A program made the translations under genes and the position numbers. From positions 434,001 through 498,000 of the forward strand of contig BROI01000004.1 of assembly GCA_027923505.1 (NCBI GenBank): a DNA stretch of 64,000 nt. Reading direction: 5' to 3'. Below the pieces are notes generated by a model, which was not told the DNA's origin, ran no database searches, and worked only from the letters and a program-made list of their open reading frames with translations. The DNA is from Mayamaea pseudoterrestris. Its lineage: Eukaryota. Below, in pieces: positions 1 through 64,000 of this stretch. Each line of letters begins with the position of its first letter. Within the stretch, counting starts at the first letter, position 1.

Positions 1-607
1 GGCGGCAGCAGCAGAAAAGGCGAAGAATGTGCAGCCACCGCAGCCTTCCGGAAACAACGGACTGGAATTATTGACATCTGGACTGAACGGTCTTGGTCTG
101 AGCGCAGATTCGGGAGCCAACTCGGTTACGACAGCCACTGCTACATCGAGTGGCGGTCCGTCGCCAAACCTTGACGCTGGATCGTTGGCTTCCGCATTAA
201 GCGAGTCTTTTGCCACGAGTCCCAACATGGTTGACAACGACAGATCGCGTCAATACACGCCGCAGAACCCGTACCCGACGCCTACATCCTATCCCTCGAC
301 ACCGGCTGGAATTTTCGAGAACCCTGCAGTGTTTGAAAAGCTGGGAACAGATTGCTTGTTCTTCATCTTTTACTACATGCAGGGCACATACCAACAGTAC
401 TTGGCTGCGCGAGAGCTCAAGAAGCAGAGTTGGCGGTTTCATAAAAAGTACATGACGTGGTTCCAGCGTCACGAAGAGCCAAAAATTACCACGGACGAGT
501 ATGAGCAGGGCACGTACGTATACTTTGACTATGAGACTGGTTGGTGCACACGGATCAAGTCGGACTTCCGCTTTGAATATGCTTATTTGGAGGACTCGTT
601 GCAATAA
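1..607 (+). CDS. NOT3: CCR4-NOT complex subunit NOT3/NOT5 (CNOT3-like), C-terminal NOT box, 5'-partial
   Basis: YTPQNPYPTP, LFFIFYY.QGTYQQYLAARELKKQSWRFHKKY.TWFQRHEEP and GTYVYFDYE are typical of the NOT2/3/5 domain; the frame is open to the window edge. Confidence 0.9.
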   Translation, partial: AAAAEKAKNVQPPQPSGNNGLELLTSGLNGLGLSADSGANSVTTATATSSGGPSPNLDAGSLASALSESFATSPNMVDNDRSRQYTPQNPYPTPTSYPSTPAGIFENPAVFEKLGTDCLFFIFYYMQGTYQQYLAARELKKQSWRFHKKYMTWFQRHEEPKITTDEYEQGTYVYFDYETGWCTRIKSDFRFEYAYLEDSLQ

Positions 608-685
608 GTAAAAAGTAGGGTAACATGTTGTAACAGGGAATTACGGAAATACAAAGAGACGACGTCTATGATAGATAAGCATGCT

Positions 686-2240
686 CTATGATGCGGCAAG
701 ATTCTGAGAATCATGTGCTGGCTGCGATCCCTTCTCGCTCGCAGTCCCATCCCTCAGTTGTCGTCGAGCAGTGACGCCACCGCCTACTCCAATTGTTTGC
801 GCATCAAACTTGATTATCAACGAAGTCATGTTATCCTTGCTTCCCCTAGCGAGACACTCGTCCAAAACCTGCAAAAGTAAAGCAAATGTACGTGAGCAAA
901 TTATTAAACTGACCCATCAACCCATTCATGGCCATTTGTTCCTCGTTAACCAAACTCACCTCTTCGCAAACAAGCCCCAAATCAGTTTCGCCTTCACTGA
1001 AAATTGACGAAACAGTTTGAATAGCTTCATAGTTCGTTTGCACGTCCCAAATCCCATCACAGGCAATAATGATAAACTCGTCCAGTTGCTGGTTTCGCGC
1101 ATGAATGGTGATATCCGGCACTGGCGACACCTTTTGATCGCCCGGCCGCATCAAACGTGTAGCTTGGTCAGCACTGGACGATTCCTGCAGAGCGCTCGTC
1201 CCGCCCATGACCGTGTCAATATTTTTGAAACGAAAGTCACCCAACCCGCGGCTGACTGCCAAGTCTCCTTCAACACGACCTCCAGCGACGTAGCCTCCAG
1301 CAGCTCGAATGCGACTTTCCTCGTCAATATCTTCAGGCTTGTGATCATAGCTGAGTGGTACGACAGACTTGATGCTAACAGGCACATTGGTACTCGTTGC
1401 AGCAGCGTCAGCAGAAGAGTCACTACTTGAATTCGCCGCTGATCCTCCACTGACTTGCTGTTTGCGACTCAGCACAGCTCTCGAGTCACCTGCATTGGCG
1501 CAAACAATGTACTGCGGCGTGAGCAAGACGACGCAGGCCGTAGTTCCCGAGTCGCCCTCCTCCTCCAATCGCTTCAAGGCAGTTTCGGCTGGAGAATCAA
1601 CGTCGTCGTCGTCATCGTCAATGTCGTCTCCATCCTTTTGAATTGCTTTTGCAGCAGCAGCTGCTGCAACTCCAATCGTCTTACGACTCTCATTTGCCTC
1701 ATGTGCATGGTACGGCTCGTCGGCATCCTGCACTGCTCCAGACTTTAACGCACAAGCAATCTCGCGATCCAAATCAACAAACGCACTCATCAAAGCATTC
1801 TCGAGTAAGTCGAGTCCCTTTTGATTCTCCTTGTTCTTGGCAGACACATTCTGTTGCTGACTATTGACATTCGTTTGCGATTTTGTCCACCAGTGCGCGT
1901 ACTCGACAAAACTTGGTTGTCGAGCCAAGACGCGGCAAAAGTTGCGACCAGCGTAGAATGCCGCAAAGGTTCCACCGTGACCGTCAAAGACGGCAAAGAG
2001 CGCATGTCCGGGAAGATTGATGTGAACATAGATGGCGGATGCTTTCCTATACGTCGTCCTGACGGCATTGCTACTCGCACCGTCAAGCTCGGCCGCGTAC
2101 AATCGAGGTTCAATAATGTGCGCATCCTCCATGTGAACCCGCCACCCCTGCATGGTCGAGACTGCATATGGATGTCCTTCCGACGTCACGCCTCGATGCG
2201 TCTCCTTGTCAACGACTGGGGCTCCAAGCAAGTTTCCCAT
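686..2240 (-). CDS. Protein phosphatase 2C (PPM family), 2 exons, intron 869-959
   Basis: MQGWRVHMEDAH, VFDGHGG, ANAGDSR, DHKP, LAVSRGLGD, ACDGIWD, GSKDNM motifs; GTGAG...GCAG intron joins CEE|VLD in frame; MGNLLG start is a possible myristoylation site. Confidence 0.92.
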
Positions 2241-2835
2241 AATGATGGTGATGAACTCTCGAATGAATTTGCTGTAATCACAGCAGCGATTGAAGAATGA
2301 GGCGAGCACTTTGTATTTCTAAAGCTCAAGGAGTAACGTAGTCAGAGTGACTTGACGAGAAACGACGTCTGAGATATTGTAGTGCAATGCTATGGGTTCT
2401 AGCGGTAGACGAAAGCTGAGCAGGATTACCAGCTCCAAGCATGGAAGGAGCTTTGCGCCAGCGGCACTCCTCGCGCCATGTGGTGCAGCACCACGCTCGA
2501 AGGAATTCGAGGGTCGCAGAATCCAGTGCCGTTGCGATTGGGTTATTTTCCAACCATTGCAGCGCGCGGATTGCTCTCAAAGGTTAGCTATCTTATACGA
2601 CGGACGAAGAAGGCAATGCCCAGTCTACCTCAACGTGCATTTATTTAATTGAGCAACCATTAACCATTAAAATTAAAATAACTTTTGACGCAGAAATATC
2701 TTATAGAATCAGGATCTCGCTGGTGTTTGCCAACTGCACCGCATTGTGACTCGTACACCATCACATTTGTGACCATACGCACACCGAATTCAGCTAATCT
2801 GCACTCAATCCCCCAAGTACAGTACCTTGACGCGC

Positions 2836-4667
2836 TCAATCAAATAAATGAGCATCCAGTGGATTGTCGACCATGAATTCGTGCCGCGGCGCTGCTAGCA
2901 GGATGGGTCGGCGATTTTCAAACAAGGTCAGCTTGAGCATGTAGATGAACAAGAGGACACACGCAACGACAGCAAAGACTAGCGTCTCGCTGACAAACTT
3001 CAAACTAGCCAGTGTCACAATCATTATAAGCATAACCACGAAAACGACTGCCATGGCTGTAGGAGGAAGGCCTGGCATGGGTTGGTCGTCTCCGTAGATG
3101 CGAGCCTTCTGCTGGGCTTTCAGACGCTTGGCCACTATCAAAAGCACCATTGCCGTCATAAAGATACACATGATGACTACCAGGAAAATGTCCGAGACGG
3201 ACCATTGATCGGACCGAAAGTAGTCGAGTGATCGACAGTCTTCATCGCACCACATGCCGTACTTGTAGACGCGCTGACACATGTTCCATTCGCCAATGTC
3301 GTACGAGTTGTCGTATAACCTCCGTTGCTTCATATCGTGTATCTCGTCCCAAAAACGTGATTTGTAAGCCTTGGAGCAGGGGAGTAGTGGATTGTTAGCC
3401 ACGCGACGGACTAACGATATTTTTCGCATGTCGCGCCAATTTTCTTACCTCTAGCGAGTCGGCCCAAGTCGATTCCTCCAGCAGTTGACGGCGACCACCG
3501 TCATCATACGATACATCGTCGTTTGCTGAAAGATACTGATCGTCGTAAAGATCGTCCGATTTGCTGGCATCGTCACCATTCGCTTCCTGCTCATTGTTGC
3601 CGTTATTCTGCTTCTTGTTACTGTAATTGATAAAGTCATCGTCATACCAATTGACGCTCTGCTTGTTAAAGTTTGCGGAAACTTCATCGGGTGCACATGT
3701 CATGCAGGAGTAGAATGGAGGTCGAAAGCTCACCTTGGTGCTCAAAACGTTGTCACCAATCAAGTAGCCTCGAGATGCATGCTCTCTTGCAGTTCGGCCA
3801 TCGTCATACTTTTGCGAACATTGCGCGTCCTTGTATACGTGTAACTGTAGCTTCGTGGACGTATACGTCTCGCGATCCATGCATCCAATCTTGGCATACA
3901 AGGACTGGCTGGCATCGGAGCTGGACACGATTTGGACGCACTGTCAACAGATAATAACATTAAAAACTGAGACATTATGCATATCGGATTCGACACAAAA
4001 CATCGTACACGGTCCTTACATTCAAGAATCCAGCGTCCTTGGGCAGCGTGAAGTATTGTCCGTCGGTGAGAGCCTGATAATTGAAATATGCTCGCATAAA
4101 GTGGGCAATCGAAACCACAAAGGTGGCAATCTCGGCGAAATGACACTGATAACTTGCATCTGTATTGTACAGCTGAAACTTGATCATGTGGCCATTGTTG
4201 CTAAAGAATATACGAAAATAATGAGCTGTCAGAGCGTGACATCGACATGCATGAAATCGCGCACCTTCATTCTGATCTCTGCCGTCGAGCTTGCTTCTCA
4301 CGCTTTATGAAACTTACTAGCTGACGCACGACAGTGGCATGACACTGACTCCTTCGAAACCAACATTAGCGTCCCAATGAAAGACATCATCGTCGTGCGT
4401 TGAGTATTGCTGTTGCTCCTTCTTATACGCGTCATCATCCGTCTTGTCGTCGTTCAAATTCCGTACATAGTAGTCATCGTCTCTGTAATTGCTGCTGCTA
4501 TTTGTAGCAGAATCTGTCTGATTACTTGCAGCATCGTCAGTGTTGCTGTAATTGTTATTGTCATCGTTGACTCCTGCGTTATAGTAGTCGTCACTCGCAT
4601 GGACGAGGCACCTTTCATGGAAGCATATCAGGAGGACGAATGCGAGGCACCAATGATGTAGTCTCAT
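2836..4667 (-). CDS. Multi-exon secreted/membrane protein of unknown function (signal peptide, D/N-rich ectodomain, C-terminal TM helices)
   Basis: Chain of minus-strand ORFs 4317-4727, 3395-3928 and 2836-3429 separated by GT-AG-like gaps; hydrophobic N-terminus MRLHHWCLAFVLL; about 3 TM segments at the end. Confidence 0.6.
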
Positions 4668-4978
4668 TGCACTTCTCCTTCTTCCTGGACCTATTATTTT
4701 GCTATTAGATAGTTTTCGCCTCATCACTGTTATTCCACTTCACTCTTCTCGTCAAAGTTGAGCGCAAAGAATGGTCATGGTCAATCTTGTCAATTCGTCG
4801 TTAAAATGACGCGGAAAGCAAAGGTATCTTTCATGTCGCGCCCGTCATGCCATCAAGCTCCGGGTTTCGACTAGCTATTCTATCCAACACTACAACTACT
4901 CGTTCAGCGCATGTAAACAAATAAAAATATCTGACTGCTATAGAAATACGTCCTCTCAAGCTCATATCACCTCTTAAA

Positions 4979-6204
4979 TTAAGCAACTGGTGGATTCAGT
5001 GTGATGACTTCGTCTGAAATGGCCATGGCAAGTCCATCTCCAAGGTTTGCTCCAAGCAGCGTACCCCAGCCAGGCGTTATGCAGGATCCCACGGCAGAAC
5101 CAAGCGACGACATGAAGAGTCCGATAGTTCGAGAAATGAGTAAAAGGGTAGAATTCTTGACAAGCGTCAACGTAATCGTCAATCCTTGCGCGACAATTTC
5201 CTCCTCGCTCGACGGCTGCAACTTCTTCTTGTTCCTTCGTCGTTGCTCCTGTATGAAAACGTAGTAGCCATACAAGAGGATCACTTCATGTACACTAAAG
5301 TCAGCCAAATATGAAATGAAGCTTGCTTTGATTGACGCTTTGAACACGGTTCGGCCTAGCTCGCGTCCCTTCTTGCCCGATTTTTCAGCTCGTTGAGCGA
5401 AATTAAACGTGTCAAGCGTCCATGAGTCCAAAGTGTACTTGTCTACATATTTTTCAGCAATTCGCTCGTACAGTCGCATCAATAGAATAACGCAGTGGTA
5501 CTTTGCCATGGCGGTGGTCAGCTTTCTCGGAAAGGATTCCCAACGCTTCTTCCATTCTTGCTGCAGGCAGAGGTGAAAAAGTAAATGAGAGAACGTCGGA
5601 AAGCATGCCTATATAGCATTCAAATGGCAGGCGCTCAGCATAACGATTGACTACAGACTTGATTTCAGATTTCAGCGATGGTCTTTCGACGCATCCATCC
5701 TTGCGCTTATAATACATGCAACACAGACGACAGGAGTTGATTTTCACTTACGTCGGACCATTGAGCCGCTTCCTCGTCCGCCTCCAATTGTGAAAGCTTT
5801 CCATATGCTACCAGTTCGTCTCTTCTCATGTCTTCCTTCAGTTGATCGTTCATGTATTGCGTCAAAATCGTAGATCCTTGCATAATGACGATGCGCATCG
5901 TCTGAGGTAAAGAACGTGAAGCAAATACTGCTACATGAGACAGATAAGTTGCAGAATTGCAATTGGACAATCACACCATACTTACACTTTTCCCGAGCGT
6001 GTAGGGCGACAAGTGATCAACGAAGCCCTTGCGATCCTCGCAAAGATGGCGATACGGGGTTGGTAATGCACCAGGCTCATTTTTGTTCATAGGAGCGAAC
6101 ACCACGGAGGAGGCCAAAATCACAGGCGTTCTTTCCATAGCACTTCCATCTATCCATGGTTGCCGCCCATAATGTCGATCAAACGCTTTGTACTGTATGC
6201 TCAT
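4979..6204 (-). CDS. Hypothetical multi-exon protein with C-terminal glycine-rich hydrophobic segment
   Basis: Minus-strand ORF pieces 5971-6204, ~5750-5900 and 4979-5509 with GTAAG-type donors; exon boundaries approximate. Confidence 0.5.
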
Positions 6205-6331
6205 TGTTGCCTCGTGGTTTATACATTCGCATCCTGCGACGACCGGGTGGGAAGGACGGGATGAAGACGGACCCGCGCCTCGAGATCGTTTTGTCGTTTC
6301 GGTTTTCGATCCGGCTCATTACCTACTAAGT

Positions 6332-6931
6332 GGAAGCTTCCTGAAACTCGCGCAATAGAAAGCGCAAACCGTGTTTCTGGCAGGCGCGCGGCACGTGTCG
6401 CATCGATGTCTCCCGGAAACTCATCGGTCGCAATAGAACGATGACGACGCGCCTTGGTTACTTAGACGAGTCAAATTGCAAGCTCGTCTACGGTACGCTT
6501 CTTAATCAAATAAGCATGGTTTCTATAGGCACCCACCAGGTATAATCTTGTAGCGCAGACTGAATAATGATGTTGGCACCATCTGGTGTGATTTGGTATA
6601 AATGGCATGTTTTATGGTCCAGTTGAAAGTCAGGCATTCCAGGAGGGAGCTAAGACTGGTGAGAAGTCCTCACCAGTCACATTGCAGTTACAAGGTCACC
6701 CACCAGTTGTGGCAGAGATTTGTAGACGTGGACAGCCTAGCAGAGGGTTAATTAAATTTCTATTTGCTGCACGGCCGGCGTATCTCATGGAGAGGAGATG
6801 GGGGGTCGAAATAGGCGAGACTTTGGTGTAATTTTGTCAATAGCAAAAACATATGCCCCCTAAGTAACCAACGAACGACACGTGTCATCCGATCTATTTG
6901 CCATCTATTGCGCGAGTTTCAGGAAGCTTCC
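6332..6931. mobile_element. Non-autonomous TIR element (MITE-like, ~600 bp) containing one satellite monomer
   Basis: Perfect 29-bp inverted repeat at 6331-6359 / 6904-6932 (TGGAAGCTTCCTGAAACTCGCGCAATAGA); inner 12-bp inverted repeat at 6454-6465 / 6860-6871; AGT on both flanks (6329-6331, 6932-6934) as candidate 3-bp TSD. Confidence 0.65.
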
Positions 6932-7658
6932 AGTTGCTTGGGGAAGCAATGCAAACAAGAAGTATCACTCCAATCTTGCATAGTTTGGGTGTATACATGG
7001 ATTGATATAGGGATATATGAATGTCAAGGCACTGGGTGTATACAAGTCATGTTATATAGGCAATGGAATGTCAATTCATCTGTGGGCTGAGACTGGTGAA
7101 GTTCTCACCAGTCACATTGCAGTCTACTAGGGCACCCACCATTAATGCCATCTTGTAGCGCAGACTGAATAAGAATGTTGGCGCCAATCTGGTGTGATTT
7201 GGGTGTATACAAGGCATGGTTTATGGGCATTTAAATGTCAAGGCATCTGTGGGCTTAGACTGGTGAGAAGTTCTCCCCAGTCACATTGCCATCTACTAGG
7301 GCACCCACCAGGTATACCATCTTGTAGCGCAGACTGAATAATGATGTTGGCACCATCTGGTGTGATTTGGGTATAAATGGCATGTTTTATGGTCAATTGA
7401 AAGTCAAGGCATCTGCGGGCTTAGACTGGTGAGAAGTCCTTACCAGTCACATTGCAGTCTACAAGGTCACCCACCAGGTATACCATCTTGTAGCGCAGCC
7501 TGAATAATGATGTTGGCACCATTCTGGTGTAATTTGGGCACCAACAGGGCTTGCTGTAGGGGCGTTTGAATGTCAAGGCATCTGCGGGATGAGACTGGTG
7601 ACAAGTTGTCACTAAGTACATTGCCATCTCCTGAGACACCAGCCAAGCATTACCATCT
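6528..7658 (-). repeat. Diverged subfamily of the 169-bp satellite, inverted relative to the main array (about 5 monomers, interrupted ~6707-6980)
   Basis: Reverse-complement matches to the main unit (cttgtagcgcag.ctgaataatgatgttggcacc); the last monomer (~7480-7658) is close to the main consensus. Confidence 0.85.
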
Positions 7659-9576
7659 CACTGAAAGCCAAAGAAGTTTCTACAGATGGTAACACAGCGG
7701 CGAACGTAAAATCGAAAGCAAACGGGCGCACGCATACCTGGGGCGTAAGGTTGCCGCGCAATTATAAAGATGCGAAAAGCTCTCTCGAGAAACAACACGT
7801 GTGGACGGATGCGAAACGGAAAAATCAGATAAATGATTACCACACGCTCGAGAAAGGAGTGCCGCGCCGCGGGAAACGAATAAACGCGCACATGATATTC
7901 GATGTCAAGCACGATTTGCGATGAAAGCACGACTCGTTGCAGGACATCAAGGCGACAGAGCGGGATTCAGTTTACTCGGGCGGTGTCATTGCTGGGCTCA
8001 CGAATGGTAGCGATGTTAGCGGAACTCAACGGTCTGGAACTGTGGGCAGCTGGACGCCACAACGCATACTTGGAAGCGAAAACAAAAGAGAAGGTTTATA
8101 TCGCGGCAGGTCCGAGTTCGGGAGCTCGAGGGGCAGCACGCACGATCGTGAAGGCATTATACGGTCTCGCATCGCAGCTTATCGCTGGCACGAGCACTTT
8201 GCAGACACGTCCGCTGACATTGGCTTCACGCGTGTAAGAACCGGACGTGGATGCGCTGATAAAGGCACACTACTAATACGCTTGTGTGTATGTCGAAACA
8301 TAGCGATGAAGAAAAGGAAAACTAACGGATCTTTTAATTGAGAACAATCTTAAGCCAGCGGGGGCGCCGCCCATTGGCATACATTTGGGCGCAGACGCTT
8401 AGACGACGACCGCATTTTGCTTCGAGCGAAGGAAGTACGCCACAAGACTACTTAGCGAACTACAAAGAAATGTTCGCACCGCGATCGCAGACAAGTCCAC
8501 TACGCGACGGATTGCTGTGTTGCAATGGGTAAGTTTATGTCGATTCGACATTCACTGTGCTGTCATGACTATGGGGAGATTCCGAGCTGGCGCCCGAGCG
8601 GCAATTTGGAACGGTTGAAGCATATTTGGGGATTACTTACGAAGATACCCGGATGGAGCGATTCGATTCATCACGTTTCGATTCCAACGGACGAGCGATA
8701 CGCGACAGTTGACAAGCATGGATTGGGATTACAGTGTGTACGGCAAGATCTGCGAAGAGCCTGTGGAACATGCCCACGCCGCGCGGCAAGGCGGTGGCGA
8801 ATGTCAACGTCCGAAGATGCGAACCTGTACCACGATTACACGACGGACGGGCAGCGATGGGCATGGCGTACACATGTTGAATGGAACAGTCGTTGATTGG
8901 TTTTCGAAACGCCAAGCGACGGTCGAGACGGCGACGTACGGCTCGGAGTTTGTAGCAGCGAGAGTGAGCACGGAGCAGATCATGGATCTTCGCTTCACGC
9001 TACGCATGTTGGGAGTTCCGCTCGACGGACCTTCATGGATGTTTGGAGACAACAAGTCGGTAACGCAAAGCAGCAACCTACCGCACTCTAGTCTGACGAA
9101 GCGACACAATGCACTGGCATTTCACCGTGTACGCGAAGCGATTGCGGCGGGAATTATTAATTTCAACCACATCATGGGAACGACAAACCCGGCGGATGTA
9201 CTTACCAAGTTTCTTCCACGGGCTACGGCAAGCAAGCACTTAAAGAACCTGCTCTTCAAGGAATCTAACTATTAGGTATGACTTGAGGGGAGTTGCAGGA
9301 TGCGAACGAAAACAGCGAAAATCGGGCAAGTCACACCGAATGTCCGATAGGGTGACACAGCGGCACTCGCGGCTCACCACAGCCTCACGATCGCGTGATG
9401 CGTGGCAGCGACGGCTTCGAAGCGATTCAACAAGTATATTGCTGAAACTAGTGCGATATAGAGTAGAAACAAGCAGACTTACTAAGCTTGAAGAGTTAAG
9501 AAAGCGATTTATTCGTCTCTCGTATTGTAGCAACTGCAAGCTTGGATTGGCCATCCAAGGACAGCTACAAGCGAAA
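7659..9576 (+). mobile_element. Truncated copy of the same Ty1/copia element (RT-RNase H part plus 3' LTR lacking its last 29 bp)
   Basis: Aligns with ~20745-22797 of the intact copy; indel-riddled to ~8870, near-identical afterwards; LTR at 9293-9576. Confidence 0.9.
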
Positions 9577-12500
9577 TCACCGACACTCAAACGCATCTAC
9601 AGCAAGCCCTGTAGGTGCCCAAATTACACCAGAATGGTGCCAACCTCATTATTAAGGCTGCGCTACAAGGTGGTAGGCTTGGTTGGTGTCTCAGGGGATG
9701 GCACAACTTGTCACCAGTCTCAACCAGCAGATGCCGTGACATCTAAACGCCCCAACAGCAAGCCCTGTAGGTGCCCAAATTGCACCAGAATGGTGCCAAC
9801 ATCATTATTCAGGCTGCGCTACAAGACAAGATGGTAGGCTTGGCTGGTGTCTCAGGGGATGGCAATGATATTGGTGACAACTTGTCACCAGTCTCAGCGC
9901 AAAGATGCCGTGACATTCAAACGCCCCTACAGCAAGCCCTGTAGGTGCCCAGATTACACCAGAATGGTGACAACATCATTATTCAGGCTGCGCTACGAGA
10001 TGGTTGGCTTGGTTGGTGTCTCAGGGGATGGCAATGTATTTGGTGACAACTTGTCACCAGTCTCAGCCCGCAGATGCCATGACATTCAAACGCTTCTACA
10101 GCAAGCCCTGTAGGTGCCCAAATTGCACCAGAATGGTGCCAACATCATTATTCAGGCTGCGCTACAAGATGTTAGGCTTGGTTGGTGTCTCCGGGGATGG
10201 CAATGATATTGGTGACAACTTGTCATCAGTCTCAGCCCGCAGATGCCATGACATTCAAATGCTTCTACAGCAAGCCCTGTAGGTGCCCAGATTACACCAG
10301 AATGGTGCCAACAACATTATTCAGGCTGCGCTACAAGATGGCAGGCTTGGTTGGTGTCTCAGGGGATGGCAATGTATTTGGTGACAACTTGTCACCAGTC
10401 TCAGCCCGCAGATGCCATGACATTCAAACGCTTCTACAGCAAGCCCTGTAGGTGCCCAAATTGCACCAGAATGGTGCCAACATCATTATTCAGGCTGCGC
10501 TACAAGATGTTAGGCTTGGTTGGTGTCTCCGGGGATGACAATGATATTGGTGACATCTTGTCATCAGTCTCAGCCCGCAGATGCCATGACATTCAAACGC
10601 TTCTACAGCAAGCCCTGTAGGTGCCCAAATTACACCAGAATGGTGCCAACATCATTATTCAGGCTGCGCTACAAGATGGTAGGCTTGGTTGGTGTCTCAG
10701 GCTATGGCAATGATATTGGTGACAACTTGTCACCAGTCTCAGCTGGCAGATGCTGTGACATTTAAACGCCCCTACAGCAAGCCCAGTCGGTGCCCAGATT
10801 ACACCAGAATGGTGCCAACATCATTATTCAGGCTGCGCTACAAGATGGTAGGCTTGGCTGGTGTCTCAGGGGATGGAAATGTATTTGGTGACAACTTGTC
10901 ACCAGTCTCAGCCCGCAGATGCCGTGACATTCAAACGCCCCTACAGCAAGCCCTGTAGGTGCCCTAATTACACCAGAATGGTGCCAACATCATTATTCAG
11001 GCTGCGCTACAAGATGGTAGGCTTGGCTGGTGTCTCAGGCTATGGCAATGAAATTGGTGACAACTTGTCACCAGTCTCAGCCCCGCAGATGCCGTGACAC
11101 TCAAACGCACCTACAGCAAGCCCTGTAGGTGCCCAAATCACACCAGAATGGTGGCAACCTCATTATTCAGGCTGCGCTACAAGATGGTAGGCTTGGCTGG
11201 TGTCTCAGGGGATGGCATTGTATTTGGTGACAACTTGTCACCAGTCTCAGCCCGCAGATGCCATGACATTCAAATGCCCCTACAGCAAGCCCTGTAGGTG
11301 CCCAAATTACACCAGAATGGTGCCAACATCATTATTCAGGCTGCGCTACAAGATGGTTGGCTTGGCTGGTGTCTCAGGGGATGGCAATGATATTGGTGAC
11401 AACTTGTCACCAGTCTCAGCCGGCAGATGCCGTGACATTCAAACGCCCCTACAGCAAGCCCTGTAGGTGCCCAAAATACACCAGAATGGTGCCAACATCA
11501 TTATTCAGGCTGCGCTACAAGATGGTAGGCTTGGCTGGTGTCTCAGGGATGGCAATGTATTTGGTGACAACTTGTCACCAGTCTCAGCCCGCAGATGCCG
11601 TGACATTCAAACCCCCTTACAGCAAGCCCTGTAGGTGCCCAAATTACACCAGAATAATGCCAACATCATTATTTAGGCGGCGCCACAAGATGGTAGGCTT
11701 GGCTGGTGTCTCAGGGGATGGCAATGTATTTGGTGACAACTTGTCACCAGTCTCAGCCCGCAGATGCCGTGACATTCAAACGCTCCTACAGCAAGCCCTG
11801 TAGGTGCCCAAAATACACCAGAATGGTGCCAACATCATTATTCAGGCTGCGCTACAAGATGGTAGGCTTGGCTGGTGTCTCAGGGGATGGCAATGTATTT
11901 GGTGACAACTTGTCACCAGTCTCAGCCGGCAGATGCTGTGACATTCAAACGCCCCTACAGCAAGCCCTGTAGATGCCCAAATTACACCAGAATGGTGCCA
12001 ACATCATTACTCAGGCTGCGCTACAAGTTAGTAGGCTTGACTGGTGTCTCAGGGGTTGGCAATGTATTTGGTGACAACTTGTCACCAGTCTCAGCCCGCA
12101 GATGCCGTGACATTCAAACACCTTTACAGCAAGCCCTGTAGATGCCCAAAATAACACCAGAATGGTGCCAACATCATTATTCAGGCTGCGCTACAAGTTG
12201 GTAGGCTTGACTGGTGTCTCAGGGGATGGCAATGTATTTGGTGACAACTTGTCACCAGTCTCAGCCGCAGATGCCGTGACATTCAAACGCCCCTACAGCA
12301 AGCCCTGTAGGTGCCTAAAAACACCAGAATGGTGCCAACATCATTATTCAGGCTGCGCTACAAGATGGTAGGCTTGGCTGGTGTCTCAGGGGATGGCAAT
12401 GTATTTGGTGACAACTTGTCACCAGTCTCAGCCTGCAGATGCCATGACATTCAAACGCCCCTACAGCAAGCCCTGCAGGTGCTTAAATCACACAAGAATG

Positions 12501-15500
12501 GTGTTATCATCATTATTCCGGCTGCGCTACAAGATGGTAGGCTTGGCTGGTGTCTCCGGGGATGGCAATGTATTTGGTGACAACTTGTCACCAGTCTCAG
12601 CCAGCAGATGCCATGACATTCAAACGCCCCTACAGCAAGCCCTGTAGGTGCCCAAATTACACCAGAATGGTGCCAACATCATTATTCAGGCTGCGCTACA
12701 AGATGGTAGGCTTGGCTGGTGTCTCAGGGGATGGAAATGTATTTGGTGACAACTTGTCACCAGTCTCAGCCCGCAGATGCCGTGACATTCAAACGCCCCT
12801 ACAGCAAGCCCTGTAGGTGCCCAAAATACACCAGAATGGTGCCAACATCATTATTTAAGCTGCGCTACAAGATGGTAGGCTTGGCCGGTGTCTCAGGGGA
12901 TGGCAATGTGTTTGGTGACAACTTGTCACCAGTCTCAGCCTGCAGATGCCGGGACATTCAAACACCCCTACAGCAAGCCCTGTAGGTGCCCAAAATACAC
13001 CAGAATGGTGCCAACATCATTATTCAGGCTGCGCTACAAAATGGTAGGCTTGGCTGGTGTCTCAGGGGATGGCAATGTATTTGGTGACAACTTGTCGCAG
13101 ATGCCGTGACATTCAAACGCCCCTACAGCAAGCCCTGTAGGTGCCTAAAATACACCAGAATGGTGCCAACATCATTATTCAGGCTGCGCTACAAGATGGT
13201 AGGCTTGGCTGGTGTCTCAGGGGATGGAAATGTGTTTGGTGACAACTTGTCACCAGTCTCAGCCCGCAGATGCCGTGACATTCAAACGCTCCTACAGCAA
13301 GCCCTGTAGGTGCCCAAAATACACCAGAATGGTGCCAACATCATTATTCAGGCTGCGCTACAAGATGGTAGGCTTGGCTGGTGTCTCAGGGGATGGCAAT
13401 GTATTTGGTGACAACTTGTCACCAGTCTCAGCCCGCAGATGCCGTGACATTCAAACGCCCCTACAGCAAGCCCTGTATGTGCCCAAATTACACCAGAATG
13501 GTGGCAACATCATTATTCAGGCTGCGCTACAAGATGGTAGGCTTGGCCGGTGTCTCAGGGGATGGCAATGTATTTGGTGACAACTTGTCACCAGTCTCAG
13601 CCCGCAGATGCCGTGACATTCAAACGCCCCTACAGCAAGCCCTGTAGGTGCCTAAAATACACCAGAATGGTGCCAACATCATTATTCAGGCTGCGCTACA
13701 AAATGGTGGGCTTGGCTGGTGTCTCAGGGGATGGCAATGTATTTGGTGACAACTTGTCACCAGTCTCAGCCGGCAGATGCCGGGACATTCAAACGCCCCT
13801 ACAGCAAGCCCTGTAGGTGCCTAAAATACACCAGAATGGTGCCAACATCATTATTCAAGCTGCGCTACAAGATGGTAGGCTTGGCTGGTGTCTCAGGGGA
13901 TGGCAATGTATTTGGTGACAACTTGTCACCAGTCTCAGCCCGCAGATGCCGTGACATTCAAACGCCCCTACAGCAAGCCCTGTAGGTGCCCAAAATACAC
14001 CAGAATGGTGCCAACATCATTATTCAGGCTGCGCTACAAGATGGTAGGCTTGGCTGGTGTCTCAGGGGATGGCAATGTATTTGGTGACAACTTGTCACCA
14101 GTCTCAGCCCGCAGATGCCGAGACATTCAAACGCTCCTATAGCAAGCCCTGTAGGTGCCCAAAATACACCAGAATTATGCCAACATCAATATTCAGGCTG
14201 CGCTACAAGAAGGTTGGCTTGGCTGGTGTCTCAGGGGATGGCAATGTATTTGGTGACAACTTGTCGCAGATGCCGTGACATTCAAACGCCCCTACAGCAA
14301 GCCCTGTAGGTGCCCAAAATACACCAGAATGGTGCCAACATCATTATTCAGGCTGCGCTACAAGATCGTAGGCTTGGCTGGTGTCTCAGGGGATGGCAAT
14401 GTATTTGGTGACAACTTGTCACCAGTCTCAGCCTGCAGATGCTGTGACATTCAAACGCCCCTACAGCAAGCCCTGTAGGTGCTAAACCAGAATGGTACCA
14501 ACATCATTAATCAGGCTGCGCTAAAAGATGGCAGGCTTGGCTGGTGTCTCAGGGGATGGCAATGTATTTGGTGACAACTTGTCACCAGTCTCAGCTGGCA
14601 GATGCCGTGACATTCAAACGCCCCTACAGCAAGCCCTGTAGGTGCCTAAAATACACCAGAATGGTGCCAACATTCATTATTCAGGCTGCACTACAAGATG
14701 GTAGGCTTGGCTGGTGTCTCAGGGGATGGCAATGTATTTGGTGACAACTTGTCACCAGTCTCAGCCGGCAGATGCCGGGACATTCAAACGCCCCTACAGC
14801 AAGCCCTGTAGGTGCCCAAAATACACCAGAATGGTGCCAACATCATTATTCAGGCTGCTCTACAAGATGGTAGGCTTGGCTGGTGTCTCAGGGGATGGCA
14901 ATGTATTTGGTGACAACTTGTCACCAGTCTCAGCCTGCAGATGCCGTGACATTCAAATGCCCCTACAGCAAGCCCTGTAGGTGCCTAAAATACACCAGAA
15001 TGGTGCCAACATCATTATTCAGGCTCTGCTACAAGATGGGAGGCTTGGCTGGTGTCTCAGGGGATGGCAATGTATTTGGTGACAACTTGTCACCAGTCTC
15101 AGCCGGCAGATGCCGGGACATTCAAACGCCCCTACAGCAAGCCCTGTAGGTGCCCAAAATACACCAGAATGGTGCCAACATCATTATTCAGGCTGCGCTA
15201 CAAGATGGTAGGCTTGGCTGGTGTCTCATGGGATGGGAATGATTTTGGTGACAACTTGTCACCAGTCTCAGCCTGCAGATGCCGGGACATTCAAACACCC
15301 CTACAGCAAGCCCTGTAGGTGCCCAAAATACACCAGAATGGTGCCAACATCATTTATTAAGCTGCGCTACAAGATGGAAGGCTCAGCCGGTGTCTCGGGG
15401 GATGGCAATGTATTTGGTGACAACTTGTCACCAATCTCAGCCTGCAGATGCCGTGACATTCAAACACCCCTACAGCAAGCCCTGTAGGTGCCCAAAGTAC

Positions 15501-16243
15501 ACCAGAATGGTGCCAACATCATTATTCAGGCTGCGCTACAAGATGGTAGGCTTGGCTGGTGTCTCAGGGGATGGCAATGTATTTGGTGACAACTTGTCAC
15601 CAGTCTCAGCCCGCAGATGCCGTGACATTCAAACGCCCCTACAGCAAGCCCTGTAGGTGCCCAAAATACACCAGAATGGTGCCAACATCATTATTCAGGC
15701 TGCGCTACAAGATGGTAGGCTTGGCTGGTGTCTCAGGGGATGGCAATGTATTTGGTGACAACTTGTCACCAGTCTCAGCCCGCAGATGCCGGGACATTCA
15801 AACGCCCCTACAGCAAGCCCTGTAGGTGCCCAAAATACACCAGAATGGTGCCAACATCATTATTCAGGCTGCTCTACAAGATGGTAGGCTTGGCTGGTGT
15901 CTCAGGGGATGGCAATGTATTTGGTGACAACTTGTCACCAGTCTCAGCCTGCAGATGCCGTCATATTCAAATGCCCCTACAGCAAGCCCTGTAGGTGCCT
16001 AAAATACACCAGAATGGTGCCAACATCATTATTCAGGCTGCGCTACAAGATGGGAGGCTTGGCTGGTGTCTCAGGGGATGGCAATGTATTTGGTGACAAC
16101 TTGTCACCAGTCTCAGCCGGCAGATGCCGGGACATTCAAACGCCCCTACAGCAAGCCCTGTAGGTGCCCAAAATACACCAGAATGGTGCCAACATCCTTA
16201 TTCAAGCTGCGCTACAAGATTGTAGGCTTGGCTGGTGTCTCAT
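9577..16243 (+). repeat. 169-bp tandem satellite, left block (~39 monomers)
   Basis: Unit ...ttggtgacaacttgtcaccagtctcagcccgcagatgccgtgacattcaaacgcccctacagcaagccctgtaggtgcc... recurs with 169-bp period. Confidence 0.98.
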
Positions 16244-16556
16244 TTGCAGGATGCGAACGAAAACAGCGAAAATCGGGCAAGTCACACCGAATGTCCGATA
16301 GGGTGACACAGCGGCACTCGCGGCTTACCACAGCCTCACGATCGCGTGATGCGTGGCAGCGACGGCTTCGAAGCGATTCAACGAGTATATTGCTGAAACT
16401 AGTGCGATATAGAGTAGAAACAAGCAGACTTACTAAGCTTGAAGAGTTAAGAAAGCGATTTATTCGTCTCTCGTATTGTAGCAACTGCAAGCTTGGATTG
16501 GCCATCCAAGGACAGCTACAAGCGAAAGGTGCAACGATTTGATTTACAAGTTACAA
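16244..16556 (+). repeat. 5' LTR (313 bp)
   Basis: Direct repeat of 22514-22826; only one mismatch seen (cggcttacca vs cggctcacca). Confidence 0.96.
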
Positions 16557-16570
16557 GATTAACAGTCTTG
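16557..16570 (+). promoter_or_regulatory. Candidate primer-binding site complementary to a tRNA-Asn(GTT) anticodon arm
   Basis: Reverse complement of 16554-16570 is CAAGA-CTGTTAA-TCTTG; no TGG-type PBS follows the LTR. Confidence 0.55.
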
Positions 16571-16703
16571 AGACTCATTGCCTCGGCATAGAGACTTTAT
16601 CGACGAAGAGTACTATTGATTTACGAAGTAACGTGGACGCACGTTGGTTCTTGGCCCGGAAAGTTCCGCAGGTGATAGCAAGAACATTGTCACGACGACA
16701 ACG

Positions 16704-19700
16704 ATGGCGGAAACTCGCGCGCAGAAAGACGCGGCGTTTGCGCATGTTTACGAAGAGAACGTAGGCGTTTTCCAAGATCCTCAGTTCAAGGAGTTATTCG
16801 ACGAACTCGGAGTAGAATCGCTTACGCAATTGATCGAGATGGAGTACGACGATTTCGCGACGAAGTGGAACGTCACGACGACGACAACGACGACGACTGA
16901 CGATGGCGACAATGTCACGCAGGAAACGAGCGAACACTCGCTAACGAAGATGAAACAACGCACGATCACGAACGCGATCGAATGGTATTTGGCGCAAGAG
17001 TCGCCGGACATCAAGACATGGTCGCAACTGACCACCGAAACGCTGGCGACGTTCGTCACAGCACGAGCGAAGGAACGAGTCCAAGCGCGCAACATTGCGA
17101 GCGTGGGCAGCGGAAGCGGAGCGAAACCTCCAGCGAAGGAAAGCGAAACGGAATCCAAGAAGGACGAATCCAAGGACTCCACGCTAACGAACGAAGGCGA
17201 CGAGTCGAAGCCCGACTCGGCCGACAAGGTGCCACCGACGAGCGTGGACGTGGACACGAAGCAGTCACCAACATCCGTACTGGACCTCGGTGACGACGAA
17301 GACGACGAGAAGTATTCAGACCAATTTACGAAGTCTATCAAGTTCTCGGCGAAGGATTGTAAAGAAATGAAGCTGGATTCCTCGTGGAAACAGTGGATTT
17401 CTGAGTTGAAAGTCATCGCTACATTGCACGACTTCCACGAAGTCTTTGACGACGATTATGACCCGAAGGAAAAGGGACCGAAGGAACAAAAGGCGTATGC
17501 AAAGAAGAATGTGTTTGTGTACAGGATCTTTCTCACGCACTGTCGAACTCCGTCTGCATCACTCGCAGTACAGCAGTTCAAGAAGACGATGGACGGACGC
17601 GAAGTCTACCAACGATTGCGAACGCGATACGAAGAAGGCGCTACTGCTCACATCGAGAAGGAACGCGCGCGAACGGAACTGCAGGGAATGCGGCTGACCG
17701 AGAAGTGGTCAAGGCCGACGATCGAATTTCTCGCACTGTTCTACAAGAAAGTCATCTGGCTGCTCGAAATGGACGCAGAAGCTCTGACAGGTTTACAACG
17801 ATACGACATGCTACGCGACGCTTTCTCTGAGCACACTGGATTCAGCGCCTCGCTAGCAGGTTTTGACGGAATGATTGCCATCAAGAAACACATGGGGCAA
17901 CACGACTCGGAAGACAATTTCGCGCAGTTGTACGCGCACTTAGAAGAGTGCTGCATCAAGTATGACAAGAAACATCCATCGACGACGAAGACTAAGCGCA
18001 CAATCAATCAAGCGCAGTCTAGTGGAACGAAAGGAGGCGGCGGCGGCAATGGCGGCGCGACTCCAAGCGGCTTATCGGCGGAACGATTTGCAGCGATCAT
18101 GAAGAAACCTCACGCGAGCGTGAAGGATGAAGTCTGGTTGGAGATGAAGTTCGATCAGCGAAAGCAGTTGAAGGACAAGCGTGCGACGGCGCCCAAGACA
18201 CCCGAAAACGGATGGCGACCGCGCAACCAACGAGGCACGGCTACGACGCAGACGCAAGTCAACGCGGCGCATCAAGAGCGTCACGCGACGGAATCTGTAG
18301 CGAACGATCACGCAAGCGTTCCTGGCACGATTAATATTCAGCCAGGCAATAGTGGAATGTCAGTCCAAACGGCTGCACGATCGGTTCTGCAAGCAAATAA
18401 TGCGAGTACTACAACTCAGCAAGTGACAGGATCGTTGACGACTGATAACACCGGACGAGGTACATTCAGCTTCAACATGCATCGTCGTATGCGCGTCAAT
18501 CGCGCACACTACGAGCGGATCAACGAAGGCGCGCTCATCGACAGCGGCGCGAACGGAGGCTTATGCGGAGGAGACATGCTCGTCGTTTCGGAAACGAACG
18601 CCGAGGTGGATGTGACTGGTATTGACGATCATATTGTCCCAGCTCTCAAGATTGGCACTGCAGCTGGACTGGCTAAGACCCTTAGTGGCGAAACCATTCT
18701 GCTTTTGTGTCACCAGTATGCTTTAAAGCGAGACGGACCGACGATTCATTGCCCGAATCAATTGCGCGCAATGGGACATCGTGTCGACGATATTCCGACC
18801 ATGTTTGGCGGAACGCAACGAATTACGACGAACATTGGAGGCTACGTTTTGCCATTGGCAATTCGCGATGGCCTGGTGTACTTGGACGTGACGAAACCCA
18901 CGTTCGATGATTTGGATAAGTATCCGACTGTCATCATGACGTCGGACGTGCCGTGGGACCCGACTGTTTACGATGTCGAGCACGCGCACGACGATTTCGA
19001 CGAACGCGATCACGATTATGGATCTTTCGACGAACGATTCGACGATGACGGTATCACGCACCGCAATCGTCACACGCCGACACGCACTGGCGACGAACTT
19101 GACGTACTGATCAATCGGTGCGTGCGACACGCTCAGTTTTCACGCGTTAATTTGCGGAAGCTAAGAAGCAAGGAACCGGACTATAATGCTCTTCGGCCGT
19201 ACCTCGGATGGGTCCCGACTGAGCGCGTTCAACAGACTTTACGTCACACGGAAGCATGGTATCATCTCAGCGAACACCCGCGATTACCATTTCGACACCT
19301 CACGAAATCACGATTTCCGGCCGCGAACGTTCAGCGGTTGCGCGAACTATTCGCCACGGACACGATACACTCTGACACGCCAGCTTTGGATGATGGAATT
19401 CTAGGGCATGGGGGAGCTACTAAGATGCAGCTCTTTGTTGGACGAGAAAGTTTTTACACGCGCGGCTACCCGATGAAGTCGGAGAGCGAAATGTCAAACG
19501 CGTTAGAGGATTTTATCCGCGAAGTGGGCGCTCCTAACGGACTGCTCAGCGACAATGCCAAGTCGGAGACTGGCAAGGCTGTGAGGGATCTCTGTCGGAT
19601 GTACAATATTCCTCAAGTGACCACAGAACCGGGTCATCCAGAACAAAATCCATGCGAACGTCACACGTCGCACATTAAGCCAATGATGGAGAACCTCCAA

Positions 19701-22496
19701 CGAGATTCGGGTTCGCCAGGTCATTGCTGGGTTTTGCTGATTAAATTCGTAATCATGATACTGAACGTCCTCGCGACGAAATCGCTGGGATGGCGCACTC
19801 CAACGGAAGTTGCGTTCGGAAATTTGCCGGATATTTCGCCTTTGTTACATTTCAAGTGGTGGGAACCGGTCACGTTTGAGGCGCAGGGGAGTTTTCCCTC
19901 GGCGGTACGATCTGGCAACGGCCGATTTGTGGGCATCGCAGAGAATAGCGGTCCGCACATGACTTTTCTCGTTCTGACGGACGATACGCTTCAGGCGATT
20001 CCGCGCTCCAACGTGGTCTCGCGCAGCTACTTGTTACCACGAGAGTTGCCTTCCTTCCCTGAGTCTGGAGGGGAGATTTCTGAAGAAGCTACACGCGCAA
20101 GCGAGCGAAATTTTGAAACTCCAGATCTCGCGACAGGACGCTACCATAGCACGAATGCGACAGAAAGTAGTCACGACAACTACGAAGGAAACGACGACGA
20201 AACGATTCCGATGGCGAACCACGCCAACGTACCAGCGAAGTTCTTCAGAAGGGCTGAGCAAGAATCAGGGAATAAATGCCCTCTGTTCTCTCCAAGCGAA
20301 CTCATCGGACGCACGTTCGTAAGGGAACACGAAAACGGTCAGAAAATGCGAGCGACTGTATGCGAATATATCGAAGTACGCGATAACGAGCTACTCGAAA
20401 CGACGAAAGGTTTCCTAATCCAAATGGGAGAGGAGCCAGCGAAAGACTTAATAAGTTACAACGAACTGTCGGATTTAATCGAACGACAGATGGACGAAGA
20501 TATACGAAACGATCCGGCGACTCAGTGGGTATTCACGAAGGTAATCGGACACGAGCTTAATTTGAAACCGAACGATCCGACATACAAAGGAAGTTCAAGT
20601 AACGTTCTCGTCGAATGGACTGACGGAACGACGACGTGGGAGCCTCTCGCGATCATGAAGAAGGACGATCCGATAACGATCGCAGAGTATGGACTCAAGC
20701 ACGGCTTACTCGACAAGCCAGGATGGAAGCAGCTGGAGCATTACACTCGGAAGCGAAAGAAGTTTCGACAGATGGTAACAGCGGCGAAACGAAAATCGAA
20801 AGCAAACGGCGTACGCTACAAATTCGGCGTAAGGTTGCCGCGCAATTATAAAGATGCGAAAGCTCTCGACGAGATCAACGGCAACACGCTGTGGACGGAT
20901 GCGATTCGAACGGAATTAAATCAGATAAATGATTACCACACGTTCGCAGATCAAGGAGTCGGTAAGGTTATGCCGGCGCCGTGGAAACGAATAAACGTGC
21001 ACATGATATTCGATGTCAAGCACGATTTGCGACGGAAAGCACGACTCGTTGCAGGAGGACATATGACAGAGCCGCCGAAGGATTCAGTTTACTCGGGCGT
21101 TGTGTCATTGCGAAGTCTACGAATGGTAGCGATGTTAGCGGAACTCAACGGTCTGGAACTGTGGGCAGCTGACGTCGGCAACGCATACTTGGAAGCGAAA
21201 ACGAAAGAGAAGGTTTATATCGTGGCAGGTCCGGAGTTCGGGGAGCTCGAGGGTCACACGCTCACGATCGTGAAGGCATTATACGGTCTTCGCACGTCAG
21301 GCGCACGCTGGCACGAGCACTTTGCAGACACGCTCCGCGACATTGGCTTCACGCCGTGTATCGCAGAACCGGACGTGTGGATGCGCGATAAAGGCACGCA
21401 CTACGAATACGTTTGTGTGTATGTCGACGATTTAGCGATAGCGATGAAGAATCCGAAGGAACTAACGGATCTTTTAATTGAGAACTACAACTACAAGTTG
21501 AAGGGCGTCGGCCCATTGGCATATCATTTGGGCGCAGACGTTTGGCGAGACGACGACGGCGTACTCTGCTTCGGAGCGAAGAAGTACGTCACAAGACTAC
21601 TAGCGAACTACAAAGAAATGTTCGGCGAGGAACCGCGACCGCAGACAAGTCCACTACGCGACGGCGATCATCCGGAACTCGACGAAACGAAAGAACTTGA
21701 CGACGACGGAATTGCGAAGTATCAATCGATAATTGGTGCGTTGCAATGGGCAGTAAGTTTATGTCGATTCGACATTCACTGCGCTGTCATGACTATGGGG
21801 AGATTCCGAGCTGCGCCACGAGCGGGGCACTTGGAACGGTTGAAGCATATTTGCGGATACTTACGACGATACCCGGATGGAGCGATTCGATTCAACGTTT
21901 CGATTCCAACGGACGAGCGATACGCGACAGTTGACAAGATGGATTGGGATTACAGTGTGTACGGCAAGATCTGCGAAGAGCTTCCGTGGAACATGCCCAC
22001 GCCGCGCGGCAAGGCGGTGCGAATGTCAACGTTCGAAGATGCGAACCTGTACCACGATTACACGACGGGACGGGCAGCGATGGGCATGCTACACATGTTG
22101 AATGGAACAGTCGTTGATTGGTTTTCGAAACGCCAAGCGACGGTCGAGACGGCGACGTACGGCTCGGAGTTTGTAGCAGCGAGAGTGAGCACGGAGCAGA
22201 TCATGGATCTTCGCTTCACGCTACGCATGTTGGGAGTTCCGCTCGACGGACCTTCATGGATGTTTGGAGACAACAAGTCGGTAACGCAAAGCAGCAACCT
22301 ACCGCACTCTAGTCTGACGAAGCGACACAATGCACTGGCATTTCACCGTGTACGCGAAGCGATTGCGGCGGGAATTATTAATTTCAACCACATCATGGGA
22401 ACGACAAACCCGGCGGATGTACTTACCAAGTTTCTTCCACGGGCTACGGCAAGCAAGCACTTAAAGAACCTGCTCTTCAAGGAATCTAACTATTAG
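16704..22496 (+). CDS. Gag-Pol polyprotein (1930 aa from first ATG): gag, aspartic protease, integrase, chromodomain-like segment, RT, RNase H
   Basis: ALIDSGAN (PR); ATDTIH / LSDNAKSE / EQNPCE (DDE integrase); KARLVAGG, ADVGNAYL, KALYGL, YVDDL (RT); EDAN, GSEF, GDNKSV, NPADVLTK (RH); uninterrupted ORF. Confidence 0.96.
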   Translation: MAETRAQKDAAFAHVYEENVGVFQDPQFKELFDELGVESLTQLIEMEYDDFATKWNVTTTTTTTTDDGDNVTQETSEHSLTKMKQRTITNAIEWYLAQESPDIKTWSQLTTETLATFVTARAKERVQARNIASVGSGSGAKPPAKESETESKKDESKDSTLTNEGDESKPDSADKVPPTSVDVDTKQSPTSVLDLGDDEDDEKYSDQFTKSIKFSAKDCKEMKLDSSWKQWISELKVIATLHDFHEVFDDDYDPKEKGPKEQKAYAKKNVFVYRIFLTHCRTPSASLAVQQFKKTMDGREVYQRLRTRYEEGATAHIEKERARTELQGMRLTEKWSRPTIEFLALFYKKVIWLLEMDAEALTGLQRYDMLRDAFSEHTGFSASLAGFDGMIAIKKHMGQHDSEDNFAQLYAHLEECCIKYDKKHPSTTKTKRTINQAQSSGTKGGGGGNGGATPSGLSAERFAAIMKKPHASVKDEVWLEMKFDQRKQLKDKRATAPKTPENGWRPRNQRGTATTQTQVNAAHQERHATESVANDHASVPGTINIQPGNSGMSVQTAARSVLQANNASTTTQQVTGSLTTDNTGRGTFSFNMHRRMRVNRAHYERINEGALIDSGANGGLCGGDMLVVSETNAEVDVTGIDDHIVPALKIGTAAGLAKTLSGETILLLCHQYALKRDGPTIHCPNQLRAMGHRVDDIPTMFGGTQRITTNIGGYVLPLAIRDGLVYLDVTKPTFDDLDKYPTVIMTSDVPWDPTVYDVEHAHDDFDERDHDYGSFDERFDDDGITHRNRHTPTRTGDELDVLINRCVRHAQFSRVNLRKLRSKEPDYNALRPYLGWVPTERVQQTLRHTEAWYHLSEHPRLPFRHLTKSRFPAANVQRLRELFATDTIHSDTPALDDGILGHGGATKMQLFVGRESFYTRGYPMKSESEMSNALEDFIREVGAPNGLLSDNAKSETGKAVRDLCRMYNIPQVTTEPGHPEQNPCERHTSHIKPMMENLQRDSGSPGHCWVLLIKFVIMILNVLATKSLGWRTPTEVAFGNLPDISPLLHFKWWEPVTFEAQGSFPSAVRSGNGRFVGIAENSGPHMTFLVLTDDTLQAIPRSNVVSRSYLLPRELPSFPESGGEISEEATRASERNFETPDLATGRYHSTNATESSHDNYEGNDDETIPMANHANVPAKFFRRAEQESGNKCPLFSPSELIGRTFVREHENGQKMRATVCEYIEVRDNELLETTKGFLIQMGEEPAKDLISYNELSDLIERQMDEDIRNDPATQWVFTKVIGHELNLKPNDPTYKGSSSNVLVEWTDGTTTWEPLAIMKKDDPITIAEYGLKHGLLDKPGWKQLEHYTRKRKKFRQMVTAAKRKSKANGVRYKFGVRLPRNYKDAKALDEINGNTLWTDAIRTELNQINDYHTFADQGVGKVMPAPWKRINVHMIFDVKHDLRRKARLVAGGHMTEPPKDSVYSGVVSLRSLRMVAMLAELNGLELWAADVGNAYLEAKTKEKVYIVAGPEFGELEGHTLTIVKALYGLRTSGARWHEHFADTLRDIGFTPCIAEPDVWMRDKGTHYEYVCVYVDDLAIAMKNPKELTDLLIENYNYKLKGVGPLAYHLGADVWRDDDGVLCFGAKKYVTRLLANYKEMFGEEPRPQTSPLRDGDHPELDETKELDDDGIAKYQSIIGALQWAVSLCRFDIHCAVMTMGRFRAAPRAGHLERLKHICGYLRRYPDGAIRFNVSIPTDERYATVDKMDWDYSVYGKICEELPWNMPTPRGKAVRMSTFEDANLYHDYTTGRAAMGMLHMLNGTVVDWFSKRQATVETATYGSEFVAARVSTEQIMDLRFTLRMLGVPLDGPSWMFGDNKSVTQSSNLPHSSLTKRHNALAFHRVREAIAAGIINFNHIMGTTNPADVLTKFLPRATASKHLKNLLFKESNY

Positions 22497-22505
22497 GTAT
22501 GACTT

Positions 22506-22513
22506 GAGGGGAG
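22506..22513 (+). promoter_or_regulatory. Polypurine tract
   Basis: GAGGGGAG directly before the 3' LTR; the same tract precedes the LTR at 9293. Confidence 0.85.
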
Positions 22514-22826
22514 TTGCAGGATGCGAACGAAAACAGCGAAAATCGGGCAAGTCACACCGAATGTCCGATAGGGTGACACAGCGGCACTCGCGGCTCACCA
22601 CAGCCTCACGATCGCGTGATGCGTGGCAGCGACGGCTTCGAAGCGATTCAACGAGTATATTGCTGAAACTAGTGCGATATAGAGTAGAAACAAGCAGACT
22701 TACTAAGCTTGAAGAGTTAAGAAAGCGATTTATTCGTCTCTCGTATTGTAGCAACTGCAAGCTTGGATTGGCCATCCAAGGACAGCTACAAGCGAAAGGT
22801 GCAACGATTTGATTTACAAGTTACAA
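22514..22826 (+). repeat. 3' LTR (313 bp)
   Basis: Direct repeat of 16244-16556. Confidence 0.96.
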
Positions 22827-25800
22827 TCATGGGATGGGAATGATTTTGGTGACAACTTGTCACCAGTCTCAGCCCGCAGATGCTGGGACATTCAAACGCC
22901 CCTACAGCAAGCCCTGTAGGTGCCCAAAATACACCAGAATGGTGCCAACATCATTTATTAAGCTGCGCTACAAGATGGAAGGCTCAGCCGGTGTCTCGGG
23001 GGATGGCAATGTATTTGGTGACAACTTGTCACCAATCTCAGCCTGCAGATGCCGTGACATTCAAACGCCCCTACAGCAAGCCCTGTAGGTGCCCAAAGTA
23101 CACCAGAATGGTGCCAACATCATTATTCAGGCTGCGCTACAAGATGGTAGGCTTGGCTGGTGTCTCAGGGGATGGCAATGTATTTGGTGACAACTTGTCA
23201 CCAGTCTCAGCCCGCAGATGCCGTGACATTCAAACGCCCCCTACAGCAAGCCCTGTAGGTGCCCAAAATACACCAGAATGGTGCCAACATCATTTATTAA
23301 GCTGCGCTACAAGATGGAAGGCTCAGCCGGTGTCTCGGGGGATGGCAATGTATTTGGTGACAACTTGTCACCAATCTCAGCCCGCAGATGCCATGACATT
23401 CAAACACCCCTACAGCAAGCCCTGTAGGTGCCCAAAATACACCAGAATTGTGCCAACATCATAATTCAGGCTGCGCTACAAGATCGTAGGCTCGGCTGGT
23501 GTCTCAGGGGATGGCAATGTATTTGGTGACAACTTGTCACCAGTCTCAGCCCGCAGATGCCGGGACATTCAAACGCCCCTACAGCAAGCCCTGTAGGTGC
23601 CCAAAATACACCAGAATGGTGCCAACATCATTTAATAAGCTGCGCTACAAGATGGAAGGCTCAGCCGGTGTCTCGGGGGATGGCAATGTATTTGGTGACA
23701 ACTTGTCACCAATCTCAGCCTGCAGATGCCGTGACATTCAAACACCCCAACAGCAAGCCCTGTAGGTGCCCAAAGTACACCAGAATGGTGCCAACATCAT
23801 TATTCAGGCTGCGCTACAAGATGGTAGGCTTGGCTGGTGTCTCAGGGGATGGCAATGTATTTGGTGACAACTTGTCACCAGTCTCAGCCCGCAGATGCCG
23901 TGACATTCAAACGCCCCTACAGCAAGCCCTGTAGGTGCCCAAAATACACCAGAATGGTGCCAACATCATTATTCAGGCTGCGCTACAAGATGGTAGGCTT
24001 GGCTGGTGTCTCAGGGGATGGCAATGTATTTGGTGACAACTTGTCACCAGTCTCAGCCCGCAGATGCCGTGACATTCAAACGCCCCTACAGCAAGCCCTG
24101 TAGGTGCCCAAAATACACCAGAATGGTGCCAACATCATAATTCAGGCTGCGCTACAAGATGGTAGGCTTGGCTGGTGTCTCAGGGGATGGCAATGTATTT
24201 GGTGACAACTTGTCACCAGTCTCAGCCTGCAGATGCCATGACATTCAAACGCCCCTACAGCAAGCCCTGTAGGTGCCCAAAATACACCAGAATGGTGCCA
24301 ACATCATTATTCAGGCTGCGCTACAAGATGGTAGGCTTGGCTGGTGTCTCAGGGGATGGCAATGTATTTGGTGACAACTTGTCACCAGTCTCAGCCTGCA
24401 GATGCCGTGACAGTCAAACATGCCTACAGCAAGCCCTGTAGGTGCCCAAAATACACCAAAATGGTGCCAACATAATTATTCAGGCTGCACTACAAGATGG
24501 TATGCTTGGCTGGTGTCTCAGGGGATGGCAATGCATTTGGTGACAACTTGTCACCAGTCTCAGCCCGCAGATGCCGTGACATTTAAACGCCCCTACAGCA
24601 AGCCCTGTAGGTGCCCAAAATACACCAGAATGGTGCCAACATCATTATTCAGGCTGCGCTACAAGATGGTAGGCTTGGCTGGTGTCTCAGGGGATGGCAA
24701 TGTATTTGGTGACAACTTGTCACCAGTCTCAGCTCGCAGATGCCGTGACATTCAAACGCCCCTACAGCAAGCCCTGTAGGTGCCCAAAATACACCAGAAT
24801 GGTGCCAGCATCATTATTCAGGCTGCGCTACAAGATGGCAGGCTTGGCTGGTGTCTCAGGGGATGGCAATGTATTTGGTGACAACTTGTCACCAGTCTCA
24901 GCCCGCAGATGCCGTGACATTCAAACGCCCCTACAGCAAGCCCTGTAGGTGCCCAAAATACACCAGAATGGTGCCAACATCATTATTCAGGCTGCGCTAA
25001 AAGATGGTAGGCTTGGCTGGTGTCTCAGGGGATGGCAATGTATTTGGTGACAACTTGTCACCAGTCTCAGCCTGCAGATGCCGTGACATTCAAACGCCCC
25101 TACAGCAAGCCCTGTAGGTGCCCAAAATACACCAGAATGGTGCCAACATCATTATTCAGGCTGCGCTACAAGATGGTAGGCTTGGCTGGTGTCTCAGGGG
25201 ATGGCAATGTATTTGGTGACAACTTGTCACCAGTCTCAGCCCGCAGATGCCGGGACATTCAAACGCCCCTACAGCAAGCCCTGTAGGTGCCCAAAATACA
25301 CCAGAATGGTGCCAACATCATTATTCAGGCTGCGCTACAAGATGGTAGGCTTGGATGGTGTCTCAGGGGATGGCAATGTATTTGGTGACAACTTGTCACC
25401 AGTCTCAGCCCGCAGATGCCGTGACATTCAAACGCCCCTACAGCAAGCCCTGTAGGTGCTAAACCAGAATGGTACCAACATCATTAATCAGGCTGCGCTA
25501 AAAGATGGCAGGCTTGGCTGGTGTCTCAGGGGATGGCAATGTATTTGGTGACAACTTGTCACCAGTCTCAGCTGGCAGATGCCGTGACATTCAAACGCCC
25601 CTACAGCAAGCCCTGTAGGTGCCTAAAATACACCAGAATGGTGCCAACATCATTATTCAGGCTGCGCTACAAGATGGTAGGCTTGGCTGGTGTCTCAGGG
25701 GATGGCAATGTATTTGGTGACAACTTGTCACCAGTCTCAGCCCGCAGATGCCGGGACATTCAAACGCCCCTACAGCAAGCCCTGTAGGTGCCCAAAATAC

Positions 25801-26952
25801 ACCAATATGGTGCCAACATCATTATTCAGGCTGCGCTACAAGATGGCAGGCTTGGCTGGTGTCTCAGGGGATGGCAATGTATTTGGTGACAACTTGTCAC
25901 CAGTCTCAGCCCGCAGATGCCGTGACATTCAAATGCCCCTACAGCAAGCCCTGTAGGTGCCCAAAATACACCAGAATGGTGCCAACATCATTATTGGGTC
26001 TGCGCTACAAGATGGCAGGCTTGGCTGGTGTCTCAGGGGATGGCAATGTATTTGGTGACAAGTTGTCACCAGTCTCAGCCCGCAGATGCCGTGACATTCA
26101 AACGCCCCTACAGCAAGCCCTGTAGGTGCCCAAAATACACCAGAATGGTGCCAACATAATTATTCAAGTTGCGCTACAAGATGGTAGGCTTGGCTGGTGT
26201 CTCAGGGGATGGCAATGTATTTGGTGACAACTTGTCACCAGTCTCAGCCCGCAGATGCCGTGACATTCAAACGCCCCTACAGCAAGCCCTGTAGGTGCCC
26301 AAAATACACCAGAATGGTGCCAACATCATTATTCAGGCTGCTCTACAAGATGGTAGGCTTGGCTGGTGTCTCAGGGGATGGCAATGTATTTGGTGACAAC
26401 TTGTCACCAGTCTCAGCCCGCAGATGCCGTGACATTCAAACGCCCCTACAGCAAGCCATGTAGGTGCCCAAAATACACCAGAATGGTGCCAACATCATTA
26501 TTCAGGCTGCGCTACAAGATGGTAGGCTTGGCTGGTTTCTCAGGGGATGGCAATGTATTTGGTGACAACTTGTCACCAGTCTCAGCCCGCAGATGCCAGG
26601 ACATTCAAACGTCCCTACAGCAAGCCCTGTAGGTGCCCAAAGTACACCAGAATGGTGCCAACATCATTATTCAAGCTGCGCTACAAGATGGAAGGCTCAG
26701 CCGGTGTCTTGGGGGATGGCAAGGTATTTGGTGACAACTTGTCACCAGTCTCAGCCGGCAGATGCCATGACATTCAAACGCCCCTACAGCAAGCCCTGTA
26801 GGTGCCCAAAATACACCAGAATTGTGCCAACATCATTATTCAGGCTGCGCTACAAGATGGTATGCTTAGCTGGTGTATCAGGGGATGGCAATGTATTTGG
26901 TGACAAGTTGTCACCAGTCTCAGCCCGCACATGCCGTGACATTCAAACGCCC
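22827..26952 (+). repeat. 169-bp tandem satellite, right block (~24 monomers)
   Basis: Same unit, resuming in register after the TSD. Confidence 0.98.
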
Positions 26953-27140
26953 ACCCACCTCCAAGGAGTGTTAGCAAAACAACAACACTTTCAATGAATG
27001 ACACCCCTTCCATACCCAACTCACAGCTCCAGCTGGAGCCATCTGACCCTGCATGGTGTGCTAAACTTACTGGTGTCATAAGTCAAATGCATCTATCATT
27101 GTGCCAGCAACAATGGCATACTCTCATACAATGAAGATAC

Positions 27141-28949
27141 CTATTTTAGCTTTAAAGCATAGTTCCAACAGTCATATTCCTTGCCAGTGGACATAAGAAA
27201 GGATCCATCTTTGAGCGCAGCTTTCGTCCACCAAGGACTCTTGTCCCCTCCAATTTGAGGTGGGAGGTGGAGTCCGGCAGCAGCAGTACCAACAACAAAA
27301 TCGGCTGGCAGGTCTTGATATAAACCACAGGTCTCAAAACTTGTTCCATCTGACATGACTCCATGGGAGAAAACATCTAACACTCGGGATGTTCGTTGCG
27401 ATTGCTCAATCAAGACCTCCGTCACTGCGGTGTTGCCTCTGCCACTTCTCGCCGTTCCTCGGCCAAAGTTATGTCGTGATGAATTAGCGCAATCACCTGA
27501 TTCATTGAGCCACTTTGTATCGCCCGAGTAGCTAGTGTCGGCGCATACAATGAATGCAGGAGTAGCATCTCCGGGAATGTCCACGCGTATTGTGTTTGGC
27601 ATATCCCCTTGCGGTTGATGCCCAGAACAAATTAGTTTAATATCAGCTCGCTGGAAAAAGTCACGAACATGATTTACGTAGCGATGGTTGTTGCTATTCG
27701 TATCGTCAAAGAACCGACGGGGCATGCCATCCGAGGTCCAGCCTTGGTAAACTATCGTTGGGTTGTTCCCCCTTGGCCCTCCAGGAAGACCTCCCATGCC
27801 GTATTGAACAAGGTTTGAATATGATGAATACGGGCGATATCCACCGTTGATGGCCCACAGTGGGTCATCAGATCGGGCTTCAATATTCTTCCATGCATCG
27901 ACGCTATCGTGCAAGAATTTATTCAAGCCAGCAAACCACTCATAAATAGTATCGCAGCGTGCTTGTAAACCAGTTGGTAGCCAAGGCATGGCAAAAGTCA
28001 TGTCGCTCCATATACTCTCACTGGCATCACCGTAAGCTTCAATGACTCCTGGTGTCAAGGGAAGAGCTCCGTGAATAAAGAGTGCATCGCCCAGCTTGAC
28101 TGCCAACTCTGCCTGTGACAGGTATCGGCTCATTTCGCCCGTAACGGGATCCGTGCTCCTCTTGTACGACTCAACAACGTCCAAGTCAGAAACAGCATCG
28201 CTCTGACCCATTGCGTATCGCTCTTCTTCCAGTTCACATCTTCTATATTCAAAAGCTCTCGGACTACCCATGGTGTCGCGTAGCATCCACTGCAGCCGCT
28301 TCACTGGATCAGTGGACAGCCACAAACCACTGTTCGGATCACCCTCTCGTCCCGTTCCCGCCAGCCAGTACACTCCTTGATGTGGAGGCGCCGCAATATC
28401 ATTGAGACTTCCCAACTCTTGGTGCATGCGCATCTTGTTCACGTCGCGGTTGCCAACGACCAAATGCACGCGATCAACGTAGCGCTCCTTGAGGCTCAGC
28501 AGTTGCCGCATGACGTATAGATCGGACCCACCTTGATCCCAGGCGTCACCTCCAAAGACGAGCATGTCTCTGTCGTTGATAAAGTCAATGCAGTGATCAT
28601 ATGGAAATAATGCAGTTGAAGTTTGATCGACATCACATTCTGAAATTGGTCGAAAGGTGAGCACGCGAGACTGCTTCACGAAGCGAGTTAGGTAGTCGCG
28701 ATCGCCTTCCACGTCAGTCAGATATGATACAAATCGAGATGAATGTGGCTCCTTTTGTATTGTGAGATTCTCGTCATTGTATGTAGAGTGTAAGCGTTCA
28801 TGGCGACGAGTCGTTGTCGTCGATCGAACTGCTAGTGATGGCCGCTTCATGAGTCGTCGGCTCGCCACGAAAGAAAGCTGCCCGCATCGACTTAATGAAG
28901 CGGCGACTGGCGCAGCCATTACACAAACGATTAAGAAGAGCACACGCAT
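27141..28949 (-). CDS. Calcineurin-like metallophosphoesterase family protein with N-terminal signal/targeting peptide
   Basis: TDVEG, GGDAWDQG, GNRD, FIHG, GHQP motifs in canonical order; MRVLFLIVCVMAAPVAA signal-like start (upstream ATG at 29018 also possible). Confidence 0.7.
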   Translation of the reverse strand: MRVLFLIVCVMAAPVAASLSRCGQLSFVASRRLMKRPSLAVRSTTTTRRHERLHSTYNDENLTIQKEPHSSRFVSYLTDVEGDRDYLTRFVKQSRVLTFRPISECDVDQTSTALFPYDHCIDFINDRDMLVFGGDAWDQGGSDLYVMRQLLSLKERYVDRVHLVVGNRDVNKMRMHQELGSLNDIAAPPHQGVYWLAGTGREGDPNSGLWLSTDPVKRLQWMLRDTMGSPRAFEYRRCELEEERYAMGQSDAVSDLDVVESYKRSTDPVTGEMSRYLSQAELAVKLGDALFIHGALPLTPGVIEAYGDASESIWSDMTFAMPWLPTGLQARCDTIYEWFAGLNKFLHDSVDAWKNIEARSDDPLWAINGGYRPYSSYSNLVQYGMGGLPGGPRGNNPTIVYQGWTSDGMPRRFFDDTNSNNHRYVNHVRDFFQRADIKLICSGHQPQGDMPNTIRVDIPGDATPAFIVCADTSYSGDTKWLNESGDCANSSRHNFGRGTARSGRGNTAVTEVLIEQSQRTSRVLDVFSHGVMSDGTSFETCGLYQDLPADFVVGTAAAGLHLPPQIGGDKSPWWTKAALKDGSFLMSTGKEYDCWNYALKLK

Positions 28950-29207
28950 GTATTGCCAAGATCGGCCGCAGAAGGAAGTAGTGATCGTTCCATCGATCGC
29001 CCATCGCGCGTCGGCCATGATGGTAGACGTCTCAGCGGTTCACAAACTAATGTCTTTTCAGTGCCGCCGGTCAAGAATTTCCGACGCTCTCGTCGTCACT
29101 CGATGGCAGCATCACAAACCTCATTCTCACACAAAGTTTGACGGAATCTCGAGGATACTATCCAGATTCAGTAGCACATAGTAGTAGCAAAGCAACGCAA
29201 CAGCAAT

Positions 29208-31406
29208 ATGAACCAAACGCGCTTTACCGCTCTCGGACCGCCGAATCCAATCGACTACCTTCGCGCCGTCCAAAAAGCGCGAGGCGATGACACCATGGAT
29301 CTTCGTCGGTACGACTCGGACGATGAAGGCGGCGACCAAGCGAATGGCAATCTTTCCACCACAGACTTGTTTGAACGCGAAAAGAGAAAAGCGTTGGAGG
29401 AGGAAAGCTGCAAGCAGCAGCTGGAGGAGCCTCCCGCCCGCGAACGACCACAGGAAGGTGCCGCGTGGCCCTACCGCGAGAACCTTTCCTTCACGCGATC
29501 CTTGACCTTTTACGGAGCGGGCGCCGTGACGCAGGAGAGTGAGAGCGCCTGCTTGTACATTCAGCATGCGAGAAACATGCGGCAAAAGTACTTTGGAGGC
29601 AAGGCTGTTCATGTTAGTGAACCTCAACTGCTCGAGGATGAGTCTGGTCGACTCTTGTTTCGCATGGGTCCAGATGGCGTTGCCGAGATTTATAATCAGG
29701 ACGCTCCCGACAATAATTTGATTCACGTTCCATCCATTGACAAGTTCCGCAAGGATTATGATCGTCTCGTCGAAATGTGCTCGGAGGGAGCCATGCGCAG
29801 CTACTGCTTTCAGCGGCTTCAAATGCTTAGCACCAACTACAAGATGCACACGACCATGAACTCGGCCGTGGAGCGGCAGGAACAAAGTAGCTTGCTTGGA
29901 ACTGACTTTTATCGAACCATGAAGATTGATAATCACATTCATGGAGCTGCTTCCATGACGGCCAAGCAGTTTGTCGAGTTTGTTCGAGGCAAGCTCGAGA
30001 CGGAGGGAGATACGATTGTCTTTCAGGACGATCGCACCTTGAGCCACGTCTTTCGCGATGCTGGACTGGACCTGGATCACATGACCATTGATGCCTTCAA
30101 CGTACTGGCTGATTACTCGGTGTATCAACGGTTCGATAATTTCAACCAGCAGTTTTCGCCCTTTGCCTTGGCGGACATGAGACGCATCTTTTTGAAATCG
30201 ACAAACCATCAGAACGGTCGTTACTTTGCCGAGCTACTCAAGATTGTGTTGAATCGCCACGAACTCTCCAAGGGACACAACTCGGCCTGTGAGATGCGCT
30301 TGTCAATCTACGGCATGGAACGTGAGGAATGGTACGACTTGGCCAAGTGGATGCTCACCGACTGGGAGCATGACGATTTTCCGGGCCCAATGATATCGTC
30401 GCACAATCGGTGGTTGGTGCAGATTCCAAGGTTGTGGCGCATCTACTGTCAAAAGCCAACGATGAATGGAAAGCCGAGGTCATTCATGGAGATGCTGGAA
30501 AATATTTTTGAGCCGCTGTTCGATGCAACGCTGCATCCAGATGAATATCCAGAGATTGCCGAGGCGATGAAGCACATTGTTGGGTTTGATTCAGTGGACG
30601 ACGAAGGCTGCCTGGAGGAAGTATGCGGGAACGAGCGCCCGCAGGAGTGGACATCGGATAAAAATCCGTCGTATGCTTGGCAACTTTACTACATTTGGGC
30701 AAACATGGAAGTTTTGAACCGACTTCGCTCGGCGCGTGGTCTTAATACGTTTGCTTTTCGTCCACACGCAGGTGAGACTGGAGACCCGATGCATCTTGCT
30801 GCGACATACATTCTTTGCCAGTCAATAAATCACGGAATCTTGCTTGACATGCAAGTGAGCCTGCAGTACCTTTACTACCTAGACCAAGTTGGTCTGTCGA
30901 TAAGTCCCTTGTCGAACAACTTTTTGTTTCGTAAGATTGCGGACAATCCATTCAACAAATTCTTTCGACGCGGTTTGAATGTGACACTATCGACGGACGA
31001 CCCGCTGCTATTCCACATGTCGGACGATGCTCTCTTAGAAGAATATTCAGTTGCCAGGGCCACTTTCGACTTGAGTATGACGGATATGATGGAGATGGCT
31101 CGGAACTCGGTTTTGCAGTCCGGCTTTGAGAACGACTTTAAACGCAAATGGTTGGGCAAAGACTATCAGCGCGGGTTGACGTTTTGCGATGAAAACATTA
31201 CACATGTACCCTTAATTCGTGCTAAATTTCGTGCGGAGCACTTGGCTATCGAGCACATGCTCGTTCAATTGGTTGCCGCTGGCAAAGGTAGCAGGGTGCT
31301 GGATGAAATGAAGGTTCAGTTTGGTCTGGCTCGAGACGCGCATCGCAAGGTGCTGTTTGAAAACTTTGAATCTGTCCCAGAATTCCCGGAAAGGGGTCAG
31401 TTGTAA
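29208..31406 (+). CDS. AMPD: AMP deaminase
   Basis: KIDNHIH, GFDSVDDE, FRPHAGE, SPLSNN, LSTDDPL motifs. Confidence 0.95.
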   Translation: MNQTRFTALGPPNPIDYLRAVQKARGDDTMDLRRYDSDDEGGDQANGNLSTTDLFEREKRKALEEESCKQQLEEPPARERPQEGAAWPYRENLSFTRSLTFYGAGAVTQESESACLYIQHARNMRQKYFGGKAVHVSEPQLLEDESGRLLFRMGPDGVAEIYNQDAPDNNLIHVPSIDKFRKDYDRLVEMCSEGAMRSYCFQRLQMLSTNYKMHTTMNSAVERQEQSSLLGTDFYRTMKIDNHIHGAASMTAKQFVEFVRGKLETEGDTIVFQDDRTLSHVFRDAGLDLDHMTIDAFNVLADYSVYQRFDNFNQQFSPFALADMRRIFLKSTNHQNGRYFAELLKIVLNRHELSKGHNSACEMRLSIYGMEREEWYDLAKWMLTDWEHDDFPGPMISSHNRWLVQIPRLWRIYCQKPTMNGKPRSFMEMLENIFEPLFDATLHPDEYPEIAEAMKHIVGFDSVDDEGCLEEVCGNERPQEWTSDKNPSYAWQLYYIWANMEVLNRLRSARGLNTFAFRPHAGETGDPMHLAATYILCQSINHGILLDMQVSLQYLYYLDQVGLSISPLSNNFLFRKIADNPFNKFFRRGLNVTLSTDDPLLFHMSDDALLEEYSVARATFDLSMTDMMEMARNSVLQSGFENDFKRKWLGKDYQRGLTFCDENITHVPLIRAKFRAEHLAIEHMLVQLVAAGKGSRVLDEMKVQFGLARDAHRKVLFENFESVPEFPERGQL

Positions 31407-31503
31407 ACGAACTAACAAATAAATATAGAGAAAGGCAAGCAATTTTCTATAAGTTTGTTAAATCAGTCTGTTAATAAGACGAATGTTGCACTGCTCGTCC
31501 ACT

Positions 31504-34179
31504 CTAAGCTAAGCACGTGTCTTGGCATCGGCGGCCAGTGATCAGCTGAGTAATAATGTCCTTCGTGTAGCGCAGACGCTTCTCCATGTCGGTGGAGGAA
31601 GCGACAAGGTCACTTGTAAAGTTGTAAGTCGTTCGCTCGCGGTTCTTGTCGACATATGTGATGTAGCGTTCGTCGGGCGTAATTAACAACTCCGTTTGGT
31701 CGTAAAATACAACCTGAACCGTTTGATTGCTCAAGCGGAATAGGATTGCATGCTTTGTACGCAACCACTTCTTAACAAACACAAAGTTGGTCGGTAAATG
31801 AGGGGTACTTGAAGTCGGAATCACATCATCCTCTGTGCCCTTGTGATGCTCCATGAGATAGCTCTGAAAGTGCTTCAATAGAGTAACTTTCTTTTTGAGC
31901 GATTCAGGATACTTCGAAAGCGTATAGGTTTCGATAAGAGCTTCGGCCCGTCCACTGTCCTCCGTCTTTCTGCGCTCAATATACTGGAATGTTTCACTAT
32001 GAGCATCAAGCACTGTTTTGGTCGAGTCGTTGAAATATACTCCAGAACATTGGTCATTCAGTAGGAAGCCAAGACCATATTTGGCCGTATAATCGACATA
32101 ACGTGTGACCCATTTGCGTGGACCGTAACACAACGAGACTGGTCTCACGTGCGTGCCTCGAAAGAAGCCCGGTCGCGATATAGGTCCGTCCAAGACGGCG
32201 TCGAGGCGGTCCGCAATGCGAAGAAGAACCTCTGTGTCGCCACCAGAAGTTGACATTGTGGAGGTAGCTGACATCGCAACCGATGCTGTCGACTGGCTCC
32301 GAGTCATACTAACGGCTCGCGGCAGTGATGACTCGGCAAGCGACATTGCCTTCGTCTGACGAATCAACGAATCCTCATATGACGAGACTCGTGATGGGGC
32401 ACCTGGCGGCTTTTCTCGTCCCGTTCCAGCGGATTCGTCATAGATTCGAAAGTCTGTTTTGCATTGCTGAGTTTGTCGAGAAGCAACACCCGAATTGGCC
32501 ATGGCAGTTCGGACGATTCGCTGCATGTTGATACCTGGCTCCCCAAGTTTTGTGTCGGCGATTGACGCAACTGTTGACTTGGTGTTGGGGTCATGATATC
32601 CTAGCGGCTGTCGTCGCCCAGAAACGCTTCCAAGGATCTTGCTATTTGAAGTATCGTTCTTGCGAACGAAAAAGATAATGCCCGATTCATCAATTCCCCA
32701 AGTAGGTGGCAAATGCAGTACACTGGACGGCAACGATCGCGGAATAGAGCTCCACGACAAGAAAGGATGCGCTTCGATCATGTCAATTGACGGACTAAAT
32801 GAAGAACGAGTTATTACAAAGTTGACATGAGACATGCAGCAGGAGGTGAAATGAATGCATTTGCAGACAACCAGATTGACGTACCGATCTGCCGGATTGC
32901 TTTGGAGCAGCATCTCAATCAAATCCTTGGCTTCATTTGAAAGGTTAACGTGGCTCGGAAAGCTGTACATATTGCTCAGAATACGCTGGTATGTCGACTT
33001 GACATCCTTGGATTCGTACGGCGGTTTTCCGACCAAGATAGTGTACAAAATGACTCCAATGGACCAAATGTCAACTTCAAAAGAGTGACCACGCTTGCTC
33101 TTATCACCTTGTATAACTTCCGGTGCAATGTAGTTGGGTGTACCGCAGATTGTCTTGCGCTTCTCGTCGCGATCTTCCAAACGACATGCAAGACCAAGGT
33201 CGCCAACCTTAATGTGAACATTCTTGTCGAGAAAAAGGTTGCCCAACTTGAGATCACGATGTATAACATTCATGTTGTGCATGTAGCGCACCGCTTTCAA
33301 GATCTGCGCCGTGAAAAAGGCAGCTTCTGGTTCGGTCAATCGCTTGCGACGCTTGATCATCTCGTTCATGCTTTGATTGTGACACAGCTCGAGCAAGATG
33401 TAGCAATTGTCGCGATCCTCAAAGTAATGCTTGTATTCACAAATCTGATCATGCTTGAGCATGCGATGAATCTTGATTTCAGTTTGCAGCTGTGAAAGGC
33501 AAAAGGAAAGCGGAGGTGTGAGTCAGTGACATTTCGACATTACATGCTCGACGTGACGGTGACTCAAGTGCACTCGGTTGAGTCGTACCTTCTGGCGAGC
33601 TCTCGTCTTGACAAGGTTTGCCTTTGGAACCAGCTTGACGGCGTAATTCTTGTTCGTGTCGAGGGCGGTGCAAAGGTACACCTTGGCAAAGCCACCCTTG
33701 CCAAGCATGCGTCCACGACGGTACATGTGCGTCGTAAACCCATCTCCATTGGGGCGCTTGCGTCTTTCTTCAATCATGACTTCCTCGCCATCAATTGGAA
33801 CTGGCGAATCGCAATGAATCTGGTCGGGACTGGCCGTGCTGCTGGTCGTAGTATTTTCCTTGTGAATGCTGCTGCGCGTATTCATCAATGAACTCGTACG
33901 GACGAGTCGTTCCGTCTGTTGGTCCGACATGGATGCAGTATAGTCGCGATCCGCGCCGCGACGAGAGCTACCGTTGATTGAGCCAGACTCGGTAATTGCA
34001 GCGAGATTGTTCATGTTGCCCGATGGATCGAGGACTGACAAGACTCGCATTTTGGACGTGGATGACGAGCTGTCTGACATCTTTCGTAAATTCATTTTGC
34101 TCCTTGAAAAGCCGCTTTCTTTAAATCCGGACTCGACCACAGGCTCGTAAAACTGATATCCAGCCGTCGTACTTGCCAT
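31504..34179 (-). CDS. PLK1: Polo-like kinase; introns 33490-33588 and 32795-32884
   Basis: LGKGGFAKV, HRDLKLGN, ICGTPNYIAPE kinase motifs; polo boxes WVTRYVDYTAKYGLGF, GVYFNDST, KKWLRTKHAILFRLSN. Confidence 0.93.
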
Positions 34180-34601
34180 CTTTGATTGTTGTTACGTAGA
34201 TGGAGAAGAGTCTGTACTGTAGTGAAGAATGTGTGACGGTTGGCTTGTGATCGCTGAAATGTCAATGCTTCCTCCGTATGGTCTGCTCAGTTTCGCAACT
34301 GAAAGTCTCACGAATGCAAGCAGCGAATATAGTGCAGCTGACAAGGCAGTAATGGCTACACCGTGTAGTCTTTGGACTTGATCGATTGCAAGAGGCAGCT
34401 TCAAACGAACGAGACAGCAATGTGATGGAATGCATCGGATGATGGCGAGCGCCTGCGCCGCACGGCAACGGTCTTGCGAATTTGAAAAAGGTATCTTCGC
34501 GATGATGCGTCATGACCGAATGAGTCCCGGACCGACGTGTATGATGGTAAGACATTCGACGATGCATCAAAGGATCCGTCACAAATCAATACTCGATCAC
34601 C

Positions 34602-35172
34602 ATGAACAAGCCTCGACAGAATCTCGATCAGTTGTTTGCCTTTGACGCTATCACATCTTTATTCTTCGGTGGTGTGGCTTTGTTAGCACCACATGGGATT
34701 CTTACGTTTCTTTCGGGTGGTTTCTATAACCACTCCGTGCATGAAACTTTGAAGTTCGTTTTGTACAGAAGGATATTCTTGTTCACTGACTAACAGGTAG
34801 AAAGAAGCAGCGCCATGTCTTATTATGAAAGTCGAATGACTCCATAAACTCACTTTTGGATTGGGTTTGCTTTTCTTTTACAGACTGTATGGATGTTTGC
34901 GACTCGCTAGCGGCTGGATTCTTTGGCACGTTCGAGCCGTCGACGATGGCATGTTCCGTCGCCACGTTTGTGAGGCACTCTTTGTCTGCTACCTTTTACA
35001 AGCGATGGCCGTGTTGCGTGCACAATTCACAGACCGACACACGTTAGTCAACTGGATTGCCATCATTCTGTTGCTGAGCATGTCAGCCGGGTACGGAACC
35101 TTTCGATGCGGCAAGGGTGGACATCTTATACGAGTATATCAGCTGCCTACTTCATCGGGGTGTCTTGACTGA
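34602..35172 (+). CDS. Small 4-TM membrane protein, intron 34754-34883
   Basis: Two hydrophobic ORF halves joined in frame by a GT...TTTACAG intron (HETLK-LYGCLR). Confidence 0.6.
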
Positions 35173-35550
35173 TTCGGAACCGGAAGGCGCGGCAGGTGTA
35201 AGTATGATAAGTGACCTAGCAAACTGAGTGGACGAATAGTACAGTTCAAGGTGAGCCGGCACTAGCGGAATGGAGAAGCGACATCATGATGTCGTTTGCT
35301 CTTATTTGTTCCGCCATTGTCGATTTGTTTCGTCGTGCAAAGTTGAACAAGTAATGGTTTGTTGTGTGGGTTGCTGATGATGCATACAAAACTGTAGAAG
35401 ACGAATACTGTACGGCAAGGAACGGAGCCTTGTGATAGCTTCTTACGTATGCCACTTCTTAAGTCGCTTGCAATCATGTACAATCGCCATACAGTTTTGA
35501 GGTCATAAACAAACGAGATAGCCAACTGAGAAAACAAAATCTATAATGTC

Positions 35551-38108
35551 TTAATCGTCGAGAGTATAAAGTACATCGTTGGAAATCATAATGCGTTCGT
35601 CCGCTTCCAAAGAAGCAATTGCAGCCGTAATTGCGTCGGATGACGTCTCACCAACTTGTTCAGCTGTCAAGTCGGATATACCCAGGTTTCCGCCATTGTC
35701 AAGAATCAGATTCCAGATTTTGGTCTTTAAATCTTGCTCGCGACGCAGAGCAACATTGTCGGTGCGCACCTTCTTGCTCGGTGACTCATCCATTGCATCC
35801 TCGACTTGTCCGTCGGTGGATTCGCTATCCGACTCTTCCTCGTCAGTGACAATGCGTCGTTTCGTCGCCGCTGGCTCGGACATCGAGTTGGAAGTGGTAG
35901 TTGTAGTGTTTTCATGGTACAGAGCAAATCCAAGAATGTCCATGGCAGCCTCGCAGTCAGGTTCGGCTTCGACAAACTCACTGAGACGGGCCTTAGCGTG
36001 GGCGGTAGCCAGACGAATAACGGTCTCCAAGCTACGGGCAGTAATGGGAAGAGTCCTTTCGTCTTGTCTGGCTCGCATTTCAGCGTAGCGGTTAGCAATG
36101 AACTCCCTTGCAGCGTCAGTGAGGACAGGCTGCATACGCATCTTGGCAAAGTGTATGAACTTTCGAAGGAATTCGTGCTGTAGAACGTCGTTAGAGTGTT
36201 GGTCATCGTCCGAGTCGCAAGCTTCTGTTTGATAACGCCCGCGCTGCCAAACGGATTGCACCCGCGAAGTGTCACCTGCAATATCCTCCCGGTCTGAATC
36301 ATCGTCATCGTAGTCACTGTCGTGCCCAGTTTGACCATGGTTGCTGCGATAACGGTGTCCCCGAATCACATGCGTTGCAATTCTACGGTCCGCCTCGGGG
36401 TCCATCTGGTCTAAGACGACAAACAAAAGATCAAAACGACTGAGTAGCGAGTCCGGCAGTCCAATGTTCTCTTGAATACGCCGACGACGATCATATTGCC
36501 CGTAAACAGGGTTGGCTGCAGCAAGAACGGAACATCTAGCGTTTAAACTTGCGTGAATTCCAGCCTTGGCGATTGTAACTGTTTGCTGTTCCATGGCTTC
36601 GTGAATGGCGACGCGATCATTCTCCCCCATTTTGTCGAATTCGTCGACACAAACCAAACCCCTGTCGGCCAAAACCATTGCACCGGCTTCTAGTCGTCGC
36701 TCTCGAGTGTCAGGATCTGAAGTAACTGCAGCAGTCAAACCTACACCGGACGATCCCTTTCCGGTTGTAGAGACGGCCAGTGGAGCAATCGTCATGGCAG
36801 CACGTAGTAGCTGACTCTTGGCTGTAGAGGGATCTCCGACCATGAGAATATTTATGTCTCCACGAAGATGCGTGCCGTTATCAAGATTCTTTTCGACTCC
36901 AGATAGCAACTGAAGCGCCAATGCCTTTTTGATAATGTTATGGCCGTGAATAGAAGGCGAAATGCTCCGACCAAGGATCGACAAGATGTCCTTGCGACTT
37001 GCAAGTGAACGAATCATTCGAATATCAGACGGCTCAAAGTTTAAATGGCTAACGTCTCGACCAACGACTTGTACATTGTTGACAAGAACAACAGTCCGAA
37101 AGACTCCCGACGACGTTTGCTGCCCATTCGACGTTCGAGCAAGCGCCCTGTATACTCCAACGACCATGACTCTATCGCCAGGCTTGATGCGATCCACCAA
37201 GTCGTGATCCAAAATGAGTTCGACCGATCGAGGCAACTGTCCCATTGGAGCCTTCTCCGGCATTTCCTGCAATGTAATTGTTTGATGGTCCTTGTATGAG
37301 CTCAAACCAAACTCTGTCTCAAGATCATGTCCTTCGCTATCCTTGGTCGGGTACACGGCAGACGTAATGTTGATGATTCGATCCTTCAATTCACGCCCTT
37401 GCGCGTCAATAGCATTCAATCCAAGGTTCGGGTCCGTCGCATCCACGTAGTCGCGAACTTGATGTTGCTTCGTATCGGGGCAGTAGTGCACTGATCGGAC
37501 AACCTTTGGTTTGATGGTGGAAACTTGCGTCGCGACGCCTTCCACGCACACGAGTTGACGAAGAGACGCCGAAGTCAATTGACGAGGACTGGATGGTGAT
37601 GCACCGACAGGTCCAGCGAGCGCGACCTTTATTTTGACTCCTAATTGAACGGATTAAATGCGATGAATGCCGAGTCAGTCTTAGCATTGCTCGGCCTCGT
37701 CAACGGCCATCAACCGCAATCAATATATAAACTCACCTTCCTTGTCATATCCAGGACGCTGCTCCGTCGCTACATTGTGACAAGCTGCTTCCAGCGCTCT
37801 CATATGACGAAGAGGATCAAGGCGCATGAGCCTCGACATTTGTCCATCGCCTCGACTCCGCAGCTCGGCCAAGCTGATGGAGACGCGAGGACTTCCAGCC
37901 GCTGAATCCTTAATCGCATGAAAGTCATCGATAGTAGTAGCAATACGATCGGCTAGCTGCAGGCGCTGTTAATGAAAAGCAAGGAAGTAATGAGTTGATG
38001 GTATATTAGTTAATGCTGCCGCAGGGAGGTGCGTGTTGCGGCGAAACTTACATCGTCGTTTAGAAACGACTCGTACTGCTCGAGTAAATCATCATATGAC
38101 TCCGCCAT
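35551..38108 (-). CDS. MCM3: DNA replication licensing factor MCM3; introns ~37966-38051 and ~37641-37736
   Basis: GDPSTAKSQLLR, GKGSSGVGLTAAV, VDEFDKM, LLSRFD; EKNLDNGTHLRGDIN and PEKAPMGQLPRS are MCM3-type. Confidence 0.93.
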
Positions 38109-38421
38109 TGATGAATCGCCTATATGCGTCTATAAACAATGAATGATATGAAATACAAGCCCCTTTTGATTGTTGGCGCTTCCCTGCAACCTCTTGCTGA
38201 TCGGAGAAGTGCATGCCGTCTCGACGATCCGAGATGGACCGCCATCGAACGCCAGCCGTGCCGCGTCCACAACAATCGGCTAATTTTCTCGCATGTGGTA
38301 TCCATCTCGATCAGCTATGCAATAACTCCTATGGCAAACAAAGCTACGAATATACCATATATAGGAGTACTTATAGTCGTAGTGAAATTAGTAAATGCGA
38401 GGAACCTTAAAATATCTAGCT

Positions 38422-39621
38422 TTATTCCTTGCTAGAGTCATCCTTCTTCTCGGCATCCTTCTTGGCCAATGCTTTGCGCAATGCTTCCTGAATCGCAGGA
38501 TCATTAGGATCGACACCGCTCGTACCCAAGAGCTCGTTGACAAAAGCAGGGTCCTGGAACTGTCCTCCGCTTCCTTCGCTAGTGTCAGCAGCGTCGGCGT
38601 GCATGGACATTTGAAGCGCCATTTGCATGGCAGCGTCTTCGTCGTCATCTTCATCCTCACCCATGTTGACATCCATTGCCGCAGGCTTGGAATCTTCCTC
38701 CTCGTCCGCATTTGGCTCGTTTTCGTTCATGGACATGGCCAACGCCTGCTGCAACAACGCATCCTCCTCCGAAAGACCCATGGCAGCCGCTGCGTCCTGC
38801 ACCGTCGCATCCGTCATTTCGGCATCGCCCGATGGAGCACCATCCTGCGCGGCGGCAGCCGCCACCGATTCTTGTCGAGCTCGCTCCTCCTCCATACTAA
38901 TGCGAAGCGCCATGGCAAGCTCGGGATCCATGTTTGGATCAATGCCGCCGTAGTCAGCAAAATTGTCGCCTCCTCCACCTCCTCCTCCGCCGCCGCCAAA
39001 TCCTCCAGCAGCTGCACTCGCCGCAAACGCTCCACCAGACCCCGCCAGAATCGGACTACTCACCAATACATCGCTCAGCAAGACCCCCGGCGGAACCGTC
39101 ACCAAGTGACAAGTCCGCTCCTCATGCTCATTGCGTCCATTCGCCGCATCCACCAACTCGCGCAGCTTTTCCTCATTCTCCTCCAACTCACCCATGGCAA
39201 CAACGTCAATCGAAACATTATTCTTCTTGAGCTGCCGTCCAACCTTTTGCATCGCACGATTATCCACATTCGTCAATGGCGATCCCACAAAGAGAACAAT
39301 CTTTTGCGATCCATTCTTGTTGCGACGATGCTTGAGCGCCAGCGACGCCACTTGCACGGCCGACGTTAAATCGTCACTCGCTTGCGATTGCAGCGGCAGT
39401 TTGTGCAAGGCGCTCAGTATTTTTCCGACATCTTCGGTCGGACTCACCAGCAAATCCGTGCCGGCCGAAACACCCACGGTGCTTTCCGGATGCGACTGCG
39501 TCTTACAGCCCACGAGTAAGTTGGCAGCGTCCGTCTGGGCCTCCAGGCGGGTCGGAATGTAGTCGCCGTTGCGCATGTACTGCGAGCGATCCAAGAGAAT
39601 CATGCAGGATTCAAGTGGCAT
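38422..39621 (-). CDS. RPN10: 26S proteasome ubiquitin receptor RPN10/PSMD4
   Basis: MPLESCMILLD.SQYMRNGDYIPTRLEAQ vWA domain, DPELAMALRISMEEE and further UIMs. Confidence 0.95.
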   Translation of the reverse strand: MPLESCMILLDRSQYMRNGDYIPTRLEAQTDAANLLVGCKTQSHPESTVGVSAGTDLLVSPTEDVGKILSALHKLPLQSQASDDLTSAVQVASLALKHRRNKNGSQKIVLFVGSPLTNVDNRAMQKVGRQLKKNNVSIDVVAMGELEENEEKLRELVDAANGRNEHEERTCHLVTVPPGVLLSDVLVSSPILAGSGGAFAASAAAGGFGGGGGGGGGGDNFADYGGIDPNMDPELAMALRISMEEERARQESVAAAAAQDGAPSGDAEMTDATVQDAAAAMGLSEEDALLQQALAMSMNENEPNADEEEDSKPAAMDVNMGEDEDDDEDAAMQMALQMSMHADAADTSEGSGGQFQDPAFVNELLGTSGVDPNDPAIQEALRKALAKKDAEKKDDSSKE

Positions 39622-39899
39622 TGTTATTGTAGTAGTAGTTGATGATTGTAAACGAGAAAGGGTGGCGTTGAAAGAGCAAGAGCAGCGGCAAAAATCCCTT
39701 GTGACGCCGCAGGATCCGCAGCGAAGCGCGTCGATGCGGCGGCAGGGAATGTCGCAGCGAGATCCACGACGGAACATGAACATTCGTCGTCGCGCCCAAT
39801 ATGGCGATTGCTTTGATCAAACAGCTAAAATAGCTTCGTTTCTCTGCCTTTTCTACGATTATCAAAAATTATTGAAAGTATAGAAGCTTTTTTAACACC

Positions 39900-40232
39900 A
39901 TGATACATTTGCATGGTGAAGCGCTTGTCGTTGTGCTAGTCATCGTTGGCGTCTTTGTCACATGTCTTTTACTTCTAGCAGCCTGCCTTGGCTGCGGAAC
40001 GTGTCAATCGACGCGACGGATTCGTCGCAGTCAACCTCGAAGCTTTGAAACACTCAATGAACTATTGTTCGAGTTGGACAATGACGAAACTGGAGTGCTT
40101 ATGGAGCAAGGACGAGGACGCGAACAAGTCAGTATTGATTCGTTCTTCGTTGACATTTTGAAGGAGACAAAGCGAGCAACGAGATCACGAGACGACGATG
40201 ATGCAGGCGGCTTGGATGAACCTTTAATTTAG
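39900..40232 (+). CDS. Small single-pass membrane protein, hypothetical
   Basis: ATG-started 110-aa ORF with N-terminal TM segment, basic patch and acidic tail. Confidence 0.45.
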   Translation: MIHLHGEALVVVLVIVGVFVTCLLLLAACLGCGTCQSTRRIRRSQPRSFETLNELLFELDNDETGVLMEQGRGREQVSIDSFFVDILKETKRATRSRDDDDAGGLDEPLI

Positions 40233-40376
40233 TGAAATATATATAGATGCGTAATTTATATATAAAAGAACAATGAATGCATACTCGACAAAATCTGTAT
40301 GTGAAACTCTGGGCAGGCGACGTTGGTGCAGCATGTTTGCATGGTTGGCACGCATCATGTAGGATTTTACTTTTTC

Positions 40377-41093
40377 TCACTTGCTCGGTGACCGCAACGA
40401 GCCACTGCGCCACGCCGTGCGTGGACGCTGCTCCATGGGTAATGCCTCGAGTATCCGCAGAATCGTTTCATGGTCCTGCGTTGCCATCTGCCGCATGCTG
40501 GTGTTTTGACGCATGCAAACGTCCATCGGTGTTTCCCGGACGGCATCCTCCAAGCCAACTGCAGCTGGACATGCATGGACCATGTTCTGCACCAACTCTG
40601 GACTCGCTTGGCCACGCATGAGCAACAAATGCAGCGGCGTTCGTCCCTCCACATCCTGCGTTGCCACAACAGACGCATTCGACGCGAGCAGCAAGCTTAT
40701 GGTCGCGTCGTCGTCAGCTCCATCATGATACAAGCAGGCCAAATGCAGCGGCGTGCGACCAAACGAGTCGCAAATGCTAGTCACCTTGCCGTGCGTTTCC
40801 ACCAAGGCCGCCACGGCCTGAAACTTGAGCTTGACCAGTTTCCTTCGTGCACTCTCGTCCAAACAACTCATTTCGCGTAGCTCCGTGCGCAGAATGCGAT
40901 GTAGCGCCGTGTCGTTGGGAGCATACTTGTGCACAAACGAAGCCTCCTTGGGGTGTGAATGGCATCGACTTGGAATCTTTTCCCAGTCGCCCAACAGCGC
41001 CATGCGATAGAGGGCGGGCTCGCGAAAGGTGGAGTATAGCTTGTACGCCATTTGCTCGCGGTAGCAGCACTGGAGGGGATCGATGGGTGACAT
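40377..41093 (-). CDS. Ankyrin-repeat protein
   Basis: DTALH, GRTPLHLAC, GRTPLHLLL, ETPMD. Confidence 0.8.
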   Translation of the reverse strand: MSPIDPLQCCYREQMAYKLYSTFREPALYRMALLGDWEKIPSRCHSHPKEASFVHKYAPNDTALHRILRTELREMSCLDESARRKLVKLKFQAVAALVETHGKVTSICDSFGRTPLHLACLYHDGADDDATISLLLASNASVVATQDVEGRTPLHLLLMRGQASPELVQNMVHACPAAVGLEDAVRETPMDVCMRQNTSMRQMATQDHETILRILEALPMEQRPRTAWRSGSLRSPSK

Positions 41094-41604
41094 TCTGTAC
41101 TGTAATGTAATTTGTAGAGTAGTGCAGAATGTGTTGAAAGAGGAATCGACAATGATGCCGCTTGTTGCGAAGGGGAAGTGGGATGGGAAGGCGTTGGAAT
41201 AGTTTTAAGTTGAGGTGGATTGTTGCTTTTGTTGTGGATTTTCCGCAGCAATTTTCGTTACTTGTGAGATGAGGCACACCACCACTTGCTTGACCTTGCG
41301 AAACGTATCATGGTGGATGATCGTGGAACGCGAATGGAACGAATGCGTGTCCACGTCGGGCGACGTCATCATTGCTCGCATCGCACCGGTTCACGATTGC
41401 CGCGGGGATCCTTTCGTTGGAGCACAACCTGCGGGCGTTGCGGTTGCATGTCCCGTGGGAACAATCACGCATCACGATGAGAGTCTTTCACATTCAATGA
41501 ATGCAACTCAAGAACACTCCAAGATGTTGTTTCTTCCACCTCGCGCACACAAGTTGCAACAACGGACGAGAAGGAAACTGTAACGCGGCGCATATCGCGT
41601 GACC

Positions 41605-42432
41605 ATGTCGACCACTCTCCAGACTGAGCATCCGATGGTGCAGCAAGCTGCCTCGGTGGCGTCGATTGTACAAGTATCCGAGTATGACGTGGTACTTGGT
41701 AGAGGTAGGTGATGTAAGAAGATAAGTGACGACGAACAGTGTGACACTCTACTCAATAACTAAGTCGTCTCAACAGCTTCTGGTACGCAAGGTCACCAAG
41801 GAAACTTTCGTTACCGCGCCATTTGCCACACAGCTGCGACATGGTACCATGCCGCTCGTGGAAATCCAGCCCTGAAGCGAGCCATTGTCGTCAAGGTGAT
41901 CAAGGATGTTGAGCCTGGACGATTTTTAAAGCGCTTGAACAATGGACTTTTTGTACAAGTGGAAGGAAAGGAGAGGTACACCAAGGTTCAGACGGATCTG
42001 CGGACTGGTCGGATTGGTCGCATGATGAACAAGACTTTGGAGATTCCAAAAGCGCAGATTGATGCCGCTGTTGCTGCTCTGTCCGTCCCGGAGGCAACTT
42101 GCGAGCATTTGCAGTCGGTTGCTCGTCCGATGTATTCACCACGTCCAAGCAACGCCAGTGGCGTCATGCGCACCGTCTCTACGGGAGATGATTATCCCGC
42201 AACAAGCATTGCCGACAACCACCACTCTACCGTCTTGGCAAAGATGAAATTGGAGGCGGAATACTTGGAGCTGACAAAGGAGAAGGAGGTACTCGTTATG
42301 CAGAACAAGATTCTGGAGCTCAAGAAGGATCTGCAGGGACTCCGTGATTACAATCGAAAGTTAGAGTCTGGTGGTTCCGACCAAGATGAAAAAGGCGAAG
42401 GTGACTTGAAAGATACTGCGATTGAGCCGTAG
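41605..42432 (+). CDS. DUF6824-like domain protein with C-terminal coiled coil, intron 41705-41776
   Basis: Spliced product reads YDVVLGR-ASGTQGHQGNFRYRAI...KRAIVVKVI...GRFLK, the DVL.GRG..H.GN..R pattern common in diatoms. Confidence 0.7.
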
Positions 42433-42493
42433 CAAAGGTTGCTTATAACTTTAAAATTAACGATTCGTATTTATTCATGCATTTATCCATCTT

Positions 42494-43701
42494 TTAAGTT
42501 GCCGAAAGTGTTTCGCGATCATTAGGCTCCTGCAACAACTTTTCAAAATCAGTGCCACGCGGAATGATCGAGTAGTAGTTAAGTTTCGGATGCGACGTGT
42601 AATAGTGCGCCTTGATCTGTTCCATGCTGACCGTCTCCTTGACTCCAGGCATTTGGTAAATGTCACGACAGTAGTTTAGTATCGATGGCGTGCGACTCAC
42701 GAATCGAGTGTTCGTCTTGAAGTACACCGAGTATACTTCCTCCATTCGAAGCAATGTCACAAACAGACGAATGTCTGCTTCGGTGAAGCAATCGCCGGCA
42801 ATAAATCTTGACTTTTGCAAAATTTCATCAATGCGGTCAAACGACTCGGTCAACTCGGTAATGGCAACATCATAAGCTCCCTGCGTCTGCGCAAAGCCAC
42901 AGCGATAGACACCATTGTTAATCGTCGGATAAACCCAGCTGTTGATCTCGTCAATGGCGCTTCGAAGCTGCTCCGGATACAAATCCAACTCCTTGTACTT
43001 TGCGTAGTCGTTGAATTCAGAATTGAGCATGCGAATAATTTCCGACGACTCGTTGCTCACAATGGTCTTTTTCTGCTTGTCCCACAGCACCGGCACCGAA
43101 TACTTGCCGTCCTTGTCATCGGCAGCCTCGTAAATGTCGCGAATCGACTTCGCGCCGCCGAATGGATCCGGCTCATTGTCCGGAAACCAGGCCGGAATGG
43201 GACCGCCGTTGCCGGCGCTGTTTTTGAAAGGTTCCGCATCCTTTTGACCAAAGACCCATCCGGTATGCTCGTCTTGACCGGGACGAGTCTTTTGCCAGGT
43301 TGGATGAACGACCGTGACGCTAATGACATCCCCCAAACCCTTGACGGCGCGGGTGATCAAGGTGCGGTGCGCCCATGGGCAAGCGTACGCAACGTACAAG
43401 TGGTAGCGGTCCTTTTCAGCGGGGAATTCAGCGTCCTTGTCTGAAGTGATGAATAGAAAGAGCAAATATCGATGAGCATACAACGAAGACAAGATAAATG
43501 AGGAAAGCCGATCCAGCAAAGAAAAAAGTCATGCCAACTCTCAACCGACGAAATTTGTTGCACTCAAGCACACACAGAAACAGTTCAAAACGCACCATTT
43601 TTGACCCAATTTCTCCAGGAAGCATCGACGCGCTTGAAAGCTCCATCGGGAGCGCTTTCGTCGAGGGCAGTGCGGGCAGTCGATGTTTTGGCGGCAGTCA
43701 T
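42494..43701 (-). CDS. Glutathionyl-hydroquinone reductase (Xi-class GST, ECM4/YqjG family), intron 43441-43595
   Basis: RYHLYVAYACPWAHR, SVPVLWD, VSNESSEIIRM, INNGVYRCGFA. Confidence 0.92.
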
Positions 43702-44190
43702 GGCAATGGAGGTTGTTGAAAATGAAGATGCGGTTGATGATGTTGGACGAAGGATCAAGGTACGTACAAGTGAGCTCACTCTCATTTGTAGCGAGTGAAA
43801 CGAGTTGATTTGGATTCTCAGGATTATGAGAAGGGTGCCTGGCTTGGATTAGCTCGTCGTCTCGAAGGATGATGGTGGTTTCACATCCTCGTTTCGAAGG
43901 TTCCAAGTTCGAACGGTTTCGAAAATGGCGCGCCAAGACTACCGAGTACCGCTCCGAGTGAGATGACGTGGACAAGCGTATCGGTTTCGCCTCACTTGCT
44001 CGCCCGTCCCATCGGTGCATCTTCGAGCAGTTGTGTTGGTAACGTTCCATGCTGTACTCGCACCAACTGCATTGCACTCGAATCTAGAACTGAGACACGT
44101 TCACCTAGAGTAACCGACTAGCTGAGCAAGGGGCAGTCAGCCGTCTTGAGATTGTCCAGACTACATTGTAGCTGGAGTCATTTTCTAAAC

Positions 44191-47100
44191 ATGGCCGAGT
44201 CGATCCACGAGACACAAGTCCCTTCTGCTGATACAGTCTTGGAAGGTACGCGCTATCGATTTTCAGTGCATTTTGGTGTCGCGTGGTTGTTTAGTTTCGT
44301 CTCTTTCAAATTGACAACTGAAGGCGACAATGTACGATGCTTGCATCGTTGTGCGACTTTTGAGTATCGCTCCTTCATTGTTCCTTTTGACTGTCTGATT
44401 GTCAGATTCACTTACATAACGCTTTGAATCTCCAATTTAGGTTACCTCTTCAAGCAAGGCTCTCGTTCTAGACAGTTCTGGCATGAGCGATACTTTACCT
44501 TTTCCGCGGATGGAACATTGAGGTACTACACGCACAATCCCAAGCAAGACTTTTACTCCATTTCAAATAGAACCAACTCTTCCAGTGAAAGAACACTGGA
44601 GCCAAAGGGTGTCATTGATATTCCGCAATTACCAGACTGCAATGTTTCGGATCTCTATGTTGCCAAGCATCAAAAGCAGCTCATGTATTGCATCAAACTC
44701 ACTTGGTCGGCAGACACGCAGACGGAATCGTCGGTTGGCTCCTATCTACACGACGACAACTTTTCGCAAGCATCCGACGTGAACCACGGTTCCGCACCTA
44801 ATTCACCAATGCAACGTAGTCTTTCAGATCGCAAAGTGGCTAGTCCGGAAGAGTTGAGGGCGCAGTTGCAAAAGCAATCATCATCGAGTTCGTTGACGCC
44901 AAAGGTTCTTCGCAAAAAGTTAAAGACACCATTTCAGCGACTCAAACATCGGTCAACGACATCAACAAAACACGTAGCCAATGGTAACATGAATCAAACA
45001 AACGGAGCAGTCGATCGCAACGATGGACGAGCTACGCCTAGTTACGGAATGCACCATCGGTGGACCAAGAGCGATGCCCAGCTCATGCGAAGAATTATGC
45101 TTAGTCCACTGGAGGAGGAGGATGAAACGCTCCACTCGGCGGCACGATCGGAAATTCCAGCAACGGTCGAGTGGCTAGAGGGAGGAGATGCTGAACACGA
45201 TGAAAATGACACGAATACAATCCTTTTGAAAGCCATGCATCCACCGCCAGAACACACGTTAAATACGAGTCCTCCATCCAGTCCCACACTTTCGCGCTTG
45301 CAGTTGCAGCGAAACGCCAGTGCTGCGTCCGCGGCAAAGGAGGAGCAAGAATATCTGCAACATCAGTATGAAACGAATCGAAAGGCAGCCCGACGCAGGA
45401 ACCGCAAGTTAATGGTGCAGAGTGGACAGTACGCGGCCGCCGCTGGTGCAGCCATCAGCTTGACCATTCTCACGGCTGGTGCTGGACTGATTGTTGGACT
45501 GGCATTGCTTGGAGCAACTGCCGTGGCGGGTGGAGGAGCGGCTGGGGTTGGAACGGCTTGGAAGAAGAAGGTGACTGGTGAAATTGTTGTGGCCGGTCCT
45601 GACTATGATATTATGTGCAGATGGAAGGCGTACTTGGATGCATCGCGAGAGTCGGCGGAAATTAAGCAGAGTCGATGGGGACAGCTCTTTGTGTCTGACG
45701 GACGCACGCCGGCGTTGTTGCCGCAAGTTTTAGAGGTGCCGTACTTTGGCAAGGTAAACAGCATGGAGGAACGTGTCGCTCGATTTGAGCAAGGCTCCTG
45801 CTGGCGGCCTGTTGAAGGAGGATGGTCTTCGCTTCTTGGTACCGGTGCAGGTCTGCGCATGTTTCGCGAGGAATGTGGAGCGCGATTTAATCCTGACAGT
45901 GCGTGGCAGTTGTCTAGCTTGTTTGCAACGAATGATCATCCAGCGTGTCCGCCATTAAAGGCTCATTTGGTGTTACATACTTCGCCGTTGGATGCTTTTC
46001 TCTGTCTCATGTCGTATAACCGGATGACGGAGGAGTCTTCGAGAAAATTAATGCCCAACTCGGAGCAAGTGTCGTCCTTTCAACTTGTCCACAGCATTGA
46101 TGAGCACAGTGACATTATACACGTGGTGTTTCGCCCAATGTATCTCTTTCCGTCGTGGACAATGCCGCGCGACTACTGCATGTTTCGATACTGGCGACTA
46201 GAGCAAGATGGAAGCTACATTATTTGCTATGAGTCCATGCAGCATCCTTCTTGTCCGCCAAGCCCTGGCTACGTTCGAGGCGAGATGCACAAAGTGGTGA
46301 CGATTGCACCGCAGAAGAAATCCTATCGCCGCAAGTTGGGCAACAATGCTCCAACAGAATGTTTTATGACCACGGTAGCGCAAGTTGACCCCAGGGGTTG
46401 GATTCCTTCGACTCCAATTCCATGTTTCTCGCATCAGACGTACGCTGAAGCATTTGGTGTTGCTACACTGTCTCAAATGGTGGACATTCGAGATGCGATC
46501 GATCAAGATCGTTTCTTGCCCATCAATGTTGACGATGCGGATCGTGCAACCCATGCCCAGTCCTATAAAGACCATGATATGCCACCAGCCATTATGCGAA
46601 ATCGTTCTTTGGATTCTAACAATGCGGATGAAACGATCATTGAAGAATGTGATTACGACTTTTCCTTTTGTCAGCATGAATCACTCGCTGGATGCATGGG
46701 CAGTCGAGGCGATTCATTCTTTATGAATCATCCGCCCTGCACTCCGATTGAAAAGTGGGCGGAACCTGATCCAAATTCGTTTCGTGTCCGCGGGCCCAAT
46801 TACTTGAAGGACCGCAACAAGATTAATGCAGGTCCCAGCATTGGTCGACTGATTTGCGCCGACGTTGTTACGGTTGACGAACCCATTTACACTGGAATGA
46901 GTGTTCATCCGACGGAACGCATTCAACTTGCCCTGCAGGAAGAGCGAAAGCTATCGCATTTGAACATACCAAACAGCAACAGCCCTATGCCACCCTTTGT
47001 CTTTGTCGTGAACATTGTTCTGCCTGGTCCACCGTTTTACCATGGCGTCTTTTACTACGCCATTGACGACATGAGTCAAATCGATGGCACCAACCGCACA

Positions 47101-47535
47101 CCATCGTCCAAGCTTTGCAATGAATTCTTCTTTGGCGAGAGTGACGACTTTCGCGATCAAACGTTCAAAATGATTCCGCAAATTGTAAACGGCAGCTTTT
47201 TAGTCAAGAAAGCCGTTGGAAGCACTCCAGCAATCATGGGCAAAAAGCTTCGCCAGCTCTACGTTCGTGACAAAAATCGTCGCTTCATGGAAGTCATTTT
47301 GGATTGTGGCAGCTCGCAAGTGGCAACCGGCGTCATTCGCCTGAGCTTGGGCTACGCTGCTTCGCTCGTGGTGGACATGGGCTTTTTGTTTGAAGCCAAC
47401 GACACGAGTACGCTGCCGGAGCGTTTGTTTGGCGCCGTTCGCATGAAGCACCCCGAGTTTAGTCCCAATCTGCGCCGAGTGGAACCCATCGTTAAAGGAG
47501 GTGCAACGTTGGCGAACGAAATTATATGTGATTAA
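44191..47535 (+). CDS. EDR2-like PH-START-DUF1336 protein, intron 44246-44440
   Basis: Spliced LEGYLFKQG (PH); PRDYCMFRYWR, QVDPRGW (START); FRVRGPNYLKD, FKMIPQIV.GSFLVKKAVG, LPERLFGAVR (EDR2 C-terminus). Confidence 0.85.
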
Positions 47536-47695
47536 TGTTTTGAATGTTGTTGTGACGAGTCCGCCTGCTGCGGATTGCATCTTGTTAGTTTGTTCCAGGG
47601 ATGTTAGGTATTGAAACATAGTTTGCTTACTTTTAAATTAAGCGAGCCGTACATATGAGCAACGATCGTCCAGCCACTCTCCTCCTAACTCAAAT

Positions 47696-48124
47696 TTAAT
47701 ATCGATACTTGGTCGAGTAATCCTTGGGCGCCACCACCAAACCACGTCCCTTCCTCGCTCCTCGATATACCGTCTCAATAATATCAATCAGCTCCTGCTT
47801 CTCCGCCAGCGCCCAGTTAATCTTGTTGTTATCGCCCGTGCCCAAATCCACCATAATATGCTTGTTTCGATAGAAGAACATTGTCGTACAATCATCATAT
47901 AATTCATACATGTTGATAAAGTCTGGAACTTCATCCAAATCTACCAAGTAGACGACGCAAAAGTTTTTCACCTTTTCCGCAATGTTGGCCAAGACTTCAT
48001 CCTGGATCATGCAGGTTGGATCATGGTCACGCCCAAAGCGAATGACAACGACGCGGTCCTCCTCGAGGACAATGGCCTGATCGACTTCCCAGCCGGAATG
48101 TAAATGCGGCAGCAAGTAGGCCAT
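47696..48124 (-). CDS. DIM1: U5 snRNP 15 kDa thioredoxin-like protein Dim1/TXNL4A
   Basis: MAYLLPHLHSGWEVDQAI...KDYSTKYRY, 142 aa. Confidence 0.97.
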   Translation of the reverse strand: MAYLLPHLHSGWEVDQAIVLEEDRVVVIRFGRDHDPTCMIQDEVLANIAEKVKNFCVVYLVDLDEVPDFINMYELYDDCTTMFFYRNKHIMVDLGTGDNNKINWALAEKQELIDIIETVYRGARKGRGLVVAPKDYSTKYRY

Positions 48125-48441
48125 GATTTTGTGTAAGTGGTAGCCTGCTATTGATTAAAGAGGAACGATGTGCGAGAGGCCCTTTTCCATGGTGAATTTC
48201 ACGCGTCACGCAAACGCAAGACGAAGGCGATGTCAGTACCGATACGACTATAACGCAGTACCGCTACGACTACAAACGTAATCGGATCCGTTTCGAGGCT
48301 GTGCGCGTCGATCGCCGACCACATCACCATGGCGAATCTCTTCCATTACTGTCATTCAAATGTTATAAACTACTGACATCACGTGCAAATAGTAACTGAG
48401 AGACAGAGATTTACTTCAAAATAATTCAATTACCATCCGTC

Positions 48442-51400
48442 ATGGCGGAGACTCCACGGAGCAGCAACGTGAACGTCAGCCGCAATCTGCTGCCGGAGCG
48501 TGATCAACGGAGGCTCGCCCTTCCCATCGTTCCTCCGCACCGCAGCAATCCGCACGAGAGCGACTACGACGACGACTATGACAGCAATGACGATTTCTGC
48601 TATCCATCAAGTGACAGGAAATATATGAGTGCAAGCATGAGCGGTGGAAGCAAAAAGCACCGAAAACGTACTACTACTACACCATTGGATGGCGCCCATC
48701 GACCCCATCATCACCATCACCATCATTCAACTACAACAAACTCCACTACCAAGAGTACGATTGCTGTCCGCCGCCGCTTCCAGCGCGTCTCTCGCCAAGT
48801 CGGCCGCGTCACCAAAGAAAAGCTATGGAACTCGAACGAAATGAGCATCAAGGCCGCACTCACCGCCGTTGACCAGTGGGAGGCGTGCTACAATGCGTTG
48901 CGCCTGCTGCTGGTCACTTCAGTGCACTCGGCGCGCGGCATTTACGGCGCGGCCAAGGAGGGAGTGGGGACGCTGGAGCATGGGTTGTTAATGCCGGTGC
49001 GTGACTGGATCTTGCTGCCAGCCTTTATCGGCATGGAGCAAGCAGCGTCGGAAACGACATCGTTTCTGCAGTCTCAACAAGCGCGGCAGCTGGGACATGA
49101 AACCTTGGAGCTGGCGCGGAACGTTCCAGTCATTGGATCCAACTTGTTGGCGCCGACGTTGTGCTTTTCGGTTGGATTTCTGCAGCGGACGTGGGAGATT
49201 GCGCAGTATCCGATTCCATCCAAGGAGCAGGTGCGCGATACTGTGGATGACGCATTGACGGGCACCAAGTGGGCGCTCTCGAGGGCGGCAAGGGAAATTT
49301 TTCTCTACGTTAAACGGGCGGATGCAAATATTACGCGAACCATTTCGCACACGCAGTGGAAGTTGGTTGGATCAGGTCCGTATGCGTCGTTGGACGATAC
49401 TGCCAAGGCTGAAGTGATTGATCATTTATGCGAACGATACTTTAGTTTGACGGATCCAGTGGCGCGCTATGAACTTGCTGCTCATGTTCGCACGCAGAAT
49501 CGGCCGCTCTACCATGACTTGGTCTTGACTGGTTTGTTGAAGCAGCGCGGAAGTGATTTGACCAGTGACGACGAATGGTTGTCTAGTGCGCCTTGCTATC
49601 GACAACTTGAGGAGGCATTTTTGATCAGACAACAATCTACAAAACAATTGACGCAGCAATCGACGACGACAGATGGTGAACATCTAATGGTGGATGTATC
49701 GGCTCTTTGGTTTCGACTCCCCTTTGTCAATGGCAATCGACCGGCACGAGACGCACCGTGGATTGTGTTTAGTAGAAAGGAGCAAAAGGCATTGGAGCAT
49801 CGATACCTGGAGATTTTGCGTGAGGGTGAAGGCGTCTTGAGCGAGCCGCCAGTGGTGGAGGAGCGGTTGGACGATCCACTATTTAATGATCAGCAGCGAG
49901 CGACACCGCTTTGGCCAACGATTGCGCAGTGGTACGATGTCGACGACCCTGCCTCGGATGTCTTGGTTGATCAGAAACGCCACGCGGTATCCTACATGGC
50001 CTGCTGCCCCAAGTGTCGACTACCGCATGCTAAAGCGGTGCCTCCTTTGACGCAGAAGCGATATGGAGATGTCTGCGCATCGTGTATCGAGCATGATGAT
50101 TTAATCCCTTCTGTGTGTGGCTTGTTGATGCCTCCTCCGGTTGCAATGGTCATGCGTCCTACCTTTTGGCGGTTTCATGGACCAGGCGACGAAGTGCGCC
50201 GAGCAACGTGGTTCCTGGATACACCCCGGGTCGGCCTGCAGCCGTTTGACGACGAAGCGACATCGATCTTGGAGGATGCATACCTATTTCTGAAATGGAT
50301 GTCAAAGCGTCAAGCGTTTGAAACCGATACTATTGACGGAGTGTTGCTGACAGTCGAAGTGCCATGTCCAGATGGCGCGGAAAGACTTGTTCAATTCAGT
50401 TCACTAAGCCGAGCAACGGCTATCCAGAAAGGTCTGGGCGCGGCGGTTGCATTATTCAAGCGCCAAGTCTTTCGTGGTGCATGGATAGAGGAAAAGTCGG
50501 TTACAGAAAAACACCAGGAACGCGTCTCTACTGTCGAGGAGTCGTTGATCAATGCGATTGAGGAGCACGGAGCGTTGGGCGACACGTTGGTTCCAAACAT
50601 GTCAATTCGCCTTGCTCTCTCACCGGCGAAAGTGGATATGCACGAGGATCGCCTCGTTCTGTACGAGGATGAAGCAAACAGTCTTGCAGCAGATCCAGAA
50701 TTGCTCGAGGAAACAATGGGAAAGTATTTGAACGACCAGCGCGATGGAAAAATCGATCATCTCGTTTTGATTGTTCACGGCATCGGGGAGATGCTTCGTT
50801 CCATTGATGTATTTGGTCTTTCGCTGCCCAACCTGTCATCCATTGTAGACTGCTGTGCCTACTTACGAAAGAATCATCTTGAAGTGCAGGATGCTCATTT
50901 TACTGAAATGTATCCGTCGGCCGATGAAGGAACACGGTCAGCGACTGGTCGGGTTGAGTATCTACCAATTGAGTGGCACGAAGCTTTTTCTATTTTGTCG
51001 CAGCGATTGCGGCCGTCCGAGTCGAATGGCTTGCCACAACGGAAAGCGCCTCATGTCATGTTAAAGGATATCACTCCGCGCACCATACCAAATCTGCGCG
51101 ACTTTGCCAACGACACTCTCATGGATGTGCTCTACTTTATGAGTCCCGAGCACCACGACATCATTATCGACGTCGTAACGAATGAAATGAATGTCGTTGT
51201 AGATAAATTTCGGCGCCTTTCTGGGTTCAATGGGCGCATATCTGTTATTGGTCACAGTTTGGGATCAATCATTGCGTGGGACATGTTGGCGAATCAGATC
51301 CCAAGGGGCATGAGAGGCGTCGCATCTGATGAAAGCTTCGATACTGTATCTGGAACGTACAGTCCTGCTTTGAATATCGATCGCAGAGCTCCGTATGTGT

Positions 51401-52110
51401 GTGCACCGGAAGTTACAGATCCACCACTTGCCTCGCTATCGGACTATCCTCCGCTTAGCTTTACAGTCGACAATTTTTTCCTTTTGGGCTCCCCTGTGGC
51501 GGTGTTCCTGATGATTCGCAATCAACGCAAGCCCCTGAGTGATGACTTTTACTTGAAAGGCTGTCGACGCGTCTATAACATCTATCATCCTTACGACCCC
51601 GTCGCTTATCGGATTGAGCCTTGCATTGATCCTCGAAATGCTGATGTTGAAGCGACTATTATGAAGCACTGGAACGGCGGCTTTCGAGTGCAGTATCAAA
51701 CCAAGCGCCTGTGGCGCAAGCTCGTCGACACGACTTGGAAGGCTCAGCATTCGGTGGTCGAGATGTTTGAGGCGAGCATGGCAGGAATGGGACTGGTCGA
51801 CACGGCAGTGAGCGAAGATACAGACGACGAAGACATGTCGGCCTCGGATACTAGTTACGACGATACACGTATGCATCGGGTAGTGACAGGTCAGCTTAAC
51901 CAGGGGCGACGCGTGGACTACATGATGCAGGAACGTGAGATTGAGAACGCGAACGAGTATGTTGCCGCTCTTGCGGCACATTCCTCGTACTGGACAGAGA
52001 AGGATTTGTCGTTGTTTGTGGCTCGACAGATATATCTCAGCTCGCTCGAACAACAAGCTGAGCAAGAAGAGTCTGATAATTGGGACGACATCTCATCGCT
52101 TGACTTTTGA
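48442..52110 (+). CDS. DDHD-domain phospholipase A1 (SEC23IP/DDHD family)
   Basis: HLVLIVHGIG, GHSLGS lipase motif, NIYHPYDPVAYRIEP, RVDYMMQ, AHSSYW. Confidence 0.9.
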   Translation: MAETPRSSNVNVSRNLLPERDQRRLALPIVPPHRSNPHESDYDDDYDSNDDFCYPSSDRKYMSASMSGGSKKHRKRTTTTPLDGAHRPHHHHHHHSTTTNSTTKSTIAVRRRFQRVSRQVGRVTKEKLWNSNEMSIKAALTAVDQWEACYNALRLLLVTSVHSARGIYGAAKEGVGTLEHGLLMPVRDWILLPAFIGMEQAASETTSFLQSQQARQLGHETLELARNVPVIGSNLLAPTLCFSVGFLQRTWEIAQYPIPSKEQVRDTVDDALTGTKWALSRAAREIFLYVKRADANITRTISHTQWKLVGSGPYASLDDTAKAEVIDHLCERYFSLTDPVARYELAAHVRTQNRPLYHDLVLTGLLKQRGSDLTSDDEWLSSAPCYRQLEEAFLIRQQSTKQLTQQSTTTDGEHLMVDVSALWFRLPFVNGNRPARDAPWIVFSRKEQKALEHRYLEILREGEGVLSEPPVVEERLDDPLFNDQQRATPLWPTIAQWYDVDDPASDVLVDQKRHAVSYMACCPKCRLPHAKAVPPLTQKRYGDVCASCIEHDDLIPSVCGLLMPPPVAMVMRPTFWRFHGPGDEVRRATWFLDTPRVGLQPFDDEATSILEDAYLFLKWMSKRQAFETDTIDGVLLTVEVPCPDGAERLVQFSSLSRATAIQKGLGAAVALFKRQVFRGAWIEEKSVTEKHQERVSTVEESLINAIEEHGALGDTLVPNMSIRLALSPAKVDMHEDRLVLYEDEANSLAADPELLEETMGKYLNDQRDGKIDHLVLIVHGIGEMLRSIDVFGLSLPNLSSIVDCCAYLRKNHLEVQDAHFTEMYPSADEGTRSATGRVEYLPIEWHEAFSILSQRLRPSESNGLPQRKAPHVMLKDITPRTIPNLRDFANDTLMDVLYFMSPEHHDIIIDVVTNEMNVVVDKFRRLSGFNGRISVIGHSLGSIIAWDMLANQIPRGMRGVASDESFDTVSGTYSPALNIDRRAPYVCAPEVTDPPLASLSDYPPLSFTVDNFFLLGSPVAVFLMIRNQRKPLSDDFYLKGCRRVYNIYHPYDPVAYRIEPCIDPRNADVEATIMKHWNGGFRVQYQTKRLWRKLVDTTWKAQHSVVEMFEASMAGMGLVDTAVSEDTDDEDMSASDTSYDDTRMHRVVTGQLNQGRRVDYMMQEREIENANEYVAALAAHSSYWTEKDLSLFVARQIYLSSLEQQAEQEESDNWDDISSLDF

Positions 52111-52188
52111 AAAGAATGATATGCATAATATGTGGACTCCCTATACATTTACTAACGTTAATGAAGTAAAATAGATGTCACGAATATT

Positions 52189-54444
52189 TTATTTTCGATG
52201 CCTTCTTTGGCGTTTCTTTTCCTCCTTTCGTGCAGCTTGTTGTTCAGATTCAGCAATCGATGCAATTTTTGTAAACACACTTGGTCGCAAAGGTTCGACA
52301 CTTGCTTGTAAATCGTCTGGATTACTATCAGTAGAGCTCAAATCGTCACCGTCATCGTCGCTATCGTCTGAGCTCGACCTATGAAGCGGCGTATGCGGAG
52401 GCTCCGTTATTGCTTCAACATCGGCATCCGTTATAGCTCCCGATGCCAAAGTGTTCTTCCTGTCGGTGTCAGTATTATGCTCATTTGCATCAGGTTCTTG
52501 CCAAAAGCTAGCGCCAAAATCATGATCACCCAAATTGTCGAAAAAGTCAGGTCGGAGAATATTACTCGCCAGCAAACGTTCCTTCGCCTCTATAATATCT
52601 GGATCATCCCCAGCAATCCCAAGAGATTCCTCGAGTGCACGAGCCAGGGCCAGTCGTGGATTGTCCTCCGCCGTCGAAACGCTCGCCGCCTCCGTGTCGT
52701 CATCTTGCGTGTCATGCGAGGAAGAGCCATTGGCGGTCACGTGCGTGCCGGGACTACTCTCTAAATCATCATCATGTCGCTCGTCGCCTTCCGGAATGGA
52801 CCCATTGTCCAAATGCTTCTTTTTCTTGCTACCCGTCTTTGCCTCTGACGAGCTCAGAATCAAGCGCACATCATTCAAAAAGTCTCCCAGCGCAATGCTG
52901 TCACCAAACGCACTCTGCGACTGCTTGACCCGATAGCCCTCCTGCCATTCATCCGTGGGAAAGCAGTAGAAGTGCGCAATCGAAAAAGCCAACATTTCAA
53001 TGCAAATTAAAAAGTTTTGCGCCGACTTGGCCCACTCTTCGGCGTCATCACCGCCCGCATCCGTCATGGTGGCAACTGTCGAAATGACAAGACCCTGCCA
53101 AAACGTCATGAACACCACTCCCTTTATGCACAGAAACTTGGCAAACGGCCGACACCAGGCAAGCTCCGTATCAACCGCGTGATAAAACTTGAGCAAACCG
53201 GCAAAGGCGGTAAAGATGGAAATGTTTTGCACGACGGTGAACCAAAACTGCGGCGACCGATAGTCCGTCGGTCCCGTGCCCGCTCCGTAGTATCCAAGTT
53301 GATTGCATACCACGCCTCCAATCGTCGTCAATGGCCGAAACAAGACAAACTGCAGCGCAAACACTTGACACTGCGTCAAAATGGCATCCGCCAATGCTCG
53401 ATTGCTTTCATACGGATCCGGTACGCAGCATCCACAAATTTCAAAGCAACCGCAGAGTCGAAAGGGCGGCGTCAAGTGGTCGGCATGTTTCGACAAGTGA
53501 TCCACCACCGTGTTGCGATCACCCTTGCCAATGACGGCAATGCAAAAGGCCAAAAACTGGTAGACAACGTACGCTTCGTAACTATCCTTTATAATTGCCA
53601 AGTAGCCTTCGGCGGAGTGAAAGACCAAACTGAACCACGACGTGACGGCGTAAATGGGCGACATGTACAGAATCGCCAAAATCTTGCGCTGAACATCCGG
53701 TTCGTTCATTTTGCGCAAGTGCGCCGTCATGTGCCACATGGATATCAGACACGTCAACAGTGTAAACGTGCCCGCCAGTTGATACACCATGAAGCTATTC
53801 TCCATGCTGAACTGATCCTGCGTCGTCAACACGTACTGCTCCACGTCCGCCTTGACCTTGTCCACGTCGTGCTGAATGTCGCGCTTGGCCTGCGCCACAG
53901 TGTTGGACAGCTCACTGAGTGTCACGTTGAGTTGTTTCGTCACGTCGCGCTGGGTGCGAACCAACTCGTCGTGTGTTTCGCGCTCCACTGCCGACACGTC
54001 CTTGGACAATGCGCGCAGTTTCGAAACCACGTCGACATTGGTGACGGAACCGTTGAAGCGCTCCATGACGCGCTCATGCGCCTCGAGCAAGTGGTCGAGT
54101 TGGTGCACGTGGTCACGTTCGTGCTCCAATTCGTGCGAAAGCTCCACCAGTTGGTGCTGCACGTGAATGTTCCAGACAATCGTGGCGGCGGATAGCAGGA
54201 GAAGGAGCGTCACGAAAGCAAAGGCACTGCCGCGGCGCGTTCGAGTCATGGTGCTTGATGCTGCTGCTGATGATTGTACATTGTTATTGTTGCTACTGTT
54301 GCGCGATGCGTTGCTCGTGCGGCGTCGCTGCTGCAGTGTCGTTGATGTCGTCGATTGTTGCTGCTCCGTCGTATGGCTCTGATGGCTGGCCGGAGATATC
54401 GGATGAGACATTAACGCCGTCTCTTCGTCGTCTCCGTAACTCAT
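52189..54444 (-). CDS. TMEM184/OST-alpha family transporter with N-terminal TM plus coiled-coil extension
   Basis: ILYMSPIYAVTSW, DSYEAYVVYQF, KFLCIKGVVFMTFWQG, QNFLICIEM. Confidence 0.88.
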   Translation of the reverse strand: MSYGDDEETALMSHPISPASHQSHTTEQQQSTTSTTLQQRRRTSNASRNSSNNNNVQSSAAASSTMTRTRRGSAFAFVTLLLLLSAATIVWNIHVQHQLVELSHELEHERDHVHQLDHLLEAHERVMERFNGSVTNVDVVSKLRALSKDVSAVERETHDELVRTQRDVTKQLNVTLSELSNTVAQAKRDIQHDVDKVKADVEQYVLTTQDQFSMENSFMVYQLAGTFTLLTCLISMWHMTAHLRKMNEPDVQRKILAILYMSPIYAVTSWFSLVFHSAEGYLAIIKDSYEAYVVYQFLAFCIAVIGKGDRNTVVDHLSKHADHLTPPFRLCGCFEICGCCVPDPYESNRALADAILTQCQVFALQFVLFRPLTTIGGVVCNQLGYYGAGTGPTDYRSPQFWFTVVQNISIFTAFAGLLKFYHAVDTELAWCRPFAKFLCIKGVVFMTFWQGLVISTVATMTDAGGDDAEEWAKSAQNFLICIEMLAFSIAHFYCFPTDEWQEGYRVKQSQSAFGDSIALGDFLNDVRLILSSSEAKTGSKKKKHLDNGSIPEGDERHDDDLESSPGTHVTANGSSSHDTQDDDTEAASVSTAEDNPRLALARALEESLGIAGDDPDIIEAKERLLASNILRPDFFDNLGDHDFGASFWQEPDANEHNTDTDRKNTLASGAITDADVEAITEPPHTPLHRSSSDDSDDDGDDLSSTDSNPDDLQASVEPLRPSVFTKIASIAESEQQAARKEEKKRQRRHRK

Positions 54445-55222
54445 TATGCTGGGCGAATGTGATGCGTTTGGAAAGTGAATGGTAGTTGGACGTACGAAAG
54501 GATCGCTGTCGGTCGGCGGCGCACTTGGTGTTGCTTGTTGCTGGCTAGATCACCACAGCCTTTGACTCTGCGACCCAGAACGTCCTCTTATATATCAAAC
54601 TGTCTTTCTGTAGATCCCGTCAAGCTATCCGTAGCTTGACTTATACAAACGTAGGCATGAACAATAAGCTCTTGTTTCCCTTACGCAATGGTTCCGAAGG
54701 TTCAACTGCTTGCTCTTTCCATCGAGAGCTGCACGCCATGAGTTAAGGTTGAGGATGATTTGTGACGCTGCGACACAGTTTGTCACGCTGCGACGTTTTG
54801 TCACGCCGTCGAGCGACCATCACACCATGGGAAAAGCCGCATGGATTCGAACGCAAGGACGAGACGAGAGAGAATGAGTTTAAGACATAGCAGTAGAGAC
54901 CATCATGCATTCCTGGAGCTTGACATTTGTCACAAGAATGGATGATTGCACTACTACGTAGTCGTAGGCACACGATTGACTCGGACGAACCAAACTGTGA
55001 TTCAATGTCAATCCATGTGTGTGTGAGCGGGAGCGGAAGCAAGATGCGCGCAGTCCAGGATGTGTGAGATCGTGCTTACAGTCGTGCTAAACATGCTGCG
55101 CAAAACATGATCATATGCATTACTTTAGAAAAAAGGCAACACGTTACTCTTTGTGTTGGCCATTCCATAAAATTGCACCTATATCAAGTGCCATCACAAC
55201 TCACAACCCTGCATACGTTTGC

Positions 55223-55766
55223 CATGCCAACCGACATTCCGTTATCCATTAGCATCCAATTGACGGCTGACCGCCCATCTCGTCCATCATTCCTTCTGCA
55301 AGGCTTTGTCAAATCATTCACGAGCAGGACGAGACCTCTACACGACGATGACGACTGCAGCGAGTCGCTGCACAAGACGCCGCCCACGCCGCGAGGAACG
55401 CACAGCTTTCTCAAGCGCTTTTGTTGGAGCTGCGACCACTGCAGGAATCATAAACGAAAGCGCCCACAACATTATCCAAAGACTCTATCTATATCCACCA
55501 TTCCCACCGAAATTGTCGTTCGACACGCCAACAACAACAATGAGCGCCGCGACGCTGTCCCGCTCTTGGGCGCGGATCATTTCGTGGAAACGGGCAGCAC
55601 CTACGACGCGTCGCCCGCCGTGCCTGCAACAATGAACGTTCCAGAGCTGGTGGCTGTCGAACTTTGCCAAGGTCAAGACTGCAGGAACAACGAAACGCAC
55701 CCAGACGGTGCCAACAACATGAAGGGAAACGTGTCTCATTCAAAGCGCTCACATGAGTGGATTTGA
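55223..55766 (+). CDS. Hypothetical protein
   Basis: Open frame of ~180 aa from MPTDIP; no recognisable motif. Confidence 0.3.
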
Positions 55767-56015
55767 CAACGACTACTACTCGTCATGGCTGGATTAGAAA
55801 CGCTTGTTTGAAAAGCAAACGTGGAGCGGAACAATGATTGCGCCGCAGAAGTAGGAGCAGGGAAGCATCTTTCGGATGTTACCTATCCTTCAAGGTACAC
55901 CTTTTTCAAAACCAACAATGAAATACAAAGCTAGTTCACAGACATGTACTCGAAACGCATAATGTAATCTTAGATGTAAAACGTAATAAATCCCTTCCCC
56001 ATGGTGCCACCTGAA

Positions 56016-58193
56016 TCACACCGACGCCTCGTACGACATGGGGCCACTCAACGTATCCACCAGTGCCGTTTGCCGCAAGCCTTGACTCTCGTGCACATAG
56101 CTCTGACGAAAGGACCCACTCGCTTCGTTGGAATACACGCGGTAGTCATCATCATTTTTGAAACTAGAACTTGCTGGGCGATGAAAGTTTTCGGCGTCAA
56201 GATTGAGTATACCATTACTGACCGTAGTGTCGGAAACTGTCGGGTTGCGATACATTTGCTCGTCATCCATCGCTGAAAACATTCCATTACCAATCGTTTC
56301 GTCATTTGATTTCTTTGCTGTCACTGTATCGTCCATGCCATCGTTGACTGCTCGATGGAAATCAATGGACCGTGGGGAATCCCGCGTCATTTCGTCGCGG
56401 TCATGCGGCATGTCCAAAAGCTCCATGAATCCAAGGCCCCGTGGAATGACAGAGTACTTGTTCCATTCTGCGTGTGACCCGTAAAAGTGCGCTTTGATCT
56501 GATCCATGTCACAAGTCTCGGCAATGCCCGGCATTTGGAAAATTTCTCGGCAAAAGTTCAAGAGGCTGGGTGTCAGCATGACAAGACGTGCATTGGCCTT
56601 GAAGTATACACTAAAAACCTCGTCGAATCGGATCAGTGTAACAAAGAGTCGAATGTCGGCGTCAGTGAGAGTATCACCTGTCAAGTATCTCTGCACCTGC
56701 AATATATCGTCTGCCCGGTCGTAAGCATCGCAAAGCTCTGCAATGGCCAGATCGTACGCTATTTGATTCTTCGCAAAACCACACCGATAGATGCCATGGA
56801 TCATTAATGGCGTAAGCCATTCGCTCACTTCATTCAGCTTGACGCGGCCTTCCTCGTCATCCTCCGTGTATAGATCAAGGTCAGGGTTCTTGGCGAACTT
56901 GTTGAAACAAGAGTTGAGCATATACGCAATGTCAGACGATTCGTTGTTGACAATTGTCTTCTGCTCCTTGTCCCACAGCAGTGGAATCGTGTATTTGCCG
57001 CTATTGTCGCCAGCGTACTCGTACAGTTGACGCACGCTGTAGGCGTTGAATTCTGGGTCAGGATCCGTGTTACTGTACGCGGGCGGAAAGGGTCCTCCGC
57101 GACCAATTGTGTTGGCAAACTCCTCCCCAAACGGATCTCCAAACACCCATCCTCGATGCTTGTCAAGTGGGTCAATTGGGCTGGTGAGACGCCATGTAGG
57201 ATGGACATTTGTGACGGATATAACATTTTCAAGACCCTTTAGCGCACGAACGATGAGCGCCCGATGCGACCCAGGGCAAGCGAATGAAAGGTACAGATGG
57301 TAGCGACCCGACTCAACAGGAAACTTGGCGCCTGGCAGGACGCTTATAAAGTCACGCCAGACTGTTTCTGGAACATAAGGTTCGACTGGAGGAATTATTA
57401 TTGGAGCCGGAGGCGAAGGCTTTGTCATTGGGGCCGCATCGATAATCACAAAGTCCTTCTCTTTCTCCACCTGCTCTTGCACTTTTAGTTCGTCAGCATC
57501 TTTCTCTTCCTCAGAAGTTTCATCGTCCTGTTCCTGCTCATTTGGTTTGAACGGTTCGTCTGCATCTTTCTTTTCCTCCGCAGCTTCATCATCTCGCTGC
57601 ACTCGATCAAAGTGTTTTGGAGGCAAGCGCTTCCCGCTTTCACTACGAGTGCTAATTGGTCGGACCGGTGGCGTATCATAAAAGCCATGCGAGTATGAAG
57701 CGTTGTATGTTGAGGGGTCGTCCAAATTTTCGCATCCAGCTTGACTCGTCGGTGTTGAGAAGCCTCCACCATTGTATCCCCGGTATCCACGCAACAAAGC
57801 TTCCGCTTCCTTTCGTCGCTCTCGAAGTTCCTGCTCTCGCTTTCGTTGCTGCATGTACCAAGAATCCATGCCATCGGCTGAAATGTTTGAGGGAGGCTTG
57901 TGAAGGAATTCTCGCTCATGACTCTTGTTTCGCATGGCTGCCAAGAATGCCTTGGCATCTTCCGGTGTCGTTAATGGAGAACCAACTGCAATTGCAATTG
58001 CAATGAGAAAGAGTTTGAGTTTTGCATGCTTCTTTCTTTCGGTGCATGGAAACCTCCTTTCGAACTTACGATCGTTGAGCTTTTGTCGCTGGTTCTTCGC
58101 GAGCTGCTTTTGCCGCAAAAGCTCAAGCTCTCGGGCCACGCGAGAACCCTGCGATGACTTTGTGCTGCTGGGAGCGTTCATGGTCGAGCTCAT
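56016..58193 (-). CDS. Second glutathionyl-hydroquinone reductase-like protein with long N- and C-terminal extensions, probable intron 57986-58069
   Basis: RYHLYLSFACPGSHR, TIPLLWD, VNNESSDI, GIYRCGFA. Confidence 0.85.
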   Translation of the reverse strand: MSSTMNAPSSTKSSQGSRVARELELLRQKQLAKNQRQKLNDRKFERRFPCTERKKHAKLKLFLIAIAIAVGSPLTTPEDAKAFLAAMRNKSHEREFLHKPPSNISADGMDSWYMQQRKREQELRERRKEAEALLRGYRGYNGGGFSTPTSQAGCENLDDPSTYNASYSHGFYDTPPVRPISTRSESGKRLPPKHFDRVQRDDEAAEEKKDADEPFKPNEQEQDDETSEEEKDADELKVQEQVEKEKDFVIIDAAPMTKPSPPAPIIIPPVEPYVPETVWRDFISVLPGAKFPVESGRYHLYLSFACPGSHRALIVRALKGLENVISVTNVHPTWRLTSPIDPLDKHRGWVFGDPFGEEFANTIGRGGPFPPAYSNTDPDPEFNAYSVRQLYEYAGDNSGKYTIPLLWDKEQKTIVNNESSDIAYMLNSCFNKFAKNPDLDLYTEDDEEGRVKLNEVSEWLTPLMIHGIYRCGFAKNQIAYDLAIAELCDAYDRADDILQVQRYLTGDTLTDADIRLFVTLIRFDEVFSVYFKANARLVMLTPSLLNFCREIFQMPGIAETCDMDQIKAHFYGSHAEWNKYSVIPRGLGFMELLDMPHDRDEMTRDSPRSIDFHRAVNDGMDDTVTAKKSNDETIGNGMFSAMDDEQMYRNPTVSDTTVSNGILNLDAENFHRPASSSFKNDDDYRVYSNEASGSFRQSYVHESQGLRQTALVDTLSGPMSYEASV

Positions 58194-58515
58194 TGTTTTC
58201 TCACAAAGGTGTTTCTCAAGTCTATCGCAGCTGCACCTCTTGCAGAACGCAACACTAGCGAGCTTCCGACGAGCAGAGGAGGCACGCGCCGTCGCCAAAC
58301 CACGTGGTAAGATACCATTTTGCTTAAGCTGTGAAACAGCTGCCGATTAGGTCAGACCCGACTCGTCATCTGCGGTAGGGTTAAGGATTTCTGCGTCACA
58401 CAATCTTTTGTCGCTCGACCATGAACGACGGAAGACGAGCCTCATCAACAAGCTTCAGAGTATTACAAGCAGTCGCTCATAAATTGTCGTCATAGGACCA
58501 CACACAGCCGCCGTC

Positions 58516-59126
58516 ATGCGAAAGTACCTACTACTTTGTCTCGTAGCGAGAACCATGGCATTTATGCCACGATATCAAGCTGGCTTCGCTGGTCGATCTG
58601 TCGTCTCACCTTCGGCAAAAACAACATCTGCAGCATTTGTAAGCTATCGCTCAAATGTTCAGCTATTGGCCGAGGAAAATCAATCATCGGCTGAAGGAGA
58701 ATCCGATATAGTGACTATGCAATCCGTCGTGGTTACACCATCACCAACGCAGCCTGCAGTAGCTGCATCGAAATCGGAGCCTGAACTAACCAGTTATCCA
58801 ATCGACATTCCATCACCCATTCTACTTGGAACTTCCATGGTCCTTGCCATTTCCGGAACTGGTATGTACGGGAAATCGTGGGCGGAAGTGTTTGAAATGG
58901 TATTGTCATGTATGTTCGCCGCTAACATCCTACCTTTTGCTTACTCACTTCAACAGGGTCACTGTTCGAGCTATTGGGAGGTGATCCCAAGCTAGGCTTT
59001 GCAACAACAGCTGCTATTGCTGCCGTTGGATTGCCGGCATGTTTGTTTCTGTTCTATGCTGCCATTTTGAAAGCACAGGCTGAGACGGTCGAAGACGACA
59101 AGGCCTTTACGTCCGGCAGGAAATGA
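58516..59126 (+). CDS. Small 2-TM protein with bipartite plastid-targeting-like presequence, intron 58862-58956
   Basis: MRKYLLLCLVARTMA-FMP resembles the ASA-FAP motif and is followed by an S/T-rich transit-like segment; spliced frame is open to TGA at 59124-59126. Confidence 0.65.
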
Positions 59127-59878
59127 AGCTGATTTAACGAGTAGGAGTATTAGCTATAGCATCCACTCTCCAATATTACTAACTGTGCTACACGTGTTTA
59201 ACTGTGAATAAATGCTTGATCATCTCGTACGTATCAAGTAGCTCGAAGAGGAGAGTAGCCTTGGCAGCCTCAAAAAACTTATCTCGCAGCAGGTAGAGAA
59301 GCCAAATTACTTGGGAGTCTCGTTGATTATCGTGCGTACCGCTTAGTATACGATTGATAGATTCTGCTCAATCGTCTCTGTCGAGCATGCTTCACTATCA
59401 ACAAGTAGTAAAGTCGGCATGCATCATGGCTGAGAAAAATTGGACGACGGTCATTGCGATGACATGGTTGTGTACTCAAAGCTTTACTGTGGTTGGAATG
59501 ACAAAAAGAATGGACAAGGAACATTTGAAAACGAACATTAATGTGCGTCACAAGACGGGATCAAGGGATAGCGCGCCACGTTGTTTGCGTCTGTCGGTCA
59601 TCGGGAAATTGAATCTTGGATTCGCGAGATTCGGAAGGAAGGCCGGCAGGCTCACTCATTGGCCTAAAGTCCGCCGTTTCCGTTAAGTAGACTTCTACAC
59701 ACGAGTGAGAAAGGATGAGACTCCGAACGCAAAGAGGCACGAGGTGTCACGAGCCCTTCTCGCGAGTCGGGCCACAACTTTTTAACGATCAAGTGCAGCA
59801 AGTGACTTTTGCTGGCTTCGCTGGGATCACTTGCAGGAAGATTCACTCCCATAACTCCCTCTTACCTTCACTATCATC

Positions 59879-61261
59879 ATGCTTCCTTCCTTTGTCAAGA
59901 TTGACTTCTCTCGCCTCCGCGGCGAGCAACCGGTTGCCGTCAAGGATTCGCCTCCCAAGAGCCTCCTCTGCGTGGACGCTGAGACTCGCACGGTGACTTC
60001 GGCGGACGATACTGCGTCGCTTGTTTCAGCCATTTCCGATGCTGAACTAGTTCCAAGCTTTCGAGTCTACGACTGGGACAAGAAGCGTCGCTACTCGGAC
60101 TTTATCAAGGAAGGACTTGAGATGCAAAAGAAGGATGCTGAACATGCCGTCATGCTGTTTGAATCTCCGTCCTCGAGTGATCCGGAAGCTGTCTTTTACA
60201 ATTGCTCCGCCTTTCGATTCCACGATTATCCGATTGCCAAGTCAAGCAAGGCCAAACATTTGCTTGGTCCCTTGCGATACGGCCTCATGAATGGTACGGC
60301 GCTTCCCACCTACCTCAAGACTGGACAAGCGCCGACTGGACTATTGGAGCATTGGGAAAACATTGTTCCTGGGTTTGAAACGCCGCGATTTGTAGCGGAG
60401 ATTGCCGAAGATGCGCCTGTCTACGCGTACTTGCCGTGCGAAAGCATCAAGAAGCACGTGAACGACGGACACGTGCACTTTCACCTTGCTGGAAAGGACG
60501 CGATTCATCTCATGTGCAAGTCGTCCAAGACTACCAACCTTCTTCCAAACACCAAGGTTCATCGACCCTGCATTGCCAAGACGACGCATTCCATGGCGAG
60601 CAAGGGAATCTTCATTATTCGCAACGATGAGGACGAGCGCGGGTTCGAAGCCTATTTGGAAGAGTCGGGTCATCCTGCATTTGTCGTGACGACATTGGTT
60701 GACATTGATCGCAACGCGGCTTGTCACTTTTTCATTCATCCCACGGGCGAAGTGACCTGGTTTGGAAGCAATGAGAATCACCGGCGAGAGGACGGAAGCT
60801 GGTCGATGGACTCGTACTTGATCATGAAGGATCAAGACGTGCTCAAGGAGATTCAGCTTCCCTTTGTCAAGGACGTTGCCGAGTACTGCCTTTCGCTTGG
60901 CTTTTGGGGATTTTGCGGAATTGATGTTCTTTTTGATGCAATTGGACAGGGATACTTGGTGGATGTGAATCCTCGTGTCACTGGATCATGCCCGTCGCTC
61001 ATGGTGGCCCAGCTCTTTCAGGACAAGTACGGATTCGAATATGGCTTGTTTCGCCGCAATGGCGACAATTGCTACTATGGATCTGAAGCGCAACTTTTTG
61101 CGCAAGTGGCCGAGCACAATGCCACGCAGGCCACCAAGGTTGTCGTCTTCTCCTGCTGCGAGATTGACGACCAAAACACCAAGGTAAACATTGGTGTCTA
61201 TGGTGATGACATTGAGGAGTGCAAGAAGGTTGTCAATCAGTTTGCCAAGGCGAACCGATAG
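59879..61261 (+). CDS. ATP-grasp fold protein
   Basis: IAKTTHSMASKGIFII and GFCGIDVL...YLVDVNPRVTGS match ATP-grasp ATP/Mg-binding motifs; intronless. Confidence 0.75.
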   Translation: MLPSFVKIDFSRLRGEQPVAVKDSPPKSLLCVDAETRTVTSADDTASLVSAISDAELVPSFRVYDWDKKRRYSDFIKEGLEMQKKDAEHAVMLFESPSSSDPEAVFYNCSAFRFHDYPIAKSSKAKHLLGPLRYGLMNGTALPTYLKTGQAPTGLLEHWENIVPGFETPRFVAEIAEDAPVYAYLPCESIKKHVNDGHVHFHLAGKDAIHLMCKSSKTTNLLPNTKVHRPCIAKTTHSMASKGIFIIRNDEDERGFEAYLEESGHPAFVVTTLVDIDRNAACHFFIHPTGEVTWFGSNENHRREDGSWSMDSYLIMKDQDVLKEIQLPFVKDVAEYCLSLGFWGFCGIDVLFDAIGQGYLVDVNPRVTGSCPSLMVAQLFQDKYGFEYGLFRRNGDNCYYGSEAQLFAQVAEHNATQATKVVVFSCCEIDDQNTKVNIGVYGDDIEECKKVVNQFAKANR

Positions 61262-61387
61262 ATTGGTTGCTGTATCATTTTTGAAGGAATCGATTGAAAG
61301 TGTTTGTTATATAAATTAAGTAGTACATGGCCAAGTGCCTTTAATGTTGTCCAGTTATACACAATGGAACAGTGTTTTTGTCTAACA

Positions 61388-62567
61388 TTAATCAGGTTTG
61401 CAACTAAACAAGGCGTTGATGTTTGCGACGTCCCCTTTGTAATACTTTTCGTCAAGCTGCGCTACAGTTTCCCTCAGCCTCACCTTGTAGTCGTCGGCAA
61501 CATCCTTTGTCGAGTGCGCTCCAACGTACCGGTAGGTGGCATTTGTTGCAATAGCGGCGGCTAGCCGAAAGTTGTGAATTCCTGGATAAAGGTGCGCCAC
61601 GATCGTTAGCACAGAAGCCTCTCGAGTAATTGGAGAGGCCAACTCAACAAAGCATAGAAACATGGTCCGGTTGTCATCCCCTAATGACTGCACATATGCA
61701 TGCTGCGCCGCCATGTGCTTGAACCAATAATTGAAACTCATGTGCAGATACAAGTGAAGGCCGTGCTCGTCCGATTCGTCGACAAGATATTGACAGAGCG
61801 ATCGCTTGCGGCGTATCGGAAACGGCATGACGGTGCGAATCGTTTCCCACCACTGCGTATCAATCGTTGAAACGTTCGATGGTTGTCCAAATGCATCCAA
61901 CCAGCACTCGTGCCCCTTCTTATGGTACAAGTAGCCACTGACAATCGTATCATAAAAATCTCGCACAATGACGACATCCCGGTAGTCGTGAATGGGCTTG
62001 CTGTTGCGAAACGTGTCGGTGGCAATGCGCAGGTTGGACCACACTTCCCATGGCAACGCCTCTCGTGCTAAATGATTGCCCATCTTATGTGCATGTCGGA
62101 GAGTCCGTGAGCAGCAGGTGCCACCCCAGCCATCCATAACAGTGGTTGTCAAGCAGTTACAAGTGTCCGACATGGGATGTAGGTTGGACTCATCGCATGC
62201 GCTTTCTGGTCTTTGCGAAAATTTGTCTCGATGATGCATAAAATCTACGTGGTCGGTTATCTGCTGTAAAAGGAAGACGAGATATCAGAATGAGTATCTT
62301 TCTGTATAGAGAATCATCTGATGCGAACATCACGCGACGCAAAGGTTTTCTGCTTCCCGTGCTGAAATGAACGACACAGGCAAGGCCTCGATACCTTAGA
62401 CGATTCCGTACAGCTGAAAGATGACTCACATTCACCTCCGGCACAGGGAATAAAGCGTGGTACCAGAAGACGAAAGCTGGCACGATCACGAACAAGGTCA
62501 AGGTGATCGATCCGCTACGACGGAACAATTGGCGACGGCGACAGCACCTCCTTCGACCAAAACTCAT
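61388..62567 (-). CDS. Type II membrane sulfotransferase-like protein, probable intron 62264-62411
   Basis: Basic N-terminus plus one TM; AHKMG (PSB-like) and IVRDFYDTIVSGYLYH (3'-PB-like). Confidence 0.55.
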
Positions 62568-62898
62568 CCATGTCTTGTCAACTGTGATAGGCATTAACAA
62601 ATTTGTATACTTGATTCATCATTAGTAATTATTATGATTTGCTAATGCCGGCAAGTTGGCGCAAAGCGAATGCTCAATCGAATGAGCGGTCTTGTAGCTC
62701 ATGGTGAGTTGCGAAAGGATGAACGGCGGCGTCGCAGTTGATAACGCTCCGACATCAGCTACCTATGCAAGTGGTCAACTCTTGACTACGAGTACGAGCC
62801 TTTTTCGTATGATACAAAGAAACTAGGATGACTTGATAATTTTTGGCTACCGGTAGTTCCTATCCGCTACTGCACATTGAACCCCTGCTGCAGGTATG

Positions 62899-64000
62899 TT
62901 ACACATCCTCGACCATCCACTTGTCAGGGTCGTCCACCTCCTTCTTCGCTTTTGTTTTCAATTCTGATGCAGTCGATACACTTCGAAGCATCAAGTCACG
63001 CTTTATATACGAATGATCGAGCTTCAGCTTATCACTGAGCATCAAGCCCTCGCCAATAAGTTCCATTGTCCTCTCCTTGCGCGACAGCGCCGCTTGCTGT
63101 TCCATCAAATTTACTGGCGGAAACTTGTTTTGCAACCAAAGAAATAGTTCTAAATGCGAGTAAATAGAACATAGTCGCGAGAGATCTTCAAAGGTTTTGG
63201 GAGGCTTTGGTCGCAGATTCTGCGGCAATCCAGGCACCTCTCGACTTGCCAATTTGGCAGCAAATTTCTTCAAGACGTCCATTGATTCCTTGGAACTCTC
63301 CACGATCGGCGACATGCAAAGGTTATACTTGTCGCGTATAGATAAATTGAATTTCTCCAATTGCTTCGCTACAATCATCATGGCAGTTTGGCGACACAAG
63401 AAGTATCCACTCTTCAACTTGGCCATGTCACTGAAATGGCCCATGATATTGTGCAGACTGCTCACGCGCTTACTCAACCCATAGGAGCTGACGGTTTGGT
63501 GAAACAACTCGACGTGACCGGCAGTAGGCACAAGTCCTGCACTTTGTATTGGACTCACTGGCGTCGACATGCATTTGCGCAAATGAGCCATGTCGTCGGG
63601 GCTTCGGCACGTTACCACGCCTTCGGGAAAAGGACTGTTGCGACGGCCGGCGCGTCCGCTAATCTGTTTCACTGCCGAGTGGTCCAACTGGGTGATACCA
63701 GAGCCATCTTGCTTGTACATGCTGTTGAATATGATCCTTCGAATGTTTAAGTTGAGGCCCATGCCTATTGCATCGCTTGCGACCAACACGTCGTAACCAG
63801 AATCAGGATCGTTGAAACGTCTCGCTTGTTCTGTTCGTGTCAGCGGCGGCAACGATCCGTAGACGACACAGCACTTGTGAGAAGTCTGGGTCTCAATTTC
63901 TCGCTTAATTGCAAACAAATCATTGCGGCTAAATGCCACGACGCAGTCGCCTGGTTGAACCGTCTTGTAGCTTCCGACTTCTTCCGACGAGCTTGCAAGA
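62899..64000 (-). CDS. SUV3: SUV3-like RNA helicase, C-terminal part (5' end outside window)
   Basis: GDCVVAFSR, VYGSLPP.TR..QA..FN, LVASDAIGMGLNLNIRRIIF, KQISGRAGR, LFLWL. Confidence 0.92.
   Translation of the reverse strand, partial: LASSSEEVGSYKTVQPGDCVVAFSRNDLFAIKREIETQTSHKCCVVYGSLPPLTRTEQARRFNDPDSGYDVLVASDAIGMGLNLNIRRIIFNSMYKQDGSGITQLDHSAVKQISGRAGRRNSPFPEGVVTCRSPDDMAHLRKCMSTPVSPIQSAGLVPTAGHVELFHQTVSSYGLSKRVSSLHNIMGHFSDMAKLKSGYFLCRQTAMMIVAKQLEKFNLSIRDKYNLCMSPIVESSKESMDVLKKFAAKLASREVPGLPQNLRPKPPKTFEDLSRLCSIYSHLELFLWLQNKFPPVNLMEQQAALSRKERTMELIGEGLMLSDKLKLDHSYIKRDLMLRSVSTASELKTKAKKEVDDPDKWMVEDV

What the first reader, a model, noticed from the sequence alone, without database searches (positions are those of the whole stretch)
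6331..26952. Satellite-plus-retrotransposon island: candidate satellite-based centromere or heterochromatin domain
Seen: ~11 kb of a homogeneous 169-bp satellite, a diverged layer at its left edge, an orientation switch, and two copies of one copia family, both within satellite, in otherwise tightly packed genes. Established: nucleosome-sized satellites with resident retrotransposons typify many plant and animal centromeres, whereas the characterised Phaeodactylum centromeres are short low-GC regions without satellites. Inference: this may be a different centromere architecture for a diatom, or a dedicated satellite/retroelement partnership.
Basis: partly seen in the sequence, partly recalled or inferred. 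Interest (0 to 1): 0.8.

Follow-up and report, generated by a model that had tools for sequence, protein, structure and literature searches.

The report
Diatom satellite island colonised by copia
A 20-kb stretch between ordinary diatom genes is a block of a very abundant 169-base satellite repeat, apparently long methylated, into which a young copia jumping gene with a chromatin-reading module has inserted; it may or may not be a centromere.

Summary
Window 6527-26950 holds 10,785 bases of a 169-bp satellite on the + strand (9582-16242 and 22827-26950; 62 full monomers, mean pairwise identity 0.93, no higher-order period). To its left lies a 1.1-kb inverted layer that is mostly a sister subfamily. 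The island also holds one intact, young Ty1/copia element (16244-22826; LTRs differ at 1 of 313 bases; 4-bp target duplication; the array resumes in phase) and one 5'-truncated copy (7659-9576), which sits exactly at the orientation switch.

The satellite is strongly CpG-depleted (o/e 0.31-0.34, against 1.13 in the flanks and 1.55 in the copia), as expected of long-methylated heterochromatin. Contigs of two independent studies put the family 4-5 orders of magnitude above single copy, so it is not a single locus. The copia polyprotein carries a chromodomain-like fold after its integrase, as reported for diatom CoDi-A elements. That gives a plausible route for heterochromatin-targeted insertion.

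Nothing here tests centromere function. GC is 0.51, unlike the known low-GC diatom centromeres. Earlier unchecked notes of this scan report similar satellite islands on other pieces of this genome and one 246 kb upstream on the same piece, so the scan has found this kind before. Verdict: a heterochromatic satellite and retrotransposon island. A centromere role is possible but unsupported.

The parts
4979..6206 (-). Left flanking gene (unnamed, spliced; no Pfam match for its largest frame). Its likely start lies about 320 bases from the first satellite fragment.
   Evidence: Open frames on the minus strand at 4979-5608, 5707-5970 and 5971-6315. No Pfam family for 4979-5509. CpG o/e of 5510-6526 is 1.26. 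The gene model is my inference.
6328..6935 (.). 32-nt inverted repeat (arms 6328-6359 and 6904-6935) enclosing 544 bases that include a satellite fragment.
   Evidence: Arms are 97% complementary. The 28-nt core occurs exactly twice in the window and 0 times in 100 shuffles.
6527..7510 (-). Inverted layer of a sister subfamily of the 169-bp satellite. It has a fragment at 6527-6683 and monomers at 6970-7510, 69-80% identical to the main monomer.
   Evidence: BLAST pieces and pairwise alignments to the consensus. CpG o/e is 0.34. Loose ends of public contigs carry the same subfamily-specific letters.
7511..7658 (-). One main-family monomer (positions 23-169, 92% identity) in inverted orientation, joined in phase to the sister-subfamily monomers.
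7659..9576 (+). 5'-truncated copy of the same copia family. It matches element positions 20744-21664 at 84% and 21732-22797 at 97.5%, and its 3' LTR is cut 29 bases short. It sits exactly at the orientation switch, and both ends are illegitimate junctions.
   Evidence: BLAST; junction letters; left neighbour is minus monomer position 23; right neighbour is plus monomer position 106.
9582..16242 (+). Main 169-bp satellite array, part A (39 full monomers; within-part identity 0.922).
   Evidence: CpG o/e is 0.31 and TpG/CpA o/e is 1.65.
16244..22826 (+). Full-length Ty1/copia LTR retrotransposon (6,583 bases). It is inserted at monomer position 45-48 and flanked by the 4-bp direct repeat TCAT.
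   Evidence: LTRs 16244-16556 and 22514-22826, 313 bases, 99.68% identical. Junction letters. The array stops at monomer position 48 and resumes at position 46. CpG o/e is 1.55.
16704..22496 (+). Single uninterrupted gag-pol frame of 1930 aa (P0001). The integrase core (residues 919-979) comes before the reverse transcriptase (1424-1635), which is the copia order.
20517..20714 (+). Chromodomain-like module between integrase and reverse transcriptase (model residues 80-145). It is preceded by a small beta-barrel (model residues about 12-59; window 20313-20456).
   Evidence: AlphaFold2 model on a 10-sequence alignment, mean pLDDT 76.3. VIA-align Z is 6-7.7 to chromo and chromoshadow domains. There is no sequence-level match.
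22827..26950 (+). Main 169-bp satellite array, part B (23 full monomers; within-part identity 0.947; identity to part A 0.932). It ends at monomer position 118.
   Evidence: CpG o/e is 0.33. A 958-base contig of run X2 spans 26939-27899 at single-copy depth (table 8).
27141..29018 (-). Right flanking gene (625-aa frame with a weak calcineurin-like phosphoesterase match). Its stop codon lies 190 bases from the array.

Best explanation
This is an interstitial island of constitutive heterochromatin. It is a small array of about 64 monomers of a genome-wide, extremely abundant 169-bp satellite superfamily, lying between housekeeping genes of a pennate diatom, probably Mayamaea pseudoterrestris or a close relative.

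Shown:
- The tandem array, its sister-subfamily edge and the inverted orientation of that edge.
- Strong CpG depletion confined to the satellite.
- The family's high abundance in two independent studies.
- A young, intact Ty1/copia element inserted into one monomer with a target duplication.
- A chromodomain-like fold after that element's integrase.

Inferred:
- The array grew and is kept about 93% uniform by unequal exchange and gene conversion. Its edges are more diverged than its middle.
- It has long been CpG-methylated and carries H3K9me-type chromatin, as transposon-rich regions do in Phaeodactylum.
- The copia integrase is tethered to such chromatin through its chromodomain-like module, so copies land in the satellite rather than in the neighbouring genes.
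- The orientation switch comes from a later break-and-rejoin event or inversion with one end inside an older copia copy, not from a designed symmetry.

Whether CENH3 sits on this array is unknown.
For: Array structure. Edge monomers are 85-92% identical to the reference monomer, against 95-98% in the middle.

CpG o/e is 0.31-0.34 in all three satellite parts. It is 1.13-1.14 in both flanks and 1.40-1.55 in the copia copies. C>T plus G>A changes are 126 of 391 differences from the consensus, and 58 of 391 differences fall in the 8 CpG columns out of 169.

Abundance: 75,441 of 555,133 contig records of X1 and 14,013 of 182,933 of X2 lie on a stretch whose only repeat is 650 bases of satellite. 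Summed word depth is 8.2 million against about 79-224 on the flank in X1, and 0.94 million against about 24-57 in X2.

Insertion: LTRs are 99.68% identical, the element is flanked by a TCAT duplication, and the array resumes in phase.

Chromodomain-like fold: of the 50 VIA-align rows shown, 48 align the region of model residues 77-147 (three of them with ranges that reach back to residues 10-12) to chromo or chromoshadow domains or to proteins that contain them, with Z 5.8-7.7. The module is conserved in 9 distant relatives at 37-47% identity. CoDi-A/CoDi-I copia elements of diatoms are reported to carry such a domain, and the domain is thought to direct integration to heterochromatin (passages).

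In P. tricornutum, CG methylation coincides with H3K9me2/3- and H3K27me3-marked transposon regions (passages).

The monomer has no similarity to the copia element and matches no Rfam family or tRNA.
Against: - No methylation, histone or CENH3 data were available. CpG depletion is only an indirect sign of methylation, and a satellite can be CpG-poor because its founder monomer was.
- The chromodomain call rests on fold alone. Pfam, phmmer and a profile search against PDB sequences found nothing. Foldseek gave no match at E <= 0.001. The tool notes that Z under 8 can be a common arrangement.
- Whether the aromatic cage is intact was not tested.
- Targeting is inferred from one clean insertion plus one rearranged fragment in a single window.
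- The tool itself says the abundance figures are not a copy number. Taken at face value (7-28 Mb-equivalents) they clash with the 27-31 Mb genome published for the probable species.
- The assembly through the array could be collapsed.
Confidence: 0.6

Rival explanations
1. The island is, or is part of, the functional centromere of this chromosome. This would be a satellite-based regional centromere with a resident chromodomain retrotransposon, an architecture not known in diatoms.
For: - The monomer is nucleosome-sized and the family is very abundant.
- A 9+9-nt palindromic box is the least variable part of the monomer. It is intact in 57 of about 64 monomers, and only 8 of 2000 shuffles reach such an arm.
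- A retrotransposon with a chromodomain-like module resides in the array, as in plant CRM and Ectocarpus ECR centromeres (passages).
- Copia-type CoLT elements mark CENP-A centromeres in the stramenopile P. sojae (passages).
- The window has no low-GC tract that could be a Phaeodactylum-type centromere instead. The minimum GC is 0.412 over 500 bases and 0.462 over 3 kb.
Against: - The only ChIP-defined diatom centromeres are short, low-GC and free of repeats, and two other diatoms are predicted to be alike (passages). This island has GC 0.51.
- There is no higher-order repeat.
- Only 10.8 kb of satellite is assembled here, with genes 190 and about 320 bases away.
- Earlier unchecked notes of this scan list a second satellite block 246 kb upstream on the same piece and further islands on other pieces. 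That does not fit one island per chromosome.
- No CENH3, Hi-C or genome-wide map could be obtained.
Confidence: 0.12
2. The locus is much larger in the cell than in the assembly. A long array (tens to hundreds of kb) was collapsed to 10.8 kb, so the island's size, and perhaps its internal order, are partly artefacts. This is compatible with either reading above.
For: The family's nominal abundance is 7-28 Mb-equivalents. That far exceeds what small islands could hold. The genome paper of the probable species reports 'Satellites 0' and 7.36% unclassified repeats in a 30.6-Mb nanopore assembly, made from reads of N50 8.6 kb with haplotig purging.
Against: - The two array parts (6.7 and 4.1 kb) are each bounded by unique or copia sequence and are short enough for single long reads to span.
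- A contig of an independent study crosses the right edge at single-copy depth (table 8).
- It is not known that the window comes from the published assembly.
- Depth sums of contigs are not copy numbers (tool warning).
Confidence: 0.3
3. The satellite is a by-product of a mobile element, either tandemised LTR or internal copia sequence, or the cargo of another transposon, rather than an independent satellite.
For: A 32-nt inverted repeat (6328-6359 and 6904-6935) encloses a satellite fragment, which could be the ends of a small non-autonomous element. Copia pieces adjoin the arrays.
Against: BLAST of the monomer at word size 7 hits nothing in either copia copy, and BLAST of the copia hits no monomer. 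The full element interrupts a pre-existing monomer in phase. The inverted repeat occurs only once in the window.
Confidence: 0.03

Closest known systems
Satellite heterochromatin with chromodomain-bearing LTR retrotransposons in plants (centromeric satellites with CRM chromoviruses). The chromovirus rule is that the integrase chromodomain directs integration to heterochromatin (Gao et al. 2008, seen only as a citation).
   Same: A nucleosome-sized tandem repeat, signs of long-term methylation, and a young LTR element with an integrase-linked chromodomain-like module inserted inside the array.
   Different: The element here is Ty1/copia, not Ty3/gypsy. There is no higher-order repeat. The assembled array is only about 11 kb and lies between active-looking genes. 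A centromere location is not shown.
CoDi-A (Llorens et al. 2009, PMC2774666), also called CoDi-I (named in Ustyantsev et al. 2017, PMC5348765): Ty1/copia elements of the diatom Phaeodactylum tricornutum with a chromodomain at the integrase C-terminus.
   Same: A diatom host, the copia domain order and a chromodomain-like module after the integrase (passages).
   Different: Membership of that clade was not tested by a tree. The module here is invisible to Pfam. The passages read say nothing about satellite targets.
Phaeodactylum tricornutum centromeres (Diner et al., bioRxiv 10.1101/096016; passages read).
   Same: Same group of organisms, and both lie between genes.
   Different: Those centromeres are short, low-GC, bound by CENP-A and lack repeats. 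This island has GC 0.51, is built of repeats, and has no tract with GC below 0.41 over 500 bases.
Transposon-marked centromeres of other stramenopiles: Phytophthora sojae CoLT (copia-like, CENP-A ChIP; PMC7082073) and Ectocarpus ECR-1 (LTR element with chromodomain; PMC11541908).
   Same: A specific LTR retrotransposon family sits in a gene-poor repeat island. ECR-1 has an integrase-chromodomain fusion.
   Different: Those centromeres are built of transposons, not of a satellite. In Ectocarpus the satellite described is a 98-bp subtelomeric repeat (passages).

Membership tests
Satellite DNA (tandem repeat array) | Head-to-tail copies of one unit of constant length | tested here: met
   169-bp period with 38.9 and 24.4 copies. 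Monomer-to-monomer register was followed through 66 plus-strand pieces.
Satellite DNA (tandem repeat array) | High copy number in the genome, at more than this locus | tested here: met
   13.6% of X1 and 7.7% of X2 contig records lie on the stretch. Depth is 4-5 orders of magnitude above the flank. The tool warns that this is no copy number. The positions of other loci were not mapped.
Satellite DNA (tandem repeat array) | Non-coding, and not a known RNA gene array | tested here: met
   No Rfam family at gathering score in 5000-28000 and no tRNA. Frames inside the arrays are 102-194 aa. Only one frame reaching into an array (9283-9837) was scanned, and it has no Pfam family.
Satellite-based regional centromere | Occupied by the centromeric histone (CENH3/CENP-A) | not testable with these tools
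   No ChIP data were available, and no RNA or chromatin runs were listed.
Satellite-based regional centromere | One such domain per chromosome | not testable with these tools
   No whole genome is held. Unchecked earlier notes report a second satellite block 246 kb upstream on the same piece.
Satellite-based regional centromere | Higher-order repeat or a homogenised core (common but not universal) | tested here: not met
   Identity is flat at 0.931-0.941 over lags 1-15, and the overall mean is 0.930.
Phaeodactylum-type diatom centromere | A cluster of 100-bp windows with GC <= 32% within about 3 kb, and no repeats | tested here: not met
   The first 50 of the 242 sliding 100-bp windows with GC <= 0.32 that one search printed lie near 2606-2640 and 31378-31397. 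The lowest single window (GC 0.27) lies at 40211. All of these are outside the island. The other positions were not printed. The minimum GC is 0.412 over 500 bases and 0.462 over 3 kb. The island is built of repeats. The criterion is taken from passages.
Ty1/copia LTR retrotransposon | Two LTRs, a target-site duplication, and integrase upstream of reverse transcriptase (RVT_2) | tested here: met
   313-bp LTRs at 99.68% identity. TCAT on both sides; this is 4 bp, where 5 bp is usual for copia by recall. The rve match at residues 919-979 (E 4.4e-4, below Pfam's cut-off) comes before RVT_2 at 1424-1635 (E 3.1e-25).
CoDi-A / CoDi-I chromodomain-bearing copia of diatoms | Chromodomain at the C-terminal side of the integrase | tested here: inconclusive
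   By fold: Z 6-7.7 to chromo and chromoshadow domains over model residues 80-145, with Foldseek probability 0.97 and TM 0.68 to the Rhino chromodomain. By sequence: no match in Pfam, in PDB sequences or with a profile. The aromatic cage was not examined.
CoDi-A / CoDi-I chromodomain-bearing copia of diatoms | Placement within that clade in a reverse-transcriptase tree | not tested

The most novel reading that the evidence does not exclude
This diatom lineage has left the short, AT-rich, repeat-free centromere known from Phaeodactylum and uses megabase-scale arrays of a 169-bp satellite as regional centromeres. The satellite carries a conserved 9+9 palindromic box, and a chromodomain-bearing copia family has specialised on it. 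The island in this window would be one such centromere, or a collapsed piece of one. A large satellite fraction of the genome would have gone unseen in the published assembly and k-mer size estimate.
Probability: 0.12. Interest if true: 0.8.

Novelty: new member of a known kind. Interest (0 to 1): 0.5.

Why it matters
Satellite DNA is almost undescribed in diatoms. Three full-text searches listed no paper on a diatom satellite, and the genome paper of the probable species reports 'Satellites 0'.

If the abundance signal holds, a compact model-sized diatom genome hides a large, methylated satellite fraction that current assemblies and k-mer estimates miss. That would change estimates of its genome size and repeat content. 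It would also reopen the question of whether all diatoms share the simple low-GC centromere on which diatom episome vectors rely.

The clean insertion of a chromodomain-type copia into a monomer also offers a concrete system for testing heterochromatin-targeted integration in a Ty1/copia element.

Tried and rejected
- Whole-genome mapping of the monomer: no genome is held for this window.
- Look-ups of earlier scan notes by sequence, with the main monomer, the sister layer and the copia protein, found no look-alike windows. A 'near' look-up found nothing, and a look-up with negative coordinates was an argument error.
- Two exact-pattern scans of metagenome contigs with conserved monomer cores found 0 stretches. 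This says nothing about conservation in other species.
- No RNA holder was listed among the public runs.
- Runs X6 and X7 (other organism labels, same study as X1) hold satellite contigs and also a few flank contigs at low depth that match the window at or near perfectly. I read this as carry-over of the same organism, not as conservation of the satellite across species.
- The single-sequence structure model of residues 1081-1359 was useless (pLDDT 37.0).
- Pfam at E <= 10, phmmer and a profile search against PDB sequences did not find a chromodomain. Foldseek gave no match at E <= 0.001.
- Folding one monomer as single-stranded DNA was unremarkable (z -0.85; 40 of 200 shuffles fold as well). 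The monomer as a whole is therefore not unusually structured; only the short palindromic box stands out.
- I rejected the idea that the left layer is simply an older, decayed layer of the same family. It is a distinct sister subfamily whose diagnostic letters recur in many public contigs.
- I rejected a subtelomeric position for this island, because genes flank it on both sides and the window has no telomere motif.

Full report
**What is there**

Tandem Repeats Finder reports three 169-bp arrays: 7033-7629, 9703-16242 and 22827-26952. BLAST of one monomer (13172-13340) against the window gives 73 pieces, all inside 6527-7658 (7 pieces, minus strand), 9582-16242 or 22827-26950 (66 pieces, plus strand). 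The plus-strand satellite totals 10,785 bases.

The 62 full plus-strand monomers have a mean pairwise identity of 0.930. Identity does not depend on distance (0.931-0.941 for lags 1-15), so there is no higher-order repeat. Parts A and B are as like each other (0.932) as they are within themselves (0.922 and 0.947). Edge monomers are more diverged (85-92% to the reference) than central ones (95-98%), which is usual for arrays kept uniform by unequal exchange. The GC content of the island (0.50-0.52) equals that of the flanks.

**The retrotransposons**

The stretch 16244-22826 is a complete LTR element.
- Its two 313-base LTRs differ at one position (99.68%).
- It carries one uninterrupted frame of 1930 aa, with a weak integrase-core match at residues 919-979 and a clear RVT_2 match at 1424-1635. 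This is the Ty1/copia order.
- The array stops at monomer position 48 and resumes at position 46, with TCAT on both sides. The element therefore entered a pre-existing monomer and made a 4-bp duplication.

The second 'copy' (7659-9576) is only the 3' end of a related element. It is 84% identical over the first 0.9 kb and 97.5% over the last 1.07 kb, with the LTR cut 29 bases short. Its left end abuts an inverted monomer at position 23, and its right end abuts a plus-strand monomer at position 106 after five unmatched bases. Neither end is an integration junction. One or two break-and-rejoin events, or an inversion with a breakpoint in an older copia copy, explain it best.

**The 'diverged layer'**

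Aligned to the consensus, the rightmost inverted monomer (7511-7658) belongs to the main family (92%). The monomers to its left (6970-7510, and a fragment at 6527-6683) belong to a sister subfamily at 77-79% identity, with blocks of diagnostic differences, joined in phase. The same diagnostic letters turn up as the commonest loose ends of public contigs laid on the main family (table 7). The layer is therefore a second abundant subfamily rather than simple decay.

A 32-nt inverted repeat (6328-6359 and 6904-6935) encloses the leftmost fragment. I cannot explain it.

**Signs of chromatin state**

| Region | CpG observed/expected |
|---|---|
| Satellite part A | 0.31 |
| Satellite part B | 0.33 |
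| Inverted layer | 0.34 |
| Flanks | 1.13-1.14 |
| Copia fragment | 1.40 |
| Full copia | 1.55 |

TpG/CpA is raised to 1.65 in the satellite. C>T and G>A make up 126 of 391 differences from the consensus, and 58 of 391 differences fall on the 8 CpG columns out of 169. This is the footprint expected of long-standing CpG methylation. In Phaeodactylum, DNMT5-dependent CG methylation coincides with H3K9me2/3- and H3K27me3-marked transposon regions (passages). The footprint is indirect, because a founder monomer poor in CpG would look the same. The high CpG of the copia fits its youth.

**Abundance**

No genome is held for the window, so I used public runs. Two runs from two studies hold most words of 24000-33900. 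I laid their contigs on 26300-34000, which contains 650 bases of satellite and 7 kb of unique genes, at 85% likeness.

| Run | Contig records laid | Summed word depth, satellite bins | Depth, flank bins |
|---|---|---|---|
| X1 | 75,441 of 555,133 | 8.24, 3.70 and 0.98 million | 79-224 |
| X2 | 14,013 of 182,933 | 0.94, 0.45 and 0.09 million | 24-57 |

Taken at face value this gives 7-28 Mb-equivalents. The tool warns that such sums are no copy number, and I use them only as 'four to five orders of magnitude above single copy'. The family is therefore far from a single locus, and the 64 monomers here are a very small part of it.

Runs X6 and X7 (other organism labels, same study as X1) carry satellite contigs, but also flank contigs at depth 1-3 that match the window at or near perfectly. 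I read that as carry-over, not conservation. One X6 contig joins a monomer to CCCTAA repeats. This is a single weak hint that some copies lie next to telomere-like repeats.

**Organism and published record**

Residues 1150-1360 of the copia protein are 99% identical to a protein that NCBI names as from Mayamaea pseudoterrestris. Nine further relatives (37-49% identity) come from unnamed environmental records. The genome paper of that species (PMC9724779; passages and supplementary table S3 read) reports:
- a 30.6-Mb assembly in 41 contigs, from nanopore reads of N50 8.6 kb;
- a k-mer size estimate of 27.2 Mb;
- Ty1/Copia at 10.79%, unclassified repeats at 7.36% and 'Satellites 0'.

Its main text never uses the words satellite or telomere. 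If the window is from this species, the satellite is unreported, and the nominal abundance conflicts with the published size. High-copy k-mer cut-offs and purging of high-depth contigs could hide it (my inference from recalled tool behaviour), or the depth sums could be inflated.

**The chromodomain lead**

- Sequence methods see nothing.
- A single-sequence model failed (pLDDT 37.0).
- With a 10-sequence alignment the model of 20280-20846 reached pLDDT 76.3.
- Foldseek gave no match at E <= 0.001. Its list holds the Rhino chromodomain (probability 0.97, TM 0.68) and cpSRP43, MSL3, CHD1 and SETDB1 domains.
- VIA-align aligned 999 chains; 110 reached Z >= 5 and none reached Z >= 8. Of the 50 rows shown, 48 align the region of model residues 77-147 to chromo or chromoshadow domains or to proteins that contain them (three rows have ranges starting at residues 10-12). 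The other 2 rows align residues 1-71 to Tudor domains.

For a 55-residue domain this is a consistent but not conclusive fold assignment. Chromodomains at the integrase C-terminus are already published for diatom CoDi-A/CoDi-I copia elements. They are thought to steer integration into heterochromatin, as in chromoviruses (passages).

**Centromere or not**

The ChIP-defined centromeres of Phaeodactylum are short, low-GC and free of repeats. Thalassiosira and Fistulifera are predicted to be alike (passages). The window has no such tract: the minimum GC is 0.412 over 500 bases. The window therefore holds neither a classical diatom centromere nor evidence against one elsewhere on the chromosome.

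Other stramenopiles show that centromere types vary. P. sojae has CoLT copia clusters and Ectocarpus has ECR chromodomain LTR elements.

Points for a centromere role:
- the nucleosome-sized unit;
- the high abundance;
- the resident chromodomain element;
- a 9+9-nt palindromic box that is the least variable part of the monomer (variability 0.009; intact in 57 of about 64 monomers; 8 of 2000 shuffles reach such an arm). Its sister-subfamily version differs by a matched change in both arms.

Points against:
- ordinary GC;
- no higher-order repeat;
- the small assembled size, with genes 190 and about 320 bases away;
- unchecked earlier notes of several such islands, one of them 246 kb upstream on the same piece.

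I put the centromere reading for this island at about 0.12.

**Literature check on novelty**

Searches for diatom + centromere + satellite (54 papers), diatom + 'satellite DNA' + tandem (29 papers) and diatom / telomere-to-telomere / centromere / tandem repeat (15 of 1,303 papers listed) showed no paper that describes a diatom satellite family, judged from titles and abstract starts. Subscription journals are not covered.

**Verdict**

This is a real island of satellite and retrotransposon heterochromatin. It is of a kind well known in plants and animals, new for diatoms, and already met by this scan on other DNA of the same genome. Its centromere role is open.

Noticed in passing
window 6328-6359 and 6904-6935: A 32-nt inverted repeat (97% complementary; its 28-nt core is exact, with 0 matches in 100 shuffles) encloses 544 bases that include a sister-subfamily satellite fragment. 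It could be the ends of a small non-autonomous element or the scar of a small inversion.
   Followed up: partly
window, every monomer (e.g. 13236-13256); consensus positions 66-84: The palindromic box TGGTGACAA-C-TTGTCACCA is the least variable block of the monomer and is intact in 57 of about 64 monomers. The sister subfamily's consensus carries the same box with a matched C/G swap in both arms. It could be a protein-binding or cruciform site.
   Followed up: partly
window 26455 (loose end of one contig of run X6, table 7): One public contig joins a satellite monomer to CCCTAA telomere-type repeats. This hints that some copies of the family lie beside telomeric or telomere-like repeats.
   Followed up: no
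window 7659-9576 compared with 20744-22797: The truncated copia is a mosaic. Its first 0.9 kb is 84% identical to the full element and its last 1.07 kb is 97.5% identical, with 68 bases of the full element missing between them. That suggests a different subfamily with a converted or recombined 3' end.
   Followed up: no
window 26300-26950 in runs X1 and X2: The nominal satellite mass (7-28 Mb-equivalents) is as large as the whole published assembly of the probable species (30.6 Mb, 'Satellites 0'). Either a large satellite fraction is missing from that assembly and its k-mer estimate, or the contig-depth sums are inflated.
   Followed up: partly
window 26373-26881 (loose ends and joints, tables 5 and 7): Many contigs switch from main-family to sister-family letters at fixed monomer positions (near positions 48 and 136-141). 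Chimeric monomers of the two subfamilies therefore seem common in the genome.
   Followed up: no
window 16557-16590: The site just after the 5' LTR, where a primer-binding site is expected, was not examined. Earlier notes of this scan report unusual (self-priming or palindromic) primer sites in copia elements of this genome.
   Followed up: no

Follow-up and report, generated by a model that had tools for sequence, protein, structure and literature searches.

The closest described relatives of the element analysed here are diatom Ty1/copia retrotransposons of one lineage, which appears in the literature as CoDi-A (Llorens et al., 2009; PMC2774666), CoDi-I (Ustyantsev et al., 2017; PMC5348765) and CoDiI (Maumus et al., 2009; PMC2806351). 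Integrases of CoDi clade A are described as carrying at their C-terminus a putative chromodomain, whose acquisition was probably independent of that in chromoviruses (PMC2774666); this was restated in PMC5348765 and in a bioRxiv preprint (10.1101/2024.05.11.593484), and in the accessible text of these sources the domain has stayed "putative" since 2009. A search by title and start of abstract, with most subscription journals outside its coverage, returned no published study testing how the CoDi chromodomain folds or whether it affects insertion sites. Chromoviruses (type I and type II), the oomycete element Chronos and Ectocarpus ECR-1 likewise bear a chromo-type domain C-terminal to integrase, which is presumed to bias target choice (PMC6317226, PMC5348765, 10.1101/2024.05.11.593484). 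Type I chromodomains are described as having three cage aromatics, and type II as being without the first and usually without the third (PMC6317226). Chromatin or a host protein is reported to determine where the Tal1/ALE Ty1/copia elements of Arabidopsis (PMC11735389) and yeast Ty1 and Ty5 insert; for Ty1 and Ty5 a small targeting domain of the integrase suffices (PMC7459421).

The chromo-like module studied here is a known feature of the CoDi lineage, found in a new host. In the accessible parts of the CoDi literature the domain is putative by sequence, and fold, cage state, an upstream beta-domain and an insertion-site test are absent; our analysis would add fold support from predicted structures, the state of the aromatic cage, a second domain and a probable first insertion-site test. 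The cage state may already show in supplements to published CoDi-A alignments. Overall, we regard the outcome as a confirmation with a modest insertion bias.

The window, the 64-kb stretch of DNA that was analysed, contains a complete 6.6-kb LTR retrotransposon on the forward strand (16244–22826). Its two 313-bp LTRs (16244–16556 and 22514–22826) differ by 1 mismatch in 313 and are flanked by a 4-bp target-site duplication, TCAT (16240–16243 and 22827–22830). The insertion splits one tandem array of a 169-bp satellite into a left part (9703–16242, 38.9 copies) and a right part (22827–26952, 24.4 copies). A polypurine tract, recognized in the sequence at 22506–22513, abuts the 3′ LTR. The single gag-pol ORF (16704–22496; 1930 residues from the first ATG, 1954 from stop to stop, P0001) runs in the order protease motif, integrase, reverse transcriptase (RT) and RNase H; we take the LIDSGA motif to be the protease and assign RNase H by pattern in the same way, neither label having a Pfam match. 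The portion of the integrase core matching Pfam rve (19458–19640, E 4.4e-4, 20.9 bits, under the cut-off of 32.6) precedes the RT (Pfam RVT_2, 20973–21608, E 3.1e-25), which identifies the element as Ty1/copia. The chromovirus (Ty3/gypsy) order, RT–RNase H–integrase with a terminal chromodomain, is ruled out by the same observation: chromoviruses differ in superfamily and gene order, and the domain of the diatom element is internal, between integrase and RT. A public protein labelled diatom (P0002) is 99.6% identical to P0001 over 1602 residues, and the neighbour cluster in the Atlas lists Bacillariophyta, with taxonomy given for two members. No tRNA genes were found within the 64-kb window.

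The likeness to CoDi-A/CoDi-I, drawn from published description and not from residues, lies in the copia gene order, the diatom host and the chromodomain-like module at the integrase C-terminus. The lengths of 6.6 kb and 313 bp fall within the published 5182–8062 bp for elements and 153–844 bp for LTRs; non-TG/CA ends are described in three CoDi families, and intact-looking copies without a target-site duplication also occur in P. tricornutum (PMC2806351). A CCHC zinc knuckle in Gag is reported there only for CoDi6.2–6.5, and here no Pfam family, and hence no zinc knuckle, was found on positions 16704–18500. The LTRs begin with TTG and end with CAA (16244–16246, 22824–22826) beside a duplication of 4 bp. 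The copia norm is TG…CA ends with a 5-bp duplication, a combination seen in 0 of 12 paired copies of this family, of which six have 4 bp. Other copia families of the genome seem to end in CA, TA or CT.

The module comprises three consecutive parts: a conserved domain of small beta-sheet plus helix (20277–20501, residues ~1216–1290), a chromo-fold domain (20511–20714, residues ~1294–1361) and a basic helical stretch (20715–20831), recognized by its sequence and by helices in the predicted models, with a median identity of 0.38 among relatives. The last is a candidate nuclear localization or DNA-binding segment. A preliminary description of this DNA had placed a chromodomain-like module at 20526–20690, between integrase and RT and C-terminal to the integrase core. 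The placement is correct, and the start is exact, as W1299 lies at base 20526; the stretch quoted in support ends at 20657, and the folded domain is slightly longer than proposed, at ~20511–20714.

Structure prediction, which the preliminary description had named as a check, did return a chromo fold. Two models each gave a long unbroken series of chromo-type structural matches spanning the whole domain; the top two matches are chromoshadow domains, within 1 Z of chromodomains. The resemblance is undetectable by sequence searches, and Foldseek likewise gave no chromodomain call, its best match being to cpSRP43 chromodomains (E 0.054). The Chromo family PF00385, the other check named, has no match on P0001 and none over its curated cut-off in 86 scanned homologues, three of which scored below it (E 0.0036–0.05). 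Pfam recognized no family on two cut-outs of the module, hhalign gave no chromodomain call for it, and neither phmmer nor a 121-sequence profile of the module family retrieved a chromodomain from the PDB. Genome-wide, PF00385 has seven matches, all at loci other than the module of the element, and the family profile scored at best E 0.85 against seven host chromodomain loci. Identity to the chromo and chromoshadow domains of HP1, Chp1 and Rhino and to the domains of CHD1/CHD4 and cpSRP43 is 10–29%, and the diatom domain differs from them in having no third cage aromatic and a net charge of −3.

Could an unrelated beta-sheet and helix merely look like a chromodomain? We consider this very unlikely, given the structural matches over the whole domain in both models, the similarity of CoDi-A to the chromodomain consensus reported by Llorens et al. 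(2009; PMC2774666) and the fact that the residues of the LVxW…TWEP pattern are the most conserved of the module (W in 118 of 121 sequences, E in 115, P in 113). Across 60 relatives picked by RT similarity, median identity is 0.50 for the chromo fold, 0.46 for the integrase core and 0.07 for the upstream linker, so the fold is about as conserved as the integrase core and is under constraint. A conserved loop of ~15 residues between strands 1 and 2 is particular to the module family, and the element's own family deviates from the usual Gly-Pro in it. The upstream beta-domain, with a median identity of 0.41 among RT-chosen relatives, gave weak and conflicting fold matches and no usable Atlas match, and both models start 14 residues too late for it; it may be a Tudor or a second chromo domain.

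Comparison of sequence patterns with a host chromodomain (L091), rather than superposition, places the three positions of the aromatic cage at W1299, W1329 and G1332. Among the 60 RT-picked relatives the first aromatic is present in 57, the second in all 60 and the third in none, with glycine there in 49; the set selected by the module itself concurs (first aromatic 93/119, second 118/121, glycine at the third position 106/121). Because the third aromatic is absent, the HP1-like reading of methyl-lysine that the preliminary description implied is doubtful, and G1332 would rule out an HP1-type reader as far as sequence can tell. A type I chromodomain fits the predicted fold and fails on the three-aromatic cage and on the PF00385 cut-off; the type II chromodomain of chromoviruses is not matched either, as the first aromatic is retained. 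A cage that keeps its first two aromatics and has lost the third thus appears to fit neither type. In the accessible descriptions, type I domains and ECR-1 keep all three aromatics, whereas the diatom domain has no third and carries the extra ~15-residue loop. If a domain with such an incomplete cage does steer integration, its chromatin ligand would be other than the HP1 mark, and the lineage would represent a third case in which integrases acquired a chromodomain independently.

The module is very probably a chromo-fold domain shared throughout a lineage of Ty1/copia elements of the diatom type (CoDi-A/CoDi-I type). It was found in 120 of 120 RT relatives among the matches listed, which were picked by RT similarity alone, and its distance to the RT is nearly constant (119 of these 120 within a 20-residue span). 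A motif peculiar to this element is thereby ruled out, and the suggestion that the motif may be common in diatom copia lineages is borne out: together with Llorens et al. (2009; PMC2774666), the listed relatives make it a trait already known from one lineage of copia. The module matches 1401 clusters at 50% identity; named CoDi reference elements were absent from the 120 RT matches listed and from five clusters. In this genome the element's own family has 92 exact LTR starts, and two more families carry the module (matches in 18/20 and 20/20 sampled copies), which is absent from the 30 best-scoring RVT_2 loci and three further upstream stretches. In an RT tree of 24 rows, a long 100/100 branch separates the module-bearing RTs from 14 module-free copia of this genome, so that module and lineage are inseparable. 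Two proteins hint at a possible duplication of the module: P0023 (461 residues) matches it in two stretches, and in one RT relative the first match lies ~600 residues from the RT. Module-free copia families (L064–L066, L073, L074, L086) have open frames of 2500–2800 residues, far beyond usual copia polyproteins.

With three young module-bearing families, module-free copia as controls and 12–20% of tandem arrays, the question of targeting is testable in this genome. For this family, the sample took in 30 of the 43 matches listed at the 5′ end and 30 of the 42 listed at the 3′ end; it also included 20 copies each of the two other module-bearing families and 40 module-free copia copies. The random background was 20 tracts of 10 kb and 60 points of 900 bases, the points being drawn with assumed lengths for 11 contigs. 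In a first pass, satellite junctions numbered 10/30 (5′) and 11/30 (3′) for this family, 8/20 and 6/20 for the others and 5/37 for module-free copia, three single-copy controls with no definable end having been left out. Before the final count five element ends were corrected, upon which the module-free control rose, and 15 junction rows were excluded (two belonging to this element, four where one element joins another in tandem, and nine whose end was truncated or duplicated). Copies arranged head to tail in tandem, with two LTRs directly adjoining, occur at L028, L029, L031 and L059, and the element is inserted into other copies of itself at L009, L017, L020, L048 and L060.

In the final count, 9/27 (5′) and 10/27 (3′) junctions of this family lie in satellites, as do 7/17 and 6/17 of the two other module-bearing families, compared with 8/34 for module-free copia and 7/60 random points (p 0.15 between the latter two). 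The pooled module-bearing 3′ junctions (23/61) exceed random points (p 0.0014) and do not exceed module-free copia (p 0.18). Roughly two in three junctions are not in a satellite at all; since the random 10-kb tracts are 19–20% satellite, the excess of copies in arrays is two- to threefold. The satellite junctions are spread over several unrelated arrays of 169, 172, 174, 181 and 371 bp. The idea that the module could steer the element into the satellite therefore stands in part: copies are enriched in arrays relative to random points (10/27 vs 7/60), but most junctions lie elsewhere and the module-free share is not significantly different.

We favour, at a probability of roughly 55%, a reading in which the module acts as a loose targeting tether. 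The beta-domain, chromo fold and basic helix would stay on the integrase C-terminus after polyprotein cleavage, by analogy with the targeting domain of Ty1 and Ty5 as described in PMC7459421, and would tether the integration complex (intasome) to chromatin. The contact would be of a non-HP1 kind, involving nucleosomal DNA, a peptide groove or a pocket with two aromatics, and would tilt insertion towards gene-poor, repeat-rich chromatin—several satellite families and other transposons—with no homing on the 169-bp satellite. Published targeting by Tal1, Ty1 and Ty5 is sharp and comes from de novo insertions, in contrast to the two- to threefold bias in surviving copies seen here. Tal1, Ty1 and Ty5 are not known to carry a chromodomain.

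Selection among surviving copies offers a possible but doubtful alternative, in which the chromo fold has no role in site choice and serves the element itself, either within the intasome, where it would dimerize or bind peptides like a chromoshadow domain, or as an integrase–RT contact, and copies pile up in satellites and repeats because gene insertions are purged from a gene-dense genome. A stop-free frame of at least 120 codons covers 31/60 random points (31/1060 shuffles), 11/61 module-bearing and 10/34 module-free junctions. With open-frame sites removed, the satellite share is 23/50 for module-bearing junctions, 8/24 for module-free and 7/29 for random points, and the excess over random is not significant (p 0.06). 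Much of the satellite bias is accounted for by the scarcity of copies in open frames. The lean of module-free copia to satellites, the incomplete cage and the near tie of chromoshadow domains with chromodomains among the structural matches also speak for this alternative. Against it, the copies are young (beside the near-identical LTR pair of this element, other 5′ LTRs are 98–100% identical), leaving little time for purging, and selection alone does not predict the contrast in the 169-bp family given below. Only 4 of 26 open-frame flanks matched a Pfam family (gypsy-type in two, an aspartyl protease in one and an LRR in one), so flanks in genes are not cleanly separable from flanks in transposons.

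The 169-bp family has 7959 exact motif matches, which scaled by carriage rates correspond to ~4.6–5.4% of the genome, and yet holds 12/61 module-bearing 3′ junctions (binomial p 1e-4 at 5.5%), against 1/34 module-free (p 0.03; post hoc, uncorrected). This contrast is the sole one that selection leaves unexplained. Together with the two element copies in the satellite island of the window, it would suit a module that targets this satellite specifically, through a chromatin mark or centromeric histone, as a homing copia convergent with Tal1 and plant CRM. We judge such homing improbable: 49/61 junctions lie outside the 169-bp satellite, others fall in unrelated arrays, the contrast was chosen after looking, the 5′ set of this family has just 3/27 (p 0.18 at 5.5%; 5/27 at 3′ junctions), and the satellite lies on many contigs at several sites each, unlike one centromere per chromosome. 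In a satellite- or centromere-targeted class most copies lie in the target repeat; here 10/27 lie in any satellite and 5/27 in the 169-bp family, and homing of the element was set aside. A wider version is rather unlikely. In it the beta-domain and the chromo fold, with its two-aromatic pocket and conserved loop, would together form a chromatin reader of an origin separate from that of chromoviruses; this reader would recognize a chromatin feature of the 169-bp satellite and draw three copia families there at ~4 times its share while module-free copia is not drawn.

Six of 12 paired full-length copies have no matching target-site duplication (L006/L049, L007/L053, L015/L040, L021/L042, L023/L043, L026/L048), and the sequence flanking L023 on its 5′ side fits that flanking L042 on its 3′ side, 600 kb away on the same contig; junctions are therefore not fully independent. 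The mismatched flanks point to ectopic recombination or assembly misjoins, and recombination is described for P. tricornutum elements (PMC2806351).

Left of the array, positions 7033–9702 hold a diverged, reverse-oriented piece of 169-bp array, then a second, 5′-truncated element copy (~7665–9576) running from RT to an incomplete 3′ LTR; its first ~1.1 kb is rich in small indels and looks like unpolished read error or decay. Right after the array, positions 27141–64000 are ordinary gene-dense DNA with the Pfam families metallophosphoesterase, AMP deaminase, Polo-like kinase, MCM, GST, START/EDR2, DDHD and SUV3. Arrays of near-nucleosome length (169, 172, 174 and 181 bp, and doubles) make up ~12–20% of the sampled genome, the 169-bp family occurring in both orientations. 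Each 169-bp monomer has an inverted repeat of 17 bp, with arms of 8 bp on either side of a single base (e.g. 16095–16111), a possible protein-binding site.
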